NCBI GenBank assembly: GCA_001275005.1
Contig: JWZX01003251.1
Coordinates: forward strand, 1 to 53,933
Origin: Chrysochromulina tobinii
Taxonomy: Eukaryota
Direction: 5' to 3'
DNA: 53,933 bases
Shown: one piece after another, positions 1 to 53,933 of the stretch
How the letters are laid out: the number at the start of each line of letters is the position of its first letter
How positions within the stretch are numbered: position 1 is the stretch's first letter
The notes under the pieces: model-generated
Database searches by the model: none
The model's input: only the letters and a program-made list of their open reading frames with translations
What the model was told of the DNA's origin: nothing
Made by a program: the position numbers and the translations under genes

Positions 1-335
1 GGCTGCGGCGGTGGCCGCGGTGGCGCGGGCGGCGACGGTGGCAGGGCCGGTGGCGAGGGCGGCGAGGGCGGCGCGTGCGGATGCGCGACGAGGGAGACGA
101 TGAGCTGGGGCGCGTCGCCCGTGGTGGAGAGGAGCCGTCGTACCGCGACAAGTTCAAGGAGAAGTCCCAACAGAAGGCGAGCAAGCTCGAGAAGTCATAT
201 CGCAAGGGCGAGGGCGGCGAGGCCGACGGAGCGGCCGGAGCGGCGGCCGCCGACGCTGACAAGGCATCGCTCTTCAGGACCTTTTCGGATACGCTCCTGA
301 CCACCTTCACGCCCGGCAAGGGGTCCAAGGATTAA
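1..335 (+). CDS. 3' end of a gene entering the window; hypothetical protein (partial)
   Basis: Codons from ~130 to TAA at 333-335 have strong GC3 bias (EEPSYRDKFKEKSQQKASKLEK...GKGSKD*). The frame of the first ~120 nt is uncertain. Confidence 0.55.
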   Translation, partial: LRRWPRWRGRRRWQGRWRGRRGRRVRMRDEGDDELGRVARGGEEPSYRDKFKEKSQQKASKLEKSYRKGEGGEADGAAGAAAADADKASLFRTFSDTLLTTFTPGKGSKD

Positions 336-377
336 AGGATGGCGACGGGCCTGAGCATGATGAGTTGATGACGCTGC

Positions 378-457
378 CTAAGCATGCGCCGTGGTGTGCA
401 AGAGGGAGCTAGGGGGGGGAGACACGCAGGCAATCAGGGGCCATCAGAGGCACTCAC
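378..457 (-). other. Putative spliceosomal intron (80 nt) containing the decamer satellite
   Basis: Minus strand TCG|GTGAGTGCCTCTGATGGCCCCTGATTGCC...CATGCTTAG|GCAG. The host transcript is not identified. Confidence 0.5.
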
Positions 458-1304
458 CGAGGCCGCCTCGAAGCTGGCAACAGAGCTGTGATGTGGGGGA
501 GGGCGAGGGGAGGTCAAGAATGGGGATGATGTGCTGTGGGAAGAGAGTTGCTTGGCCGCCGTGTGGTTCTCGGTCGCCCACAAAACACTGCAAACTCGAA
601 AGGCGCAGGACCCGCGAGGTACACGCGCGACGGCGCTGGATAACGTAGCTTCCTCGTATTTCGCTGTACTCGACTCCGGTATGCTCCCACCGGCTGGGGC
701 TCCTTCTGCCACGATCGATCCCGCGGGCCGTCCTGCGGACCACGGTCCCATGGAGAAAGCCGCATCACTCACAAGAAGCGTCGCGGCGGGCGAGGGCCTC
801 CGTGGCCATGTCCTGGGGCAGCCAACTGTCTTCCACAAAAACGAAAGGGCGTGGGGGTGCAGTAACTCACTACTCAGCAGTAAAGCGGTAGAATCGGAAG
901 TGAGCGCGCTTTCGGCCGTACCCGTAGCCGACCTAAGCCGACCAGCGACCACGCACCATGTGCCACGCGCACGGTCGTTCCGTGGTCCAGTTCGCCATGC
1001 TCCGGTCCGATCGGTCGCACCGTTGTCTCGTACACGTTGTCTCGTGCGGCCCAGCGACACGGGCACTATATTCGTGGTCACTCAGACTCCGACTCTCACC
1101 GACACGCCGCGCGCCGCCCGCGCAGGGTCCGCTCATGGGTCCGCTACCCACTCGGTAGCCTCACATTCTTGCCCGGTTTATAATAAGAGTTGCGCTCACT
1201 CGCGCCTGGACCCGGAGGCGAGGAGCCTGCCTGAGGCTGAGCCCCGCCCGCTGCCGCCGCGCCAGCCGCGCCCTCAGATGGAGCTAGATCGCCTTAAGAT
1301 CGCC

Positions 1305-1680
1305 TCAGTCGTCGTCGGTGGAGCTAGATCGCCTCAGAGGGAGCTCCTGCTTGAACGCAGCGGCGTTGCGCGCGGGGGGCGTGGCTCCTCCGCGAGTGCG
1401 CCCAGAGCCAAAGCTGACGCCGCTCGCGCGCGTTGGCGCAGGTGGCGTCGTCGCGGGTGGCGTCGTCCCGAGCACGGCGCCCGCGAGCCGCAGCCAAAGG
1501 CGCAGCCAAGCGTTGGGCGCCGTCCCGGGCGCCGTCCCGGATGGTGCGAGGCCGACACCGGGTGTCCCCCCCCTGGATGGTGCTCCCCCCCCGGATGGTG
1601 CGAGGCCGACACCGGGTGTCGAGGCGAGGCGGCGTGTGGGCGGTGACGGTGGCGGCGGTGACGGCCACTGCTGCCGCTGC

Positions 1681-1719
<39 letters not shown>

Positions 1720-1732
1720 TTCCGCTGCTGCC

Positions 1733-1766
<34 letters not shown>

Positions 1767-3584
1767 CTGCTGCTGCTGCTCCCCCCGCAACCGCTGCTGC
1801 TGCTCCCACCGGCGATCTAGCTCCAGCTGCTGCTGCGGCGTCTGCGACGGCGGCGGCGGCGGCGGCGGCGGCGATGGCGACGGCGGCGATGGCGACGGCG
1901 GCGGCGGAGAGGAGAGCGGTGCCGTCCCACGTCGCCGCCCCGATCCGAAATTGACGCCGCTCGTACGTGACGGCAGCGTCGTCGGCGTCGTCGGCGGCCT
2001 CTGCCACTGCCCCGTCTGCGGCCGCCCCTGCGCACGCGGCGGTGGCACGGGCGGTGGCAAGGGCGGCGAGGGTGGTATGCGGGTCGGTAAGCGGGTCACC
2101 CATCGACCTAACTCGGATTGCTGAAGGCACTGCTGACGAAAGGCTGCGGCCCTTTCCTCCTCCCTCGCCGCCCACTCACTCGCCCACGCACTCAGGCCCC
2201 GGAGCAGGTCGGCGCTCCGCGCGACCGCCGAGGCAAAGCTCTCGACGAATGACTCGACGAGGCTAGTCGCCGCCGAGGGGCCGAGGAATTGGCCGAGGAT
2301 CGTGACGAGACGCGGCGCCGTGTCGAGCGTCCGTTGCACGAGGTCGTCGAGGGCGCGGGAGATCGGCGCGGCGAGCACGTACGCGAAGAGGTACATCGCG
2401 GCGCCCAGCACGCTCACGACGAAGCCGATCCCCGCGAGCTTCTCGGCGCTCACCAGCAGCGCGGCCGTGCTCACACGCAGAGCCGCGCCGAGGCTGGCGC
2501 AAGTGGCGGCGGCTGCCGAGACCGCCGCCGCCGCTGCGACAGCCGCTGAGCTGGCGGCTGTGCCGGCCGTACCGGCGGCACCCTGCGCTGCAGCCTGTGC
2601 GGCGGTTGTGGCGCCCGATACGGCGCCCGCGACGGCACCCGCGACGGCGCCAGCGGCGCTCGCAGCACCCTCGGACGTTTTCACAGCACCCTCGATCGTC
2701 TTCACGGCTCCGACTTGCATGAGCAGCGCGACGAGCTGTGAAAGCTTGCCGAGAGTGACGAGCGCGCCGGCGGCGGCAGTGGCGGCGGCGAGCCCGAGCG
2801 CGCCCGCCTTGGCACGCGCGCCCGCCACGGCGATCACCGAGCCGCTCGCCAGTGCGCTCGCCAAGATGCTTGTCTGCGCCGCCACCATTGGCCCGAGCGG
2901 TCGCACCGTCGACCAGATCCGAAGCAGCACGGCGCTCAGCACGGCGCCGACGAGCGCGGCGGCGCTGGCGAGGGCGCTGGACAGGGTACCGAATACGCTC
3001 GCCACGGCGCCAGCCGCCTGCCACGCCTCAAAGGCAGATGCACGCGAGAGCACCGCCAGATGAACTCCGAGCGCCGCCAGCAGCTGCCATGTACTGGCCG
3101 CTGCGCCGGAGAGCGCGGCGACGAGCTGCGTCGCCGCGATCGAGGAGCCATCGACGAGCACCCGCGCGTTGAGCACGGCGGCGCTCGCGGCCACCACACC
3201 GAGCGCATGCACGCTGCTCACGAGTGCATTCACTTGGGTCGGCAGCATCACGAGCGCCGCGCTGATGGCAGGAGGAAGGAGCACGAGGGATTTGCCGAAG
3301 GCGGCAGTTGCGGGGACCGCAGCGAGTCCGAGGCGGCCGAGCGCCGAGCCGATGACTGCACCAGTAGCTGGCACGAGCGGAGTCAATACGACGATGAGAC
3401 CGGCACGGCTCATCCAGCTGATCTCACCGTCGTCGTCGCCGTACTTGCTGCTTCCCGCGAGGGCAATCGGCCCGACGCAGTTTGTGCGTGGCGCGAATAC
3501 GTGGGCGGCAGATGCAGCGGGAGCGGCGACGAGCGCCGCGCCGGTGACTCTTGCGTTCGCCAATGCAATGTGCATTGTGATCAT
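1305..3584 (-). CDS. Ala-rich hydrophobic hypothetical protein with C-terminal Pro-rich and polyQ tracts
   Basis: Long ORF, first ATG at 3584. Several hydrophobic segments, a possible N-terminal targeting peptide, polyQ/polyP and a repeated SGV(N/S)FGSGR motif. Confidence 0.65.
1667..1835 (-). repeat. Interrupted CAG trinucleotide repeat encoding polyQ
   Basis: (CTG)n on the + strand, giving QQQQWQQQQQQQQQQWQQRKEQQQ... in the 1305-3584 ORF. Confidence 0.95.
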
Positions 3585-3710
3585 GCGCTTCAAGTATCGA
3601 AAAGAGTTTCGTCAGAAGGTGTTAAAAGTCGCTCTCGCACTTGTGTTCGTAGATACAAAGTGTGCCTTTGCACGTGTAGAATCCGAGCACGCATCTCCGC
3701 GCATTCGTTG

Positions 3711-4166
3711 ATGGCGATGAGCTCTGTGCGCATGCTGGCAATCGCAATGCTGCCGTTCTGCACCGCGCTCGTGCTCAGCCCGCCCGCTGCTGTGGCGCGC
3801 GGCCATGCAAGGCAGACCTCACTCCAGATGTTGACTGGGCGCGAAGTCGTACAGTCATTCGTGGCTGCCACCGAGAAAGGTGATGCGGTGGCTGCCGCCA
3901 AGCTTTGCACAGAGGATTTCCTCTACAAGACACACAGCGCGACCACCGAGAGCCTCGCAGCCGCGCAAGATAGATTGAAGACCAAGGTTCCTGTTCCATC
4001 GAAGGTGACCTCAGAGCTGCATGAGGAGAATGATGGCACCTTCGTGCGCGAGATTGTCGTGAAGCCCGTACCGTTCATCACAGTGGCGGTCCGTCAGGAA
4101 TTTGAGGTCGAGTGTCCCGTAGTTGATGAGTGCCAATTGAGTCGCGCGGAGTTCATCAAGCAGTGA
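3711..4166 (+). CDS. Small SnoaL/NTF2-like protein with bipartite signal plus transit peptide (likely plastid-targeted)
   Basis: MAMSSVRMLAIAMLPFCTALVLSPPAAVARGHARQTSLQM leader. The mature part starts REVVQSFVAATEKGDAVAAAKLCTEDFLY, typical of the SnoaL/NTF2 N-terminus. Confidence 0.7.
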   Translation: MAMSSVRMLAIAMLPFCTALVLSPPAAVARGHARQTSLQMLTGREVVQSFVAATEKGDAVAAAKLCTEDFLYKTHSATTESLAAAQDRLKTKVPVPSKVTSELHEENDGTFVREIVVKPVPFITVAVRQEFEVECPVVDECQLSRAEFIKQ

Positions 4167-4435
4167 CCCGTGCACGTCGTGGACCGAACATGGATCCGGG
4201 TTCCGGGACCAGTGTTTGCACAACAAGAGATTCGACCCGATGTGGTAGACAGCATGTGAGAGAACGATGACACGGAGTCATATGTATGTGCGTGATCATC
4301 AAGTTTTTGTTTCAACGAAACCCTTTTGCGTGAAAACGCTGTTCAGGTTGGTAAAATGGAAGCAGCGGCCCTCCGTCGGAGGAGCAGCGCAAGCGGCACG
4401 TGCTCGTGAAGAAGAAGAAGAAGATTGGCGACGTC

Positions 4436-6152
4436 ATGCGCGAGGACTGCCTGCCCGAGCTCGTCGCAGCTCAGACCGAGATGTGCCAGATGCGTGACGA
4501 GCTTGAGGCGTATCGAAGAGGCGACCCCACCTCGAGACGCGCCGAGGCGGCTGAGAGGGAGCTGCGTGATCTCCGGGCACAGCTCGCGGCGGAGATCGCG
4601 AGCTCGGCGGAGCACTTCGAGGCGAGATCGAAGCTCAGCGACGAGATCGCCGAGCTCAGACTCCAGCTCGAAGCCGAGAAGAAGCGCTCGGCGTCGCTGC
4701 CCTCGCCTGGCGCGAGTCCAGAGGAGGAGAGCGTCAAGCAGCTCAAGAAGAGCTTGAACGAGGCGAAGGAGGAGCTCGAAGCGGCGCATCGGGCGATTCG
4801 GGCCAAGGAGGTGATTGCCTCTGAGTGCCTGCCTGAGTGCCTCGCTGAGTGCATCCCTAATTGATTTCAGGAGAGCTCGGCTCAGAAGGAAGCGGGCGTC
4901 TCATGATTGCCACGGATTGCCATTGATTGCCACTGATTGCCACTGATGAGCGCTGATTGAGCAGGAGAGCTTGGCCCAGAAGAAGGAGGGCAGCCTCCAA
5001 GCGGCCAAGGAGCATGCCGAGCTCGTCGCCCAGCACGCTGCCCTCGTGACAAAGGGCGACGAGCTCATGCGGACCGTCCGGCTGCAACGGCTCGCCGCCA
5101 AGGCTCTCGGCATGCTGTACGTCCAACGGCTGAGCTCCCTCAAGAGGCAGCTGCGGAGGATGACCGAGCGCTCGCAGGCCGTTGAGGAGATGCTCGAGGG
5201 GGCGCCCGTCGAGCGCGCGCGCCTGGTCGACGAGAATGCCAAATTGAAGCGTGACGCGGCCAGCGCCCTCGCGGCGGTTGAGCCGCTACGAAAGTCGCTC
5301 ACGCATGCAAACTCCGAGATTCGTCAGCAGGCGATGCGTCTTCAGCAGCTCCACTCAACGGCGGAGCGGCTCGAGAGCACCCGGCGTGTCAACGCTGAGC
5401 TGCGGACTACGAATGAGGAATTGCTCGAGCACGTCAGATTCCTCACGAGATCGCTCTCAGAATCGCAATCTCGCGCGGACGTGATCAAGGTCCAGCTGCT
5501 CGATGTGCAGGGCAACCACGCACGTGTCCTCGCGCGGCGGGATACGGAGCGACGGGCCCTCGAGATCCAGGTGCGCTAATGACGCCTGATGACGCCTGAT
5601 GACGCCTGATGACGCCTGATGACGCCTGATGACGCCTGATGACGCCTGATGATCCAGGTGCGCTGATGGCCTCTAAGGATCTCGGATGGCCTTGGATGGC
5701 CTCGGATGGCCTCTGATCGTCCGCATGCCCTCGAGATCGCATCGAGATCGCAGCTGGCCGAGGTGGTTTCGCGTGTGCGCGAGCATGAGAAGGCATTCCT
5801 CGGGGAGCAGCCCCTATGGCTCCTCAAGGAAATTAAAGACGCTGCCCGCGAGGCACGCGAGCCCCGGCGCGAGCGCTCACCTCGGGCCGATCTCCCGCCG
5901 CCGCTCCCGCCTTCGACGGCAACTGCCCAGACGCCATCACCGCGATGGGGCATCGCTCTGCCGACGGTGCACGCTGCTGCGATGCCTGTGCGCCCTGGCC
6001 CCACAAGGGAGGCAGCGGGGACCCCGCGCTCACGGCGGCAACTCGCGCGCGTCAAGCCGCCGCCTATCGCGGGATCCATGCCGCCGCGACAGGCGGAGGC
6101 GGCGAACGAGGCCGAACTCGGCCCCGTTGACGAGTTGCCCACCCAAGCATGA
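4436..6152 (+). CDS. Coiled-coil hypothetical protein; exons 4436-4810, 4965-5570, 5754-6152 (possible micro-exon from 4871; start may be ATG 4356 if one G is missing)
   Basis: Three heptad-rich ORFs join in frame through phase-0 GT-AG introns 4811-4964 and 5571-5753. Confidence 0.75.
4811..4964 (+). other. Decamer-satellite intron with internal acceptor (4870) and diverged copy of the downstream exon start
   Basis: GAG|GTGATTGCCTCTGAGTGCC...TTTCAG GAGAGCTCGGCTCAGAAGGAAG...(TGATTGCCAC)n...GAGCAG|GAGAGCTTGGCCCAGAAGAAGG. Confidence 0.75.
5571..5753 (+). other. Decamer-satellite intron with a duplicated donor junction
   Basis: GATCCAG|GTGCGCT occurs at 5564-5577 and 5651-5664. GACGCCTGAT x7 spans 5581-5650. 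The acceptor CGCAG|CTG at 5753 restores the frame. Confidence 0.85.
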
Positions 6153-6545
6153 GGCCGATGACGAGTACTTCGATCTTCATAACAATTTTCTTTTTAGATT
6201 TTACTTCGTTGGGAGGAGTCAGACAGCGTAGGGGCGGGGAGAGAGAACAGTCGTATACGTTTTAGACTTTTAGTCCATGGGCAAAGAAGTCGTGCAGCAC
6301 AAACTTAACGGGTACAGTCCGTTCCCTTGAGTCCGCTCGCACTCTACATTGGGTAAATGAGCCCTACATAAAACAATGACTGCACGAAACGGCCGGCGAA
6401 AACCGTGTAAAGCCCCGCCCGGGGGCCGGCGGGATGTATAGCTAATCGGAGCGGAGATTCCAAACTTATTTAGGATTTTCCGCTGAATTTCCCGACTCCG
6501 CGCATAAACTCCGCGTCGCCCTTACGACGCCCCACCCATCCGTCA

Positions 6546-7202
6546 ATGAACATCGCGGTCTCCAGCCCGCCCAGTCCGGACTCTGTGCATAGTCCATTGC
6601 CGATATTTGCCGAACACACGCTTGCCTGCGCGCACGACGGCTGCGACAAGCGCTTCTTCAGGCGAAGTGATCTCAAGAAGCACGGGGGCTTGCACACGGG
6701 CACCAAGCTATTTGCTTGCGACCACGAGGGCTGTGGCAAGAGCTTCTCGTCCTCGAGCCACCTGACGACGCACAAGCGCACGCACACCAACGACCTGCCG
6801 TACACTTGCGACCACGAGGGTTGCGCCAAGCGCTTTTCGCAAGCGAGCAACCTCCGGTCGCACATCAAGCGCACACATATGGGTGAGAGGCTATTTGCCT
6901 GCGAGTTTGAAGGCTGTGGCATGCGTTTCATGGACTCAGCCCACCATGTGGCGCACAAACGTACGCACGCGGGTGAGAAGCCATATGCATGCGACTACGA
7001 GGGCTGTGGCAAGAGCTTCTCGCAACCGAGCAATCTCAAGTCGCACCAGTGCAGGCACACTGGTGAGAGGCTGTATGCCTGCGACATCGATGGCTGCGGC
7101 AAGAACTTCAGAACGTCGAGCGACCGAGCGAACCACAGGCGCACGGACACGGACACTAAATCGTATGGCCTCGACCACGACAGGTGCGCAAAGGGCATAT
7201 AG
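6546..7202 (+). CDS. C2H2 zinc-finger protein (5 intact Cx4C fingers, 6th lacks the last His, 7th degenerate)
   Basis: Repeated C-x4-C-x12-H-x3/4-H with TGE(K/R)PY-like linkers, e.g. CDHEGCGKSFSSSSHLTTHKRTH. Confidence 0.92.
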   Translation: MNIAVSSPPSPDSVHSPLPIFAEHTLACAHDGCDKRFFRRSDLKKHGGLHTGTKLFACDHEGCGKSFSSSSHLTTHKRTHTNDLPYTCDHEGCAKRFSQASNLRSHIKRTHMGERLFACEFEGCGMRFMDSAHHVAHKRTHAGEKPYACDYEGCGKSFSQPSNLKSHQCRHTGERLYACDIDGCGKNFRTSSDRANHRRTDTDTKSYGLDHDRCAKGI

Positions 7203-7275
7203 CGGCCCTGATAGCGGTATCCGCCCTGCAGGATATGGTCCCAATAATCTCGAAGGATCAAGCCGCTCGAGAGCT

Positions 7276-7454
7276 CCAGGAGTGGCGCCGGGTGTGCCAG
7301 GAGTGGCGCCGGGTGTGCCACAAGGCGAGCCAATAAGAGACGAGCTGAAGCTGGAGCTCCCTTGAGCTCCCTTCAGCCGTGGGACGTGAGTGCCTACCAT
7401 TCGAAGCACCCGAGATCCCCATCCCAGACGAGCTGAATCTGGAGCTCCCTTGAG
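7276..7454 (+). repeat. Intergenic direct repeats: 21-bp tandem x2 and a ~29-bp dispersed pair
   Basis: CCAGGAGTGGCGCCGGGTGTG x2 at 7276-7317; AGACGAGCTGAA(G/T)CTGGAGCTCCCTTGAG at ~7338 and ~7426. Confidence 0.85.
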
Positions 7455-7989
7455 TCTCGTGTTGGTCCAACCAACGAAAGGCCCGCGCTCCTGGTCCCGA
7501 CCTGTGTGCACTCTGCGTGTGCACCTGGCGGTGCACCTCAGTGCGTCAGCGTGCGCCTGCGTGGCCGACGCCCCTCCTCAACACCTGATCCTGCGTGGTG
7601 CGTGCCCAACCAGTACCAAAGGCTACCAGTACATAGATCCGTGATATGATCGGTACCGGTAGGCTACATGCTGTTGAGTCGGCCGCGGATTCGGTCGTCG
7701 CGCGGACCCGTGCGGTGCGGGTGCGTGCGTGCGTTGCGTTGGTGTGGGTTGGGTTGGTTGCGAGGTTCGTCTACCTGGTTCGTCTGTGATATCCGTGTGC
7801 CCGAGAGGTACCGTTGGTACCCGAGTGGGTAAAAGGCACCAGGGGGAGCCGGGACACACACGTGACACACGGGCGCACACGGGACACACGGGCGCACAGC
7901 ACCAATTGCACAGCACACGGATCACACAGTCGTTAAGCTTCACTTGAATTCATACATACTTGTACGAAGATTGACGAAGTTCCCGACCC

Positions 7990-9195
7990 ATGTTTGTCAC
8001 CGACAAGGCAGCCGGAGCATCGGCGCTGTCGGGCGTGCTCAATCTGTTGAATTCGATCATCGGAGCTGGTATACTCGCGTTGCCGTTTGCATTCAAGAGC
8101 GCCGGTCTGCTGGTTGGCATAGGGTACCAAATCGTCTTCGGCTTCATGACACTGTATGGCATCGTGCTGCTGCTCGAGTCGCTGAAGTTTGCGTCCGTCC
8201 GCTCATACGAAGACTTGGCACTGTGCGCGCTGGGAAGGGCGGGATGGTACGCCTACAATTTCAGCTCCATCTTCAGCGGCTATGGCTCGTGCACTGGCTA
8301 CTTGGTGATCATCGGCGACATCCTGCCGGGGCTCCTCCAGGAGCTCGGCTATGTGCTTTCGCGCGAGTCGCTCATGTGCGCCGTCAGCGTCGTGCTCATC
8401 TTCCCTCTGTGTGCGCTGCCTGAATTCTCCGCCCTCCAGTACGCGAGTGGCCTCGCCGTCGCCATCTACGTCTGCTTCACAGTTGCCATCGTGCAACTGT
8501 ACTTCCAAGGCAACGGCGGCAGTGAGCCTCTTGACCCTCCTCCCTCGATGTTTCGAGAGGACTTTGGCGCCTTCATCTCGGTCGCGCCGCTCTCCGCGTT
8601 CGCATACCAGTGCCTGACGACCCTCTTCCCGATTTATCAGGAGCTCGCGGTGGCCACGCCCGCCCGGATGACTCTCATCTCAGCGATCGCCCTTGGGACT
8701 GCTGGAGTGATCTATTCGAGTGTGGGTGCGGCCGCGTACTTGCACTTTGGCGAGGCGACCCAAGGCGACGTGCTGTTGAACCTCGAGTCGATCGGCAGCC
8801 CAACGATGCGCATCATGCGCTTCAGCTTTGGGATCTCAATCTGCTTCACATACCCTACCATGCAGTTCGCATGCAGACGGTCGCTTGACCAGCTGCTCTT
8901 CCATTCCAAAGAAGGCAACACCCCGTACCTTCGCCTGCTCGCACTGACGGTGCTCATCGTGAGCTCGACACTATGGCTGGCGCTCTACTCCCAGAAGGTC
9001 GAGGTCGTCTTCGGGTACGCGGGCGCGATTGCCTCGACCTCGCTCCTCTTCATCCTACCACCGTCGATCGCGCTCTCGCTCCATCCGCACAAGCCGTGGT
9101 ACAACTACCTTTTCCTTCTGGCAGGGCTGGCGTGCGGCATCCTAGGCTTGCTGCAGCAGCTCGCAGAAGACGTGCAGAGTGGGGGTGAAAGCTAG
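7990..9195 (+). CDS. Amino acid transporter, AAAP/Aa_trans (SLC38/AVT-like) family
   Basis: GVLNLLNSIIGAGILALPFAFKSAG, SYEDL, AFAYQC and GDVLLNL motifs; ~11 TM segments. Confidence 0.93.
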   Translation: MFVTDKAAGASALSGVLNLLNSIIGAGILALPFAFKSAGLLVGIGYQIVFGFMTLYGIVLLLESLKFASVRSYEDLALCALGRAGWYAYNFSSIFSGYGSCTGYLVIIGDILPGLLQELGYVLSRESLMCAVSVVLIFPLCALPEFSALQYASGLAVAIYVCFTVAIVQLYFQGNGGSEPLDPPPSMFREDFGAFISVAPLSAFAYQCLTTLFPIYQELAVATPARMTLISAIALGTAGVIYSSVGAAAYLHFGEATQGDVLLNLESIGSPTMRIMRFSFGISICFTYPTMQFACRRSLDQLLFHSKEGNTPYLRLLALTVLIVSSTLWLALYSQKVEVVFGYAGAIASTSLLFILPPSIALSLHPHKPWYNYLFLLAGLACGILGLLQQLAEDVQSGGES

Positions 9196-9400
9196 GTGGA
9201 AGTTAGGGGTAGTGCTAGAACGCAAAGCGCCGACGTGGGCACATTTATGCACACACATCAAGGATGATCGCCCTCGTCGCTTTCGCCCTCGCCCTCCGAG
9301 CTCCTCCCTCACGTCGCGAGCCCCGAGGCGCGAGGGGCCACTCTCGTCGGTACCAGTTTTCAGCATTAATGCACTCCACATGTCACCACCAGTGCGCGCG

Positions 9401-10414
9401 TCAAGCCTTGCCCATCGCCAGCATGGCCACGCCGCCATACTTGAGCGGCATCGGCGCACCGCCGCCCTTGGAGGAGGATACCTCAGCCACGCGATCGAGG
9501 AAGTTCGAACCGGATCCAACCTTTATAACACCGGAGCGCAGCTTCAGACCCGCGGGCGCCGTCCCGGGCGGATCTCCGAGCTCGCGCATCGCCTGGAGTG
9601 TGTGGGTGTCGCCAAACAGGACCGTGGCGCCCGTGCGCTCCAGCACTTCCACCGTCACCGTCGCGCGCTGTGCCGGCACGCCGCAGCCGCGAATGCCTCC
9701 GACGGCCGGTAACACCACGCTCGCGCCTGCGGTCAAAGCGCTCGAGACTGCGGACCCTATGCCAAATGCATGCATGAGCGTGATGGAGGCACACACGACG
9801 TCGGCACTCGTGAGGTGCAGCTTGGTCGCCGCCTGCCGGCCGAGCGTGATCGCCTCTCCGTGCGTCAGCGCGGAGCCGCCATACACTCCGAGCAGGCTAC
9901 CAGCGACGGCAACAGGTGAGCCCCCACGGGGAGGGCAATGCAAGAGGAGCTCGCGGAAATCGACGGTTGCTGAGGCTGGACGAGGGCCGGCGTCACCTGC
10001 CTCGAGGCTCACGATCGGCATCCGATGATGAGCAATCGCCTCCGTGTGCTCCAGCCAGGCCGCGGTTGCGTCCACGCAGATGATGCCGCAAACGTCGTAC
10101 TTCTCAAGCAGTGCATCGAGGGCGGCGGCGTCCTTGGGCGGCGTCATGATGGCTGCCCCGACGTGTGAAAGAGCAAGCTGCAGCAGAATATTTTCCGCCA
10201 CGTTGGGGACGTCGGAGAGAGCTACCGAGCCTGGCTTGTAGCCGATGTCTTCCAAGCCCGAAGCGAGGCAGCGCGCTTTGAGATCAAGTTCCTCGTACGT
10301 GTAAGACACGTTCTGCTGCGGCGCGATCAAGGCTGGCGCTCTCTGATTCGCGCTGATCACGAGGGACGCGAGGCTCGAGCCCGCGCTGGAGGCGAATCGC
10401 CTCGACAGGCGCAT
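9401..10414 (-). CDS. Truncated AMP-binding (acyl-CoA synthetase-like) protein with probable mitochondrial presequence
   Basis: ATG 10414 MRLSRRFASSAG; YTYEELDLKARCLASGLEDIGYKPG and VVCASITLMHAFGIG...AGASVVLP motifs. Lacks the canonical TSGTTGxPKG loop and the C-terminal domain. Confidence 0.8.
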   Translation of the reverse strand: MRLSRRFASSAGSSLASLVISANQRAPALIAPQQNVSYTYEELDLKARCLASGLEDIGYKPGSVALSDVPNVAENILLQLALSHVGAAIMTPPKDAAALDALLEKYDVCGIICVDATAAWLEHTEAIAHHRMPIVSLEAGDAGPRPASATVDFRELLLHCPPRGGSPVAVAGSLLGVYGGSALTHGEAITLGRQAATKLHLTSADVVCASITLMHAFGIGSAVSSALTAGASVVLPAVGGIRGCGVPAQRATVTVEVLERTGATVLFGDTHTLQAMRELGDPPGTAPAGLKLRSGVIKVGSGSNFLDRVAEVSSSKGGGAPMPLKYGGVAMLAMGKA

Positions 10415-10580
10415 TCGGAGGCGCGAGAGTCGAGAGGTGTGAACACACAAGTTCGTCAAAAACTTTCGATTACCCACCGGAACACCACGGGTCCTTCTTG
10501 TGTGTGTCCACACATGGTTCAATGCATAAATCGTGATCTCAGACTTACGTGCAAGCGCTACCCGCCGGGAAAAGACACTC

Positions 10581-11759
10581 TCACATGGGCGGTGGCAGCC
10601 CGTTGCCCTGCGCGATGGACGCCATGAAGTTGATCTTCTCGGCCTCCTTGGCGCACCACACCATGCCCTCGTCCGAATAAACCTCATCGCGGTCCATACA
10701 GAAGAGGATCTGGCCGTCGGCGCCGTCGTACGCCTCGACATCGGCCTTGAGCACGTACATGTCTGAGATCTTGCCCTTCTCCTTGATCTCGGACAGGATC
10801 ATCTCCTTGGGCACCAAAGCGTACGGGAAGTCCTTTGTGAGTGTGCTGAGCCCAAAGTACTCTTTGGACGTCGGGCCGAGGAAGACAGAACGTGCGGCGC
10901 CCTTGACACGGGGCGGTATGGGGCCCTCGGGCATGGGGGGGCGAGGCTTCTCCACCTTCGGCTCGGGCGGCTTCTCGCCGCGCGCGAGTGCCTCCGCTAC
11001 CAGCCGCTCCTGCTCCGCCTTGGCCGCCGCCTCGGCCGCCTCCCTCGCCTTCTCCGCCTCAATGCGCGCCGCCTCCTCCGCCGCCGCCTTCGCCTCGGCG
11101 GCGATGCGCTTCGCTTCTTCCTTCTTGGCTTTCCGTTTGGCCGCGCGCTCCTCCTTGAGCGCCAACAGCCGCGCCGCCTCCGCATCCGCCGCCGCCTTCA
11201 CCGCCGCCGCCTCCTCCGCAATGCGCGCCGCCTCGGCCGCTGCCTTGGCCGCCTTGATCTTGGCCGTGTAAGGATCGTCATCGAGGGCCTTGGACCAGGG
11301 CACGATGTCGGGCGTGACCACGCACGGCGACGTGTTCTTCCAGAACCCTTCCGGAGAGAAGTACACCACACCCTTGATCACCTGGCCCTCGTACTCCTGG
11401 GTGCACGACGTCTTGATCAACGGGTTGGCGGCGTACACCTCGGGCGCGGTTGGCCGGTTGCAGAACGGGTCGTGCGGCGGGTAGTAGTCGTAGAAGATGG
11501 CCGTGCCCACCTTGTCCAGCTTCTCCTCAGACGCGGCCGCGAGCTTGTTTGCTGGGTCGCGCGGGTCATCTTTGTAGAGCACGAGATTGTCGATCGGGTC
11601 GCCATGCCGTGCCTTGATGAAGGTCTCGAGCTCGGCGATCGACAAATACGGCAGCTGTACCTCGAGCTGGAAGTCCATCGTCTTCCACGGCACGCATTTG
11701 ATCTGCACCACCTTGACCTCAGGCGGCGGCGGTGGCGGCTCGGGTGGAGGCTTGGGCAT
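10581..11759 (-). CDS. Hypothetical protein: ubiquitin-like N-terminus, Ala/Glu/Lys helix, C-terminal region resembling the WDR63/IC140 N-terminal domain
   Basis: 392-aa ORF with strong GC3 bias. Domain resemblance is recalled by eye. Confidence 0.75.
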   Translation of the reverse strand: MPKPPPEPPPPPPEVKVVQIKCVPWKTMDFQLEVQLPYLSIAELETFIKARHGDPIDNLVLYKDDPRDPANKLAAASEEKLDKVGTAIFYDYYPPHDPFCNRPTAPEVYAANPLIKTSCTQEYEGQVIKGVVYFSPEGFWKNTSPCVVTPDIVPWSKALDDDPYTAKIKAAKAAAEAARIAEEAAAVKAAADAEAARLLALKEERAAKRKAKKEEAKRIAAEAKAAAEEAARIEAEKAREAAEAAAKAEQERLVAEALARGEKPPEPKVEKPRPPMPEGPIPPRVKGAARSVFLGPTSKEYFGLSTLTKDFPYALVPKEMILSEIKEKGKISDMYVLKADVEAYDGADGQILFCMDRDEVYSDEGMVWCAKEAEKINFMASIAQGNGLPPPM

Positions 11760-12219
11760 TTCAGCAACGACGAGCGTCGTAAGGAGCGCCCGATAAGGCG
11801 CTCCGAGAACCCCGTCAGACGGACCCGAGGCGTCTGATCACACGTCAGGACCCCCCTGTTACAGTATGATGATCTCTGTTCCGTGAAAATGTCGGGCGCC
11901 GCGCGCGCCGCGCGCGGAGCGGCGGGGGCGGTAGCACAGTCCGCATGTTGGCATGAGTCCTTATGAGTCCGGGCACCGGAGCGCAAGCAGCCGATAAGGC
12001 CATAACCGGCGCCCATTTCGGTCCATTTCGGCGCTTTCGCGGCGAGACTCCAATTATTCTCCAGTTACCCAGAGCACCTCTCCGTACCGGACCCGAGGCG
12101 TCACACTTCAGCCCTACTTCAGCCCCACCCTTGCACCCACCCCTATCATGAAGATGTTCTCTATCTTCCGTGTACATGCATGTGACGAGGTCGGGAGCTC
12201 TCTGGACTCGTCTCCTGTG

Positions 12220-14515
12220 CTACGACTCGCCGGTTTTGACTAGCACGCACCCGACCTCAGCGAGCGCGCGCGCCACGTCGAGTCGCTGAGCGTCCGAGTC
12301 GCAGGGAAGCTTGGCGACGCTCACAAACTTGGGGTACGACGCGAGCACGTGCTCGAGCGCGGGCGCCGCCTCGATGGCAAAATCAATCTTATCGGGCTCA
12401 TCCCTCTCGCGGTAGATGCGCGTGTTCTGGGCGCTGTGGTACAGGGCGGCGACCTCGAGGCCGTCCGCGCCGCCTCCCTCGACAGCTAGGCGCGCGACGC
12501 GTCGGGTGGTGAGCCGAATCTTGCTCGCGAGGGTCACCTGATTGCGGCAATCAGCGGCAATCAGATGCAATCAGATGCAATCAGAGGCAATCAGGTGAGC
12601 CGAATCTTGCTCGCGAGGGTCACCTGATTGCGGCAATCAGCGGCAATCAGATGCAATCAGAGGCAATCAGGTGAGCCGAATCTTGCTCGCGAGGGTCACC
12701 TGATTGCGGCATTCAGCGGCAATCAGCGGCAATCAGCGGCAATCAGCGGCAATCAGGTGAGCCGGATCTTGCTCGCGAGAGGCACCTCCTCCGGCGAAGC
12801 CGGCAGGCGCGACGCGTCGGCGGGCGCGTGTGCGATCGGTAGGCGCTCATGAATGTAACGCTGGCAGCAGAACATATCGGCCATACCATCGAGCGGCATG
12901 TGCTCGACAAGGTCGTGCAGCATTGCACGCAGGCGCGCCTGAATCGCCGCTCGGCGCAGCGCGTGCTCCGTCACCTCCGGCGCCGCGCCTGCAAGGGGCA
13001 GCCCAAAGGCGACTCATCAGTGGCAATCAATGGCCATCAGTGGCCATCAGTGGCCATCAGTGGCCATCAGTGGCCATCATTGGCAATTACCTGCAGGGGG
13101 CAGCCCAAAGGCGACTCATCAGTGGCAATCAGTGGCCATCAGAGGCAATCAATGGCCATCAGTGGCCATCAGTGGCCATCAGTGGCCATCAGTGGCCATC
13201 AGTGGCCATTACCTGCAGGGGGCAGCCCAAAGGCGACTCTCGCACGCTCGAGCTCCGCTGGGTCGAAAGGCAGGTGGCCATTCGCGGCGTCCTCGGCGGC
13301 GGTGGCGGCGGCGTGGGCAGCAGCGGCGGCGGCGTCGCCCTCCTCGTCGTTGGCATGCAGCAGCCCAATCCGATCGAAGAGGTCAGGTGGAAGGGTTTCG
13401 CGCCAACTCGGCTGGGCCACCGTCAGGGATTCCATGGCACCGAAGACGCCGAACTCAAGGAGATCCCTCCACGTGTGCTGACGACCGAGTGAGGCGGTGA
13501 CGTGGAGCGACGGGTGCGTCTGCGCGGCCGCCTGGTGCACGAAGCCGCGTGGAAGGTACAGCAGGTCGCCGGGACGCAAGGTCACCTGCCCGATCAGGCG
13601 GCCGAGCTCGTCGGGGAGCAGATTGGGGCTCGAGAAGCGCGGCAGCGCCTCATCGGAGGTGCGGGGGGCGTAGACACGCCACTCCTTGGTGCCCTCGAGC
13701 TGCAGCACGAGCGCGTCGATGTCGTCCCAGTGCGGTGCGAACCCCTGGCTGCCCGCCGGCGTGAGGTACGCATTCGCGCCCGCCATACACCCGAAGAGCT
13801 CCTCAAGCTGAGAGAGCATCCTCCATAGAGGGTCCGACCGACGCTGGGGCCACGAGAAGCGGATGGAGCAGCCCTCGGCGTAGCGCTTCCACACCTCCTC
13901 GGGCGTCGCGATCCCTTCGCCGTTGTGCGTCGTGCGCACGCCCCCTTCATACCGCGCAGCGTCCACCTCGTCCGTCCAGCGCATCCCTCCCTCACGGATT
14001 TGGCGCTCCATCTCGGCGCGCGAGAACCAGCCGTCGTAGTAGGTGCGATCGGTGCGCGCCACGTGCAGCGGCCGTCGGCCGTAGATCTCCTTTAGGAACG
14101 TCTCCGCACTCACCGGCCCGACGAGCCACGCGAGAAACTTTAGAGCCTTGTCGGAACGGTCGGGCATCGAGGCGATCTCCGGGCCCGTCTGGCCAATGAA
14201 GGCGCGGTCGTCGGTGACTGTCTCGAGCATCTCGGAGACTTCTGGCGCGGTCTCGATACCCCAGGCACGATCGGTGGAGGACGGCTCCTTATCCTGCTGC
14301 AGCTGCTGATGTGCCTTCTTCTTCTTGCCCTTGGGAGCAGCGGCGGCGGCGGCATCGCCGGATGGTGAGGACGTCGTCGTCACGGCGGACGGTGCCGCCA
14401 CTAGCCCTGGGGGTGGCGCCTCCTCATAGTCTTCGTCCCGCGAGCGCTTGAGCTCCTTCTTTGGCTTCTTTGGCTTCGGCGCCGGGGCGGGCAAGATCGG
14501 CGATGGCTTCGGCAT
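12220..14515 (-). CDS. RIOX1: Ribosomal oxygenase 1 / NO66 (JmjC, Cupin_4); exons 14515-13213, 12988-12786, 12537-12220
   Basis: GANAYLTPAGSQGFAPHWDDIDALVLQLEGTKEWRVY, LRPGDLLYLPRGFVHQA, SLHVT and YIHERLP motifs, plus a C-terminal ALEHVLASYPKFVSVAKLP. Introns are phase 1 and phase 0 and keep the frame. Confidence 0.9.
12538..12785 (-). other. 248-nt intron made of three units (86, 76, 86 nt), each a 30-nt copy of the downstream exon plus decamer satellite ending in CAG
   Basis: GGTGAGCCGAATCTTGCTCGCGAGGGTCAC (+ strand) at 12508 (exon), 12594, 12670 and 12756 (27/30 match), separated by (GGCAATCAGC)n-type repeats. Confidence 0.88.
12989..13212 (-). other. 224-nt intron made of two units (122, 102 nt), each GTAAT plus decamer satellite plus a 27-nt copy of the upstream exon end
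   Basis: CTGCAGGGGGCAGCCCAAAGGCGACTC (+ strand) at 13213 (exon), 13091 and 12989 (1 mismatch), separated by (TGGCCATCAG)n. Confidence 0.9.
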
Positions 14516-14660
14516 CGTCGCGACCACGTGGATGCTGTGAGTGTGAACGTTAACACGACAGACGCGACTACCGGGGCGACGGCACTGTTACTGCCTGCTC
14601 AGAATATACACACCTTACATGAGTGTGAAGAAAAGTTTTTCGTCCTTCCACCAACACATT

Positions 14661-15848
14661 TTAGTGCGCTTTTTGACCCGAATATGAGCCCACCTGCGAC
14701 ATGCTGATGAACTGGCTGCCCTTGAGGGCGGCCTCCTTGGTGAACCGCGGCTGACCGAGCAGCTGGTCGCGGCTCTCGCGGCTCCCTTTGTGGACCATGT
14801 ACACACGTGTGTCGTTTGGGAGTGGGCTGTACATGGCGCCGCCGGGCGTGCGGGTGTAGTCGAGCTTCTCCCCGCGCAAGTTGACGAGCGTCATGCGGAT
14901 GTTGGAGCGCGCGCTCGAGCCAAAGCACGAGGTGCTCCCGCGCACGGACGCATGCTCCCTGCCGTAACCGTCGAGACGCGTGGCCAGCGATGCTGCGTAG
15001 AGAGCGCCGGGCTGCGAGCCGTGCATTGAGCGAGGGCGCGGGGCGAAGTCGCTGATCGAGATCTCGTACGCTCCCGGCCCGGGGGTGGCGTCCGCGACGC
15101 CCGCGTGATTCCACAACGGCGTCGTGTCGACGAGTCGTGGTTGGTTGCTCGTGTGTGCCAGGCTACCGGAGCGGCTGTCATGCCACTGATCGGGTGCGCG
15201 CGCGTCGCCGATGAACTTTGGGCGCCGCGGCTCGAGCGAGGTACACAGGGAGCCCGGATGAACTTTGGGCGCCGCAGTCGGGTAGTCAGCCTTCGGCCGC
15301 CAGCGCGGCTGTGGTGCTTGGCGCGTCGATGACAGGTGCGCGAATGGCTCATAGTCGCCCGGCGCGGGTGTGGCATAGGTCGGGCCATCCGAATAGATGA
15401 CCAGCGCCTCGCCCGACAGCACAGTCGCGAGCTTCGGGCGCGCCGAGCGCGTGTAGCCCACACGAACGCTATCGTGAAGGTGCCCAATCGTGCCGCAGAA
15501 GGCCGAGGCATCATGGGTTGCTGGGCGTCTCGGAAGGTGCAAATTGCCCTGCGCACCTTGTTTGCCCTGCGATGAGGCGCGCGCGGGGCCTTCCAAGACG
15601 CCCTGGAACGTCGTGTTGCGGCGGATCGGACGATTAGTTCCGTTGTACGGCAGCGAATGGTCAAGATCGTGGATCGCCGTCGCCCGTGTCTTCACGAGCG
15701 TGTCGTGGGATGCAAAGGCGGCCCGTGTTTCGAAGGGCGAAGCGGGCTGCATGACGATGCGTCCGTCAGCGTCGTGCGTCGCGCACGCGCCGCGCTCATC
15801 GGTGACGGTGTACGATGCGAAGTTGGAGCTGAACGGGAGGTGCGGCAT
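14661..15848 (-). CDS. SHIPPO/ODF3-like PGP-repeat protein (putative axonemal microtubule-binding)
   Basis: TPAPGDYE, TPGPGAYE and TPGGAMYSP motifs in a basic, disordered ORF; ATG at 15848. Confidence 0.6.
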   Translation of the reverse strand: MPHLPFSSNFASYTVTDERGACATHDADGRIVMQPASPFETRAAFASHDTLVKTRATAIHDLDHSLPYNGTNRPIRRNTTFQGVLEGPARASSQGKQGAQGNLHLPRRPATHDASAFCGTIGHLHDSVRVGYTRSARPKLATVLSGEALVIYSDGPTYATPAPGDYEPFAHLSSTRQAPQPRWRPKADYPTAAPKVHPGSLCTSLEPRRPKFIGDARAPDQWHDSRSGSLAHTSNQPRLVDTTPLWNHAGVADATPGPGAYEISISDFAPRPRSMHGSQPGALYAASLATRLDGYGREHASVRGSTSCFGSSARSNIRMTLVNLRGEKLDYTRTPGGAMYSPLPNDTRVYMVHKGSRESRDQLLGQPRFTKEAALKGSQFISMSQVGSYSGQKAH

Positions 15849-16186
15849 ATGCAAGGGGCTGGGCAGCCCCTAGGTGGCCATCGCTCTCGAATCATTTTGC
15901 AACGGCGAATTCTGCGCATCACAGCATGCAAATGCTTCGAGGGGCCGCCAGCTACATTGTATTCATTCGAATCGAACTCCAGCACTTCACCATGTCAGCA
16001 ACCGCTCAAAACCACTCACTCGTTCTTACATGTAGTTTCATGTGAAATTGTACTCGTGTATGGTTCCTTGTGGCTGTCATGGGGGCTGTACAGGTCTCTG
16101 CATTCTGGATGTATGCATGGATTGGATGTATGTGGTTATCCTTCATTGTGCTTCTCGAGCTCCTGCGGTTGTATGTTGGCTCCATT

Positions 16187-19100
16187 TTAGCTCGCCTCCT
16201 CCTCTTCTCCATCCCCGCCCCCTCCTGCGCCCGTGAGCATCCCATCGGTCAGCGCCATGGCGACGTTGAGCATCGCCGTCTCGACGGTGCCAACCACCTG
16301 CTTGATCGTGCTGCGCGTGCGCCGCTCGGTGCGCGTCATGCCGTCCCATTGATTGAGGAGATTGTGGAGCTCCCTCTGTGACTTGTTGAACGTCTCCACC
16401 TGCTTGTCCAGCCGTGTGAACTCGATGGCCGACTTGCACACAAACCCCACCGCCACAGTGAGCGCAACGTACGGCGCGAGCTCTTGTCGCAGGCCGACCA
16501 TGACGGCGCTCAACGAGGAGACCACGAAGATGGCCACCTCAAGGCACTGCAACTCAAAGGAACGCCATGGCGCGGTCTTCTCAATGTACGCTAAGATCGG
16601 GCGGGCACGGAACTGCATGTAGTCGTCGATGTTCAGCGAGGTCATCATGTCGTCCTTGACGCGGACCGCGCCGCCGCCCTGTTCAACATCTGCGCCCGGT
16701 GCGGCGGCGGCCTGGCCAGTGCCGTCCTCTTCGAGATAGCGCGTCTCGAGGCGCTCGCCACGCGGGAGCGCCGTGATGAGCGCTTTCTCGCCGTGGCCCC
16801 CACCGCCCCTGCCTCCGTCCTCGACAGAGAGGGCTGTGGCCGCCACGTGCAGGCCGTCCCGTAGAACGTCGGCCGCCACGTGCAGGCCTTCCCGTAGAAC
16901 GTCGGGCGCGAGGGCCGTCTTGCTGGCCCAGCGCTTCATCTGTCTCACCAGGCGCTCCGCTCGTTTCCCGCCAGAAGCAGTTTGGCCTTCGGACGAATGG
17001 ATTTGATTGTCGAGATCTTTCGAGCCGGCGCCTTTCAATGAAGTCGCCGCCTCCTCCTCGTCCACCTGGCGCTCGATGATGATGCGAGTCCAGACGAGAC
17101 CGGAGAGGCACTCGGAGATGCGCCCGACGCTCAGGACGACCGCCCCGGCCGTGGAGACGACGACCCCAGCCACGGTACCCGTCAGTCCCGAGTACGTCCT
17201 CCGCAGATAGCGTCGCGTTGCATTGCCTGACGCAGCATTCGCGAGGTCCTTTTCTTTCCTGACGACCTCCGCCGTGAGCGCCCACTCGCGCAGCGTGACG
17301 AAGTAGATCCTCGAGGCCACGTGACGCTGCAGCGCCTCCAGCGTCTTGCGTTGAGCATCGCCGTCCACCTCGTCGACGAGAAGCCGCGAGGCGTCCAGCC
17401 CACCCGGGAGCGCGCCACCGATCCCCGTCCTGTGGGAAACCGACGCGCCCTTGCTCAACTCCGACTCTGTACTCGAGTAGATCAACTGGACGCGCTGCAC
17501 GAAGATGGTGCGAGCGAGCTTGTCCTTTACCTTGGCGGAGATGGGCGCGACCGGCTCATCGTCGCTCTTCTTCTTCTTATCGGCGGGTCCCTCCTGCGTG
17601 GCACGCATCGCCTGTGCGAGTTTCTGCCCATCGTATTCCATCGAGCGCGTGCGGAACTTGTAGATCTCGGAGACGAGCTCGTGCGAGGCCATCTTGGCGA
17701 CCGAGAACTTTTGGCGCTGGCGTAGGCGCGACGAGATCGTGCCGAGCAGCGCCACGAAGATGGGCAGTACGAGCATACCCGCGTCCAGGATCCAGATGTT
17801 TGACAAGGCCGGGATCTGCGAGATGACCGAGAGCAACGTCGTCAGCAAGCCGAATACGTAGAGGATACACTGCATCGTCCACGAGCGCAGGTTGTACACT
17901 TCGGCATTGTTGAAGAGGACCAGATGCCGGCTCCACGCGGTGGCGACCACCTTGATCTCAGCGTTGCCCAGGCCGAGTTCGGGGGGCGAGCCTGCGCTCG
18001 AGAAGCAGTTGGTGAACAAGTCGAGGAGCGACTCAGCCGAGCGCTTCATCACATCGGCCGTCTGGAACTGCTTCATCACAAAGTCGGGCGAGCGCTGCCA
18101 GATCTCGAAGAGCATGAGCGCCTCGGGGAGGCCAAAAGAACGCATCCAGTGCTCCGAGTGCTCGCCCGCCGAGAGGAGCAGGTCGACGCGCGCGAGCTCC
18201 TTGTCGAGCAAGATGATGTTGTCCAGGGCGAGCTTGCGGTTCTCCTTGGTCATGCGCTCCTTGCGCACATTCCTGGCCGCGCGCTGCTTGTACTCGGTGA
18301 TCAGGCGCATCACGAAGTCGATGTCCCACTTGGGCTTCATCAGGCGCACGGCCTTGATGATGTAGCTGAAGGCCTGCGCGATGCCGCCCGTCGATTCGAG
18401 CAGCAAAAAGGGCGAGCCCTCTTGGATGAAGTCGACGATCTTGCGGTGCTCGGCGGTGCTGCCGTGCATGAAGATGGCGCCGATCGTGCCGAGGACCGAG
18501 ATGATGGGCTTCGCCTTGAAGTCGACCGAGTCGAAGATGATGTAGTTGGTGCCGCTCGCGAAGAGCTGGGCGTCGTAGAAGATGCGCCAGATGCGCCCGA
18601 TGATCGGGCGCCGATCGGGCTGCAGGTCGACGTCGTACTGGTACTCGCGAAAGATCTCGATGACGCGCTTGCACATGCCCGGGTGGTTTGGATGCGAGTC
18701 GATGAGCTGCACCGTTTGATCGAGCTCCTGCGCCGAGGCACGCAGCCACGCGAGGCCCGCGGGCGTCACCAGCCTGCGCAGGTCCGCACGCGGCGTCGCG
18801 TAGTCAATGCTGGTCAGCTTGTACTCGGTGACCTTCTGCTCTTCAGGCGCGTCCAACTTCTTGTAAGCGAGCTCCTGGTCGATGAGAAACTTGCACTCGA
18901 TGAGCGCCTGGAGCATCGCCGCGGCGCGCTCGAGGCGTGGGCGCGAGTCCATCACGACCACCTTCGGGTTCAACCCCGTGTTGCCGCGCAGCGCGATCTC
19001 GATCATGAGCTCGGCCGTGGGCGACGAGTTCTGATTCTTGTCGATGACCAAGAAGACCTGGGAGAAGGTCGCGTAGTCGATGAGCACGGAGAAGACGTTC

Positions 19101-22100
19101 TTGAGGCGCTGGAAGGCGAGCTTGCTCGCTAGGGACGGGTCGAGCATCGCCGCGTTGTCCTTCTCGATGAGCGGATCGTACCGATCCCATGGCAACGTCG
19201 CCGCCCGCGGCAGCAGCGGCGGCTCGCCGTCATTCTCGACACCGAAACGTTCCGAGCCCGACGAGCTTGGCTTCTTGGACGACGACGGGCGCGCCGCCGG
19301 CGGCTTCTTCGGTGCGCTCATCGGCTGCGGCGCCGGACGGTACTGGCTGAACCCGGGCTTCCACAGGGGGTAACGGCTTTTCGTCTCAATCCAGAGCTCA
19401 AGGATCTCGTCCTTTGTCAGGTCCCGTGGCCAGATCCACGCCTGTGCGAGCAGCCCCGCCCCCTTGCTCGACGTGACGAGCCGGCGGATCTGCACACTCG
19501 CGTCCATCTCGGTGCTCACATACGTGGCGGGGCGCTTTGGCTCGGGCAAAAGAGCGCGTGCCGGCTGTGGCGCCCCCTTAGTGTCGATCGAATGGTACCC
19601 GATCCAGAACTGCGATTCTCGGCCGTCGTTGGTGACCACAAGCAGGCACCAGTTGTCGCCGGCGAGGCGTGGGTCGAAGTCAGTCGCGCAGAAGACGTTG
19701 TCGACGAGTGCGCCGAGTTGGTTGTTGCGCACGAGCGCGGGCATGTTGCGAGTCTCTCCGAAGAAAAGGAGTTGGTCCGAGAGAGATTCAATCGGCCGCC
19801 ATTTGATCCAGTATGCGAACGTGTAGCAGAGCGTGTCCTTAGTGGGCATGTACGCGAGCGCAGTCGACATGAGCCGCATCGTCGTCCCGCCATTGCCGGC
19901 AGCGTGCATCCCCGCATCATTCCCTGATGAGAGCGTCGTCGGTTGCTGATTCAAGTGAGAGGCGACGGGGGCGGCATCGGCTCTTTGTTTGCTCGCTTTC
20001 TCACTTGTATCGGCCGAGTCGGCAGGCACATTTACCGGCCTGGGCGCGCGTACCCCCGCCGTCGTTCCCACGACGTCGCGCAACGCCAAGCGGCTCCACC
20101 GGTTCGACTTGGCGTTGATCGGCTTGGCGGGATCCTCGCCTGCAGCTGCCTCGGCCGCCTCTGGAACCGCCATAGAGTCAAGCGACGCCTTGCGGCTCCG
20201 GCTCGGCTCGGCTTGATCCTCGCCTGCAACTGCATATCTGTAAAGGGCGGGGGTGCTCATGAGACTTGCCTCGACCGCCTCCGGGACCGGAATCGACGGT
20301 GCCGTGGGTTGCAGTGGCCGCGCTCCTGTTGGCTGCGGTTGACTGCCGGATTCCATATCGGGCGTCTTCGAACATGAGGAGGAGGCGTTCGACCCCTCGC
20401 GTGATGCGTTCGCGTTCGGCGATGGCGTGCGACGGCTCCTCGCGTTCGGCGGCTCATCGGGTGGGCTGGGCGGCGGCGTGGGCTCACTCCCACTTGTTGA
20501 TGTGGGCCATCCAGGCACGACTGGTACCGGGCCACGTCCCGCCACCACGTCCCGCCAGCCGGGCTCGAAGAGCGACGGCGGCTCACGCACGCCCGACTGG
20601 CTGAGCGGGTTGTCCTCTGCCATGCTCGCCATGCTCGGCTCTATCGACTCGCCATCTTCGTAGGGTGATGTCCACTGCGTCTTGGTACTGCCGTCCTCCG
20701 TGCAGTAGTAGTAAGTTCGCCCATCCGGGGCAGTCGCCTCAGACCATTGCGGAGAGAGCCCGTACTTGCTGCGAGACGATGAGGATGCCGTGGCACGCAA
20801 CGCACACCCAGCAGATCCACCGCGTGTAGAGCAAGCCCCGACTCCAGCGCCAGCATCATTAGTTGTGTCGTCCTCTCGAGGGCTCGGGAGCGTGCTTTCC
20901 ATCTTGCTCCCCTTTTTCCGAATCCCGAGACTCTCGGGCGGTCGGATGGCGATGCGCAACATGACGACGCCCACTGGCACCTCCACTCTGGAGATGTCCT
21001 CCTCCTCCTCCTCCTCCTTAGTGTCCTCGAGCTCCTCGTCAATGGGCCCCACTTTACTCAGGCTCATACGTCTCAGACTGGCCCAGCCACTGCCAGTGGC
21101 ACTGGGTGAGAGGCTCACGACGCTCCCGACGCTCGAGCGTGCGAGCTGTGGAGGAGCCTTGTGGGGTGGAGGCAGCGCCTTGGGCGCAGGTGAGCCCTTG
21201 GGCGCCATCTCCTCAAAGCCCATCAAGTCAAATGCCATGTCCATCTCGCACGTGCCGTTATTGTTGGGCTTGCCGTCGCGCAGCAACTCCTTGAGGCTGA
21301 TCTTGGTGATGCCGATGAACCCTTTGAGTTGGGCCGTGCCCTTACGGTCCGTGATGTACCACTTGCGTCCTTGCTTGTTGGCCACGATCAGCTTGATGGT
21401 CACGTCGGAGCTCGATGGGTCGACATCTTCGAGGATCTGCGTGAGCTCGAGAGTCTCGGCCTCGCTGTTTTCGGTGCGGTACCGGCGCTCGATTTGATCG
21501 TGAGCACGCCCCTTGAAAGTGCTGAAGCCCTTCCTGAGCGGGTACGGCTCCGAAAGGTGCTCGGGAGGGTTGTCGCCAGGGATCATGCTCTCGACGAGAA
21601 CGAGCGCATCGCCGGCTGCAAACTCGGGGCCCATGGCGGCGAGGATCTTCAAGCCTATCTCGTTGAGGCGCGAGCTCTTAATCTCAAGGCGCACCTCACC
21701 TCGCTCGAGCTCCCGCTCCTTTTCGTTCTCGGCGCGCCGAATGTCGTGGATCAGCATCAGGTTCGTCATTCGGAGCCAGCTGCGCAGATTCTTTGGGCGT
21801 GTCGTCTTCACGAGATGCTTCGAACGCGCCTGGAGCATCGACTGCATCGTCGGGTTGTTTTCCTTGAGCGTGATCCATTGGTCCTTCATACCCTGGTACC
21901 ACTCATCGTAGCTCTGCCGCATGTTGCCCACGTATTGCGTCTGCTGCGGCAGCACGCCCCCCGGCGTGACCGCCTGCTTCACGTTCAGGTCCCAGTAAAA
22001 CACACCGTCGTCGTCCTTGATGGCCACCTGCTTGCCCAGGGGCTGATGCGTGACGGCGTCCATGATCCACTCGTTGTTGACGCGGTCCATCTTACCGATG

Positions 22101-22651
22101 AGCTCGGCGTCGTCCTGAGCTTGCAGCGACGCGTCGATGAACAGCGTGTGCGGTGGCTTGAATGTGAACTCAGGCATCTGGTAATGTGGGCCAACAAAGA
22201 ACGCGGGGTAGCGCCACGCGTTGACCGCTGCCATCCAGCCCTCCACAGGGTCGCGCTGCCCATCAAAGTAATCATCGTTGAAACGCGGACGCGACTGGAG
22301 AAAGTCTTTTCGCTGCTCGCGCAAGCCTTTGTCCTGAATGAGGTGCATCGGATGCTGCGAACCGCCGTGCACGGTGAGAGACATGGCCGGTATCTCCAGC
22401 TCCCACACCTTGATCGCATTGAGCATCCACAAGCTGTTCTGTCCCTTGGGATTCGTTTCATGATTCGGGTCCGTCTCTGGCACCCAGTACATTGGGTGAG
22501 GCATGTCCTTGATGGCCTCGGTTGGAGGATTCTCGTAGTCGAGGGCATTTGCACGGAGCTCTGCAATGAGCTGCGCCTTGAGCGACTTGAAGCGCTTGGT
22601 GTTCTGCGACTCGAACGAGGACTGGAACTCTTCGACCTCTTCGACCGACAT
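16187..22651 (-). CDS. 2154-aa multidomain protein: split TRPM-type SLOG, C2-like, WW, LamG-like and two SLATT 2-TM domains
   Basis: Uninterrupted ORF. SLOG motifs WELEIPAMSLTVHGGS and IGAIFMHGS...SPFLLLESTGGIA; WW motif WSEATAPDGRTYYY...TQWTSP; SLATT motifs ASHELVSEIYKFRTRSMEY and LNIDDYMQFRARP. Confidence 0.85.
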   Translation of the reverse strand: MSVEEVEEFQSSFESQNTKRFKSLKAQLIAELRANALDYENPPTEAIKDMPHPMYWVPETDPNHETNPKGQNSLWMLNAIKVWELEIPAMSLTVHGGSQHPMHLIQDKGLREQRKDFLQSRPRFNDDYFDGQRDPVEGWMAAVNAWRYPAFFVGPHYQMPEFTFKPPHTLFIDASLQAQDDAELIGKMDRVNNEWIMDAVTHQPLGKQVAIKDDDGVFYWDLNVKQAVTPGGVLPQQTQYVGNMRQSYDEWYQGMKDQWITLKENNPTMQSMLQARSKHLVKTTRPKNLRSWLRMTNLMLIHDIRRAENEKERELERGEVRLEIKSSRLNEIGLKILAAMGPEFAAGDALVLVESMIPGDNPPEHLSEPYPLRKGFSTFKGRAHDQIERRYRTENSEAETLELTQILEDVDPSSSDVTIKLIVANKQGRKWYITDRKGTAQLKGFIGITKISLKELLRDGKPNNNGTCEMDMAFDLMGFEEMAPKGSPAPKALPPPHKAPPQLARSSVGSVVSLSPSATGSGWASLRRMSLSKVGPIDEELEDTKEEEEEEDISRVEVPVGVVMLRIAIRPPESLGIRKKGSKMESTLPSPREDDTTNDAGAGVGACSTRGGSAGCALRATASSSSRSKYGLSPQWSEATAPDGRTYYYCTEDGSTKTQWTSPYEDGESIEPSMASMAEDNPLSQSGVREPPSLFEPGWRDVVAGRGPVPVVPGWPTSTSGSEPTPPPSPPDEPPNARSRRTPSPNANASREGSNASSSCSKTPDMESGSQPQPTGARPLQPTAPSIPVPEAVEASLMSTPALYRYAVAGEDQAEPSRSRKASLDSMAVPEAAEAAAGEDPAKPINAKSNRWSRLALRDVVGTTAGVRAPRPVNVPADSADTSEKASKQRADAAPVASHLNQQPTTLSSGNDAGMHAAGNGGTTMRLMSTALAYMPTKDTLCYTFAYWIKWRPIESLSDQLLFFGETRNMPALVRNNQLGALVDNVFCATDFDPRLAGDNWCLLVVTNDGRESQFWIGYHSIDTKGAPQPARALLPEPKRPATYVSTEMDASVQIRRLVTSSKGAGLLAQAWIWPRDLTKDEILELWIETKSRYPLWKPGFSQYRPAPQPMSAPKKPPAARPSSSKKPSSSGSERFGVENDGEPPLLPRAATLPWDRYDPLIEKDNAAMLDPSLASKLAFQRLKNVFSVLIDYATFSQVFLVIDKNQNSSPTAELMIEIALRGNTGLNPKVVVMDSRPRLERAAAMLQALIECKFLIDQELAYKKLDAPEEQKVTEYKLTSIDYATPRADLRRLVTPAGLAWLRASAQELDQTVQLIDSHPNHPGMCKRVIEIFREYQYDVDLQPDRRPIIGRIWRIFYDAQLFASGTNYIIFDSVDFKAKPIISVLGTIGAIFMHGSTAEHRKIVDFIQEGSPFLLLESTGGIAQAFSYIIKAVRLMKPKWDIDFVMRLITEYKQRAARNVRKERMTKENRKLALDNIILLDKELARVDLLLSAGEHSEHWMRSFGLPEALMLFEIWQRSPDFVMKQFQTADVMKRSAESLLDLFTNCFSSAGSPPELGLGNAEIKVVATAWSRHLVLFNNAEVYNLRSWTMQCILYVFGLLTTLLSVISQIPALSNIWILDAGMLVLPIFVALLGTISSRLRQRQKFSVAKMASHELVSEIYKFRTRSMEYDGQKLAQAMRATQEGPADKKKKSDDEPVAPISAKVKDKLARTIFVQRVQLIYSSTESELSKGASVSHRTGIGGALPGGLDASRLLVDEVDGDAQRKTLEALQRHVASRIYFVTLREWALTAEVVRKEKDLANAASGNATRRYLRRTYSGLTGTVAGVVVSTAGAVVLSVGRISECLSGLVWTRIIIERQVDEEEAATSLKGAGSKDLDNQIHSSEGQTASGGKRAERLVRQMKRWASKTALAPDVLREGLHVAADVLRDGLHVAATALSVEDGGRGGGGHGEKALITALPRGERLETRYLEEDGTGQAAAAPGADVEQGGGAVRVKDDMMTSLNIDDYMQFRARPILAYIEKTAPWRSFELQCLEVAIFVVSSLSAVMVGLRQELAPYVALTVAVGFVCKSAIEFTRLDKQVETFNKSQRELHNLLNQWDGMTRTERRTRSTIKQVVGTVETAMLNVAMALTDGMLTGAGGGGDGEEEEAS

Positions 22652-22971
22652 GGTAAGGAGCGGTCGGCCTGCGCCTCGGATCGCTGCTGCCCCGCGCTAA
22701 GCCCTGCGCCACGTGCACGAAGCGCGCGGCGGCGCGCTGAGCGCACGACGGGTGGTTGGCCTGTTTGCGAACCCGCTACGCCCGTTAGCGAGAAAATTGC
22801 ATGCCATCTCTTCCACGCACCCTCACACACCAACCCCGTTTCTCAGCGGGGTTGTAGACTCACTGAGCTCTGGGGTGTGTCTGATAACTGTCTGATGACG
22901 GCTGATGACAATCGAGAGTGGGCGTGAAGCTTTTGAGCGAGCGCTTCTTCGGAAGGCTCACGCCGGGGAGG

Positions 22972-25900
22972 ATGGTTGGCACTCCGTTGCACATGGACAC
23001 GTCACTGCCGCGCACGATGGCGCGCATCCGCCGCTTGGTGCGCGAGAACCCCAACGATCGCGAGCTACAGCGGCTCCTGCACACCCTCCTCACTTCGATG
23101 TCATCTGAGCGCGTCGACGAGGGCGAGGTCAACAGCGTGCTCGCTCAGATGGAGCAGCGCAAGAGTCGTCAATCTCTCGAACCGCAAAAGTCGCCGCCAC
23201 TCACGGGCTGCCTAAATGGCCTTCGAGCGCTCGGCGACAGCCGTGAAGGCAGGGCCGTTGCCTCGCCACTTCGCTTGGTACCGGGGCAGGCTTTGACACC
23301 CAGCCCCGGCTTTGGCACCCACTCCGCGACCATCACGCCCGCGCAGCCGCGCCGTGCCAACTGCCACCCCTTCGAGGAGGACACTTCGGGGACGATCGCC
23401 CGTGCTGCAGCTGCCATCGCCACCGCTGAGCGTCAGCAGAGGGCGTACGCAGACGAGGTACACACTCTTCACGGTCGACACGGCGACACCTCGTCGGCCT
23501 TTGCGCCTTTACCCTCACTCGCGCCTGCTGCTCCAGCTCCTCCGGCGTCTGCCGGCGCCTCGCCGCTCACGACGGCGCCTCTAGCGCTCACGACGGCGCC
23601 TCTAGAGCCTTCGCGGTCGCAGCCCACGTGCGCATCTCTCCGGCGGCTCACCGGTACCGCCCCGACCAGCAGCGCATGCGTCCCGACCAGCAGTGCATGC
23701 GCCCCGATCAGCAGGGGAAGCGAGCCGTCAGTTGGGCCGTCAGTTGGATCGGCAGTTGGCTCGCCAGAGAGCCAGAGTGTCTGCGCGCACTTTGCCTCTG
23801 GCGGCGGCGACGACGGCGATAGTGGCGGAGGCGGCAGCGCCGAGCTCGGCACAGCAGCGCCGGAGGAGGCCGCCAGCCTCACCCTATTCGAGCCCGGTGC
23901 GGCGCTCAGCGGCGGCTACTGGTCAGCACAGCGCCATGAGCAGTCGCTCGAGGTGATGCGCCGTCGGCAAGAGCAAGCGCTGACGGCGCTCCGCCAGAAG
24001 AGCTTCCGCGACGCGCGACAGGCGCAGGCGCAGCATGAGTACGCGATCGCCCAATTGCGCCGCCAATCGGAGGAGCAGTTGGGCGCCGCGGCCGAGGCGA
24101 GGCGGGCCGAGGCGAAGCGCGTCGACGGGCTCGCTCAGAAGCTCGGCGAGGTGCAGGCGAGATTGAGGCGGCTCGAGGCGCAGCAGCCGTTGGCCGTTGT
24201 CGGCGGCAGCAGTGCCCGCTGGAGCGGCGAGAGTGTGGATGTGAAAGGTGCCTCCGCCGGCGACGTGCCGGGGCTTGAGGGAGAGCTAGCGGCGGAGCTG
24301 CGCGCGATGGCCCATTCACACCGTATCGAGCTCGGAGCCAAGGAGAAGGCCGCCGCCGCCGTCCTCGAGCGCGAGGTGGCGCATCGGGAGCGTGCCCTCG
24401 CGAGCCTCGAGGCGGGCTTCGCCGAGGAGCGGGCGGAGCTCGAGGGGAGATCGACGAAACTCGGGGCTCGTGTCAAGGAGCTCGAGGCCCAACAGCAAAA
24501 GGCGCTCGAGGCGTTCAAATCGCGCGCCGAGGTGGCCGAGAGGGCGCTCGAGGCTGAGCGATCTGAGCGGCGCGCGCTCGAAGAGAACTTCAGCGCGGCG
24601 CAGCGGCAGTGGAAGGCGGGGCAGGCGGAGGAGGCGCAGCGGCGCCAGCGGGAGGATGACGCGCTCGTGGACGATGTGATGACGCGCAGGCGGCAAGAGA
24701 TGCTGGCCGAGGCGCGCAAGCAGGCGCGCTCGGAGCTGTGGGAAGAGGCGCGACGATCGGCCAAGGAGGAGCTCGAGGGTGCGAGATTGGAGCTCGAGGC
24801 GGAGATGCTCGCAAGGCGGTCGCTCTACCGCGAGAATGAGGAGGCGCGCGCGGCGGCGGAGGCACGCACCGAGGCGGCCGAGGCGGCGGCGTCGCGTGCC
24901 AAGGCGGCTGCGAGGGAGGAGGGCTTCGCGGAGGGGCGCGAGGCAGCGTGGCGCGAGGCGCGCATGATCGCTCGGCTCGAGATGGAGGAGGAGATGAAGC
25001 GCGCGGGGGCCGAGCAGGCTGTGGCGGCCGAGGTGAAGCTGCGTGAGCTCGAGCAGGCACGTACCCAGGTGCATCTCCAGCTCGCCGAGGCTGAGAGGGC
25101 GATGTCGATCGCGGTTCAGGATGCAAGGGAGGAGGCGATCGCGCAGACGCGGGCGAAGGCGTATGAGGAGGCGAGGGAGCAAGTTCAGGCCGAGTGGGCA
25201 GGGCAGCAAGGAGGCGCGCAACAAGGTTGGCCCTCCGCCGAGGGCGCCGGCGTGGGCGGCGCCGGCATGGAACCCTCAAGCCCAAGCGCGCCTGCGACCC
25301 CAGAAGGGTCCCATGCTGGTGGCTTGACCGGCCCCGCGCCCAGCCCTGGGCCAAGCCCTGGCTTCGGCTCGAGCCGCATGCTGGACGCGGTGAGTCGTCT
25401 CGCCGAGAGCGAGCAGCGCGCGTGGGTGTCGGAGGTGGAGAGGACGGTGCAGCAGCGCCAGATGCTCAGCAAGGCTCAGGAGGTCTCGCAGGCGATCGGC
25501 GCTGAGATGCGTCGCGCCAGGGAAGCCATCATCGCCGAGTATGGTCCTGGTATCTTCGACAGCGCAGCCGCCTCCGGGGCCGTGGCAGATCTTCCCACAC
25601 GAGCCCTCGGCCTCCTCGCCGCCGCCGCCGCGCCCGCGGCCCGCAACGCCGACGAGCTGCAGCTGGAGCATTCCTCGGAGGTGATGGAGGAGCTCATTAA
25701 GGCGAAGGGCAAGCTCCGGCAGCGAGATGAGGCCCTGCGCGAACGAGATCTCGAGCTCGCCGAATTGCGAGCGCAATTAGAGGGCCTGCGGCTCAAGGCG
25801 GCGCGTGCGGAGCGCAAGGCGTATGCCCACGAGGTACAGGTGGCGATGCGCGACCAGAGCGCCGCCGCTACCACCACCACCGCCACCGCCGCTACCACCA

Positions 25901-27279
25901 CCACCGCCACCGCTCCCGCCGCCGCCGCCGCCACCGCTCCCGCCAGCCCCGCCGTCGGCGGGTTTGCCATCGCCGCCTCTCCCTCCGCGGGACCAGAAGC
26001 GGCGCGTTTTGGGTACCCTAGCCTCCCGGCGCCACCCCCTGCCTACCCAGAGCCTACGCCTGACACCGAGCCGCTCGATGCGCCGCTGAGCTCTGGGGTT
26101 GGCGAGGTGCAGTCGGCCGCGCCGCCGCCCGCTGCTGAGGACCCTTACGGGTACGCGACGACCAGGGCGGCCGCAGAGGCCGTGTTTGCCGACGGGTACG
26201 CCGAGGCCGAGGGTGGTGCTAGTGGGGACGCCGTGCCGGGCGTGTCGGATGGCTTGGCCGGGCTGGGTGAGCCACCCTCTGAGCTCCCGCCCGTGCCTGT
26301 TGTGAAGCCGCGGCTGCCGCCGCCGCCCCCGCAGGTGGTGGCGGCACGCGGCGAGTTCCCAGCCCCTGGCTTTTTCTGCGCCCCCGCATCGGATGCTCCT
26401 TACGCCGCCACAGCGCCCCTTACCCCGGCTGCCGCTAGCGCCCTGGCCGCGCCGCCCTCACCGCCTCTGCCCGAGCAATCACCATCGCAGAAGGTCTCCG
26501 ACTCCCCCCCTGGCTCCTCGGCCGCCCCGACCGGCTCCTCGGCCGCCCCGACCGGCTCCTCGGCCGCCCTGACCGGCTCCTCGGCCGCCCCATCCGGCTC
26601 GTCGGCCGCCCCGACCGGCTCCTCGGCCGCCCCATCCGGCTCGTCGGCCGCCCCGAAACCCGGGAGCTCCGGCCCCACTGCGGCGACGCGGCCAGCCGCG
26701 CAGAAGCCCTCTCCCAAACAGTCCAAGCCGGACGGCGGACTCAGAGCGGCCATCGAGGCAGGCGCGTGGATGGCCGAGGTGCTCGGCATAGCGCCTCCCC
26801 CCGAAGCGGCCGACGTGGAGGGGCACCATGCGCTGCTGCATGCCTGGCTACGCTCGGGCGAGCTCCTGTGCGAGCTCATCAACAAGCTGCAGCCCGGCAC
26901 AATCTCGCGCGTCTCCTCGAGCGCCATGCCCTTTAAGCAGATGGAGAACATCTCGAACTACATCGAGGCATGCGCGGCGCTCGGCGTGCCCAACCAGGAC
27001 TGCTTTCGATCCGTCGACCTTTTCGAGGGCAAGGACCTGCGCGCGGTCGTGCGCAACATCCATTCGCTCGGACGCGTCGCGCAGCGCCTCGAGGGCTTCC
27101 ACGGGCCCACCCTCGGCGCCAAGCTCGCTGAGAAGAATGAGCGCTCCTTTACCGAGCAGCAGCTCAGCGAGGCGAAGGCGATGCCCGCGCGCTGGTCCAA
27201 CGTTGGAAAATCGATGCCGTCCGCGGACGCGCCAGTCCAGCCGCGGCCACAGGCGGCCGGCATGCGGCGCGGGCCTTGA
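22972..27279 (+). CDS. Long coiled-coil protein with a C-terminal calponin-homology (transgelin/calponin-type) domain
   Basis: LRSGELLCELINKLQPG...PFKQMENISNYIEAC...GVP...FRSVDLFEGKDL...VVRNIHSLG and GPTLGAKLAEKNERSFTEQQL. First ATG at 22972; an upstream exon is possible. Confidence 0.82.
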   Translation: MVGTPLHMDTSLPRTMARIRRLVRENPNDRELQRLLHTLLTSMSSERVDEGEVNSVLAQMEQRKSRQSLEPQKSPPLTGCLNGLRALGDSREGRAVASPLRLVPGQALTPSPGFGTHSATITPAQPRRANCHPFEEDTSGTIARAAAAIATAERQQRAYADEVHTLHGRHGDTSSAFAPLPSLAPAAPAPPASAGASPLTTAPLALTTAPLEPSRSQPTCASLRRLTGTAPTSSACVPTSSACAPISRGSEPSVGPSVGSAVGSPESQSVCAHFASGGGDDGDSGGGGSAELGTAAPEEAASLTLFEPGAALSGGYWSAQRHEQSLEVMRRRQEQALTALRQKSFRDARQAQAQHEYAIAQLRRQSEEQLGAAAEARRAEAKRVDGLAQKLGEVQARLRRLEAQQPLAVVGGSSARWSGESVDVKGASAGDVPGLEGELAAELRAMAHSHRIELGAKEKAAAAVLEREVAHRERALASLEAGFAEERAELEGRSTKLGARVKELEAQQQKALEAFKSRAEVAERALEAERSERRALEENFSAAQRQWKAGQAEEAQRRQREDDALVDDVMTRRRQEMLAEARKQARSELWEEARRSAKEELEGARLELEAEMLARRSLYRENEEARAAAEARTEAAEAAASRAKAAAREEGFAEGREAAWREARMIARLEMEEEMKRAGAEQAVAAEVKLRELEQARTQVHLQLAEAERAMSIAVQDAREEAIAQTRAKAYEEAREQVQAEWAGQQGGAQQGWPSAEGAGVGGAGMEPSSPSAPATPEGSHAGGLTGPAPSPGPSPGFGSSRMLDAVSRLAESEQRAWVSEVERTVQQRQMLSKAQEVSQAIGAEMRRAREAIIAEYGPGIFDSAAASGAVADLPTRALGLLAAAAAPAARNADELQLEHSSEVMEELIKAKGKLRQRDEALRERDLELAELRAQLEGLRLKAARAERKAYAHEVQVAMRDQSAAATTTTATAATTTTATAPAAAAATAPASPAVGGFAIAASPSAGPEAARFGYPSLPAPPPAYPEPTPDTEPLDAPLSSGVGEVQSAAPPPAAEDPYGYATTRAAAEAVFADGYAEAEGGASGDAVPGVSDGLAGLGEPPSELPPVPVVKPRLPPPPPQVVAARGEFPAPGFFCAPASDAPYAATAPLTPAAASALAAPPSPPLPEQSPSQKVSDSPPGSSAAPTGSSAAPTGSSAALTGSSAAPSGSSAAPTGSSAAPSGSSAAPKPGSSGPTAATRPAAQKPSPKQSKPDGGLRAAIEAGAWMAEVLGIAPPPEAADVEGHHALLHAWLRSGELLCELINKLQPGTISRVSSSAMPFKQMENISNYIEACAALGVPNQDCFRSVDLFEGKDLRAVVRNIHSLGRVAQRLEGFHGPTLGAKLAEKNERSFTEQQLSEAKAMPARWSNVGKSMPSADAPVQPRPQAAGMRRGP
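26512..26655 (+). repeat. 21-bp coding tandem repeat (GSSAAPT x7)
   Basis: GGCTCCTCGGCCGCCCCGACC units with variants. Confidence 0.95.
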
Positions 27280-27632
27280 GCGCCGGTACTCGTTGTACCC
27301 CATACATACAAGCACGACCACGGCACAGAACCGAACCGTTCGCTTCGTGACAGTGTACCGTGTTTACCTAGACGGGCTAGATAATATTATTAGAACGTAA
27401 AAGCCCGACCCGACCGCTTTCGGCTTTCGACCGGACCGGCGAACGTCTACGTGATACGAAAGTCAAAGTGCCGGCAGCCGATCGCACCATGCAATTAATT
27501 GAATCGTCAATCGTTCACGCCCGCGGGGGTCTGCGAGCCGTCAAGCGTCAACCCGTCCTAGGGGAGACATGGGCCCGCGCGGGCGGGCGGGCGCGCGCAG
27601 GCTCGAGTGCGGAGTGCGAGTCGCACGAAGTC

Positions 27633-27658
27633 GAACTGAACTGAACTGAACTGAACTG
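27633..27658 (+). repeat. (GAACT)5 microsatellite upstream of a CDS
   Basis: gaactgaactgaactgaactgaactg. Confidence 0.9.
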
Positions 27659-27751
27659 CAGAGTCGGACGGCTCACTTGACTTCTTTCCAAAAGAAGAAA
27701 GTGTGCCTTCGATGGCAGTTTCGATTACTTCTTGTTCTGGACGACTCTCAG

Positions 27752-29122
27752 ATGCAGGCCCCATCCGGTCTCTGCGCAATCGAGGAGGAGATTCGACTTG
27801 CGCACGAGCGCTTGGTGCCACTCGCAAAGGCTGTGAAGGATGCGGAGGATCGTTGGACTCAAGCCGCTGCACATGCGAACACCGCGCAAGTGGTGGCAGC
27901 CACCGCCGACAAGAAGTCTAAGAGTGTCAAGGAGACTGCGGCAGAGGAAGCCAATGCCGCCGCCAATGCGGCTGCGCAATTGCTTGAGGAAGCAAGGATT
28001 GCGGCAGAGGCCTCGATGGCGGCGTTTACTCGCGCGGTTCTCACTCTGCGCCGTGAGCACACCAAGCTGACGGCCACGATCTCGCACGAGGAGATCTCGC
28101 TGAGTACGTGCCGTCAAGTTGTCTCCGAGACCATGCACGCTGTCGAACAGGCGCTGGCCACCGAGCGCCGCTCTGGCACATGTGCGGCGGCTCTTCGCGA
28201 CGAAAAGAGCACACGCGCTGCCGAGGAGCGCGCCACCTTCCTGGCCGTGCGCGAGGCAGTGGAGGGCAAGGGTGCGACAATTATCCGAGGAGCTCAAAGT
28301 GGACTGTACGTAGTGGGTTCCACCGGCCACCCCGGCCAGTTTTGGACCGACTTCCGGCGCGCCGTGTGGCTGCAGGCGTTCGAGTCCAACCCGCCGATGC
28401 AGCAGCCACGCGCCATGAAGCTCGGTGGATCCCCCGAGCGCCCAAACATCTTGGCACCGACTGCGCGCCGACTGCCACCCGACGTGCGCCTGCATCAACT
28501 CGCAAAGTTCAAAGCGGGCAACTGCGCGTGGCTCTCTCCGCGTGGCTCTCGCTCGCCGCATGGCGGGCCGACCGAGCGTGCGGCACCGGCAGAGCCGATT
28601 GCGGGCGTTCGCCAAGGTGTGATCATCAAGCACGTTGAGCTCGGAGACCGAGATCTCCACCCGAGATGGCTGAAGGCCGACGACGAGGCCGTGTACCTGG
28701 TCGAGCAAAATTCGACGCTGACCACCACCCTGCGCAGCAAGCCGGCTTGGGTCAACGAGGCGCAGCTGCGGCCTCGCCCGCCGATGGAGAGGGTCGGAAG
28801 TTTTGGCCACGCGCCGCCATCCGCACGGCCCCGTTGGCGCAAGAACTTTGGCGCGGGAGGCGAGGACTTGAATGACGTGGCAGATCGCAAGGCGAAGCAG
28901 CAGAAAAAGGAGCTGGCCGTCGTCGACGCGAGCCTCAAACGTCAGCTGGAGGACGAGAAGACAGGTGCGCCTGCGACGCGCCGGCTTCCCCCCCGCCCCT
29001 CGTCTGCGCCCGCGTCCGTCTCCAGACCAGCTTACTTGTGGGTCTCGCCGCCACCTACGCCACCGCCGCCGCCGCACGCGTCGCCGCGGCGTGCTGGAAA
29101 GCCTTATGGACAGCCGATGTGA
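27752..29122 (+). CDS. Hypothetical protein with N-terminal coiled coil
   Basis: ORF with coding-like codon bias; first ATG at 27752; no family recognised. Confidence 0.65.
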   Translation: MQAPSGLCAIEEEIRLAHERLVPLAKAVKDAEDRWTQAAAHANTAQVVAATADKKSKSVKETAAEEANAAANAAAQLLEEARIAAEASMAAFTRAVLTLRREHTKLTATISHEEISLSTCRQVVSETMHAVEQALATERRSGTCAAALRDEKSTRAAEERATFLAVREAVEGKGATIIRGAQSGLYVVGSTGHPGQFWTDFRRAVWLQAFESNPPMQQPRAMKLGGSPERPNILAPTARRLPPDVRLHQLAKFKAGNCAWLSPRGSRSPHGGPTERAAPAEPIAGVRQGVIIKHVELGDRDLHPRWLKADDEAVYLVEQNSTLTTTLRSKPAWVNEAQLRPRPPMERVGSFGHAPPSARPRWRKNFGAGGEDLNDVADRKAKQQKKELAVVDASLKRQLEDEKTGAPATRRLPPRPSSAPASVSRPAYLWVSPPPTPPPPPHASPRRAGKPYGQPM

Positions 29123-29522
29123 ATTGTGCGTGACTTTTTCTGAAAGGTTACGACTTACGTGCCCCCCGTTTCGTCATTTATAGAGAGGCGGTCCACGCAA
29201 CGGCGTGTCATGGAGGCCGAGGTGGCAGCGCTCGCTCGCCGACTCATCACCGCACACTCCTATCTGGCTTAAAACCATTGGCGGTATCGTTGGCGGATCG
29301 CGCGCAGCCGAGCAATGCTTGAGAGATCGCCGGACCTGGAAGTGGAACCATCCAAACCGAGCCACAGTCGCGCAATGCTGCTTTGCTGCTTTGCTGCTTT
29401 GCTGGCGGCGCCCGGCGCCGCTCCGACCCGTACCGGGCCAACGTGCCCTGTCTTCGTAGCCGTCGTCAACGACAAACGAGACGCCCCTCTGGTAGGACGC
29501 CACCTCCATCGGCCTCGTGCCC

Positions 29523-30894
29523 TTACTGGTCGTCCTCCTTGTCGTAGTAGGTCATGGTTTGCGCCGCGGCGCCTCCGCCGCCCATTGCTGCTATCCTCTT
29601 GAGGGCGCCGAAGCGGGCGGTTGCCTTGGCACTCTTCGCCGCGGCGACCTCGTGGTCTGCGGCGACGACGCCGTTGGTGAGCTTCTCGGCCTTAGCCAGA
29701 TGCTCTCGCATGTTGAACAGGGTCGCGTCGGCGATGTTGCGCAACGCATCCTCGGTGAGAAACGCCTGGTGGCCCGTTACAATGACATTCGGATAATTGA
29801 CGAGCTGCTGGAAAACATCGTCCTCCAAGACCTCTCCGGTGTGGTCTGTGAAGAAGAGGGACCAGGTGTGAAGAAGAGGGACCAGTTGGCACCAGGCTTA
29901 GGGTGAGGCTCGGGGCGTAGTGTGCAAAGGCCAGGGGTCGGGTGGGGGTGTGAAGAGGTGACCACACACCATGAAAGAAGAGGCCAGACTCCTCCTCGTA
30001 CACGTCGAGCCCTAAGGCGCCGATGGTCTTGTTTTTGAGGCCCGCAATCGCCGCCTTCGTATCTAGCAGCCCGCCGCGCGACGTGTTGATGATCATCACT
30101 CCCTTCTTCATCAGAGCGATGCGCGCCTCGTTGATGCAGTGGTGCGTCTCCTTGGTCATCGGCGCATGCAGCGAGATGATGTCGCATCGTTTGCACAGCT
30201 CGTCGAGCGTGACGTACTCGACGCCCTTGTCCGCGAGCTCCTTGTTCACGCTTCGCGATTGCGCGATGACTTTGCAACCAAAGCCAAGGAAGATGTTCGC
30301 CGCGATCACACCAATATTGCCCGTGCCGATGATGCCCACCGTGCGCCCGTGCATGTCAAAGCCGGTCAGACCACGCAGGCTGAAATTGCCGTCCCGGTTC
30401 CGCAAGTATGCCTTGTGAATCTTGCGGTTCAAGGTCATGCAGAGAGCCACCGCGTGCTCTGCGACCGCGTACGGCGAGTATGCCGGCACACGAGCCACGG
30501 AGATCTTGTTGACCGCTGCCGCGGCCAGGTCCACATTGTTGAAGCCGGCGCAGCGAAGCAGGATGAGTCGGCACGACGTGTATCGGCCTAGCCAGTCGAG
30601 CACTTCCTTGGACACGCCGTCGTTTACAAACACGCACACGGCCGCACAGTCTTGAGCCAGCTTCACGGTCTGGGGGTTGAGCTCCGCTTCGATGTAGCGC
30701 ATGGCGTACGGCAGTTTGCCATCGGGTTCGGCCGCCTTTTCAGCAGCAAGCGCGGCCTCAAAAGCAGCCTCCTCGTACTCTCTCGCTGAGAAAACCGCGA
30801 TGATCGGCTGCTCCGTGGTGGAATCTCCGTGCTCCTTTGCTTTGGCCACCTCCTCGCGCAGCTTCTCGGGTGCAGATGGTTTATCTGAGTCCAT
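29523..30894 (-). CDS. ldhA: D-lactate dehydrogenase (LdhA-like D-2-hydroxyacid dehydrogenase); exons 30894-29970 and 29845-29523
   Basis: AVCVFVND, LRCAGFNNVDL, RVPAYSPYAVAEHA, GIIGTGNIG, INTSRGGL, LDVYEEE and, after the intron, PNVIVTGHQAFLT. Confidence 0.92.
29846..29969 (-). other. 124-nt phase-1 intron whose 3' end is a tandem echo of the upstream exon end
   Basis: CATG|GTGTGT...CTGGTCCCTCTTCTTCACAC CTGGTCCCTCTTCTTCACAG|AC; splicing restores FFH-D-HTGEVLEDDVF. Confidence 0.88.
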
Positions 30895-31485
30895 CAGCAC
30901 AAAAGGAGCTGGGCGCAGAGCAGTCGCGGTCGGCGGGACGAGTTTTGTAACGTCTTGTGAAGTGTTCAAAGTTAGTGAACTACTACTAACTTTGAGTCTC
31001 TTGTACAAAAGTCTCGTGCATCTCTCCGCGTGCCATCATCCCACCCACAGTATGATGAAACACAGATACACAGCTATATTTTCTTCGGAGTATAAATGTA
31101 TCAACCACCACGCCCACGCGGCACCTCGCCACAAAACAGCCCCGATCTTGCCATGGTACCCCCCCCCCCCCCCCTCCTCTTCTCCGTGCATACACCGCCG
31201 CGTTACCGCCGCGCGAGCGATGAGCTTGCGATGAGCAATACGAATCCGCGCGCTAAAATCTCCCGCCTCTCAGCCTCCTCGACCTCGTCATACGTCAACA
31301 CGGATGGCCACGTGGATCCATTTCCGATTTCGAACCTCGAGCACAACGCGAAGATTGCTGCCGAAATCTATAGTCTCACGCCGCCCTTGGAGTGTAAAGG
31401 CACAAGGGCTTTGGGCGAGTGCGGAGTGGCTGCGGAGGCTCAACTCAAAGAAGACATGAGTTCCTCCTGTTTTTGCTGTTGGGCT

Positions 31486-32676
31486 TCACGCGAAAGGGTT
31501 TTGCGACGACGCTGGGGCAGCTGGAGGCCTGGCAAAGAGATCGTCCAACAAACTTGTGCTAAGCGACGGCAGCGCTCCTGGGATCGTGGGTGCACGAGGC
31601 TCCAAGGCTGGCTGTTGCGGCGGCCGCTTTGCGAACAGATCGTCCATAGTCTTCTTGAGCTCGACGTCCACTTCTGATACAATCCGTGCGCTGTGGCCCA
31701 AGGCGCCACGTGCTTCGGTTCGGGCGAATAGGCCACCAAACGAGTCATCGAGGCTCGGCGCCGATACTCGCACGGAAGAGGCAGTACTCTGCACCTTAGC
31801 GTGGCTCGTATTTCGTGCTGGATGGTTGACGCGCGTGAGACGAAGCAGCGCGTCTAGCCGCGTCGGTGGGCGCGGCCGATGCTCCGTAACCTCAGTCGCA
31901 GCCCCCTGTGCCCCTGCTTCCGGCTTCGGCGCCCTGGGCGCCTTGGCAAGGAGCCGTCGGAGCCGTCCAATCTCCGCTCTCGCTGCCTCCAGCGTGTTCA
32001 CGTCTGACGCGTCCAGTGGGCCATGGGAAACGTCAGCCACTTCTGAGCCGGAGGCCAGAGGCGACCACGCCTGCGGAGCAGATGGCCGCTTTGCAAAAAG
32101 ATCGTCCAAAGTCTGCTTGAGCTCGACGTCCACTTCTGATACATTCCGTGCGCTGTGGCCCAAGGCGCCACGTGCTTCGGCTCGGGCGAATAGGCCACCA
32201 AACGCGTCATCGAGGCTCGGCGCCGGTGTTTCAACAATAGCATCCGACGCTGCCAATGCGGCAGCAGTGCCTTCTTCAAGCTTGGCCTTGACTGCCACCT
32301 TCTTGCTCATTCGAGTTGCCACTTCATTTGCCAGGCTGCCCACGCCTTTCCAAAAGCTGATCCCATCTGAATATGCATCTGTGGCTGCTCGTACGCCTTC
32401 CCGCTCGTTCCACAGTCGCAGATGTTCGCAATCTGGAAAGGTCAGGCGATTATCGAGGGTGCAGTTCTCCGGGTGCAGGACGCCAATCCAGCCCTCGAAG
32501 GTTGCTTCTCTTCCTATCCTCTTGATGTACCAATCGAGGTGGTCGGAAATGAGACGTCTGGCCTGTTCATTGACCAGCTCCATCTCTGCCAGAATTTCGA
32601 GGTCATCCGCTGTCATCTCTGGCTTCGTGAGCGGAGGAGGAGTGGTGGGAGAGGCAAGACCAGCCGCGATATGCAT
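31486..32676 (-). CDS. Hypothetical protein with a HL..Y...TFEGWI..LHPEN domain, an internal 47-aa duplication and a terminal NPF
   Basis: 396-aa ORF from ATG 32676, ending SSQNPFA*. Confidence 0.75.
   Translation of the reverse strand: MHIAAGLASPTTPPPLTKPEMTADDLEILAEMELVNEQARRLISDHLDWYIKRIGREATFEGWIGVLHPENCTLDNRLTFPDCEHLRLWNEREGVRAATDAYSDGISFWKGVGSLANEVATRMSKKVAVKAKLEEGTAAALAASDAIVETPAPSLDDAFGGLFARAEARGALGHSARNVSEVDVELKQTLDDLFAKRPSAPQAWSPLASGSEVADVSHGPLDASDVNTLEAARAEIGRLRRLLAKAPRAPKPEAGAQGAATEVTEHRPRPPTRLDALLRLTRVNHPARNTSHAKVQSTASSVRVSAPSLDDSFGGLFARTEARGALGHSARIVSEVDVELKKTMDDLFAKRPPQQPALEPRAPTIPGALPSLSTSLLDDLFARPPAAPASSQNPFA
31622..32225 (-). repeat. 142-bp intragenic duplication (31622-31763 and 32084-32225)
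   Basis: Both copies encode APSLDD(A/S)FGGLFAR(A/T)EARGALGHSARxVSEVDVELKxTxDDLFAKRP. Confidence 0.93.
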
Positions 32677-32878
32677 GTTACTCCAGCAGGATCACCATAA
32701 AACGAGTCCGCAAGCGTGTTCGACTTCGAAATACCCGAAGAGTCGATTCAAGACAAGTCGAGTCAAGAGTCAAGGGAACGGCCTCCCATATCAGCGAACT
32801 GCTTTAGGGTAAGGTTCGTCCCTAATTGGGTGGTTTGGGAGAGGCGAGTGCCAAATTAGGTTGTGGTTGGCCAGAGAA

Positions 32879-35800
32879 ATGCTAGGTACGACGACTGCGT
32901 GGAAGCCATTCTTGTTCGTGGCCATTATTTTTGCCAAGCCCGAAGATTCTCATGCCGCAGCTGGACCAGGAATCACGCTGGAAGTAGACCCCGACGCGCT
33001 GTGGATGAACAACATGCCGATCGCCATGGGAGGCTCCAGAGAGGACCCATTGGACAACTTACTCGCACCGGACTCGGGCTCCGGCGACGAGGAGGCTTCA
33101 AGCCCCGGCGACGAGGAGGCGCCGTCGCCACCACCGTCACCGTCGCGGCCACCGTCATTGCCACCGCCGCCGCCGCCGTCGCCGTCGCCAGCAGCGCCTC
33201 CGCAGTCTCCTCCTCTTCTCCCGCCATCCTCGCCACCACCCGCAGAGAAGAAGCCCACAGAGGCCCCATCAGAGGAGCAACCAGAGGAGATGGAGGAGGA
33301 CCCCGCGAAGGCTGCCCGAGCACAGGAGCTCAAGGAGAAGATGGACGCGCTCAAGGAGGCCAAGGTTGCGGGTGACATCACCATCGTCGAGTACGCGCAG
33401 GCGATCAGCAAGCTGCGGCACGAGCATCAGGCTGCGGAGCAGGCGGCGGCGGCGGCGCGAAAGCGCGAGGTGTTACAAGAGTACGAGACCATGATCGGCG
33501 GCACGTTCACGTCACCATCTCTGCAGGCGCCAGCAGCGGCTACAGAGAAGCCCACCCCAGCTGAGAAGCCCACAGAGGCGCCAACAGAGGAGAAACAACT
33601 GCAGGAGACCCCGGAGGAGGTAGAAGCGTCGCCACCGCCGTCGCTGCCGTCGCCGTCGCCATCACCGCCACCGCAACCGCCACCTCCTCCCCCGCCATCG
33701 CCGCCCCCCCCTGCAGAGAAGAAGCGCACGGAGGCGCCCGCTGCGATGGCGGATGAGCTCGCGACGGAAGAGGCGCCCGCCATGGCGCCCGCAGAGGAGG
33801 CGGAAGAGCTCGCGACGGAGGAGGCGCCCGCCATGGCGCCCGCTGCGGCGGTGAAGCCGCCGCTGCTGGTTGCGACGGACCATCCGCAGGTGCTTGTGCT
33901 GGTCTCTGACCACGCAAGTGGCACTACAGAGTTTGGGCGGGCGCTCCAAACACATCCGTGCGTCTTCGACCTCGAGGAGCCTTTCTCGTTTAGCTCCATG
34001 GTGTGGTCGACAACCAAGGTCCACGGATGCAATGCGTCGTCCTTTGCCGATGCGATCTTCGACGCGGACACGGGCACCATCATGAAGAAGGCAAACCCGG
34101 TGCTGTCGGCACAGATCTTGGGGCTGAGTGACACCAAGAAGCCCGGCTTTCAGCCGGTTGGTCTCACCGGTGATGACCCCTCGCTGTATGAAGGTCTAAG
34201 CTATGACTTCGCGGAATACGTCGTCCGCATCCGCGATCTCGTCTGCAAGGGCGTGCCCGCCAACGTGTGCCCCCCCTCGGACTGCACGATCACGCTCAAG
34301 TTCTTCCCGCAGTTCGTCAACGCCAATACGGCCGGCCAGCTCGTGAAGGAAAGGCCGCCGACAAAGTGCGTCAAGGACCGTAACGACAAGACGATGGTCG
34401 CATGGGTGCATGCGCTCAAGACGATGGCGGAAAACAAGAAGGTCGCGATGATGGCCATCATGCGCAACGAGAGTGACAGGCAGTTCTCCACGTTCCACCA
34501 GTTTGCCCCTGCCGGCACTCAGTTTGACTGCAGCCTGCGACGCGAGCCCACCACGTTCTCAGTCATGTCGCGAAAATACACCGACGGCCTGATCAACATC
34601 GAGGACTGCTGGACGGGGCCTGGGGGTGCGGGCAAGTGCCTTCGCGACGCCCTCGAGCTTGTCGGCCTGTCCGCCGATCCGATGGGGGACATAGGGACGA
34701 GGGTGATGGCCGGCTCGAGCCTCGATTGGGCTGCTCATGGCAACGCGGCGGCGCCCGCAACGGCGCCCGTTCTGGCGCCTGTCCCGGCTGCCTCCATTGC
34801 GGGCCCTGCACAGCTCGAATTCAATGCAATGGCGCCCGCACTGGCCGGCGCTGCCGTTGCTGCCCCCCTGCCCGCATTCATGGCCTCGTCGGAAGGCTTC
34901 AAGGGCTTTAGGAAGGGCTATCACTTCGGTCTTGGTGCGGAGGGCCTCGGATATTACATCAACAGCGCTCCGGTGACGCACATGGCCGCGCCCTTGGGAT
35001 TTCCCATGCGGCACGAGCCGTTGGGATACCCCACGCGGCACGAGCCGCAGCCTCTGCCTTTGCAGCGAGCGCATCGGGTCGTTTCCTTTACGCAGGTGGG
35101 CCAGCTCGCCATTGAGCAGATGCCGCCCAAGCTGCCGGCGTCGCTGCCTTTACCGCCCACGACAACGCGCGAAGCTTGGGCGGCATGGGCAGCGACGCCG
35201 GTGTCTCTACGCGCCCTTCCAGCCGAACACCCAGACCAGTACGAGTATGCAACAGCGAGGTCGAGCTGCGCCACCGACGCCGGCGCCATGTTCTTGTCGA
35301 AGGGGAATGGCGTCGTGGAGAAGAAAGCTGATCCCGCGCCGCCGCCCACGTCACCCGCGCCGCTGCCGCTGCTGTCGCCTTCGGCGTCCCTGCCGCCAGG
35401 CAAAGCCGGTGCCAAGAAGGCGTCGGCGGCCGAGAAGGCAGCGGCCGAGAAGGCAGCGGTCGAGAAGGCAGCGGCCGAAAAGGCGGTGGCCGAGAAGGCG
35501 GCGGCCGAGAAGGCGGCGGCTGAGAAGGCGGCGGCCGAGAAGGCGGCGGCCGAGAAGGCAGCGGCCGAGAAGGCAGCGGCCGAGAAGGCGGCGGCCGAGA
35601 AGGCGGCGGCCGAGAAGGCGGCGGCCGAGAAGGCGGCGGCCGAGAAGGCGGCGGCCGAGAAGGCGGCGGCCGAGAAGGCGGCGGCTGCGAGGGCGGAAGC
35701 TAAGCGCAAAAAGCTTGAGCAGTTAGAAGAGTACAAGACCGCGATCGGCGGCACGTTCACGTCACCATCTCTTCAGGCGCCAGCAGCGGCTACAGAGAAG

Positions 35801-36946
35801 CCCACCCCAGCTGAGAAGCCCACAGAGGTGCCAGCAGAGGAGAAAGTGCAGGAGAAACCCGAGGGGTCGGAAGAGCTCGCCAAGGAGTCAGCGGCGGAGG
35901 AGGAGCTTGCAGCGGCGGAGGAGGAGCCCGCAGCGAAGGAGGAGGAGCCTGCAGCGAAGGAGGAGCCTGCTAAGGCTGCCCGAGCAAAGGAGTCGAAAGA
36001 GAAGATGGACGCTGAGATGGCCGCTCTCAAGGCGGCCAAGGATGCGGGTGACATCACCGTCGTGGAGTACGCGGAAGCGATCGCCAAGCTGAAGGAGAAG
36101 ACGGCGGCGGCGGAGAAGACGGCGGCGGCGGAGAAGGCGGCGGTTGAGCAGGCAGCTGCCCAAAAAGCTGAGGAGAAGGCGAAGGCGGAAGAGGAGAAAG
36201 CGAAAGCGGAGGCGGAGGCGGAGGCGGAGGCAAAGGAGGAGAAGGAGACGGCCGAGCGAGAGATTCGGATCGCGGCCGAGAAGGCGGAGGCCGAGAAGGC
36301 GGCGGCCGAAAAGGCGGCGGTCTCGTCGGAAGAGCCTGTCAAGGAGCCAGCGGAGCCGAAGGCGGAGGAGCCCGCAGCGAAGGAGGACGAGCCCGCAGCG
36401 AAGGAGGAAAAGCCCGCAGCGAAGGAGGAGCCCGCAAAGGCTGCCCAAGCCAAGGAGTCGAAAGAGAAGATGGACGCTGAGATGGCCGCTCTCAAGGCGG
36501 CCAAGGATGCGGGTGACATCACCGTCGTGGAGTACGCGGAAGCGATCGCCAAGCTGCGGCAGGAGCAGCAGGTTGCCGAGCAGGCGGCGGCGGCGGCGGC
36601 ATCCGGCGGACAAGACCCGCCGGACCGCAAACGTAAACCAGCGGAGGCAGATGGGAAGTACTCATCACAAGGAGAAGAGGAGAGGGAGGAACCCTTAGGG
36701 GAACCCGCCGCCTTGCAACCGGCGGTCATCACTTCACAGGTGCAGCTCGAGCGGAGGATTGACGATCTCGAGCACGAGATCGCGGCGGCGCTTAGGGTCG
36801 ACGAGCTCGAGCACAATAGTGAGGAGGCGCAGCTGCTCATGGCAGGTCGCGCAGAGGTGGCGAAGAAGGAGGCCTTGTTCGCATCGCAGCTGCCTTGGTC
36901 AAAGAATGCTCGAAAGAGAAAGGCAAGGAGGAAGGCACTACGGTAA
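32879..36946 (+). CDS. Secreted repetitive protein with a sulfotransferase-like P-loop domain, three SHOCT-like motifs and AEKAA repeats
   Basis: Signal peptide ([12 protein letters not shown]); [32 protein letters not shown]; ALKxAKxAGDITxVEYAxAIxKL x3. Confidence 0.75.
35424..35685 (+). repeat. 15-bp coding tandem repeat (AEKAA, about 17 copies)
   Basis: GCGGCCGAGAAGGCG units. Confidence 0.95.
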
Positions 36947-37347
36947 TAAGGTTCGCGCGGCGGCAAAGAAGGGGGGGAGCGCTACCTTAACTACCTACGC
37001 GCTCGGTAAGGGAATGCACTCTAAATAGTATGCATGTCGTCGCACGCTGTGTTCGATCGGTCCGCGTCGTCCGCATGTACGGATTAGCATGACTGGGGAG
37101 ATTCTCGAACGCGAACGGTTGGTGTTTGCTCGTTCAGTTACAAATATCACTCTCGAACGGTGTAGCTCTGTTGAACAGCAATTCAAGTCAACCACGCGCT
37201 CGAGCACAAAAGAGATAGATTAAACTCATCATCATCAGAAGTTCACATGACATCGCGCCCACAGAGCTTGCTTGTGCACAAGACCTCTCGCGGCGGCGTA
37301 GATCTTCCTTCGCGCGACCACGTCGGTGTCGAGTCTGGTCAAGCGCA

Positions 37348-40300
37348 ATGCTGGCGCCCCTTGACCCGAACCAGGCCGGCTTTGGGTTCTCACCCAAGCC
37401 GCAGTATTCCACAGGTGACACGCCCCTCTGGGAGAATCCCATCTTCGCCGACGTCGTGCTCGGCCGCAGCCTCGATGACGGCAAGAGGGGCTTGCCGCCT
37501 CCGCCGAAGCTGACGGTTGGGTCACTCGTCGAGTCGATCAACCTGGTCATGTTCCAGACCCGATTTCTCTTTGAGGACCCGCAGACCGCGGGCGCGCTCA
37601 AGCAGACGCTCGGCAGGATCTACTCGGCGCTCGAGCGCGCGGCCGGGATGACCAAAACCTTTTCGGCCATTTCGGACATGTCAGGCTTCTTCGAGCTGCT
37701 CACGACCTTTGTGGCGCAGGTGAAGACGCTCACGCCTGGTGCGAGCATCATCGTGCCCGGCGGCTTCCAGGAGGGCTCGCTCAAGCGCGGCACGCACTCG
37801 CTCATGATGTACGTGCTCCACTGCGACTCATTCGAGGAGTTCACGCTCGCCATCTGCTCGACGGGCGACGGGCTCGAGTACCACCCGGCGCGGATCGACC
37901 CAGCGACGGGCGCGACGCAGTACAATTCGCCGCTGCTCCTGCGCAAGATCCCCGCGCACAAGATCCGTGACGGCTCAGTCTGGTTCGTCCTGCTGCGCGC
38001 CGCCCTCTTCCCCGACGCGAAGTACACGAGCGCGCTGCTCTACCAGACCGTGTACCCCTTCCTCAACAACCGGCCCATCCTCGCGAACCTGAGCTCGGTG
38101 GAAGCGACCGGTGGCGCGCAGCCCTCTCCTCCACCCTCCCTCCAGCAGGCCGGGCGCCCGCCGGTGCCGCCGATCCCCGCGCGTTGGCTCACGCCGCCGG
38201 CGACCGGCGACCCCTACGGACACGAGCTCGTCATGCTCGCGGCGACGGTGGCGCTCCAGCTCGCGGCGAGCGGCCAGTTTGGCGCGATGCCCCAGTACGG
38301 CGGCGGCTTCGGCGCCCCCTTTGGTGCCCCCCCGGCCGGCGGCGCGCCGCCTCTTGTGCCCTCGTACTCGTCCGACGGGGTTGAGCTGCTGCTTAAGCAG
38401 CAGCTTTTGAATCTGGGCGCGATGGACCTCAGGATGGCTCTCGAGAAGCACGGCAGTGTACCCGTCTCGGCCATCGAGCTCCTCTCCCGCGCCGCACGGC
38501 GCCTCTCCGCCTCGTCGCCGCGTCTCGCCTCTGGCGCGGCCACGCTGGCGCCATCGGACTTGCACGCGTTGCAGGGGGCTGTGGAGCGACTCGATGCGCA
38601 GCTGAACGCCGCCAAGGCCGCGGCGAACCAGCGGATGCCGCTGCCGCCGCCCGCGTCGCCTGAGCTCAAGGGCTCGGCGCTCTTCCCACTGCTCGATGAC
38701 GTGGCCGCCTCGCCGAACGTTGAGAATCTGGCGGGTGACGCGTACGAGCCACCGATCGTGATGCCGGTCGAGCTCACGGCGATCCCAGAGACGGTGGCCA
38801 ACTTTGCGGAGGTCTCGAACGCGCTGCAAAGGGCGTCCGAGGTGTGCACGATCCTCGCCAACCAGCGCGAGCTCGTGGCCGATTCGTACGCGCTCCGCGC
38901 CTCGTTGCTTGGTCACCTCTTCCTACGCGTGCTGCCGCTGCCGCTGCCCATCGGGCGTGCGGACCGCAAGATGCGCTGCTTCTGGGCCAAGTCCGGGCTG
39001 AAGATCACGCACGACACGCAAGCCGAGATCCTCCGTTGGCTCTTTGTGCTCGCGCGCCACTACTCTGCGGCCTCGCTCTCCATCCCCCTCGCGCCTCAAG
39101 CCGACGCGACGCGAATGTTGGTCTTCGCGGCCATCGTCGCGATCGCGGACGCGGTGCTGCGCCTGCGCGCGTGCGATGTGCCCTCGCACCTCTCGCTGCA
39201 CTACGCGGGCGAGAATGAGGGGCCGTCTAAGCCGTTTGCCCTCGAGATGCGCCACCTCGAGATCGAGACCGAGCGCGCGCAGTTCCCGTACCCGCACCTG
39301 GCCGCCTCGCGCACCATCCTTCTCGACTACTTCCGCTCGTGCTCGGTTGCGGCGTCTCCGGATCGGCACATCTTCCGCTTCGAGCGCACGATGGGGCTGG
39401 GCGAGGGCGAGCGCCAGCTGCTCACGCAGCTCTGCGCGCAGCTCGCCTTCCTTCGCACCGACAAGCACCTGTCCGCGTACCTCTCGAACGAAGATCCGAG
39501 CCTCGCCGAGCTCTACCCGGAACTGCTCGCTTTCCGCGACATCGTGTACCTGTGCAAGCTCATGACAGCGCCGTCTGCGGACAACCTGCCCGAGCTGCGC
39601 GCATGGACGCCCGCTGACGCGCGCCTCTCGTGGCGCTTCAAGGAGGGCACCCCCCCGGAGGAGCCCAAGAAGGGGGGCAGCAAGAAGGCGGCCTCGACCC
39701 CCCCCTCACCGGTGAGTTCATCGTGACCGGCTTCGGCGCCGAGATGAAGTCGATGACGTGGGTCGATTCCACAGGCGAGTACGCGGCCGCCAAGAATAAG
39801 TCGTTCCTCGACCGTCTGCTCGGCAAGGGTGGCTTCCGTCCGCGCCTGCCTCCCTCGTCCGCGGAGGCGAGCGTCCTCGCGGGCGCCAAGGTCGACACCG
39901 AGGATGACGTGCTGCACCTCCGCCACCTGCCGGATTTCGGGGGGGCGCTGCGCGCCTCGGATGTGGAGTACATGCTTCAGGCGCTGCTCGCTCCCTATTT
40001 GCGCGTGCCGCTGCTGCTTCGGTTCTTCGCCGACCCCATGCGCACTTCGGCCCTCGCAAAGCCCGAGCTGCAGCAGATGCTCGATGCGGCGCTGTACGAG
40101 CCCGGCGAGTGGCATCCCGATGTGCCCAAGGTGGCGCCGACGACGGTGCCCACCATGGATCGCTCGGTGCTCGCGACGCCCGCGGGCTTGCTCTTCAATG
40201 AGCTCACGCACTCGCCCGCCGCCTCGGTCGCCGCGATCGTCACCATCGTCGAGAACGCACTCGACCTCGATGCTGGTCGTTACGTCAAGGCGGGCTCGTC

Positions 40301-43300
40301 CTCGGCCATCCTGTACGCCATCCGGCTCGCTTGCCGCATCGAGGCGTTCCTCACGTACCTCCTCTCGCCAAAGGCGGATGAGGTCCGTGGGCTGCGCATG
40401 ATGAGCACGGCGGACTTTGGAGGCGTTTCGCCGGCCAAGACGAAGCTCCTGGCCGCGGCGAACACACTGCGCCGCAAGCTCATGGACCACGGCCTGCCTG
40501 TGCTGCAGGGCTGGTACGCGCGGCTGCGGCGCGATGGCATGTCCCGCGACGCGTGCACCGTGGCCGCACACATGGCCTTCATCTACGGCGACTACCCGGC
40601 CGTCAACGACACGCCCGCTGCGGCGCTCAAGACCGAGCCACTCCCTGGCACGCCGGAGGCGGCGGCGGCGGCGGCGGCGGGCGAGCCGTGTCCGGTGGAC
40701 GCGCGCTTCACGATGATGATGCTCTCGACGCGCGTGTTCCTCAACGTGAACCACGACTTCGAGATCGAGCCTGATGTGATGACGGGCTTGATGGGCGCGA
40801 GGACGCGCAAGGACCGTAAGCGCAAGGTGGAGGTCTCTGCCATGATGAACACCGCCATGGGTGAGCTCGGCTACGCGCCGCTCGATGTCTTCGACCTTTG
40901 GCAGCGCCACCTGCATCGCGTGCTCGCGTGGCTCAAGGCTAACCCCGAGCAGGCGTCCGACATCATGGAAGCCATCGTGCGGCTGCTCTCGGGTCGGGAC
41001 AAGGGCATCAAGACGCAGGGCGGCACTCGCCTCGTCACACGCGAGTGGGCGTCCATGAAGTTCACCGGCTGCGACGGCCGCTACATGCCCAACTCGGCGG
41101 CCACGGTGGCCAACCCCGCTCGCGCGGCCGTCGCGCGTGCGGGCTGGGGCTCGGAGAACGACGCGGAGGCCGACGCAGCGGCCAGAAGTGGCGGTTACGT
41201 CGCGTGGCTGCGTGTCAAGGTGTCCGCGGCTGCGGAGACGGAGATCAACGTGCAGCTCGGCGAGATGACCCTCAAGCGCCACCACATGCAGCTTCTGGAC
41301 GCGAGCGTGTGCGCACACCCCGACTTTGCAGCCGTCTTCGGTGACACCTCGACGCGCGGCCGCCATCAGTGCGCCGAGGTGAAGCGCTCGCAACGGCGCC
41401 GTTGGATGCGGCTGCTCGGCACGCGGCACGACGTCCAGATTTGGGATGCCGACGACCGCCCGCCCCCTTCGCCCGGCACGGCGTTGGTATCGGGGCTGCT
41501 CGCGCAATGGCTTGAGGAGACCCTCCGGCCGATCAAGGTGGCGGTGCCGTTGCTGGCCCACCCCGAGGCCCCGAGGCTTAACCTCGTCGAGGCGCACGAT
41601 ACGTATGCGAAGCTCTCCGTCGTCGTCGAAGGCGTCCTCAAGGAGCTCGTGATCTATCGATTCCCTGCCGTATTGAACGTGTTCAACGTGACCGAGCACG
41701 GGCGAAAGTGGGTTCGTGAGCTCGTGTACACCTCCGACACGGCGCGCTGCTACGGCGACCCGATCGCGGGCGGCGGCTTTCAGGGCGCCGTGGTGCGCAA
41801 GCCTCGTCCGCACTGGACGGCGGGCGATATGGCCGTGAGATCAGAGCCGCAGTCGACGCTCGTCATCATGCGCCAAGCGGCCAATGTCCAGGCGAACGCG
41901 CCGAATGCGACGCAGATCTTCGTGCCCACCCGGCAGCTCAACGGCATGATGCCCGAGGCTCTCCTCTCCCAATACCTCTTCTGGCGCGACTCGGCTGGTC
42001 AGACGCTCGTGGGCCACCCGATGCCAAAGGGCGACGAGGAGCAGGACTACACTGGGAAGGTCGTCGCCAAGGCCGAAGCGGCCAATGCCGCCGGCGGCGC
42101 GAGCGGCGCCGCCGCCGCCGGATCGCCAGAGCGCCCGATGCCAAAGGGTGATTCGAGCCAAAACCAACGGCTGCACCTCGCGGGCAAGGAAGAGGTCACG
42201 GTCACTTGCCAACGGGGTGGCTCCGTGATCCGTCGCACGCTGTGCGACGAGAAAGGCTCTCCGATCGCAGGCGAGTCCCGCCGACTCATCTCGACCCTCG
42301 GGGTGGACGCCTCGTCGCCCTATGGAAAGATGGTCGCGCTCCTCGAGAGGGTCGAAGACCTCGCGCACGTCCTCGTCTGGTCCCTGCCCCAAAAGGAGAT
42401 CGTGGACACCGCCAACAACCCGTTTGCGAAGGCGAGCCAGGCCATCGAGGCGGCCGCGACCGACACCCCCAGCGACAGCATGGCGGCAAACCCCTTTGCC
42501 AGCATGGCGGCCTCGGTGAGCAAGGGCGTCGCGGCCATCGCAGAGCAAGTCCAAGGCCCCGACAGTGAAGTGCCCGTCGGCCTCATCGAGCTACCTCGGC
42601 TCAATCTCGCCTTCGAGGCGAAAAAAGGACCCGACGGCCTCGTGCGCATGTACTCACGTGAGAACCCCGGCCTGTACATAGGGACGCTCGAGGGACCGCG
42701 CGCCTCGCACCTGCTCTCGGGACTGCCGCACGCCCTCGTGCTGCTCAACGAGGAGGGCGATGCCTCGGTGCTCCTCTCGGCGCTCGCCAAACCGATCCGG
42801 CTGGCCGACCCCGATTCGGCCCTCTCGGCGCAGATGCTGCTTGCACGCGCCTCCAAGAAATGGCTTTCGAACCTGCCGACCGTCACGCACTTTCTGTACA
42901 GCGTGCACCGCTCGCAAGCCTTCTTGACGCCGCCCACGCTATCGGCCACCCTCAACCTGCTCGTGCTCAAGTGGCTGGCGCGCGACTTCGAAGCGGTATT
43001 CCACTTGGCGCCCGCGTGCGCCGTCGACGGCGCCCTCTCGCCCGACGAGCTCCAGCTGTGGCAATGCGTGATGGCGCTCGAGGACGACGTCGAGCCCGAG
43101 GCGCACGCGTGCCGCCTTCGTCTCTCCCTCGCGACGCGATCGTGTGCGGCCATGGTGGCCGAGATCAATTGGACGGTGCCTCAGCAGCTCGCCCTCTACC
43201 TGAACAAGCTCCAGTTCATACCGGCGTCATGCCAGCTTGCGGCGCCCGACGAGCTCATCCTGCTGCGTGACTATGGCGCCGAGCTGCCCGAGACGCGCGC

Positions 43301-46300
43301 GCGCATCGCCTTCCTCGACGCCGCGATCGATGCGACGCTCGCCAAGGAGGCAAGCGCCAACAACCCCTTCATGGCGGGCCAGATGCCCGCACCCACCCTC
43401 CAAGCCAACTACCCCGCGCGTCCCAAGTACGTCGAGTTCGACGTCCAGATGGACGCCCCTGCGCTGATCATGGCCCCCGAGGCACTCGCCGGCTGGCAGA
43501 AGAAGCTCTCGTCCATGTCGTACTCTCGGCCGGATGAGGAGACGGGCTTGAAGGCGCTCAAGGTGATCTCCGACTGGCTGCGGCCAGACGTGATCCGACT
43601 GGACTCGGACTCGAAGGGCTTCTGGCTGCTGTACGAGATGTTCACGAGCTCGATCAATCTCAAGATCCTGATGGACGACTCGACGTTCGCGCTCGGCTCG
43701 CTGCTGCTTCGGCTCGCGGCCAAGGGCGCAGGCGATGAGCTCCTCCCCATTTTACGACTGATGGAGACCAACCAGGCGTTTGCCAACGAGATGCCCAAGT
43801 TCAAGGACACGCGGAGCAAGGGCATGATCACGGGCACGATGTTCAAGGGCAAGGCCGGCAAGGGCATGCCCGAGGAGATCCACAAGGCGCTGACCAACCT
43901 GCTGCCGCGCCTGCCCGGCGGTGGCAAGTTTCTGGAGTACCCGCTGTACTCGCCGCCTCAATCGGTGCCCATGCCGGCGCTCCGCGATCTGCGCACCATC
44001 CACCGCACGTGGCTCAACCCGACAAGCCTCGGCTTCATGCAAGAGCAGCGCCCAGTGCCCCCCGCCTTCCTCGCCGCCGCCGCGCCGGGCGCCCTCGCGT
44101 CGCTTGTGCTCGCGCCTCTGGACCCGATGAGCTTCATCAGCCAGGCGGCTGCGGCCGGCGCAGGCGGCACCGCCCCCGCGCGGCCGCCGACCTTAACGGT
44201 CGAGCGCCACCCGTCGGCCACGACGGTCGTTGCGCGTAAGATGAACAAGCGCATCCTCGAGGACCTGCAGTGGTTCTTCGCCCAGGGCAACTCCTCTGGC
44301 CCGCCGAGGCTCTTGACGTTCGAGGTGGATATGGGCACCGGCTTCGGCGGCCAGCTGCCCCCCGTCGCCGACTTGCAGGCACGCGAGAATCTCGTCAAGC
44401 GGCTTTTGGCGGCGCTCGAGCAGTTGTACAAGCAAGACATGAAGAGCGCCGATGAGCAGTTCCCTCACGTGCAGGCGCTCGTGATCGAGGGCGGCGCGAG
44501 CGCGCCCGAGGCCGTGCGGCGCGCGCGTGCCCTCGCGCAGCTGGCCGGTTGCGAGCTGCGCCCCTCGATGGAGCTGCTGTGCGCCCTCCTCATGAGCACG
44601 CAGGCGGAGGCGGAGATCAAGGTGCTCAACCCTCTGCTGAGCGATGCGGAGGTGGAGCAAGTCTTCTCGGCGCTCACGGCGCTGCTACTCCTCTACTCGC
44701 GCGCTCAGCTGCTCTCTCGGGCGATCGTGCTGTGCAAGAAGCTCGTCGACTCTCTCGCGGCGCTCGTGCGGGAAGCAAGCCGCGGCGGCAAGCCGGCGCC
44801 TGAGGCGCTCGCGCTCGCGGCAGACGCGCAGGCAATCGGTGACCAACTCGGCGCGATGATCTCCACCCGACGCGCGCACATGCAGCTGCCCGGCGCCAGC
44901 ACCCCCGGCGCGCCGGCGCCCACAGCTCGGCTCGACCCGCGGATCTTGGTCTTCGAGTTCTGCGCGGGGATCGTGCTCCGTCCACCGCAGGTGCACCTGC
45001 TAGATAAGCTCGTGCGCTGCGCCCGCTCGGGCGGCTCGGTGTGCCACCAGATGCTCATGGGCGAGGGCAAGACCACGACGGTCTCGCCTCTTCTCGCTCT
45101 CATGCTCGCTGATGGCACGCAGCTTGTGATGCAGGTGGTGCCCGCGCCTCTGCTGCGCTTTACGCTGCAGGTGATGCGCGGCGTCTTTCGCTCCGGGCCA
45201 CTTCGCAAGACGGTCGCCACCTTCGCCTTCGACCGGCGCACCGTGGTGGATGAGAACCTGCTGCTCGCCGCGCACCTCGCAATCCAGCAGGGCGCCATCA
45301 TGGTCTCGACGCCCGCGTCGGTCAAGGCCTTCCTGCTCAAGCTGCTCGAGCTGCTCCACCTACTCGACACGGGGCAGTACCCTCGCATGCACATGTCGCT
45401 CGGCCAAAAGGCGCGAAAGCTCTTCGGCTTCAAAGTGCCGCCCGAGGCGGGCTTTGACAAGCCCTTTCTCAAGGCGCAGGCGGCACGCGCGGTGCAGATG
45501 CTCCAATACTGGCGCGGCGCCGTCGCGGTCATCGACGAGGTCGACATCGTGCTCCATCCCCTGAAGAGTGAGCTCAACTGGCCCCTGGGCGACCGCCATC
45601 CGCTCGATTTCAACCCTACGCGCTGGGAGATGCCGTGGTATCTGCTCAACGGGCTCCTGATGGCCGTCGACTGGAAGAATGACGCGAGCGCCGCTTCGCC
45701 TACCGGTACGTCTGGCGGCACGTCGGTGGGCGGCAAGGAGGCGACCGTGCTGGAGCGGCTGCACCATGCCATCAACACAGGCCTCCAACAGCGCGTGATG
45801 CAACGCGTGCCGCACGTCATCCTGCTCTCCGACATGTTCTACGTGAACACGCTCAAGCCGATCCTGGCCGACTGGCTGATGCTCTATCTGCGCAAGAATG
45901 GTCTGCGCGACGTGACCGACGAGCAGGCGATCAAGTGCCTGCTCAATGGCAAGATCACCGTCCAGGTGCAGTCGGCCCTCTCAGACCGTCACGTCAAGAT
46001 GCTCAACTTGGGCTGCGATTGGCTCGGGTTCCTCATGCCGCACGTGATCCGCAAGATCTCCCGTGTGCATTATGGGCTGCTCAAGCCTCAGGAGATGGCG
46101 AAGATGAAGGCGGAGGGCGGGCTCCCGCGATCTCGCCGCTATCTCGCCGTCCCCTTTGTTGGCAAGGACGCGCCTTCGCACGCCTCCGAGTTCGCGCACC
46201 CGGACGTGGCAATCGGGCTCACGATCCTCGCCTACCGGTACGAGGGTCTGCGCCTGCTCGACTTCGGGCCCGCTCTGCAGCTGCTCCGGCAGGTGCTCAG

Positions 46301-49300
46301 CGAGGAGGCGGGCCCCATGCTCAAGCGCCCCTCGTCGATCATGTGGATTCAGTGGATGGGTGCCGTAGGGCGCAAGGTCCGAGGCACTAAGAAGCTCGAG
46401 GATAATGAAACCGCGGCTGGACGGCTCCAACAAGCGGCCGCCGGCGCGGCGGGCACGACGGCGCCCGCCACGGCGAGGAAGGCGTCCAAGTCGATCGACC
46501 TCAACAAGGACGGCATGGTGGACTCGATGGAGCGTGGGCACGCGCTCGACGCCGTCGTGGGCGTCGACGTGTCGGAGGGCTCGACGGACATTTTGCCGTT
46601 GCACCTGCTCGATGTGAGCGACGTCGAGTACATGGCGATGCTCTACGAGCTGCTCAGCCGGAAGCCTGAGCCGATCAAGTTTTATCTCGAGGAGCTCGTG
46701 TTCCCCGACACGACGGCGCATCAGCCGATGAAGCTCTCCGCCAACGGCCAGGATGTGGGCGGCGCGATGCTCTTCTCGCGACGCATCGGCTTCTCGGGAA
46801 CCCCTTCGGGGCTGCTGCCACTCGAGATGGGCGACTGCGTCTACTCGATGGGAGACGACGCCAAGATGCTCAAAACGCTCACCGACCCGCTCATCGTCTC
46901 GCAGCAGTTCATGCCGGCCGCGTGGGACGTGCCGACGCTCCTCGAGGCCGTGGTCGCGCATCAGCCGCCCGCGCATGCCCTCATCGACACGGGCGCGCTC
47001 GTGACCGGCATGTCGAACCTGGATGTGGCCCACTTCTTGCTCAAACGACTGCCCGCGGACAAGTACGATGGCGTCGTGTACCTCGAGCCGGGCGGGCACA
47101 AGAAGATCCTGCTGCGCGGCACCGCGGGCGCCTCCTCGACGATGGACATGGAGCGGTGCGGACTTCCCAAGGAGCGCCGCTTTTCGTTCTTTGACCAGGT
47201 GCACACGACGGGCATGGACATTCCCCAGGGCGCGAGTGCGTGCGCCATCCTGACGCTCGGGAAGGACATGGTGTGGCGTGACTACGCCCAGGGCGCGTAC
47301 CGCATGCGCGGCATCGGCAAAGGGCAGACGATCCTCCTCTTCGTCATCCCTGAGGTGCAGCGGCTCATGGCGTCCGAGACGGCCCTGGGCGCAGGCACCA
47401 CGCGCGACGTGCGTGCGGCGCAGATCGCGGCTCTCCCGGAGCAAGAGCGACGTCGACAGGAGCTCGAAGCTGTGGCGAGCTGGCTCGTCATCAACTCGAT
47501 GAAGAGTGAGCGCGTGCAGTTCGAGCTCTGGTGCCTGCACTGCTCCCAGAATGTGTGGCGCAAGAAGGCAAAGAATGGTCTCGTCGCGGGCCACGCCAAC
47601 TTTTCGGATGCGCGCGAGGGCAAGGGCGCGTCGGCTTTGGAGCGGCGCATGCTCGAAGTCTTCCGGGAGGGTGTCGAGCGGGACATTAGCAACTCGGTGC
47701 CTGTGGCCACGGACACGCGCCAGACGATCGCTTCGCTCGCGCAGCAATACGCCGAGCTGTGCGACGAGATGCACGAGATCAAGGCCATTGAGTCTGTGCA
47801 GGCGATGCTCGCCGGGTACGCGCCCGAGCTTGACGTCCCTACCGAGTCGCACACCGAGAAGGCCAACGAAGCCGCCGCCTTCGACCAAGAGCAGGAGCAA
47901 GAGCAAGAGCAAGGTACGATCGGCTCCTTGCCGCCTTCTCTGTTCCTGCCTTATTTCTCTGTGCTCGCCTTCTCTGTGCTCGCCTGCTCTGTGCTCGCCT
48001 GTTCTGTGCCTGCCTGCTCTGTGCTCGCCTGCTCTGCTATGCCTGCTCTGCGCTGCCTGCTCTTCGAGCGCACCCTGCACCACGGATGATGAGCAATGTC
48101 CTCCAAGATCGCTACGGCCAATCGGATGCTGCCCCCCTCGGGCGGCCGACGAAGAAGGGCGTGTGCTCTGACGAACCTGACGAACCTGACGAGAAGAAGG
48201 GCGTTTGCTCTGACGGCTGGCCGCCCGTCTTCTTGTCACCCTTGCTCTTGACGCACCCCCCTGAGCCCACCTTCCCGCCTGTGCCTCCCGCCACGCAGAG
48301 CAAGAGAAGGAGCAGCAGCAGGAGCAGCAGAAGGAGCAGGAGCAGGAACAGGAGCAGGAGGACGAGGAGTATAAGAAGGAGAAGTACACGCGCGAGGAGG
48401 AGTTTGGCAAGGTGTGGGAGCTCGCGGCGCTGGCCCAGAACCCGCCCAAGCAGGACGTGCTCGGCTTCTTCCAGGTGTCCGAGTTCTCGGTGCACCGCTC
48501 GTTCCTCAACCAAAAGGGGCCGCTGCGCTGGCCCAATTACCTGCAGTTCTCGTCCGACCACACGCACCCACGCTGGCGCTTCCAAGGGCACCATCGGCTC
48601 AAGAACATAATCGCCGTCATGGAGTGGGCGCCCGACGTGGCTGCGGCTGCGAAGAGTAGCTCAACCTACACTGGCGGCGCCGCCGGAGGCGGCGCGGCGA
48701 TGGCGGCGCTCACCGACGGGCAACGCCAGCGGCTCTCCCGCGTCTTCCAGATGTATGTGCCGAGTGGCTGAAGGACGTTTTGAGTGCCACTGAGTGAGCT
48801 TCTGAGTGCCTCCGATGGCCTCCCTCGTCAGGTACGATGCCGAGGGCCGAGGCGCGCTCGGCGAGCAGCGGCTGCGCACCATCCTGTCCGACATGGGTCT
48901 TGAGCCCGAGACGGTCGCGGCCGAGAAGCTCGCAATCGAGGCGCTCTTTAGCAGCCTGCGCGCCTCAGGCGCCATGAACTGCGACCCGAGCAACGGCGAG
49001 CTCCGTGTGCCCAGCATGGAGTTCCTGCGCGTCATGCAGGCGCAGGAGTTCCTCGTGGGCGAGATGGGCCGGTACTGGGTCGCCCTCTCGCTCCGTGAGG
49101 CGGAGACGCTGCGCGGTGCGCTCCACGCGGCCATGGACGGCGAGACGGCGCTCGTGCCCAATAGCAAGGTGGCCGTTGGGCTGCGCATCGGCGACCTGCT
49201 GCTCGATGCCGTGGGCGGCGCAAAGGGCGACACGGACGGGCGACCCGACGACTACCACCAACCGCCGCGCCTGCAGCTGCAGAGCGCCGTGCAGGCGTTC

Positions 49301-52229
49301 CGTCTGATCGACTGCCAGCATGCCTTCTCGCACGCGCAGACCCGGCTGCTGCTGCGCATGCTGCGCGCAGATGCGCCCGAGGATCGGAAGCGATGGGTCG
49401 TCGACACCTCAGCGTGCCGGCGCCGGCCGCAGGCACGCATCGAGAACATGCGCGGCTCGGGCCTGATTCAAATCCTGACCGTTGAGGACGAGTACCACCT
49501 GCTCGTGCATGCGGCGCACGTGTGGCGGATCAAGCACGAGCTGCGCCGCAAGCAGCTGGGCGTGCACGACATCTTCTTCGCCTTCAACCAAACGCGCAAC
49601 GGGCTGCTCTCTTGCGGCGAGCTTGGCGCGGGGCTCACGTGGCTCGGGTTGCCGTTTGGGGAGAGCGAGCTGATCGCACTGCTCAAAGGGCTCGACAAGG
49701 ACACCGACGGGCTGCTCTCCCTCGAAGAATGGTCCGCCGGCTTCCCCGAGTTGCCCTCATCGGAGCCGGCGACCCAGGAGAAGCTCGCAGAGCTCGAGCT
49801 CAAGCCGATGCGTGTCAAGGAGCTCTATGAGGGCTCCGTGCTCAAGCGGTTGGCGATCCCGGTACGCCCCGAAGCGCTCGCCAAGTTCAAGTTCAAGCTC
49901 AAGCCCCATAAGAGCTTCACACTCGTGTGGTCCAACAAGGGCTCAGGCGCCCTCCACGACGTTTCGATCTGGGCGCCCGAGATCGAGGCACGCATCGAGA
50001 AGAAGTCGCACGCGCGCGTGTGCTTCGGCCACATGCCTGTGAGCGGCTTCGAGTCGCCGTCGAAGGCAGGCGAGCCGCAGCTGCTCGAGGTGACCGACAC
50101 GGCTGTGGGGATGCTCGCCTCGTCGGAGTCCATGTCCGCTGTCGTCGATCAGCTGCTGCCTCATCCGCTGCGCTACCGGCTCGCGTGGCACGACGCCCAT
50201 GCGAAGCCGCCGCTGTACATTTGGCGCGCCGTGCCGCCCTCGGCCGACTTTGTGGCCGTGGGCATGATCGCGACCTCCTCGGATGATCAGCCGGAGCTGA
50301 CTGCGATGCGCTGCGTACCAACTCGGTGGCTCTCTGCAGAGAAGGAGGAGCCGAAGAAGGTGTGGCAACACGGCGGACAGATCGGCGGTCGCACGGGCAC
50401 GTTCTGGAGCACGAATCAGCTCAACGTGCTGCTCGCCATGCACGGTCAGGAGCCGCCGCCGAAGGATCAGCGCTGGTTCTTTACCACCGATCGATTTATG
50501 GCGGAGCCTAATAAGCTCGCCGACCTCGTGCCCGCGCCACCGCCGCCGGAGGGCACTCTCGCCTCGACCTCCAACCCCAACGTACCCAATCGCTCCAAGA
50601 CGTCCTTTTTTGGTGGGAAGAAGGAGGTTGCGAAGCCGCAAGCGCCAAGTGGGATGCCAATCGCGGCTGCAGCCAACGCCGCCGTCAAGGCGCCGCCGGC
50701 CGTGGACAAGGCGGCCGAGATCGCAAAGTGGCTTGAGGCCCGTGCAAGTGGCCACGCGACAGGCGGCGGCGCGACGGGCGGCGGCGGCGGCTCGCTCGAG
50801 CCTGCGGTCAGCAACCCGTTCGCCAGCGTGGCGCCGGCGCAGGGGGCGGCAAACACCAGCAACCCGTTTGCCAGCTCCATGGGGGGTAAACCTGCTGTGT
50901 GGGGCCCCGAAGGATATAGCCCGCCAAAGCTGAACCCGACGCCGGCGCCCGTGACGGCGCCAACGCCCGTGACGGCGCCGACGCCCGTTGGAGGCGTGTT
51001 ATTTGGGGGCAGCGACTCTCCTCTCAAGGGCGGGCCAGCGATCATGCCCGGAGCGATGCTCAAGCCGACGCCGTCGCCGCTCATGCCGACGCCCGCACCG
51101 ATGCTCGCGCCGACGCCCGCACCGATGCTCGCGCCGACGCCCGCACCGATGCTCATGCCGACGCCCGCACCGATGCTCGCGCCGACGCCCGCACCGATGC
51201 TCGCGCCGACGCCCGCACCGATGCTCGCGCCGACGCCCGCACCGATGCCGGCCTCGCCGCCCCTGGCCGAGCACCGGGAAAGGGCCCAGACCATGCCGCC
51301 AACGCCCTCGGCGCCGATGGCGTCGATGGTGCCGATGACTCCGATGATGGTGACTCCGGCGGGCTTGACTACGGCGCCCTCTGCTGGCGCTCAACTCGGC
51401 GCTATGGACGCAGCCATGTTTGGTGGCATCGCGCCCGCAGGCGGCGCGCCAGCGTCCACAGCGCCGCCGCTCGACGCCACGTGGCAGAAGGCGTGCTTGC
51501 AATCGGAGGGGTTGATCCAGGCGTCGCCACTGCTCCAAGTGGGCTTCAAGGCCGACTTCCGTGGGCATGCGGGCCGCATTGGCATCTACTATGGCAACCT
51601 GACGCCCGCACCGCTCAAGGTGCTGAGCATCGAGGTGGTCATCCCGCCGACGGTGCAGGGTAAACTTGCATGCACGGCTGCGGCCCCGCCCACGACGCTC
51701 GCCCCGGGTCAGCCGGTGCTCCAGATGATCTCCCTCGAGCTCACGGCGCCCTTTGCGGCGCCGCCCTATCTCATCGTGAAGCTCGAGGGTGCCGCGCGTC
51801 CGATCGCCATCAACCTGCCCCGTGTATCCGGCCCGCTTCAGCTCGCCGTGGCCGCTGAGCAAGGACGACTATTTTGGAATGTGGCGCGCGCCAAACTTGA
51901 AAGAGACGCAGGCCCGGATCACCTTCTACGCGGCGCACGAGGTGAGCACGATCAAGGCGATGCTCATGAATTACGTCAAGCTCGCTGTCCTCGAGGGCGT
52001 TGACCCGTCGCCCAACAACATCTGCGCTGCCGGCGCGATCGTGTGCCTGAACGCGCCCATGCCGCCCGCACCCGGCAGCCACCACTGCCTGCTGCGCATC
52101 GAGATCATCCCTGGCTACGCCAAGGCGCCCGACGGCTCGCCGCGCGCGGCCTCGCGCATCACGGCGCGCTCGACCTCGCCCGAGGCGGCTGAGATGCTCG
52201 TCGGCGCGCTAGCCGCGTACCTCGGGTGA
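37348..52229 (+). CDS. Giant ~4,800-aa DUF3638/DUF3645 P-loop protein with EF-hands, Vps62-like region, NPF motifs and alpha-adaptin ear; exons 37348-47913, 48299-48752, 48832-52229, with apparent frameshifts at ~39700 and ~51820
   Basis: CHQMLMGEGKTTTVSPLL, VIDEVD, LAVPFVGKDAPSHASEFAHPDVAIGLTILAYRY, LIDTGAL, FFDQVHTTGMDI, QGAYRMR, EQ repeat and DKDTDGLLSLEEW. The adaptin-like tail reads LQVGFKADFRGHAGRIGIYYGN...LP-VYPARF...VLEGVDPSPNNICAAG. Confidence 0.8.
47914..48298 (+). other. 385-nt phase-1 intron inside the EQ repeat, containing a 15-bp minisatellite
   Basis: CAAG|GTACGA...CCACGCAG|AG restores EQEQE. CTCTGTGCTCGCCTG occurs ~7 times at 47957-48063. Confidence 0.85.
48753..48831 (+). 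other. 79-nt phase-2 intron with degenerate decamer satellite
   Basis: CAGAT|GTATGT...TGAGTGCCACTGAGTGAGCTTCTGAGTGCCTCCGATGGCCTCCCTCGTCAG|GTAC; splicing gives RVFQMYDAEGRG (EF-hand-like). Confidence 0.85.
51085..51250 (+). repeat. 21-bp coding tandem repeat (PTPAPML[A/M], about 8 copies)
   Basis: CCGACGCCCGCACCGATGCTCGCG-like units. Confidence 0.9.
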
Positions 52230-52709
52230 TACCTCGGATGTGACTGAAGGGAGCGAGCGCGGCGGGCGCGGGGATGGGGTCATGGCGCTGGGCGAGATTC
52301 ATGTAGTTCGGCGGTGTTGATTTCATGGCGAGGGTCTATCGTATACGTGCCGTGTGGGGGTGGGGCGGGGGCACGGGGTGCGGAACCGAACCGAGAGATA
52401 TGCTGATGCGATGGAACACAGCACGACGACGTCGACACAGTGTGACAGTCACTCAGATACGAAACATTTTGAGCTGTGTATACTTACCGAATCGCTGTGT
52501 TACGCCTACGCTTACCTTCCATCGGATGCGTCTCGCTATACGCTAAGCGAAGTAACTATACACACCTCTAACGCGATGGAATTGGAAAACTAAGCGTACA
52601 AAGCGATCCGCCCGGCGCGGCGGCGCGAGGGTCGCTTTTAGGGGTGCGTCGCGCTCACTAAGTATCACGTCGAAACGCGATCGCTCAAGCTCACGGCTCA
52701 CGCTTCGTC

Positions 52710-53933
52710 TCAATCATCAGTGAGATCAATCACAACGGGGCCTTCCACGACAGGCCTGTCATCGCCACGGCCGTCTGTGGAGGTCACGAACGAGCCCTCC
52801 TCTGCATCCCGGGTGATGTCGTTATAGCCACGTTGCTCGTCTTCGACGTGGCCATCGGCGTTGTTCACTTGGCCTTCGCCTTCCAATGGGCCATCGTCGT
52901 CGTCGTCCTCTTCGAGCTTGAATCTGTCCTCGGGCAGGCCACTGCCCGGCATGCGAGGTGTGCTCGTCACCCCACCGCCGTCGCCGTTACTACTGCTGCC
53001 GTCGCCGCTCACGCCGCCCATGCCGTCCATGCCGCGCGCCGCCGCGCGCCTGCTCCGCACCTCCTGGATGCCTAAAAGTAGCCCTTTGTAATCGCGGCCG
53101 CTCAGCCCAGACGACTCGAGCGCGTCCCGGCCGCCGAGCATCACCTGCCCCTCATTGTCGCCGAGCAGCGCCTGCGCAGCGCCTGCCTTGTGCGCGGCGA
53201 TGTCACGGATCACCTCGTCAAAGGTGTCCTTGGCATAGAGCAAGTGCACCTGTACGGGCTTACGCTGACCGATACGGTGAGTGCGGTCTATGGCCTGCTC
53301 AATGACAGCCGGGTTCCACCACGGGTCCAGGAAGATGCAGTGGTTGGCCGCGGTGATATTGAGCCCCACGCCGCCAGTCGAGAGCGTCATGAGGAGCACG
53401 TCGGCCGCGCAATCAGGCCTGCCGAACCGATCGAGCACGGCGCGCCGCTCCCTCGCATCGAGATCGCCGTCGATGCGCTCACACGACATCTTATGCAGCC
53501 TGGCGACGAGCACACCTTCGAGCACATCGAGCGCCCCTTTGAACCACGAGAAGACGATCGCCTTCTCGCCCGCTGGCTTGGCCATGAGCAGCTCGAGCGC
53601 CGTGAGCAGCTTCGAGGAGAGGCGTAAGCCGCCAAGCGCCACGCCGTTCGCATCCGCCACGCCCTCGAGGACGCAGAGTGGTGCCGCCGCCGCGTGCCTC
53701 ACCTCATCGCACCCTATCTGCAGATGCGAGCGATGGCGCTGGCAGCGTGGGCAGCGTGGGTACGATCCCGCCGATGCACAAGCCGCAACGGCACTCAGCT
53801 GCTGCAGACAGCAGGTGTGCAGGTAGTGTGGTTCCTCCGCGGACTGGCCGCACAGGCTCGCGGGCGCCTTGACGAGGGCGCAACGGCCTCCGCATCCGCA
53901 CACGGCCTTTGCGTGCCAAGCGGCGGCGGCCTC
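52710..53933 (-). CDS. SNF2-family (Rad5/Rad16/Uls1-like) helicase, C-terminal part with RING-like Cys cluster (partial)
   Basis: KAIVFSWF, RIDG, LLMTLSTGGVGLNITAANHCIFLDPWWNPAVIEQAIDRTHRIGQRKPV. The frame is open to the window edge. Confidence 0.9.
   Translation of the reverse strand, partial: EAAAAWHAKAVCGCGGRCALVKAPASLCGQSAEEPHYLHTCCLQQLSAVAACASAGSYPRCPRCQRHRSHLQIGCDEVRHAAAAPLCVLEGVADANGVALGGLRLSSKLLTALELLMAKPAGEKAIVFSWFKGALDVLEGVLVARLHKMSCERIDGDLDARERRAVLDRFGRPDCAADVLLMTLSTGGVGLNITAANHCIFLDPWWNPAVIEQAIDRTHRIGQRKPVQVHLLYAKDTFDEVIRDIAAHKAGAAQALLGDNEGQVMLGGRDALESSGLSGRDYKGLLLGIQEVRSRRAAARGMDGMGGVSGDGSSSNGDGGGVTSTPRMPGSGLPEDRFKLEEDDDDDGPLEGEGQVNNADGHVEDEQRGYNDITRDAEEGSFVTSTDGRGDDRPVVEGPVVIDLTDD

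What the first reader, a model, noticed from the sequence alone, without database searches (positions are those of the whole stretch)
378..48831. Candidate intron-generating system: decamer satellite plus long exon-derived direct repeats carrying the splice sites
Seen: six of the eight introns I can model (378-457, 4811-4964, 5571-5753, 12538-12785, 12989-13212, 48753-48831) contain variants of one 10-nt repeat. Four of them also carry 12-30-nt copies of the adjacent exon; in the two NO66 introns the copy supplies the GT or AG, so splicing removes the insert plus one copy exactly. Established: introners in Micromonas and Aureococcus use short target-site duplications, and tandem duplication of AG|GT is a classic intron-gain model. 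Inference: these are recent gains by satellite insertion with ~30-nt target duplication and no TIRs, unlike transposon-type introners. I cannot confirm that this is undescribed.
Basis: partly seen in the sequence, partly recalled or inferred. Interest (0 to 1): 0.85.

Follow-up and report, generated by a model that had tools for sequence, protein, structure and literature searches.

The report
Half-intron capture makes new introns
In the alga Chrysochromulina many introns are a 10-base repeat array bracketed by a 12-60-base copy of the neighbouring exon, and that copy supplies a splice site; this likely marks a repair-type process that makes new introns by pasting half of an existing intron into a duplicated target.

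Summary
Real and widespread. The window is Chrysochromulina parva/tobinii-like DNA. RNA contigs splice 4 of the 6 named introns at the stated coordinates; 378-457 and 48753-48831 are unconfirmed. In 674 kb of fetched loci, 109 of 365 decamer clusters sit between direct repeats, against 7 of 1095 mispaired and 34 of 1095 random-site controls. Fifty are GT/GC-AG compatible at a repeat end (repeat 12-61 nt, median 27); exact removal keeps the frame in 39 of 44 scorable. Fillers carry one intron end, show junction microhomology and no TIRs. A TRM1 intron of this type is absent from 97-98%-identical alleles on contigs up to 17 kb and from outgroups: indirect evidence of gain. Against: no empty allele for the window's introns, intron 12538-12785 may be shared with an 84% relative, and many repeats are later junction duplications. 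A satellite-free family has the same footprint, so the satellite is cargo; the scan noted that family's footprint earlier in this genome (e1-2577349). New variant of staggered-break intron gain; enzyme unknown.

The parts
12223..14515 (-). NO66/RIOX1 gene (JmjC plus winged helix), three exons
   Evidence: spliced frame open for 631 codons; Pfam JmjC_2 and RIOX1_C_WH on the C. parva model P0133; homologue P0002 aligns across both junctions
12989..13212 (-). NO66 intron A, 224 nt, two tandem units of donor + decamer array + exon-end copy; acceptor AG comes from the copy (class II)
   Evidence: RNA contig X12 record 15 joins 12987 to 13212; copies
13212..13239 (-). exonic original of the 28-nt repeat (ends CAG|G)
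13090..13117 (-). inner copy, 28/28
12988..13015 (-). acceptor-supplying copy, 27/28
   Evidence: on DNA contig record 7 of X1
12538..12785 (-). NO66 intron B, 248 nt, three tandem units of exon-start copy + decamer array; donor GT and acceptor AG both lie in the 32-nt repeat (class I)
   Evidence: joint 12534>12783, CT..AC at cut +3, X13
12756..12787 (-). donor-supplying copy, 29/32
   Evidence: on DNA contig record 7 of X1
12670..12701 (-). inner copy, 32/32
12594..12625 (-). inner copy, 32/32
12508..12539 (-). exonic original of the 32-nt repeat (begins AG|GT)
4811..4964 (+). intron, 154 nt, two arrays separated by an inner copy (4868-4897, 25/30) of acceptor + exon start: later junction duplication
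   Evidence: RNA joints
5571..5753 (+). intron, 183 nt; donor junction duplicated (5564-5577 = 5651-5664) around a perfect decamer run; exon-end copy at 5728-5738 near the acceptor
   Evidence: RNA joints
378..457 (-). candidate intron, 80 nt, two or three degenerate decamers, no long exon copy; splicing not shown
   Evidence: no joint
48753..48831 (+). candidate intron, 79 nt, degenerate decamers and the usual acceptor end, no long exon copy; not tested with RNA
   Evidence: flanking ORFs

Best explanation
These introns consist of a filler carrying one intron end, set between two copies of 12-61 bases of the gene's own sequence, and they likely arise when a staggered break or template switch is repaired by copying half of an existing intron, the other splice site coming from the duplicated target. 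Shown: the repeats, the two mirror-image layouts (class I: copy gives the GT, filler ends in the usual ...CATCAG acceptor; class II: filler starts with a shared GT motif, copy gives the AG), exact splicing for the window's cases, excess microhomology at the filler/repeat junction, no TIRs. Inferred: that the filler is copied from other introns (unlinked genes share non-trivial end motifs), that only insertions whose exact removal restores the exon survive, that the decamer persists because its CTGAT core can serve as branch point and its TGA as stops (43 of 50 introns have stops in all three frames), and that unequal exchange between the long repeats then multiplies units (two in NO66 A, three in B) and keeps copies alike. 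The enzyme (a polymerase-theta-like or synthesis-dependent repair route) is inferred from the junctions only.
For:: 109 of 365 clusters with flanking repeat score >=12 versus 7 of 1095 mispaired and 34 of 1095 random sites; of 94 outermost repeats 65 allow exact GT/GC-AG removal on the array strand versus 31 on the other strand; 27 class I, 23 class II (other strand 13 and 5); 22 of 50 repeats perfect; frame kept in 39 of 44 scorable of 50; microhomology mean 1.67 v 0.55 (15 of 27 class I scorable, p=0.002) and 2.0 v 0.56 (11 of 23 class II, p=0.016); one donor-end motif 8 times in 5 loci, acceptor motif 192 times in 58 loci; only 5 of 27 class I donors have exonic AG before them (30 of 75 in repeat-free reference donors, p=0.06); 6 of 23 class II acceptors are followed by non-G (2 of 52 reference, p=0.009), as expected for newly recruited sites; 45 of 141 array-preceded CATCAG acceptors have a >=12-nt exact upstream copy of the next exon start (null 0.4%), 80 of 141 a >=6-nt one (null 10%). 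Gain: TRM1 intron L043:6200-6274 is read into by 8 listed cluster members and read straight across by 6 that are 97.4-98.2% identical, on contigs of 1.8-17.3 kb; the longest exact run of that repeat is 14 nt, too short for assembly collapse; 33 of 44 more distant homologues span the site as one ORF, 5 of them on contigs >=2.5 kb longer than the gene. L021:13163-13546: 2 of 7 members, one haplotype, read across it and then stop inside the next intron's array. NO66: P0002 (about 70% identical, contigs 3.9-4.2 kb) is one ORF across both positions.
Against: No empty site was seen as DNA letters: 0 of 50 among the loci; the absences are read from gene-caller proteins and contig lengths, and RNA origin cannot be excluded for each. 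In 4 of 7 clusters tested every member that reaches the junction has the intron, as do 12 of 12 fetched NO66 exon-1 alleles and 15 of 15 for 4811-4964. P0330 (84% identical) starts exactly at the first codon after intron B, so that position may be old and its near-perfect repeats renewed rather than relics of birth. 44 of 94 repeats are not class I/II; most that I read are duplications of an existing junction. The L021 and L031 repeats (34, 35 nt perfect) could collapse in assembly. Mean microhomology is short and 0 in about a third of junctions. No donor intron was identified; preference for nearby donors is weak (p=0.017). No repair or retroelement gene was tested.
Confidence: 0.55

Rival explanations
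1. Target-primed reverse transcription: a non-LTR retroelement enzyme copies excised, debranched intron RNA (or a short SINE-like RNA ending in the acceptor motif) into a staggered nick. Class I would be 5'-truncated copies primed at the RNA's terminal AG; class II would be copies primed inside the array and extended to the RNA's first GT.
For: Long variable duplications, a fixed 3' end with variable 5' truncation and junction microhomology are the usual marks of this route (established knowledge, recalled). 23 of 27 class I fillers end in CATCAG; I saw no clear filler with foreign exon beyond the acceptor among the 44 other repeats (read by eye). A second family with a fixed non-repetitive module behaves alike.
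Against: Class II is nearly as common as class I and mirror-symmetric, which a DNA template switch gives without extra assumptions; selection alone forces surviving fillers to end at AG or start at GT; no partner reverse transcriptase could be looked for.
Confidence: 0.25
2. No gain: old, unstable array-bearing introns are remodelled. Junction segments duplicate by slippage or unequal exchange, and mRNA-templated repair or conversion replaces one old splice site by an exon copy; absences in relatives are precise losses through the long repeats.
For: Junction duplications in existing introns are common (4811-4964, 5571-5753, many of the 44); unit number differs between assemblies (56-nt unit, L029 v L082); intron B may be shared with an 84% relative while its inner copies are perfect; the first copy differs among alleles (P0311, P0312, P0331).
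Against: TRM1 site is uninterrupted in the sister lineage and in outgroups; class I donors and class II acceptors lack the exon context of the reference sites; DNA-only duplication cannot put an exon copy in exact mRNA register unless the site was empty.
Confidence: 0.13
3. Classic AG|GT tandem duplication with the array arising afterwards inside the new intron.
For: Intron B and two L031 introns have both sites inside the repeat.
Against: 22 of 27 class I sites have no AG before the GT; perfect repeats already enclose complete fillers with motifs shared between genes.
Confidence: 0.04
4. Assembly artefact at satellite arrays.
For: Short-read assemblies; no single X1 contig spans either NO66 intron, so the number of inner units is unverified.
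Against: Copies differ by substitutions; X1 record 7 holds both divergent outer copies; many independent gene calls read into the same copies; the C. parva model P0133 repeats the copied peptide three times; RNA skips the exact intervals.
Confidence: 0.03

Closest known systems
Intron gain by insertion at staggered double-strand breaks in Daphnia pulex (PMC4202315, passages read; model reviewed in PMC3020277 and PMC3443670, passages read)
   Same: Direct repeat of the exon end at the far end of the new intron; later rounds of staggered insertion inside young introns; microhomology.
   Different: Daphnia repeats are 4-12 bp (33 cases); here 12-61, median 27 (detection floor 12). Fillers here are recognisable halves of the genome's own intron families and the repeat itself supplies a splice site at high frequency.
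Introners of Chrysochromulina sp. TARA MAGs (PMC9860276, passages and part of the supplementary table read)
   Same: Same genus label; no TIRs; one splice site carried, the other taken from the duplication.
   Different: Reported TSD is 4 bp and families are alike end to end; that pipeline removed low-complexity families by hand. C. tobinii and C. parva appear only in its genome list in the stored part of the table (file cut).
Polarella/Symbiodinium introner-like elements (bioRxiv 10.1101/2020.10.14.339549, parts 1-2 of 4 read) and Micromonas/Aureococcus MITE-like introners (PMC11282704, passages read)
   Same: Splice sites recruited from the TSD in several registers.
   Different: Fixed 3-8 nt TSD per class, often TIRs; here length varies site by site and there are no TIRs.
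Tandem genomic duplication of AG|GT (PMC3443670, passages read)
   Same: Exonic duplicate gives splice sites and leaves the protein unchanged; fits intron B.
   Different: Most cases here take only one site from the duplicate and contain foreign filler.
10-11-bp tandem repeats in Emiliania huxleyi introns (Read et al. 2013; recalled, paper not held)
   Same: Decamer arrays in haptophyte introns are probably a known trait.
   Different: I recall no link to exon copies or intron birth; unverified.

Membership tests
Introner (as defined in PMC9860276) | family members similar from end to end, not low-complexity | tested here: not met
   fillers 29-422 nt, share one end and decamer arrays; the second family has a fixed core but was not aligned end to end
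Introner (as defined in PMC9860276) | short fixed TSD (3-9 bp) where present | tested here: not met
   12-61 nt, variable
Introner (as defined in PMC9860276) | TIRs (optional in the family) | tested here: not met
   end-to-end inverted match in 50 fillers no better than mispaired ends
Introner (as defined in PMC9860276) | splice site recruited from the duplication, exact removal | tested here: met
   RNA joints; frame kept 39 of 44
Introner (as defined in PMC9860276) | new positions absent from relatives | tested here: inconclusive
   indirectly met for TRM1 and L021, not for 4 of 7 clusters or the window's introns
Introner (as defined in PMC9860276) | autonomous transposase partner | not testable with these tools
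   no genome held for the window or the loci
Staggered-break repair gain (Daphnia type) | direct repeat shared by intron end and adjacent exon | tested here: met
Staggered-break repair gain (Daphnia type) | junction microhomology | tested here: met
Staggered-break repair gain (Daphnia type) | dependence on an end-joining pathway | not testable with these tools
   needs experiment
AG|GT tandem duplication | both splice sites inside the duplicate, no foreign filler | tested here: not met
   AG before the donor in 5 of 27 class I; filler in all 50
Non-LTR retroposition (SINE-like, TPRT) | variable long TSD, fixed 3' end, 5' truncation | tested here: inconclusive
   fits class I and the second family, class II is the mirror image
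Non-LTR retroposition (SINE-like, TPRT) | partner reverse transcriptase sharing the 3' end; internal promoter | not tested
   no genome to search; promoter boxes not looked for

The most novel reading that the evidence does not exclude
Most introns of this alga's main class were born, and are still being born, by one self-feeding process: halves of existing introns, possibly as excised intron RNA copied by a reverse transcriptase, are pasted into staggered breaks with 12-60-base duplications, giving the first genome where intron-to-intron propagation without a transposon can be watched as polymorphism, and one that introner screens discard as low complexity.
Probability: 0.3. Interest if true: 0.92.

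Novelty: new variant of a known kind. Interest (0 to 1): 0.76.

Why it matters
Where the sequence of new introns comes from is an old open question: break-repair gains seldom have a traceable source and intron transposition has few cases (PMC3443670, table passage). Here the footprint is long enough to read at hundreds of sites, the filler is recognisably intronic, and close lineages appear to differ in presence, so source, target and rate can be measured in a cultured alga. It also shows a class of gain that introner pipelines filter out, and explains mis-modelled micro-exons such as the tripled peptide in P0133.

Tried and rejected
No whole genome is held for the window, so genome-wide counts rest on fetched loci. 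The decamer pattern gave 0 matches in viral contigs and 10 in prokaryote genomes, none with the intron layout: not used. Contigs behind the loci could not be extended or searched for a reverse transcriptase. Strand test of arrays against a codon model was noisy (114 sense, 25 antisense, 154 unclear; known sense cases miscalled) and is not used; neighbouring clusters agree in strand 100 to 3. Local-donor test weak. Empty-site search among loci: 0 of 50. P0203 (L031) reads across its intron but is 100% identical to the intron-bearing allele and may be RNA or a collapsed 35-nt repeat: not counted as evidence. P0313 in the cluster is unrelated. No RNA joint for 378-457 is not proof of absence. Rows dropped before counts: 14 of 128 loci as redundant and 3 trimmed; 47 of 412 clusters without full flanks; 15 of 109 repeats inside longer tandems; 3 of 10 and 8 of 10 look-ups not in the collection. 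My notebook's '13 alleles' for NO66 is wrong; one search shows 12.

Full report
Source. The window is GC-rich eukaryotic DNA. The NO66 exon-1 protein falls in a 90% cluster that holds a Chrysochromulina parva model (P0133), and a TRM1 gene from a fetched locus is identical over 274 residues to a C. tobinii model. No whole genome is held for it.

Observation. The six intervals are GT...AG and carry decamer-like units. The spliced NO66 frame is open for 631 codons and P0002 aligns across both junctions. Intron A is two units with copies 28/28 and 27/28; intron B is three units with copies 32/32, 32/32, 29/32. DNA run X1, which may be the window's own source, holds both divergent outer copies on one contig but spans neither intron, so inner unit number is unverified; P0133 shows the copied peptide three times. 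Summed X1 depth over the arrays is 150-300 times the unique depth, so the decamer is a high-copy family.

Generality. Of 365 with full flanks, 109 have a flanking direct repeat scoring 12 or more after masking decamers, against 7 of 1095 mispaired flanks and 34 of 1095 random sites. The loci were chosen for holding an array, come from several assemblies of the same or close organisms, and include 9 window clusters. Of 94 outermost repeats, 65 allow exact GT/GC-AG removal on the array strand and 31 on the opposite strand. They sort into class I (27: copy gives the donor, filler ends mostly in CATCAG), class II (23: filler starts with GT, copy gives the acceptor), 15 with the site in the middle and 29 with none. 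The classes are defined by splice compatibility, so the independent test is the reading frame: a codon model trained on window ORFs (including NO66 exon 1) keeps frame in 39 of 44 scorable cases against one third expected. Repeat length is 12-61, median 27; 22 of 50 are perfect; median intron about 100 nt. Among 141 array-preceded CATCAG acceptors, 108 are followed by GT or GC and 80 have an upstream exact copy of at least 6 nt of the next exon (null 10%), 45 of at least 12 nt (null 0.4%) (inner tandem acceptors inflate this somewhat). The long repeats thus look like the visible end of a process that shaped much of this intron class. Most of the 44 other repeats that I read are second rounds on an existing junction, like 4811-4964 and 5571-5753.

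Nature of the filler. No TIRs. End motifs recur in unlinked genes. Repeat ends overlap the array register more than chance. A second family built on a fixed non-decamer module has flanking repeats in 25 of 33 cases against 6% (some are tandem units), so the satellite is one cargo among at least two. This agrees with an earlier unchecked note on the same genome (e1-2577349), which I cannot match to this family with certainty. Nearby introns are only weakly better donors than distant ones.

Gain. I tested presence/absence through gene-caller proteins, which stop inside an intron or read across an empty site. For 7 of 10 loci found: TRM1 has 8 listed members reading into the intron, 6 reading across it (97.4-98.2% identical, contigs 1.8-17.3 kb) and one annotated model; 33 of 44 more distant homologues span the site, 5 on contigs at least 2.5 kb longer than the gene, which polarises it as a gain if those contigs are DNA. 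At L021 two members of one haplotype read across and end in the next intron's array. One L031 member is ambiguous. Four clusters show only the intron-bearing state. For the window: 12 of 12 fetched gene-caller alleles (of 15 listed, 84 members) carry intron A, 15 of 15 listed carry 4811-4964, P0002 lacks both NO66 introns if genomic, and P0330 (84%) begins at the first codon after intron B, which suggests an intron or contig break within about 40 codons upstream. A relative at 80% (P0021) runs into a decamer array at a position where the window's gene has none. So gain is supported as a process, but perfect repeats are not a safe clock: they can be renewed.

Mechanism. Shown: layout, exact splicing, microhomology, shared ends. 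Inferred: a staggered break or template switch filled by copying half an intron, with selection keeping those that splice exactly, then unit expansion by unequal exchange (unit-number difference between L029 and L082). I put this at 0.55, reverse transcription of intron RNA at 0.25, remodelling of old introns at 0.13, and the rest at 0.07. The branch-point role of the decamer core is from consensus knowledge, untested.

Literature. Ten searches listed no paper describing long exon-derived repeats in haptophyte introns; I saw listings and abstract starts for most. Read in passages: PMC9860276 (and supplementary table rows; the file was cut, SI Appendix and FASTA files unseen and may bear on novelty), PMC12130899 (no haptophyte hit), PMC4580454 (one intron mention), PMC4028052, PMC3020277, PMC3152781 (irrelevant), PMC4202315, PMC3443670, PMC11282704; parts 1-2 of 4 of bioRxiv 2020.10.14.339549 (supplements closed). 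Read 2013 and Li 2009 are not held; the C. parva genome paper was not read. Decamer arrays in Emiliania introns are recalled only.

Verdict. Not an introner by definition, works like staggered-break gain with much longer duplications and intron-derived filler: a new variant of a known kind, interest 0.76.

Noticed in passing
L012, L014, L024, L026-L028, L037, L038 and others (35 sites in 22 loci): Second intron family with a fixed non-decamer module before the acceptor; 25 of 33 have flanking repeats up to 46 nt. None in the window.
   Followed up: partly
P0133 (C. parva model of window 12223-14515): The annotation turns the inner exon copies of intron A into micro-exons (peptide tripled); RNA here skips them.
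   Followed up: partly
window 13090-13117, 12594-12625, 12670-12701: Each inner copy carries an AG|GT junction, so the tandem units could be removed stepwise (recursive splicing).
   Followed up: no
P0021 (80% NO66 relative): Runs into a decamer array at a site where the window's gene is uninterrupted: the family is active in a related species too.
   Followed up: no
window 47914-48298: Intron-like stretch without the decamer, with its own short CT-rich repeats, inside a very long DUF3638/DUF3645 gene (39618-52003).
   Followed up: no
window 7369-8050: Another high-copy repeat region (X1 depth up to 21,000) with CACACGGG-type units, unrelated to the decamer.
   Followed up: no
window 6474-7202: Intronless C2H2-zinc-finger-like array (90-nt period); name recalled from the motif.
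   Followed up: no
window 16187-22696: 2169-codon intronless ORF with a weak C-terminal SLATT_1 match.
   Followed up: no
L027:~1255-1315, L020:~10600-10690, L025, L068, L136: Pure array insertions with 20-33-nt duplications and no compatible splice sites; candidates for neutral or antisense events useful to test the mechanism.
   Followed up: no
L001-L010: The same decamer occurs as short intergenic tandem runs in ten bacterial genomes; probably convergent.
   Followed up: no

What the first reader, a model, noticed from the sequence alone, without database searches (positions are those of the whole stretch)
5581..13210. The 10-nt satellite is always sense-oriented and combines branch point, near-donor and stops in all frames
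Seen: in both + and - genes the transcript reads CTGATTGCC(A/G/T), CTGATGGCCA, CTGAGTGCCT or CTGATGACGC. Most units contain CTGAT, which fits the CTRAY branch consensus. One C>G change gives GTGATT/GTGAGT, which are the actual donors at 4811 and 457. A 10-nt period puts TGA in all three frames every three units. Inference: the repeat is a self-sufficient splicing signal with a built-in NMD fail-safe, which would explain its tolerance inside genes.
Basis: partly seen in the sequence, partly recalled or inferred. Interest (0 to 1): 0.7.

Follow-up and report, generated by a model that had tools for sequence, protein, structure and literature searches.

The report
Satellite filler that makes new introns
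In the alga Chrysochromulina tobinii a 10-letter repeat fills many spliced introns that are bracketed by a 10-37-letter copy of the gene's own sequence, which likely means the repeat is inserted at staggered DNA breaks and likely creates new introns when it lands in the gene's own direction, while the few backwards copies stay in the messenger RNA.

Summary
The window is from Chrysochromulina tobinii. The decamer arrays at 5581-13210 fill three introns (two confirmed by RNA, one by protein homology), all sense-oriented. Across 251 array regions the bias is strong but not absolute: 62 sense to 1 antisense where both flanks were called; 29 of 29 Pfam hits sense. Seven antisense arrays sit in open frames; one is kept in RNA while sense arrays of the same gene are spliced. 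The repeat is not self-sufficient: it gives the donor in 5 of 44 introns, and its common sense units hold no AG. Relatives appear to lack five such introns. Best reading: repeat insertion with target duplication creates introns, and selection yields the orientation. Branch-point use and NMD are untested. The scan noted this footprint before on other DNA (e1-2577349).

The parts
4437..6152 (+). Host gene A (part of NCBI model Ctob_001371, coiled-coil-like, no family known); start codon uncertain
   Evidence: spliced frame open to the stop at 6150-6152; exon 2 is 100% identical to P0143, Chrysochromulina tobinii, on a 53933-nt contig
4811..4964 (+). Intron 1 (154 nt; outside the finding's range): donor GTGATT, arrays 4811-4854 and 4903-4952
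   Evidence: GT..AG joint in RNA runs X13, X14, X15, not in DNA run X2; arrays
4868..4897 (+). Decayed copy, inside intron 1, of the acceptor and first 27 nt of the next exon (original 4962-4991)
5571..5753 (+). Intron 2 (183 nt): donor GTGCGC, decamer array 5586-5712, last CTRAY A at -38
   Evidence: joint in 3 of 3 RNA runs
5727..5738 (+). Copy of the upstream exon end (5556-5567) near the acceptor of intron 2; a second copy of the donor region (5564-5581) lies at 5651-5668
12220..14515 (-). Host gene B, NO66/RIOX1-like JmjC oxygenase, 607 aa when both introns are removed
12538..12785 (-). Intron 3 (248 nt): three units of [32-nt copy of the exon junction + decamer array + inverted unit]; donor from the copy, last CTRAY A at -14
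   Evidence: joint in RNA run X14 only; protein alignment; copies at 12756-12787, 12670-12701, 12594-12625, 12508-12539
12538..12547 (+). Inverted decamer unit that forms the ATCAG acceptor of intron 3 (also at 12624-12633 and 12700-12709)
12989..13212 (-). Intron 4 (224 nt): two units of [decamer array + 28-nt copy of the upstream exon end]; acceptor from the copy, donor = G of the copy + T of the repeat; last CTRAY A at -29
   Evidence: no RNA joint seen; removal restores alignment to NO66 relatives; copies at 13212-13239, 13090-13117, 12988-13015
428..457 (-). Three-unit array; orientation to a transcript unresolved
   Evidence: no joint listed
22881..22911 (+). Three degenerate units just upstream of a long + strand frame; role unresolved
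48753..48831 (+). Predicted intron with four degenerate units (48768-48821), sense

Best explanation
The decamer is the stereotyped filler of spliced, mostly sense-oriented introns that are often bracketed by a 10-37-nt copy of host sequence, and it is likely inserted at staggered DNA breaks, in either direction, likely creating a new intron when it lands sense. Steps: (1) Shown: arrays lie in spliced GT-AG introns, and many are flanked by a direct repeat of host sequence. (2) Inferred: one event duplicates the target and places a run of units between the copies. (3) Shown in sequence: removing insert plus one copy at GT..AG restores the host sequence; the splice sites come from the copy, from an inverted terminal unit (CCCTCATCAG, GCAATCAG) or, less often, from the repeat's start. 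(4) Inferred: sense units give an AG-free body with many CTGAY branch points. (5) Inferred from shown cases: sense inserts carry stops in all frames and survive in exons only if spliced; antisense inserts have no stop, one YAG per unit and no CTGAY, and survive only as rare in-frame additions. That filter likely makes the orientation bias. (6) Shown as strain polymorphism: the unit [copy + array] changes in number afterwards. The enzyme and template are unknown.
For: Direct repeat across the array at score >=12 in 65 of 205 regions against 0.24% of 2968 swapped pairs; lengths 10-37 nt (one nested case 54), median 19, at score >=10. Exact GT-AG restoration in 40 of 65 on the repeat strand, 4 of 65 on the other, mean 5.5 (max 13) with random targets. 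Copies differ at 51 of 1484 bases, 34 of 65 perfect. Orientation: 62 sense, 1 antisense, 1 mixed with both flanks called; 97 to 13 with one flank; 77 uncalled (model right in 69 of 70 and 62 of 63 held-out pieces); 29 of 29 Pfam hits on the repeat strand among 222 same-strand and 228 opposite-strand frames. Locus L039 (WS/DGAT-like gene): four clean GT..AG joints and one blurred joint over the five sense introns, while the antisense array 1405-1444 is covered without a joint by contigs of 4 of 4 RNA runs. Seven antisense arrays lie in open frames with a copy offset divisible by 3; these show the process acting on plain exon DNA. Relatives' frames run through both NO66 positions (P0002; for intron 3 also the P0008 cluster, on contigs up to 38 kb) and the three positions of a mercuric-reductase-like gene (e.g. 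P0154, P0159, P0164, P0176, P0185 on 12-24-kb contigs). A 56-nt unit differs in number between L023 and L086.
Against: No intron-less allele was found in close strains: 14 of 15 listed members of the NO66 cluster read into intron 4, and the 15th, the C. parva model, carries three copies of the exon-end peptide; no presence/absence difference in 6 locus pairs. The intron-less relatives are distant (50-72% amino-acid identity), I saw only their proteins, and that their calls are unspliced is inferred from the NO66 cluster. 140 of 205 regions show no copy at score >=12. The splice junction lies within 4 nt of an edge of the copy in 33 of 44 cases, against 14.8 expected if uniform; random insertion plus selection does not plainly explain this. 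A same-side control also gave repeats in 50 of 399 windows, so short duplications are common near arrays. No excess microhomology at 3' junctions. The last unit keeps CTRAY no better than middle units (124 of 182 against 1142 of 1532). The antisense cases were picked partly by open frames, so their 3n offsets are not independent; RNA contigs over the L039 antisense array carry no splice joint in the same record and could include unspliced RNA or DNA. The loci are a capped sample chosen by a near-perfect pattern.
Confidence: 0.62

Rival explanations
1. Old introns remodelled: the positions predate the repeat; the decamer grew by slippage inside existing introns, and breaks in them were repaired on an intron-less template (cDNA or allele), copying a piece of exon in from the junction.
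For: The junction sits at an edge of the copy in 33 of 44 cases, with donor-side (18) and acceptor-side (15) types about equal and interior cases few, as this model predicts. Many events are nested at existing junctions (introns 1, 2; L039). 140 of 205 regions have no detectable copy.
Against: Antisense inserts with target copies lie inside exons with no intron. Some copies span exon end plus the existing donor (L039 2784-2993, L077), which needs an intron-bearing template. Relatives appear to lack five tested positions.
Confidence: 0.18
2. One reading: the repeat is a self-sufficient splice signal (branch point, near-donor, stops) kept inside genes because it splices itself out and NMD removes failures.
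For: 73% of units fit CTRAY; the fourth position (A) is the most constant (97%); nearest CTRAY A lies a median 23 nt before the AG in 42 of 44 introns; donor from a C>G unit at 4811 and in 5 of 44; stops in three frames in 41 of 44.
Against: Common sense units have no AG; most donors and half of the acceptors come from the duplicated host sequence. Antisense arrays exist and are not spliced. The view does not explain the duplications. Stops follow from TGA within CTGAY.
Confidence: 0.08
3. The exon copies and repeat-filled introns are assembly artefacts at a high-copy repeat.
For: The repeat has summed depth about 7000 against about 35 for single-copy contigs, and two chimeric-looking contigs exist (L052, L135).
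Against: Copies differ by point changes in 31 of 65 cases; the same structures occur in independent assemblies (L014/L059/L107, L023/L086) and in the C. parva model; RNA removes them at GT..AG; DNA contigs run through intron 1 with no differences.
Confidence: 0.03

Closest known systems
Intron gain by staggered double-strand-break repair in Daphnia pulex (PMC4202315; passages read)
   Same: New introns carry a direct repeat of the adjacent exon end at the far end of the intron, and show nested, repeated events.
   Different: Daphnia exon-intron repeats are 4-12 bp; here 10-37 nt. Here the filler is one genome-wide decamer family with a shared 3' end; no shared filler was described in the passages I read. 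Daphnia gains were shown by population polymorphism, which I could not show.
Introners / introner-like elements (bioRxiv 10.1101/2022.06.06.494994, passages; bioRxiv 10.1101/2020.10.14.339549, part 1 of 4)
   Same: Insert plus target duplication; one or both splice sites recruited from the duplication; mRNA restored. A marine Chrysochromulina MAG has an introner family with 4-bp duplications.
   Different: The duplications named there are short and fixed per family (4 or 8 nt) and members are alike end to end. Here the duplication is long and variable, the body is a variable satellite run, and there are no paired terminal inverted repeats. The 2022 pipeline removed low-complexity families.
Intron creation by tandem duplication of AG|GT-containing exon sequence (Hellsten et al. 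2011, as cited in bioRxiv 10.1101/051292, part 1 of 2 read)
   Same: Both splice sites can come from two copies of exon sequence.
   Different: Here foreign repeat sequence lies between the copies, and the junction is 6 nt or more inside the copy on both sides in only 7 of 44 cases.
NMD-enabled intron gain in Drosophila (PMC2809761; abstract and outline)
   Same: New introns hold premature stops, which may hide weak splicing from selection.
   Different: A known general idea, not a property special to this repeat; untested here.
10-11-bp intronic tandem repeats of Emiliania huxleyi (Read et al. 2013; recalled, paper not held)
   Same: As recalled: about 10-bp repeats enriched in haptophyte introns with strand bias.
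   Different: I recall no report of target duplications or intron creation there; not checked.

Membership tests
Introner / introner-like element | Family of introns alike from end to end | tested here: not met
   Shared units and a shared 3' end (CCCTCATCAG at the first downstream YAG in 44 of 217 regions), but 5' ends, lengths (72-246 nt, 5th-95th percentile) and unit variants vary
Introner / introner-like element | Short target duplication of fixed length, or none | tested here: not met
   10-37 nt, no modal length
Introner / introner-like element | Terminal inverted repeats (in many families) | tested here: not met
   An inverted unit marks the 3' end only: [CT]TCATCAG in 56 of 217 downstream flanks, and in 1 of 217 upstream flanks read on the other strand
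Introner / introner-like element | Splicing restores the pre-insertion mRNA using sites from the insert or duplication | tested here: met
   40 of 65 in sequence; RNA joint for intron 3
Introner / introner-like element | Position absent from orthologues | tested here: inconclusive
   Continuous frames in distant relatives at five positions; proteins only
Staggered-break intron gain (Daphnia type) | [quoted passage not shown] | tested here: met
Staggered-break intron gain (Daphnia type) | Nested secondary insertions or duplications | tested here: met
   introns 1-4 and L039
Staggered-break intron gain (Daphnia type) | Presence/absence polymorphism in populations | tested here: inconclusive
   none in 15 listed cluster members or 6 locus pairs
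Target-primed reverse transcription product (SINE/LINE-tail type; features recalled) | Variable-length target duplication | tested here: met
Target-primed reverse transcription product (SINE/LINE-tail type; features recalled) | Fixed 3' end with variable 5' truncation | tested here: inconclusive
   ATCAG/ATTAG end in 15 of 44 introns, in 0 of 7 antisense inserts
Target-primed reverse transcription product (SINE/LINE-tail type; features recalled) | Partner element encoding reverse transcriptase and endonuclease | not testable with these tools
   no whole genome held
U2-type spliceosomal intron | GT..AG ends removed from RNA | tested here: met
U2-type spliceosomal intron | Branch adenosine mapped in a CTRAY motif | not testable with these tools
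   only contigs, no lariat reads; motif present at -9 to -38 in introns 1-4

The most novel reading that the evidence does not exclude
An active intron factory of a kind not yet described: a reverse transcriptase or repair polymerase copies excised introns (or a small RNA of decamer units ending in CCCTCATCAG) into staggered nicks, so that a satellite without transposon ends spreads as ready-made spliceosomal introns. The exact intron ends at the edge of the duplication (33 of 44) would then reflect the ends of the RNA template, and a large share of this alga's introns would be recent products.
Probability: 0.22. Interest if true: 0.85.

Novelty: new variant of a known kind. Interest (0 to 1): 0.6.

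Why it matters
How new spliceosomal introns arise is still open, and few genomes show the process while it runs. Here a culturable alga appears to carry many young introns with a legible footprint: long target copies, a common filler, and failed (antisense, exon-retained) events as a natural control. Published introner screens removed low-complexity families, so this route may be undercounted. It also warns annotators: internal exon copies are read as micro-exons (the C. parva NO66 model has a tripled peptide).

Tried and rejected
No whole genome was held and the metagenome records were not searchable, so intronic against intergenic frequency was not measured genome-wide. Automated intron boundaries by coding score got several RNA-known boundaries wrong; I used that call only for a rough strand tally (125 sense, 14 antisense, 15 ambiguous, 42 none of 196; several antisense calls look false) and took boundaries from the duplication geometry instead. 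Local templating (introns of one locus more alike): weak, not significant (p 0.09; 21 of 300 permutations reached the value). Junction microhomology: no excess. Special conservation of the last unit: not seen, and confounded by edge truncation. Viral carrier: 0 hits for the array, 1 hit for the terminal motif in a chimeric-looking contig. Prokaryote genomes: 9 scattered single matches, not examined further. Literature searches listed no paper on this decamer or on long target copies in Chrysochromulina introns; the library lacks most subscription papers, and supplements of the introner preprints (family lists) were not seen and may bear on novelty.
Full report
Source and anatomy. Exon 2 of the gene at 4437-6152 is identical to Ctob_001371 of Chrysochromulina tobinii on a 53933-nt contig, so the window is that haptophyte's DNA. 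Eleven decamer arrays lie in the window. Within the finding's range they fill three introns: 5571-5753 (+), 12538-12785 (-) and 12989-13212 (-). RNA contigs skip 5571-5753 and the neighbouring 4811-4964 in 3 of 3 RNA runs and 12538-12785 in 1 of 3; the DNA run shows none of these joints. No joint was listed for 12989-13212, but removing it and 12538-12785 gives a 607-aa NO66/RIOX1-like protein that aligns across both junctions with relatives.

The observation. The units, their excess over chance, the sense reading in these introns, the donor at 4811 and the stops in three frames hold. The donor at 457 is unproven: no joint was listed, and the array lies just past the stop of a + strand frame. 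To test 'always sense' I took 134 metagenome loci (a capped sample), merged them with the window into 251 distinct array regions, and called the coding strand of the flanks with a codon model that was right in 69 of 70 and 62 of 63 held-out pieces. With both flanks called: 62 sense, 1 antisense, 1 mixed; with one flank: 97 and 13; 77 uncalled. Of 450 flanking frames scanned (of 763; 222 same strand, 228 opposite), all 29 Pfam hits were on the repeat strand. The bias is strong. It is not absolute: seven antisense arrays lie in open frames with a copy offset divisible by three (L003, L014, L019, L021, L039, L069, L110; they were picked partly by open frames, and in L003 and L110 native protein repeats may blur the offset). 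In L039, a WS/DGAT-like gene, RNA shows four clean GT..AG joints and one blurred joint over five sense introns, while contigs of 4 of 4 runs cover the antisense array without a joint.

Each of the four window introns holds a copy of flanking exon, including the splice site. Intron 4 is two units of array plus the last 28 nt of the upstream exon; intron 3 is three units of a 32-nt junction copy plus array; introns 1 and 2 hold decayed or nested copies. This is general: 65 of 205 regions with long enough flanks have a direct repeat across the array at score >=12, against 0.24% of swapped pairs. A same-side control gave 50 of 399, so short duplications are common near arrays in any case. In 40 of the 65, a GT..AG cut removes the insert and one copy exactly; the opposite strand allows this in 4, and random targets in 5.5 on average. 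Four more fit GC-AG (10 on the opposite strand, so that class is weak); the counts out of 44 below include them. Copies differ at 3.4% of bases and 34 of 65 are perfect (biased by the score cut), which points to recent events. A second repeat built on CTGAC shows the same footprint in L055.

Where the splice signals come from. Among the 44 exact introns the donor is a C>G decamer in 5 and lies well inside the copy in 26; the acceptor comes from the copy in 22 and from an ATCAG/ATTAG end in 15. That end is an inverted unit: CCCTCATCAG precedes the first downstream YAG in 44 of 217 regions, and intron 3 ends in a perfect inverted unit. Pure sense repeats have stops in all frames and, in 7 of 8 variants, no AG; pure antisense repeats have no stop and one YAG per unit. 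Array regions hold 210 YAG on the sense strand against 763 in shuffles and 2231 on the other strand. The nearest CTRAY adenosine lies a median 23 nt before the AG, which fits a branch point but does not show it; the last unit is not better kept than middle ones.

Are the introns new? Relatives have continuous frames at both NO66 positions (P0002, 64% over the query exon; for intron 3 also the P0008 cluster on contigs up to 38 kb) and at three positions of a mercuric-reductase-like gene (several on 12-24-kb contigs). That such calls are unspliced is inferred from 14 of 15 listed NO66 cluster members that stop inside intron 4. These relatives are distant and I saw no DNA. No empty-site allele was found in close strains; what varies is the number of units (L023 against L086; three exon-end copies in the C. 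parva model).

Mechanism. Most likely (0.62): staggered breaks are filled with a run of the repeat, duplicating 10-37 nt of target. Sense inserts in exons are lost unless spliced; antisense inserts survive only in frame in tolerant regions, and inside introns would add acceptors. Selection then gives the orientation, and unequal exchange between the copies adds units. Shown: location, splicing, duplication, both orientations. Inferred: insertion as one event, branch-point use, selection, any role of NMD. Unexplained: the junction lies within 4 nt of an edge of the copy in 33 of 44 cases (14.8 expected). This fits remodelling of older introns (0.18) or an RNA template with exact intron ends (the novel case, 0.22, a sub-case of the best reading). 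Tests for local templating and microhomology were negative.

Known relatives. It works like Daphnia's staggered-break intron gain (PMC4202315, passages: repeats of 4-12 bp) and like introners in recruiting splice sites from the duplication (bioRxiv 2022.06.06.494994, passages; bioRxiv 2020.10.14.339549, part 1 of 4). It fails introner membership on end-to-end likeness and fixed short duplication; the 2022 screen filtered out low-complexity families. The NMD idea is in print for Drosophila (PMC2809761, abstract). The C. tobin genome paper (PMC4580454, passages) and the Diacronema paper (PMC8379373, passages) do not mention the repeat in the passages seen. I recall 10-11-bp strand-biased intronic repeats in Emiliania huxleyi (Read et al. 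2013; not held), which would lower the novelty of the orientation alone.

Verdict. Observation partly confirmed; interpretation partly supported. The real feature is a repeat-filled, duplication-flanked intron family that likely marks ongoing intron creation: a new variant of a known kind, interest 0.6.

Noticed in passing
window 47914-48298 (+); L055 1461-1579: A second repeat built on CTGAC (CTGACGAAC type) sits in introns; in L055 it has the same exon-end duplication. The window intron also holds a 15-nt repeat and an internal duplication.
   Followed up: partly
window 37357-52229 (+): A gene of about 14 kb with two apparent one-base frameshifts in G or C runs (near 39680 and 51820), probably assembly errors; not checked against reads.
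   Followed up: no
window 6546-7210 (+): Array of 90-nt C2H2 zinc-finger-like repeats (label recalled); DNA and RNA contigs show many differences there, suggesting paralogues.
   Followed up: no
window about 29845-29950 (-): Likely intron without the decamer but with a 20-nt direct repeat near its 3' end, in a 2-hydroxyacid-dehydrogenase-like gene (label recalled).
   Followed up: no
L052 1070-1109: Four antisense units inside what looks like a bacterial IS5-type transposase frame (recalled motif); local slippage of a native 10-mer or an assembly chimera.
   Followed up: partly
L135 (IMG/VR contig) about 340: AT-rich phage-like sequence joined to algal intron sequence at a repeat unit; likely a chimeric contig.
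   Followed up: partly
L010 330-436: Array apparently antisense, about 35 nt past a stop codon, so possibly in a 3' UTR; unit number differs in L054.
   Followed up: partly
P0133 (C. parva NO66 model): The annotation reads the internal exon copies as micro-exons, tripling a 7-8-residue peptide; whether such exons are ever used is untested.
   Followed up: no
L061 469-999; L041 2888-3478: Families TctC and DUF1501 (mostly bacterial, as recalled) lie next to decamer arrays; if these genes came from bacteria their introns must be gains.
   Followed up: no
L055 about 2296-2325: Two extra residues against all relatives just after the second intron, possibly a scar of an imprecise duplication.
   Followed up: no

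Follow-up and report, generated by a model that had tools for sequence, protein, structure and literature searches.

NO66 Gene and its Introns

The minus-strand gene at 14515-12220 of the window, which is the 53,933-nt stretch of DNA analyzed here, encodes NO66/RIOX1, a protein of 607 aa in three exons. The gene was identified through the Pfam domains JmjC_2 (E 1e-31) and RIOX1_C_WH (E 7e-18). Its nearest named relatives are found in Phaeocystis cordata and Emiliania huxleyi and, to judge by these, the host is a haptophyte. The DNA of the window is present in mixed-culture and freshwater sequencing runs. A metagenome scan, with 189 candidate stretches, gave seven loci (L001-L007) for comparison. 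The features of the gene are collected in Table 1, where D is the 30-nt opening of exon 3 and D' is its upstream copy.

Table 1. Features of the NO66/RIOX1 gene and of its second intron.
Feature	Position	Strand	Evidence
Exon 1, coding part, JmjC domain	13213..14515	-	Pfam JmjC_2, homologues, RNA contigs
Intron 1, 224 nt, mirrored two-unit stack (122 + 102 nt)	12989..13212	-	Sequence; spliced out in RNA run X12; both units also in L001
Exon 2	12786..12988	-	RNA contigs X12, X14; protein alignment
Intron 2, 248 nt in the window's assembly, 476 nt in L001	12538..12785	-	RNA joint with skip of 248 in X13; L001
D', decayed copy of exon-3 start (27/30), giving the outer donor GAG/GTGCCT	12756..12785	-	Sequence, homologues
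Unit-1 satellite, five 10-mers of TGATTGCCGC type, ending in the inverted piece AATCAG that gives the acceptor	12700..12755	-	Sequence
76-nt unit, perfect D + four 10-mers + AATCAG; one copy in the window, four in L001	12624..12699	-	L001, DNA depth; circular 106-nt contig in X4, X14
Perfect 12-nt inverted repeat around each internal D (12631-12620 vs 12598-12587)	12587..12631	.	Sequence
Last unit, 86 nt, D + five 10-mers + AATCAG; one 10-mer more than the 76-nt unit	12538..12623	-	Sequence; X16 contig 12184-12585 continues from exon 3 into the last unit
Exon 3, coding part up to stop, opening with the true D; RIOX1 C-terminal winged helix	12220..12537	-	Domain search, protein alignment, RNA contig X13

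Structure of Intron 2

Intron 2 reads D', satellite, and AATCAG, then twice D, satellite, and AATCAG, after which exon 3 opens with D. Each unit runs from GT to AG and consists of a 32-nt copy of exon sequence (AG plus 30 nt) and a 10-nt satellite. The 2013 Emiliania genome paper reportedly describes 10-11-bp tandem repeats in introns. An earlier note on this DNA had described the donor as the start of a 27/30 exon copy, followed by two perfect copies after internal acceptors, in units of 86, 76, and 86 nt that differ in satellite content. All of this was confirmed in the window. The donor copy at 12785-12756 matches the exon-3 start, and the perfect copies at 12699-12670 and 12623-12594 follow the CAGs that end at 12700 and 12624. 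At the border of the intron, the repeat with its preceding AG is 32 nt long with 3 mismatches. This match is far above chance; at least 25 matched border letters were found in 8 of 20,000 random GT..AG pairs in the window, and the arrays themselves are possibly among these 8.

Homologues read mostly V-[T/Q/E]-L at the border of intron 2, and none of the 21 aligned has a P there. Thus, D is the exon and D' is the decayed copy. The opposite assignment, with D' as the exon, was ruled out by the homologues and by the position of the RNA joint in run X13. D finishes in TCAC(C) at either end, and from there the same satellite continues, on opposite strands at the two ends. The satellite of unit 1 differs from those of units 2 and 3, and the history is therefore not one simple recent duplication. 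A satellite search gave 0 matches in viral contigs and 7 in prokaryotic genomes, all of which were read as unrelated bacterial repeats. In the DNA runs, 366 contigs of X8 and 401 of X4 match a 421-nt stretch, nearly all on its satellite part.

At the two internal joints (CAG/GTGACC at 12700/12699 and 12624/12623), an acceptor is directly followed by a donor, with an exon of zero length between them. Use of an internal acceptor does leave a GAG/GTGACC donor in the sequence, as had been proposed, and the predicted reading of ...VTLASKIRLT followed at once by TGA was also found. All internal-acceptor products, as well as the retained intron, stop at 512 aa rather than 607, and most of the C-terminal winged helix is lost. 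Because units 2 and 3 share identical acceptors and an identical 30 nt downstream, nothing local marks the last acceptor.

Number of Units

The number of units differs between assemblies. L001 is a second assembly of the same DNA, and its intron 2 has six (86 + 4 x 76 + 86 = 476 nt). Its flanks show 0 differences from the window, both for 8,467 nt on the downstream side and for about 6 kb on the upstream side. Depth was taken from X4 and X8, two of the 11 DNA runs with the sequence, with contig depth as a rough measure. Contigs of the 76-nt unit without mismatch have depths of 159, 144.9, and 125.3, and the flanks have depths of 48.8/42.5 and 34.3/37.2. The unit-to-flank ratios are 3.48, 4.05, and 3.50. 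A word multiplicity of about 2.0 would be expected for three units, 3.0 for four, 4.0 for five, and 5.0 for six, and a half-and-half mix of the two assemblies would give 3.5. The depth points to about 4.5-5 units on average, a value that satellite words common to other loci could inflate.

The array is thus real and probably longer than in the window's assembly, while three against six units may reflect alleles or guesses of the assembler. The earlier note had argued that the units are not duplicated reads and this is borne out, as the loop from D through satellite to D lies in real DNA at 3.5-4 times the flank depth. Its count of three units was not confirmed, given the six in L001 and a depth above that expected for three. 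Its exon-intron model and its end product stand, the latter through the RNA joint. Its fixed three-unit design does not, and the array is better described as a variable or collapsed whole-intron tandem repeat.

Farther from NO66, beyond about 18,900, L001 and the window diverge. There are 91 differences in 18,500-19,913, and identity is 86% at 20,933-22,647. The sequences suggest a second haplotype or a paralogous stretch in this region.

RNA Evidence

Five of the six RNA runs with the sequence were compared (all but X17), through contigs built on 31-letter words. There is no coverage at 12484 in X12 and none on exon 3 in X14 and X15, and these gaps carry no weight in what follows. In X13, a polyA run, one contig (depth 48) lacks exactly 248 nt, from GT to AG, and joins 12786 to 12537, one of the three junctions that the earlier note had proposed to look for. 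The joint carries the letters of D and not those of D'. This run comes from a strain that is ~1% different (14 differing letters over a piece of 1,308 nt), and its own array could not be reconstructed. The full join was found in one of the five runs. It is absent from the DNA runs X4 and X8, and is therefore a splice and not an allele. An allele with D in place of D' was considered as the source of the junction and was not seen in these two DNA runs. Some mature RNA, at least, has lost the whole array.

X12 and X14 are close to the window and contain exon-2 pieces with three other letters over D'. These are read as exon 2 spliced to a copy of D. The acceptor is indistinguishable in both, because AG and D together, at 32 nt, exceed the 31-letter words from which the contigs were made. 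In X12, intron 1 is spliced (skip of 224) in a contig of depth 9.3. At intron 2 of the same run, the unspliced piece from exon 2 to D' (depth 6.9) and the end of unit 1 (8.2) both exceed the spliced junction (3.5), and the depth of the 76-nt loop is 9.76. The loop is only 1.2-1.4 times as deep as the unit-1 pieces, against about 3.4 times in DNA. A rough binomial p for this deficit is 0.004-0.09, depending on assumptions, or 0.14-0.36 if the sample has three units. The deficit hints weakly that the internal units are removed earlier than the unit whose donor has decayed, and the hint vanishes with three units. In X14 and X15, the loop is present at a depth of 4.5-4.6 with no unit-1 piece among the matches listed, which fits unspliced RNA or DNA.

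Other Introns of Similar Build

Intron 1 of the same gene is built in a comparable way. In each of its units, a 10-nt satellite leads into 27 nt copied from the end of exon 1. The internal joint, CAG/GTAATT, is at 13091/13090 and the border repeat is 28 nt. The exon duplications of introns 1 and 2 (28 and 32 nt) are on opposite sides, and the two introns have the satellite type alone in common.

Long border repeats are also present in the related loci. To judge from homology, L005 has a 154-nt intron of TTAGGG and then CCCTAA repeats with a 21-nt exon duplication, which is single-copy and intronless in L002. In L002, homology likewise points to a GC-AG intron of 91 nt, and its 20-nt duplication is a single copy in L005. 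Border repeats of at least 20 nt were found in 4 of the 14 scored intron candidates and shorter ones in the other 10, which count against the origin preferred below. The other introns inferred are 60-253 nt long, and the units of intron 2 are of matching size.

Several further observations concern the same genes and the rest of the window. The telomere-repeat intron of L005 is at about 222-375, and the NO66 orthologues of L004 and L006 also have such an intron, while the site is empty in L002 and L003. A second telomere-filled intron ends just upstream of the first. L002 contains a 253-nt intron (about 4207-4459) in which the first part is made of tandem donor-like GTGAG units with telomere-like spacers. 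This resembles the donor minisatellite of the human F7 gene, which is discussed below. In the window, an intron at 5571-5753 (+) has two different 10-nt satellites. Its donor region is duplicated at about 5651-5664, and close to its acceptor lie decayed copies of the end of the upstream exon. Short introns at 427-456 (-) and 48781-48830 (+) belong to the same TGA-led 10-nt satellite family, with no long border repeat in the scan. At 1536-1620 (+), there is a perfect 31-nt direct repeat, 54 nt apart and centered on AG/GC, with a filler of local repeats. This is a candidate for a young GC-AG intron or for an in-frame duplication.

An older two-part intron was seen at 4811-4964 (+). Its first satellite stretch closes with CAG and is followed at 4871-4895 by a diverged copy of the start of the downstream exon, and then come more satellite and a second CAG. 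The frame is kept by a skip to 4965 and would also be kept by a micro-exon of 21 nt with a GC donor, and an end at 4871 leads to a stop. The CAG/GA joint of this stack cannot re-splice, and distal choice or a micro-exon must therefore work in this alga.

Origin of the Array

The position of intron 2 is covered by five related loci from three distinct genomes (L002, L003, L005, L006, and L007), and none of the five has an intron there. L005 and L006 have a different intron five codons upstream. These empty-site orthologues are distant, at 49-58% identity, and no intronless allele of the same species was found. In these distant relatives, the empty site has a single copy of the sequence that is repeated at the intron borders and gives AG/GT, as expected of intron gain by duplication or break repair. 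Recursive sites are typically, although not by strict definition, conserved across species, and the absence of the intron from all five loci does not follow that pattern.

The best reading is that intron 2 is a young intron that was born with a long exon duplication and was then amplified as a whole-intron minisatellite. Very probably, a repair-type insertion would have placed the satellite filler between two copies of AG plus 30 nt. Such an insert would be removed exactly, because the GT of the first copy and the AG before the second flank the filler. The long direct repeat would then let the whole intron duplicate by slippage or unequal exchange, and for a duplication of this kind we have strong confidence. 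Any GT..AG intron gains internal AG/GT joints once it is copied in tandem, so these would be a by-product and not an evolved signal. The way in which the ends of D run head to head into satellite suggests that both ends of a staggered break may have been extended with repeat. L005 shows the same head-to-head layout.

Published accounts exist of intron gain by duplication and by repair, of introners, of minisatellites at splice sites, and of a 336-nt yeast intron that is spliced recursively. As in duplication- and repair-type gain, both splice sites here come from a duplicated AG/GT stretch of exon, excision is precise, and the filler between the repeats is new. The NO66 build differs in the length of the repeat (28-32 nt), in the use of a genome-wide 10-nt satellite as filler, and in the head-to-tail multiplication of the finished intron. 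Introners or introner-like elements are reported with duplications of 3-9 bp, and they are also reported in a Chrysochromulina sp., where the duplication is 4 bp (PMC9860276; bioRxiv 10.1101/2020.10.14.339549). Introners likewise recruit splice sites from a target-site duplication. However, the duplications here are 28-32 nt long, and the NO66 introns share a type of satellite and not an element with fixed ends. They have neither the short fixed target duplication of 3-9 bp nor terminal inverted repeats.

A 37-bp VNTR in intron 7 of human F7 is a minisatellite that spans an exon-intron border and repeats the splice site (PMC1557585). It repeats donors only, of which the first is used, whereas the NO66 unit has both a donor and an acceptor and the last acceptor must be reached. 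The change from three to six units between assemblies, whether from alleles or assembler choice, has to be read with this comparison. Interstitial telomeric repeats at breaks are also inserted with a target duplication in a minority of cases (PMC2246262). The filler of L005 is TTAGGG and that of the window is not. Fungal stwintrons (PMC6616335) are short complex introns that are also removed in several steps. The NO66 units abut and none of them interrupts a donor, branch point, or acceptor, so they are not stwintrons. No description of tandemly amplified, satellite-filled introns flanked by 20-32-nt duplications was found in the literature as available, including passages of haptophyte genome papers (PMC12480563, PMC13518057, PMC4580454, bioRxiv 2024.05.26.595999), whose supplements may bear on this.

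Removal of the Array

Intron 2 could be removed by repeated short excisions in any order. Since every joint is an acceptor plus a donor, any donor-acceptor pair would leave a shorter array in register and the same mRNA would be reached. Molecules that halt early would carry the stop right after D and would be decayed. The size of the units, the identical acceptors, and the loop deficit in X12 support such stepwise removal, to which we give a chance slightly short of even. As a general rule, it has the CAG/GA joint of the 4811-4964 stack against it. No intermediate, either exon 2 with D and satellite or an array cut short, was seen in the contigs, whose 31-letter words are too short to reveal one. 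There is a short-intron precedent in SPNCRNA.445 of S. pombe, in which recursive splicing of a 336-nt intron is described (bioRxiv 10.1101/226894), and there is a survey of recursive splicing for human (PMC10156609). The NO66 joints resemble published sites in that an internal acceptor is directly followed by a donor. They differ in the evidence, which for the published sites comes from lariats or spliceosome profiling and for those of NO66 from sequence, and in conservation, which holds for the yeast site. They also differ in number and spacing, with up to five candidate sites that come from a young repeat and segments of 76-86 nt.

It is rather unlikely that the same DNA history is followed by one-step removal from the outer donor to the last acceptor, with the internal AG/GT joints as silent as the donors of human F7. 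The distal product is the only one seen in the RNA contigs, and re-splicing is not possible at the GA joint of the 4811-4964 stack. The F7 pseudo-sites are normally silent (PMC1557585), and human introns of less than 1,000 nt favor lariats of the conventional kind (PMC10156609). However, the last acceptor has no distinguishing feature in its sequence or predicted structure, and all acceptors are equally paired in full-context folds. Masking of the internal acceptors by a hairpin was considered in this connection and rejected; the isolated 54-nt fold is more stable at the internal site (-23.1 vs -13.1 kcal/mol), and in full context the sites are equally paired. In addition, the F7 rule favors the first site, but here the last of up to six would have to win, and the depths of X12 weakly hint otherwise. 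It is still less probable that acceptor choice is loose and final, that nonsense-mediated decay clears the internal-acceptor and retained transcripts, and that the array is mildly harmful and drifting. The early stop in all of these products would fit this, as would the excess in X12 of unspliced exon 2-D' over the spliced junction in a run where intron 1 is spliced. Against it, the fully spliced contig of the polyA run X13 (48) is deeper than its intron pieces (8-16). The depths are also low and flat per contig, in RNA libraries that have no silent-stretch control for DNA.

That the stack is an assembly artifact, in which single-unit alleles were chained through their common D, is very improbable. 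The assemblies do disagree, and an array of identical 76-nt units exceeds the length of short reads. In X4 and X8, however, D' is the sole continuation of exon 2 and has flank depth, as does exon 3, while the loop is 3.5-4 times deeper. The extra units therefore exist in the DNA, and the count alone is unreliable. The explanation preferred here combines a new-intron origin, amplification of the repeat, and probable multi-step removal. Taken as a whole, we regard it as evenly balanced between right and wrong.

Significance for Haptophyte Introns

A wider generalization is unlikely to hold in full, but can be stated. Haptophytes may gain introns when they fill a staggered break with a simple repeat, of telomeric type in certain lineages and here a 10-nt satellite placed head to head on both ends, and would be left with exon duplications of 20-32 nt. 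The intron would then become a minisatellite. The spliceosome would strip its 76-86-nt units singly, so that recursive splicing would come for free and expansion would be nearly neutral. If splicing is one-step, intron 2 would be a curious but ordinary intronic minisatellite. Intron 2 provides a natural experiment, in which as many as six acceptors of identical sequence and five identical donors lie within 500 nt and only one end product is in frame. From it one could learn how a spliceosome for short introns makes its choice, and whether plain duplication can give rise to recursive sites. The gene also holds a legible scar of intron birth twice, and this scar is much longer than the duplications reported for introners.

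Follow-up and report, generated by a model that had tools for sequence, protein, structure and literature searches.

How does a gene come by an intron whose acceptor is a copy of the exon that lies upstream of it? The question is raised by the first intron of a gene in a 53,933 bp contig of Chrysochromulina tobinii (JWZX01003251.1; this whole stretch of DNA is called the window below). The minus-strand open frame that begins at 14515 codes for a NO66/RIOX1-family protein with a JmjC domain. This protein clusters with a Chrysochromulina parva gene model (P0133), which places the gene in a freshwater haptophyte, and is 607 amino acids long once both introns are removed (Table 1); retention of either of the two units of intron 1 leads to a stop at 438 of the 607 amino acids. 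The NO66 stretch is present in 17 of 21 sequencing runs (X18–X21 have next to none of its words), and the runs compared with it, as assembled contigs, were DNA run X1 and RNA runs X12–X16.

Table 1. Features of the window, in window coordinates, with the strand on which each is read
Feature	Positions	Strand	Evidence or remark
Fifth array: 50-nt intron-like stretch, GTGAGT...C-rich TAG, three decamer units	about 410-460	minus	sequence, outside RNA coverage
Decamer intron, 154 nt; inner diverged copy (4871-4897, 5/27 differences) of downstream exon start	4811..4964	plus	joint in 4/4 RNA runs
Decamer intron, 183 nt; upstream exon-end copy near acceptor (5727-5738), inner donor-junction copy (5651-5664)	5571..5753	plus	joint in 3/4 RNA runs
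NO66/RIOX1 exon 3 coding part, C-terminal winged helix	12220..12537	minus	Pfam RIOX1_C_WH, E 3.6e-18
NO66 intron 2, 248 nt	12538..12785	minus	X13 RNA contig joint 12534/12783
Y0, outer copy of exon-3 start, 3/30 differences; gives intron 2 donor	12756..12785	minus	strain variants exist
NO66 exon 2, 203 nt	12786..12988	minus	
NO66 intron 1, 224 nt, GT..AG	12989..13212	minus	joint 12987/13212 in RNA contig, skips 224, CT..AC on plus strand (cut +1)
X2, outer copy of exon end, 1 mismatch; gives pyrimidine stretch and used AG	12989..13015	minus	
Unit B filler; its 3′-most branch-point-like YTRAY has the A at 13017, 29 nt before the 3′ end	13016..13090	minus	motif match only
X1, inner exact copy of exon end, then second donor-like GTAATT	13091..13117	minus	DNA run X1 contig end at 13097
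Unit A filler: nine 10-bp units + CTGAT; donor within first unit	13118..13212	minus	
X0, 27-nt exon end, source of intron copies	13213..13239	minus	
NO66/RIOX1 exon 1 coding part, JmjC domain	13213..14515	minus	open frame; Pfam JmjC_2, E 1e-31; X12 RNA contig over 13212-14502, 0 other letters

Intron 1 is composed of two units of 122 and 102 nt, each consisting of 10-bp repeat filler (arrays of the unit CTGATGGCCA and its variants) followed by a 27-nt copy of the end of exon 1. As an earlier note on this DNA had claimed, the exon end (13239–13213, minus strand) is copied at the end of both units, at 13117–13091 with no mismatches and at 13015–12989 with one (C to T at 12994), and the acceptor of intron 1 is supplied by the exon copy. 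The chance expectation for a 27-mer with at most one mismatch inside 250 nt is about 6e-12, none of 500 shuffled flanks matches the score of this copy, and no further copies of the exon end lie elsewhere in the window at up to 7 mismatches. Both copies precede a G, and the duplication may include the first base of the donor GT; counted in this way the duplication straddles AG|G and measures 28 nt, whereas the T of the donor derives from the filler and not from duplicated exon. The proposal of the earlier note that the insert supplies GTAAT holds insofar as GTAAT is the first, altered 10-bp unit, but its G may be of exon origin. The inner joint CTGCAG|GTAATT that the note placed at 13091/13090 is present in the sequence, each unit is a GT-AG intron in its own right, and the motif predicts that stepwise removal through the AG|GT of this joint is possible. 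Inverted repeats were not seen at the filler ends of intron 1. RNA fold scores of introns 1 and 2 (z of −4.4 and −3.8, respectively) are expected from quasi-palindromic tandem units and are therefore not taken as a sign of function.

The intron is spliced exactly in a 1496-nt contig of RNA run X12, in which 12783–12987 is joined to 13212–14502 with no other letters, 224 nt are skipped and the exon allele is carried. This is one contig in one of the five RNA runs (X12–X16); the other four are without the joint here, unspliced pieces occur in the RNA runs, and several contigs extend into the NO66 introns. No unbroken match between the exon end and outer copy X2 exceeds 21 letters, and a 31-mer graph should therefore not have been able to create the X12 joint from DNA, which argues against graph collapse. 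Intron 1 has GT..AG ends, is removed from RNA and restores the frame, like a spliceosomal (U2-type) intron. Use of the AG that opens each exon-end copy would add eight residues in frame, and the C. parva model P0133 uses that AG twice, which gives it two 8-residue micro-exons; such use of the inner AG was not seen in the one spliced contig (X12), and the micro-exons are likely an annotation error caused by this exon-copy type of intron. Annotators should be warned that copies of this kind can be made into micro-exons that are lacking from the RNA contig.

The two-unit form of intron 1 might be an artefact of assembling a short repeat. A second assembly (L001) matches intron 1 letter for letter, which argues for the two units with the proviso that it may share data with the window, and another locus (L002) has a single 102-nt unit here. 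Intron 2 likewise varies, with three units (four copies of the exon start) in the window and six (seven copies) in L001, a difference that may itself be one of assembly, both being assemblies of short contigs. On the other hand, DNA run X1 has contig ends at 13024, 13097 and 13210, which is where 31-mer assembly should break off if both variants of the exon-end copy adjoin the filler, and the exon-end peptide occurs three times in P0133; both observations support two exon-end copies in intron 1. An artefact is thus very improbable, and with one unit alone the acceptor would still be an exon copy. Elsewhere in the window, 19842–21215 and the part beyond 22613 are unmatched by L001 and L002, 21216–22613 is matched at only 92%, and 31654–32225 contains a direct repeat with 462-nt spacing.

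The second intron follows after an exon of 203 nt, the spacing given by the earlier note, and is of opposite polarity as the note held, its first bases being copied from the beginning of the downstream exon. This opening copy of 30 nt is followed by two further ones inside the intron, and the three units of 86, 76 and 86 nt each consist of an exon-start copy and 10-bp filler that ends in CAATCAG. The AG that precedes the intron 2 copy is also duplicated; AG and the 30-nt exon start together make a duplication of 32 nt, which straddles AG|G. A 12-nt inverted repeat extends across the two filler junctions, the filler ends being inverted over 8 nt. A contig of RNA run X13, from a strain that differs by about 1%, connects 12534 with 12783 and so lacks the 248 nt of intron 2. 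This joint is weaker evidence than that of intron 1, because in a strain whose outer copy is identical to the exon the two would have 32 letters in common, and the graph could join them. Exon 2 is partly uncovered in X13, and the gap is taken as no evidence; 21 letters at the 5′ end of the X13 intron-2 contig do not fit exon 2 (window 12854 onward) and are possibly a strain-specific insert.

Both NO66 introns seem, from alignment, to be absent from sister haptophytes. The sister protein P0002 (64% identical, three members, contigs of 3.9–4.2 kb; SH-aLRT 100 for its sister position in a quick tree) and P0008 (on a 38-kb contig) read through both intron sites at the protein level, and at the DNA level a locus of the haptophyte clade (L003) is without intron. 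Intron 1 sits in a poorly conserved linker that is alignable only to P0002. In the alignment of NO66 orthologues that the earlier note called for, neither other haptophytes nor distant algae have an intron at this position. Among 15 of the 84 members of the NO66 cluster that were viewed, the raw frames of 14 end just inside intron 1, reading GNCH (nine), GNGH (four) or GKCH (one), and the other is the spliced model. Similarly, of nine exon-2 frames viewed, eight run into intron 2 and end there, behind a copy translated as VTL (as in the exon), VTF, VPL or VPLSR. These frame stops indicate that both introns are fixed in the strains viewed while their interiors are drifting. Neither an empty (intron-less) allele nor a presence/absence polymorphism was found among the 15, so the birth of the introns has not been caught in the act; a search with exon 3 for full-length near-identical proteins, as expected of empty alleles, found none, which is weak evidence. 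P0142 is a chimeric contig and does not count as such a protein. In three other haptophyte-like NO66 proteins (P0019, P0011 and P0007) the raw frames enter repetitive stretches at other positions, that of P0019 reading decamer-like, which suggests repeat-filled introns elsewhere in the group.

We favor, with a probability of a little under 0.6, the reading that intron 1 arose by duplication of about 28 bases of exon across AG|G with the 10-base repeat between the copies, probably in the course of DNA break repair. Duplication with filler would yield exon-D-filler-D-exon, where D is the duplicated stretch, and a cut at equal offset in both copies would restore the mRNA. In the polarity of intron 1, D would end at AG, and G plus the T of the filler would make GT; in that of intron 2, D would hold AG|GT near its start; the mRNA would be unchanged in either case. 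Selection would keep exactly spliceable inserts of either polarity, so that one process could serve both. The "mirror-image" design proposed by the earlier note is borne out in that two polarities are seen, but two designs would not be needed, since one process and selection should suffice. Its further idea that a target duplication can fall on either side of a proto-splice site fares similarly: both polarities exist, but there is no common mobile insert or duplication of set length. In subsequent steps the repeat unit itself would bring YTRAY branch-point-like words on the sense strand, and later unequal crossing-over or slippage would duplicate the block of exon end, donor and filler, thereby creating the inner joint; the extra units would be tolerated, since splicing takes place at the outermost sites, either at once or in steps. 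A later tandem duplication of this kind is the best explanation of the two-unit form. In intron 1 the outer copy differs from the exon at one and the inner copy at none of 27 positions, and in intron 2 the outer copy differs at three and the two inner ones at none of 30. A diverged copy at the working site and inner copies identical to the exon are in line with birth of the intron first and tandem duplication afterwards, and the strain variants suggest that the outer copy of intron 2 began as an exact copy and then drifted.

The window contains five decamer arrays. All four RNA-supported introns in 4200–14600 carry a copy of a flanking exon, for which shuffles were as good in 0, 0, 1 and 0 of 500 cases, so that one of the four is marginal (1/500); all four also carry an inner copy of a splice junction and use the outermost sites. 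YTRAY words number 15, 13, 6 and 10 on the sense strand of these introns and 0, 3, 0 and 0 on the other strand. Duplications measure about 28, 32 and 15 nt, with 3 nt at the ends of the fourth intron, and the four fillers, each with its own unit, length and ends, have only a loose 10-bp unit in common. The middle exon of the gene that contains introns 4811–4964 and 5571–5753 is without a Pfam match. In the fifth array (about 460–410, minus strand), which lies just past the end of a plus-strand frame, no exon copy was found by eye.

In intron 4811–4964 the donor is G plus repeat, the exon copy is inner only, and 3 nt are duplicated at the ends. Its inner acceptor, which has no GT after it, is bypassed, so stepwise removal is not needed in that intron; and the inner-only copy means that exon copies also arise after an intron exists. 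This is exactly the look expected if a repeat-filled intron had entered at AG|G with a 2–3-nt duplication, and boundary-spanning tandem duplications and an exact deletion between two AG|G had then made an exon copy the acceptor. We consider this order of events rather unlikely for NO66. The differing unit number of intron 2 (three in the window, six in L001) agrees with it, as do the minisatellites called "mirages" in amphioxus, which, in the available text of PMC3087553, duplicate either boundary and vary in length with splicing intact. It demands, however, an extra exact deletion for each copy that lies at or next to a working site, namely in introns 1, 2 and 5571–5753 and in two introns of a second gene discussed below (L033 301–411 and 518–969), and divergence is greatest in the outer copies, as would be so if they were the oldest part.

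A mobile element of the introner type with an unusually long target-site duplication is an improbable source. Introners do take either splice site from their duplication, a Chrysochromulina family among them (available portions of PMC9860276 and bioRxiv 2020.10.14.339549); the filler of intron 2 has 8-nt inverted ends, and terminal inverted repeats are a feature of some introner families, though not of all; and the repeat is abundant: the 2.5-kb NO66 stretch, mainly its arrays, is matched by 2344 contigs from DNA run X1, a figure that is not a copy number. The 10-bp unit is common in the DNA of that culture. But the introner duplications given in the accessible parts of the literature measure 3–9 nt, against about 15, 28 and 32 nt within this single window; the fillers of the four introns are not alike in unit, length or ends, with no inverted ends in intron 1; and a cryptophyte-like gene has unrelated units.

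This gene lies in two overlapping metagenome loci, L033 and L034, whose NO66 groups with that of the cryptophyte Baffinella frigidus (SH-aLRT 99 in a quick tree whose rows are only 19–33% filled). In about 800 coding bases (L033:299–969 and L034:222–1728) homology draws at least six introns, the removal of which leaves open frames; they are thus putative introns, defined by homology and open frames. Their fillers have other units, of about 11, 12, 20 and 22 bp, unrelated to the Chrysochromulina unit, and exon copies are present in five of the six, among them a perfect 49-nt repeat across AG|GT (L033 299–347 and 410–458). One is a many-unit GC-AG intron, and one has inverted ends and 93-nt tandem units. 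A further locus, L004, covers four of these sites and is intronless there. Exon duplications in the window hence measure about 15–32 nt, and one in the cryptophyte-like gene 49 nt, with variable satellite arrays as fillers; in all, the sample of this intron family is ten introns in three genes. In L034 510–961 and 1083–1283 a copy of the upstream exon end is joined directly to a copy of the downstream exon start, with altered letters at the junction, so the source can only be intron-less DNA or spliced RNA. Tandem duplication at the boundaries of an intron already in place would not easily produce such joined copies. Together with the 12-nt inverted repeat of intron 2 and inverted filler runs, they lead us to infer template-switching synthesis at a break. 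Such inserts occur in end-joining repair. As a control, 121 intron-like gaps were taken from 41 of 75 NO66 loci (many strains of few species): a 16-mer exon copy is found in five of the six gaps of L001, L033 and L034 and in none of 115 in the 38 other loci. A direct repeat above background at the junctions, as expected of intron gain by break repair, is thus present (0 of 500 shuffles and 0 of 115 control gaps).

The repeat itself was also looked for outside algae. Five scans of viral contigs gave 0, 0, 10, 0 and 0 loci, and the ten were rejected as carriers, being two-unit chance matches in unrelated DNA. A scan of prokaryotes gave four loci. One of them, L076, was set aside as a related repeat; it is bacterial intergenic DNA. 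Its genome (G001, a Verrucomicrobia MAG; L076–L100) contains a 13-letter word resembling the algal unit at 21 scattered places, compared with one in its control, at least one of the 21 being in a short intergenic tandem, and the likeness is unrelated to the algal repeat.

NO66 intron 1 is real and lineage-restricted, and is a variation on known routes of intron gain, not an introner. It is likely that the exon-copy introns in both algae mark an overlooked, transposon-free route to new introns. A much wider claim is tentative: that satellite-filled exon duplication could be the main and ongoing, transposon-free source of introns in haptophytes and, independently, in cryptophytes, exon breaks being healed by template-switching synthesis that copies 15–50 nt of flanking exon and lineage-specific 10–22-bp repeats pre-loaded with donor and branch-point words, with most introns self-made and missed because introner screens discard satellites.

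A literature search in which coverage of the key papers was incomplete gave no account of repeat-filled, exon-copying introns in haptophytes or cryptophytes. Read et al. in 2013 reportedly found 10–11-bp repeats enriched in Emiliania introns, and the supplements to that work may bear on novelty. The parts available of PMC4580454, PMC8379373, PMC2784329 and PMC12220804 hold nothing on such introns. Recruitment of splice sites from either side of a duplication is already known; the accessible portions of the literature contain no description of long duplication with satellite filler in two algal lineages.

Introners are described, in the accessible text of PMC9860276, bioRxiv 10.1101/2020.10.14.339549 and PMC11282704, from Micromonas, Aureococcus, Symbiodinium, Polarella and a Chrysochromulina sp.; their duplications are 3–9 nt, with a 4-bp family in the Chrysochromulina sp. 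The introns described here resemble them, as far as these excerpts go, in that one splice site is taken from duplicated host sequence, in either polarity, and the mRNA is unchanged; unlike them, the introns of the window have no 3–9-nt duplication of set length and no end-to-end similarity among the four fillers compared. A 2025 introner survey, by the available part of its text, excluded families in which the resemblance was due to simple repeats or satellites (PMC12130899), so introns like those of NO66 would have been filtered out. The amphioxus mirages (PMC3087553, available portions) are alike in having tandem units that extend across an exon-intron border, either border being involved, and that leave splicing intact; mirages are unstable in length, as intron 2 may be, and tandem units of this sort would account for the inner joint of intron 1. 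They differ in that mirages lie at old conserved introns with the original splice site working, whereas the NO66 intron is lineage-restricted and the exon copy works.

Routes of intron gain by duplication and by break repair have been reviewed (PMC3443670; PMC3488318, available portions of both), and natural cases of either are few in the table of the former. Break-repair gains, by the same excerpts, share direct repeats at the junctions around inserted DNA and a lineage-restricted position; the published repeats are short and the fillers mitochondrial or of unknown source, whereas here the repeats are 15–49 nt, the filler is a genome-wide minisatellite, and the event recurs in neighbouring genes. 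In the Rogers model an exon segment that contains AGGT undergoes tandem genomic duplication and so gives rise to an intron (Yenerall and Zhou 2012, PMC3443670, available text). Both NO66 introns agree with this model, as far as that text describes it, in that splice sites and exact removal come from a duplicated piece of exon that spans AG|G(T), and intron 2 has both sites inside the duplication. They depart from it in that they are mostly satellite filler between the copies, which in intron 1 completes the donor, and the 28-nt duplication of intron 1 would alone be too short for an intron. Newly gained introns mostly have no traceable source, whereas each intron here keeps a record of its copied exon, its filler and the order of its later duplications. 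If this build is genome-wide, Chrysochromulina and cryptophyte genomes should contain thousands of dated cases that would put the proto-splice-site, duplication and break-repair models to the test.

Follow-up and report, generated by a model that had tools for sequence, protein, structure and literature searches.

On the minus strand of the window, by which we mean the whole 53,933 nucleotides of Chrysochromulina tobinii contig JWZX01003251.1, we identified a single-exon ORF (22651-16187) that runs uninterrupted for 2154 aa and whose product carries an LSDAT-type SLOG domain, then a SLATT unit of the DUF4231 type and last a SLATT_1 unit. A preliminary description of the locus had given the gene as 16187..19120, but the ORF reaches 22651, so that interval takes in no more than the final 45% of the coding sequence and the SLOG starts ~3.2 kb upstream of its boundary. 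The description overlooked the 2154-aa length, the split of the SLOG by ~1,060 aa and the mosaic of two paralogs. The public gene models at the locus are wrong too, as NCBI cuts the one ORF into proteins of 520 and 1185 aa. Contigs from RNA libraries, which are blind to strand and level and may contain DNA, run across the ORF without a break, and no GT..AG joint is listed.

The copy in the window joins parts of two paralogs, A and B. With gapped columns and columns polymorphic within a paralog set aside, all 575 informative sites on the left were of type A and all 338 on the right of type B, and the switch lies in an 835-bp block without a fixed A/B difference (18010..18844). The interval of the preliminary description spans this junction. 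We consider it probable that the window sequence is an assembly collapse of A and B, and the contig carrying it is probably chimeric. A true A/B recombinant in the sequenced strain, with no assembly error, is unlikely: the window copy has no private site, its switch sits in the sole identical block of that length, all three A loci and both B loci keep their own flanks, both alternative flanks are visible in contigs of the DNA runs, and, of 12 further proteins that span the core, 11 belong wholly to A or wholly to B. The exception (P0298), however, likewise leans to A on the left and is B on the right, and dS between A and B is 0.04 in the SLOG body but 0.13-0.29 in the remaining folded domains, a homogenization indicating that the paralogs do swap DNA. 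No overlap of A-downstream and B-upstream sequence was found at the contig ends. The full architecture is present in both real paralogs.

The first SLATT, which is of the DUF4231 type (aa 1561-1720; 17492..17971, minus strand), was found in 12 of 16 homologues and the second (SLATT_1, aa 1999-2127; 16271..16657, minus strand) in all 16. Hydropathy places the transmembrane (TM) pairs at aa 1592-1644 and 2032-2079, with helices at 17801-17878 and 17720-17794 in the first unit and at 16475-16558 and 16415-16480 in the second; combined with structure models, it gives each unit a pair of TM helices and, after them, a helical portion on the cytoplasmic side. The signatures from which two SLATT-type units had been proposed lie on the minus strand where they had been located (17645-17689 for the first; 16598-16627 and 16346-16402 for the second), and both TM pairs stand. 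What had been overlooked is an extra hydrophobic helix in the linker between the units (aa 1822-1849; 17105..17188, minus strand), carried by 16 of 20 long forms and by none of the 35 compact and 11 bacterial proteins. If it crosses the membrane once, this fifth helix would invert the second SLATT.

The Pfam searches suggested in the preliminary description gave a divided answer. SLATT_1 exceeded its cut-off of 26.3 on the excised C-terminal module (28.1 bits) but not on the whole protein (23.1 bits), DUF4231 matched the first module weakly (E 0.0026, under the cut-off), and the Pfam scan found no LSDAT match in the window protein. NCBIfam SLATT_1 reached E 1.7e-9 in two stretches, its 37.7 bits falling short of the cut-off (41), and an HMM of the bacterial relatives matched both units (E 1e-10 and 3e-11, for 1,000 sequences). 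Six residues of the units are common to algal and bacterial proteins: E1662, R1667, Y2011, R2015, N2089 and E2124. Pfam found no Ion_trans or six-TM TRP channel domain, and the four to five hydrophobic helices follow the SLATT arrangement. NCBIfam matches to CT584, malate dehydrogenase and similar families fell far under cut-off and were rejected.

The main body of the SLOG (aa 1170-1560; 17972..19144, minus strand) aligned to the compact family with an HHalign value of 100%. The compact relatives are known from haptophytes and dinoflagellates, their paralogs measuring 800-950 aa. The SLOG motifs quoted earlier lie at their given places on the minus strand (18530-18562, 18446-18484 and 18383-18403), and the TRPM/LSDAT type claimed for the domain holds by way of these compact relatives, through their sequence profiles and predicted fold. 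Among close homologues LSDAT_prok matched weakly in 4 of 16 (best E 0.021), and among distant ones Pfam LSDAT matched weakly in 3 of 42 (best 25.1 bits against a cut-off of 25.7). TRPM chains made up 57 of the 60 PDB rows matched by the compact profile (best E 1.9e-5), the match falling in an N-terminal and a C-terminal stretch; the long-clade profile gave nothing significant against PDB sequences (1 hit, E 3.3). The model of a compact paralog (P0069, pLDDT 83.5) resembled TRPM8 (Foldseek E 7.6e-7), the MHR1/2 sensor domains of TRPM2, 5 and 7 (Z 16-19) and the isolated TRPM2 MHR domain (Z 18.7, rmsd 4.9, 292 aligned). Without its N-terminal piece, the model of the window protein matched TRPM weakly (Foldseek E 0.055), and no TRPM appeared in the top 50 rows of a wide structure search.

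The compact paralog shares its predicted fold and its order of motifs with TRPM MHR1/2 (LSDAT_euk, PF18139; e.g. TRPM2). The algal protein differs in its membrane part, which consists of two SLATT hairpin units, and by Pfam it lacks the six-TM TRP channel as well as Nudix and kinase domains. Polar and glycine residues of the SLOG common to long and compact forms are D1204, E1214, E1218, D1235, R1239, G1397 and T1421-G1423. TRPM2 is reported to bind ADP-ribose in its MHR1/2 cleft (PMC6759353). Where TRPM2 has the phosphate-binding Arg358, the alga has Gly1423 in the alignment, and ADP-ribose binding is therefore not implied. The bacterial homologue has Gly at this position too.

Judged by sequence alignment, the SLOG of the long clade is split: aa 47-111 hold its first strand and the glycine loop, while the remainder follows at aa 1170-1560. 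The N-terminal piece (22319..22513, minus strand) comprises an edge strand, a helix, the first core strand and the glycine loop with the His-Pro of the family, and aligned to aa 103-161 of the compact family (HHalign probability 88%, E 3e-6). A compact-family HMM found it in 8 of 11 long proteins; in the window protein alone the match was modest (HMMER E 0.1-0.2, for 1,000 sequences), and against the bacterial alignment the piece had no significant match. The split SLOG, conserved in one clade, is a new observation. We propose that the N-terminal piece rejoins the fold of the SLOG body, in which case the insert would project from the glycine loop next to the ligand cleft; a conserved insert of 1,000 residues within the ligand loop would be an unusual structure for a sensor domain.

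The insert (~1,060 aa, aa 112-1169; 19145..22318, minus strand) follows directly after the glycine loop and stands in place of ~30 aa of the compact relatives. It contains an unknown domain, a C2-like region, a weak WW motif and a LamG/pentraxin fold. The first (aa 112-300; 21752..22318, minus strand) is conserved, homologues averaging ~60% identity over aa 101-200 and dN/dS being 0.14, and had no match in Pfam or NCBIfam. The second (aa 315-480; 21212..21709, minus strand) is conserved in long homologues and shows a pattern that we take to resemble C2, an assignment that drew no support from Pfam (E up to 1) or PDB sequences. Matches of this region to light-harvesting complexes were rejected, being a short Pro/Gly-rich stretch summed over repeats. 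The WW-like motif (20666..20758, minus strand), of paralog A type, lies in a Pro/Ser-rich low-complexity linker (Pfam WW E 0.018, under cut-off) and was seen in 2 of 16 homologues. The LamG/pentraxin-fold beta-sandwich (aa 945-1093; 19373..19819, minus strand) was found as an Atlas feature match to Laminin_G_3 (score 0.96), and the model of the region matched a pentraxin with Z 9.8 (rmsd 3.1, 127 aligned).

The closest known architecture is bacterial. Fusions of LSDAT_prok (PF18171), DUF4231 (PF14015) and SLATT_1 (PF18181), such as WP_243803067.1 and WP_341472297.1, have the same domains in the same order as the alga, and both bacterial plasmid proteins scanned carried all three above cut-off. 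The kinship with bacterial LSDAT-SLATT proteins that had been suspected is supported: the compact algal profile aligned to one bacterial fusion at 99.8% over 393 columns (HHalign), colinear from the SLOG end across both SLATTs and with SLATT residues in common, and eukaryotic and bacterial members share one Atlas cluster with the LSDAT_prok, DUF4231 and SLATT_1 families. The bacterial alignment excludes one protein (L011), for which ORF selection had retained an overlapping frame on the opposite strand. Compared directly, the long clade and the bacterial SLOG matched weakly (29.6%, E 6e-4). The bacterial fusions are 600-700 aa long with an unsplit SLOG and, by the same measure, 33-38 aa between the SLATTs; the long algal proteins reach 2,050-2,250 aa, with a linker of ~180-280 aa that includes the extra helix and a SLOG too diverged for the Pfam cut-off, and the algal gene is eukaryotic and multi-copy. 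The idea of SLATTs in place of a TRP channel thus holds in that SLATTs are present and a TRP channel is not, but it fails as a swap made in algae, since bacteria already have the SLOG-SLATT-SLATT fusion. The literature searched contained no experiment on the function of the bacterial fusion, and none on the ligand or output of LSDAT-SLATT fusion proteins. The algal members offer a eukaryotic handle on such proteins.

At a probability of roughly 55%, we prefer to read the protein as an algal representative of the bacterial-type SLOG-SLATT-SLATT family whose SLOG is interrupted by a large insert, and which likely acts as a ligand-gated pore. A nucleotide messenger would bind the SLOG and the helices of the oligomerised SLATTs would open. 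The ligand may be a nucleotide derived from NAD (ADP-ribose or one of its cyclic isomers), which an unlinked enzyme would make. Binding would tug the long helix that leads from the SLOG to the first TM segment and so alter membrane permeability; in the compact model, a single helix (aa 512-586) spans the SLOG end through TM1. The inserted modules could supply a second input or set the location of the protein.

Of the competing readings, the one that fares best, though we think it improbable, makes the SLOG a scaffold that binds no nucleotide and leaves the gating of the SLATTs to protein partners or to the inserted LamG fold, C2-like region and unknown domain. The insert does sit right behind the glycine loop, canonical motifs are altered, with Gly at the Arg358 position, the LamG fold is highly constrained (dN/dS 0.01 between A and B), and a ciliary-tip structure holds a SLOG-like chain (9nw3_6A; Z 12.8, rmsd 3.8, 233 aligned). 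A precedent is the DRT10 SLATT, which is reported to function without any SLOG; it is described as a stand-alone SLATT-5 protein linked to a reverse transcriptase and an ncRNA. It shares the SLATT-type two-TM unit with the alga, with weak PADLOC RTasSLATT matches in 1 of 12 queries (E 0.02), and scans of the window gave no reverse transcriptase hit. However, cleft-type polar residues are retained in compact and long forms, Gly at the Arg358 position is shared by the bacterial homologue, and the compact relatives lack such modules, which leaves the SLOG as their only candidate sensor.

It is quite doubtful that the SLATTs serve merely as a membrane anchor or membrane-shaping hairpin bundle, positioning a scaffold for signalling at the flagellar or an internal membrane without forming a pore. 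The extra hydrophobic helix of the 16 long forms and the EF hands fused in one relative (P0043) would fit such a role, no solved SLATT structure was matched, and the model of the second SLATT gave generic helical-hairpin matches only (PspA, ESCRT-III; Z 7-9). That Z range, however, is what the tool returns for helical bundles in general, and SLATT proteins are reported to be indispensable effectors of the anti-phage systems tested. A LOG-type enzyme cleaving a nucleotide at the membrane, its TM part giving only localisation, is very unlikely: LOG-family structures do match the compact model (Z 7.6-8.9) and the conserved His, Asp, Glu and Arg could be catalytic, but the fit to the TRPM sensor domains is much closer (Z 16-19) and the LOG catalytic motif is not evident in the alignment.

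Returning to the ligand-gated pore, we see about even odds for a role as an antiviral or cell-death effector and for one in routine ion signalling. A related system is Thoeris. The SLOG of type I Thoeris (SIR2-SLOG ThsA) is reported to bind 3'cADPR, and a SLATT, ThsH, to be the effector of the cADPR-making, TIR-containing type VII system (10.64898/2025.12.03.692087). These systems share with the alga the kinds of module, SLOG sensor and SLATT effector, whereas the alga has both in one chain, its SLOG is of LSDAT and not STALD type, and no TIR gene was found nearby. PADLOC gave no hit on the window protein. We regard as speculative and rather unlikely the fuller scenario in which an immune effector of the bacterial SLOG-SLATT-SLATT type was retained and multiplied in haptophytes and dinoflagellates and one clade grafted ~1,000 residues of sensor modules into the SLOG ligand loop, yielding a Thoeris-like, NAD-messenger-gated, two-input cell-death pore against giant viruses. 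If the algal members are gated by TIR-type messengers, bloom-forming algae would own a bacterial-style membrane effector relevant to the collapse of blooms under viral attack, and a eukaryotic non-TRP example would be added to the link that joins TRPM channels to the SLOG sensors of bacteria; if the immune-effector reading is true, the protein would be a living eukaryotic case in which the TRPM sensor domain is still paired with a membrane partner of bacterial type.

Linkage to a messenger-making enzyme is not expected in a eukaryote. The earlier statement that the window holds no cyclase was borne out, with neither a TIR nor a cyclase hit in its 32 other ORFs, and the same was true of 20 ORFs beside the paralogs and 38 beside the bacterial relatives. 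None of 13 pattern matches to a viral relative was confirmed in viral contigs, viral-structure searches gave nothing that reached E 0.001 (a single row named SLATT had E 0.28), and a word-pattern search with a dinoflagellate member yielded no prokaryotic locus (0 of 22). By dN/dS, diversifying selection was seen in no domain, and all domains are under purifying selection, with values of 0.10-0.35 for the SLOG body, 0.23-0.28 for the N-terminal piece and 0.01-0.24 for the LamG fold.

The finding is real: the domain architecture itself is already known, and the long algal form, in which the SLOG is split, is new. The literature consulted describes neither a SLOG-SLATT-SLATT family in algae nor a SLOG that is split; Burroughs et al. 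2015, reportedly the founding paper, and its supplement lay outside that search, as did other supplementary files, and may name algal members. All SLOG and SLATT motifs quoted in the preliminary description were found in the window protein, which is encoded on the minus strand and has 2154 aa from a first Met at 22651. The interval given there, 16187..19120, does hold the motifs; it forms the 3' end of a single frame without stops that spans 22696-16187 (-). Of the two SLATT units claimed, the excised C-terminal module scored above the Pfam cut-off for SLATT_1, while DUF4231 was weak on the first module; among close homologues, matches at E up to 1 were found in 16/16 for SLATT_1 and 12/16 for DUF4231. 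The SLOG of the window protein had no Pfam match.

The TRPM-type assignment of the SLOG was borne out through compact relatives, which lack the long insert. The relatives search covered 1.84 billion representatives and gave 669 at E 0.001 or better; many of the best 150 of these are compact, with 800-950 aa, and the named members belong to Chrysochromulina and to two dinoflagellates, Togula jolla and Polykrikos kofoidii. In 42 relatives scanned at E 0.01 or better, SLATT_1 was detected in 22, DUF4231 in 11 and LSDAT_euk in 3. A profile of the compact family, built on 43 of the relatives, hit a TRPM chain in 57 of 60 PDB rows; a LOG-family protein was also hit, at E 0.77. The model of one compact paralog, P0069 (pLDDT 83.5), matched TRPM by Foldseek (best E 7.6e-7) and by full alignment at Z 16-19, the isolated TRPM2 MHR domain giving Z 18.7 with rmsd 4.9 over 292 aligned residues.

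On the window protein, the compact profile aligned in two pieces, at approximately aa 78-111 and 1169-2150, and the pattern recurred in 8/11 long proteins, the gene calls of the remaining three beginning downstream of the first piece. In HHalign, aa 47-111 corresponded to compact aa 103-161 (88%, E 3e-6), and the SLOG body aligned from compact aa 191 on (100%); thus ~1,060 residues stand in place of ~30, right after the first core strand and glycine loop. In the reverse direction, a profile of the long clade's N-terminal piece matched compact members at their N-termini (best E 1e-5 for 1,000 sequences). Counting against the split, the piece from the window protein alone reached only E 0.1-0.2 and was nonsignificant against the bacterial alignment. 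N-terminal piece, insert domains and body were joined in one ORF in 7/18 loci, the rest being truncated long or compact forms. A window model lacking the N-terminal piece (pLDDT 74.5) matched TRPM weakly, which fits the absent core strand and is no proof that the SLOG reassembles. The insert holds a conserved domain at aa 112-300 that matches no profile, a region that we presume, by its pattern, to be C2-like, a low-complexity linker that includes a weak WW, and a domain of the LamG/pentraxin fold. A fifth hydrophobic helix between the SLATTs was present in 16/20 long, 0/35 compact and 0/11 bacterial proteins.

In a FastTree tree (69 sequences, 293 columns, bacterial root), the 20 long forms made one clade (support 1.0) nested in 37 compact forms (57 together, support 0.97); with 12 bacterial sequences, the tree names no donor. 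The preliminary description had proposed an algal sensor-pore in which SLATTs replace the TRP channel. Kinship to bacterial LSDAT-SLATT proteins held up: a compact query retrieved two plasmid proteins with LSDAT_prok, DUF4231 and SLATT_1 all above cut-off, the compact profile aligned to one of them over 393 columns at 99.8%, a stretch that begins in the last SLOG strands and takes in both SLATTs, and an Atlas cluster with these three families contains proteins of eukaryotes as well as of bacteria. As the bacterial proteins and the mixed cluster already carry the three domains, the fusion is not an algal invention. At one bacterial locus, L005:4992-11867, the LSDAT-SLATT gene is followed by genes encoding TPR-S and LRR-Roc-COR proteins, possibly a conflict-system cluster. 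A STAND NTPase adjoins a second such locus, and a third has annotated toxin-antitoxin genes next to it. No neighbour was common to 11 further bacterial loci, and no TIR or cyclase was found beside bacterial relatives in 38 ORFs scanned (of ~63 of 130 aa or more).

Published work describes SLOG domains as nucleotide sensors and SLATT domains as membrane effectors that are needed for defence in some systems, their pores being predicted only (10.64898/2025.12.03.692087, PMC6759353, PMC9503650, PMC13143021, PMC13276650). The simplest model would be a self-contained gated pore: a messenger would bind the SLOG cleft, the long helix running into TM1 would then move, and SLATT hairpins from several subunits would open. 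TRPM2 Arg358 aligns to Gly1423 of the window protein, so the alignment does not single out a ligand. We take the TRPM2 beta5-alpha3 loop (a name from PMC6759353) to be the family's glycine loop, and it is this presumed identity that would place the insert beside the ligand cleft. All folded domains were under purifying selection (dN/dS 0.01-0.48 in three paralog pairs), which argues for function, with no arms-race signal. PDB 9nw3 chain 6A, which has 256 aa and belongs to the central pair of the ciliary tip, matched the SLOG at Z 12.8, so nonimmune uses are plausible. A preprint reports that a SLATT gene of Gephyrocapsa huxleyi, possibly of the same family, is regulated in opposite directions between protected and unprotected virus infections (10.64898/2026.09.30.755861). 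One relative, P0043, carries EF hands N-terminal to the SLOG, which suggests calcium input in its branch.

Among the metagenome loci, at least six classes of identity were distinguished (99, 84, 54, 51, 28 and 26%), and the family is therefore multicopy; named members of the window protein's own cluster are from Chrysochromulina tobinii and C. parva. NCBI models represent the window gene as two fragments, of 520 aa (identical to aa 1-511) and 1185 aa (aa 970-2154). RNA-library contigs (four libraries, three studies), which give neither strand nor level, covered 29-30 of 30 bins of the gene, and one ran unbroken over 19250-21810, past the point where the 520-aa model breaks off. No joint listed among these contigs over the gene had GT..AG ends; the sole skip inside the insert, 20485-20933, was also present in 4/4 DNA runs and is the shorter linker of a paralog. 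The gene is best read as a single exon.

Metagenome loci (55 found) revealed two close paralogs, A and B. A (L016-L018) shares the upstream 10 kb with the window and is flanked differently on the downstream side; B (L014, L015) shares the downstream 7-11 kb and differs at the 5' end. At fixed A/B differences the window was A at 575/575 sites over 22800-18845 and B at 338/338 sites over 18009-16001, had no private sites, and the 835 bp between the two stretches contain zero such differences. Twelve other core-spanning proteins, from records that are perhaps from related samples and not fully independent, comprised 10 A-A, 1 B-B and 1 mosaic-like, and an RNA-library contig (X18 record 25) joined an A-type linker to an A-type C-terminus. 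We consider the mosaic a collapse in assembly, with a probability of roughly 0.8. Homogenisation of the SLOG body between the paralogs (dS 0.04 vs 0.13-0.29) makes a real A/B recombinant possible. Both A (2130 aa) and B have the full architecture, which is unaffected by the mosaic state of the window copy. Compared with the window, L014 carries additional copies in the tandem repeat region window:12508-12787, possibly a second assembly collapse.

An ORF of 1456 aa (window:22909-27279, +), which by domain scan has a calponin-homology domain at its C-terminus, lies head to head with the SLOG-SLATT gene, ~260 bp apart, and does so likewise in the paralog A loci. Domain scans also identified a 2823-aa ORF with DUF3638 and DUF3645 (window:39618-48089, +) and a 1065-aa ORF with EF hands, a Vps62-like stretch and an adaptin C-terminal domain (window:48806-52003, +). 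A JmjC gene (window:13199-14587, -), which we take to be NO66/RIOX-like, together with SHIPPO-repeat, amino-acid transporter, AMP-binding, 2-hydroxyacid dehydrogenase and C2H2 zinc-finger genes, makes this an ordinary nuclear neighbourhood.
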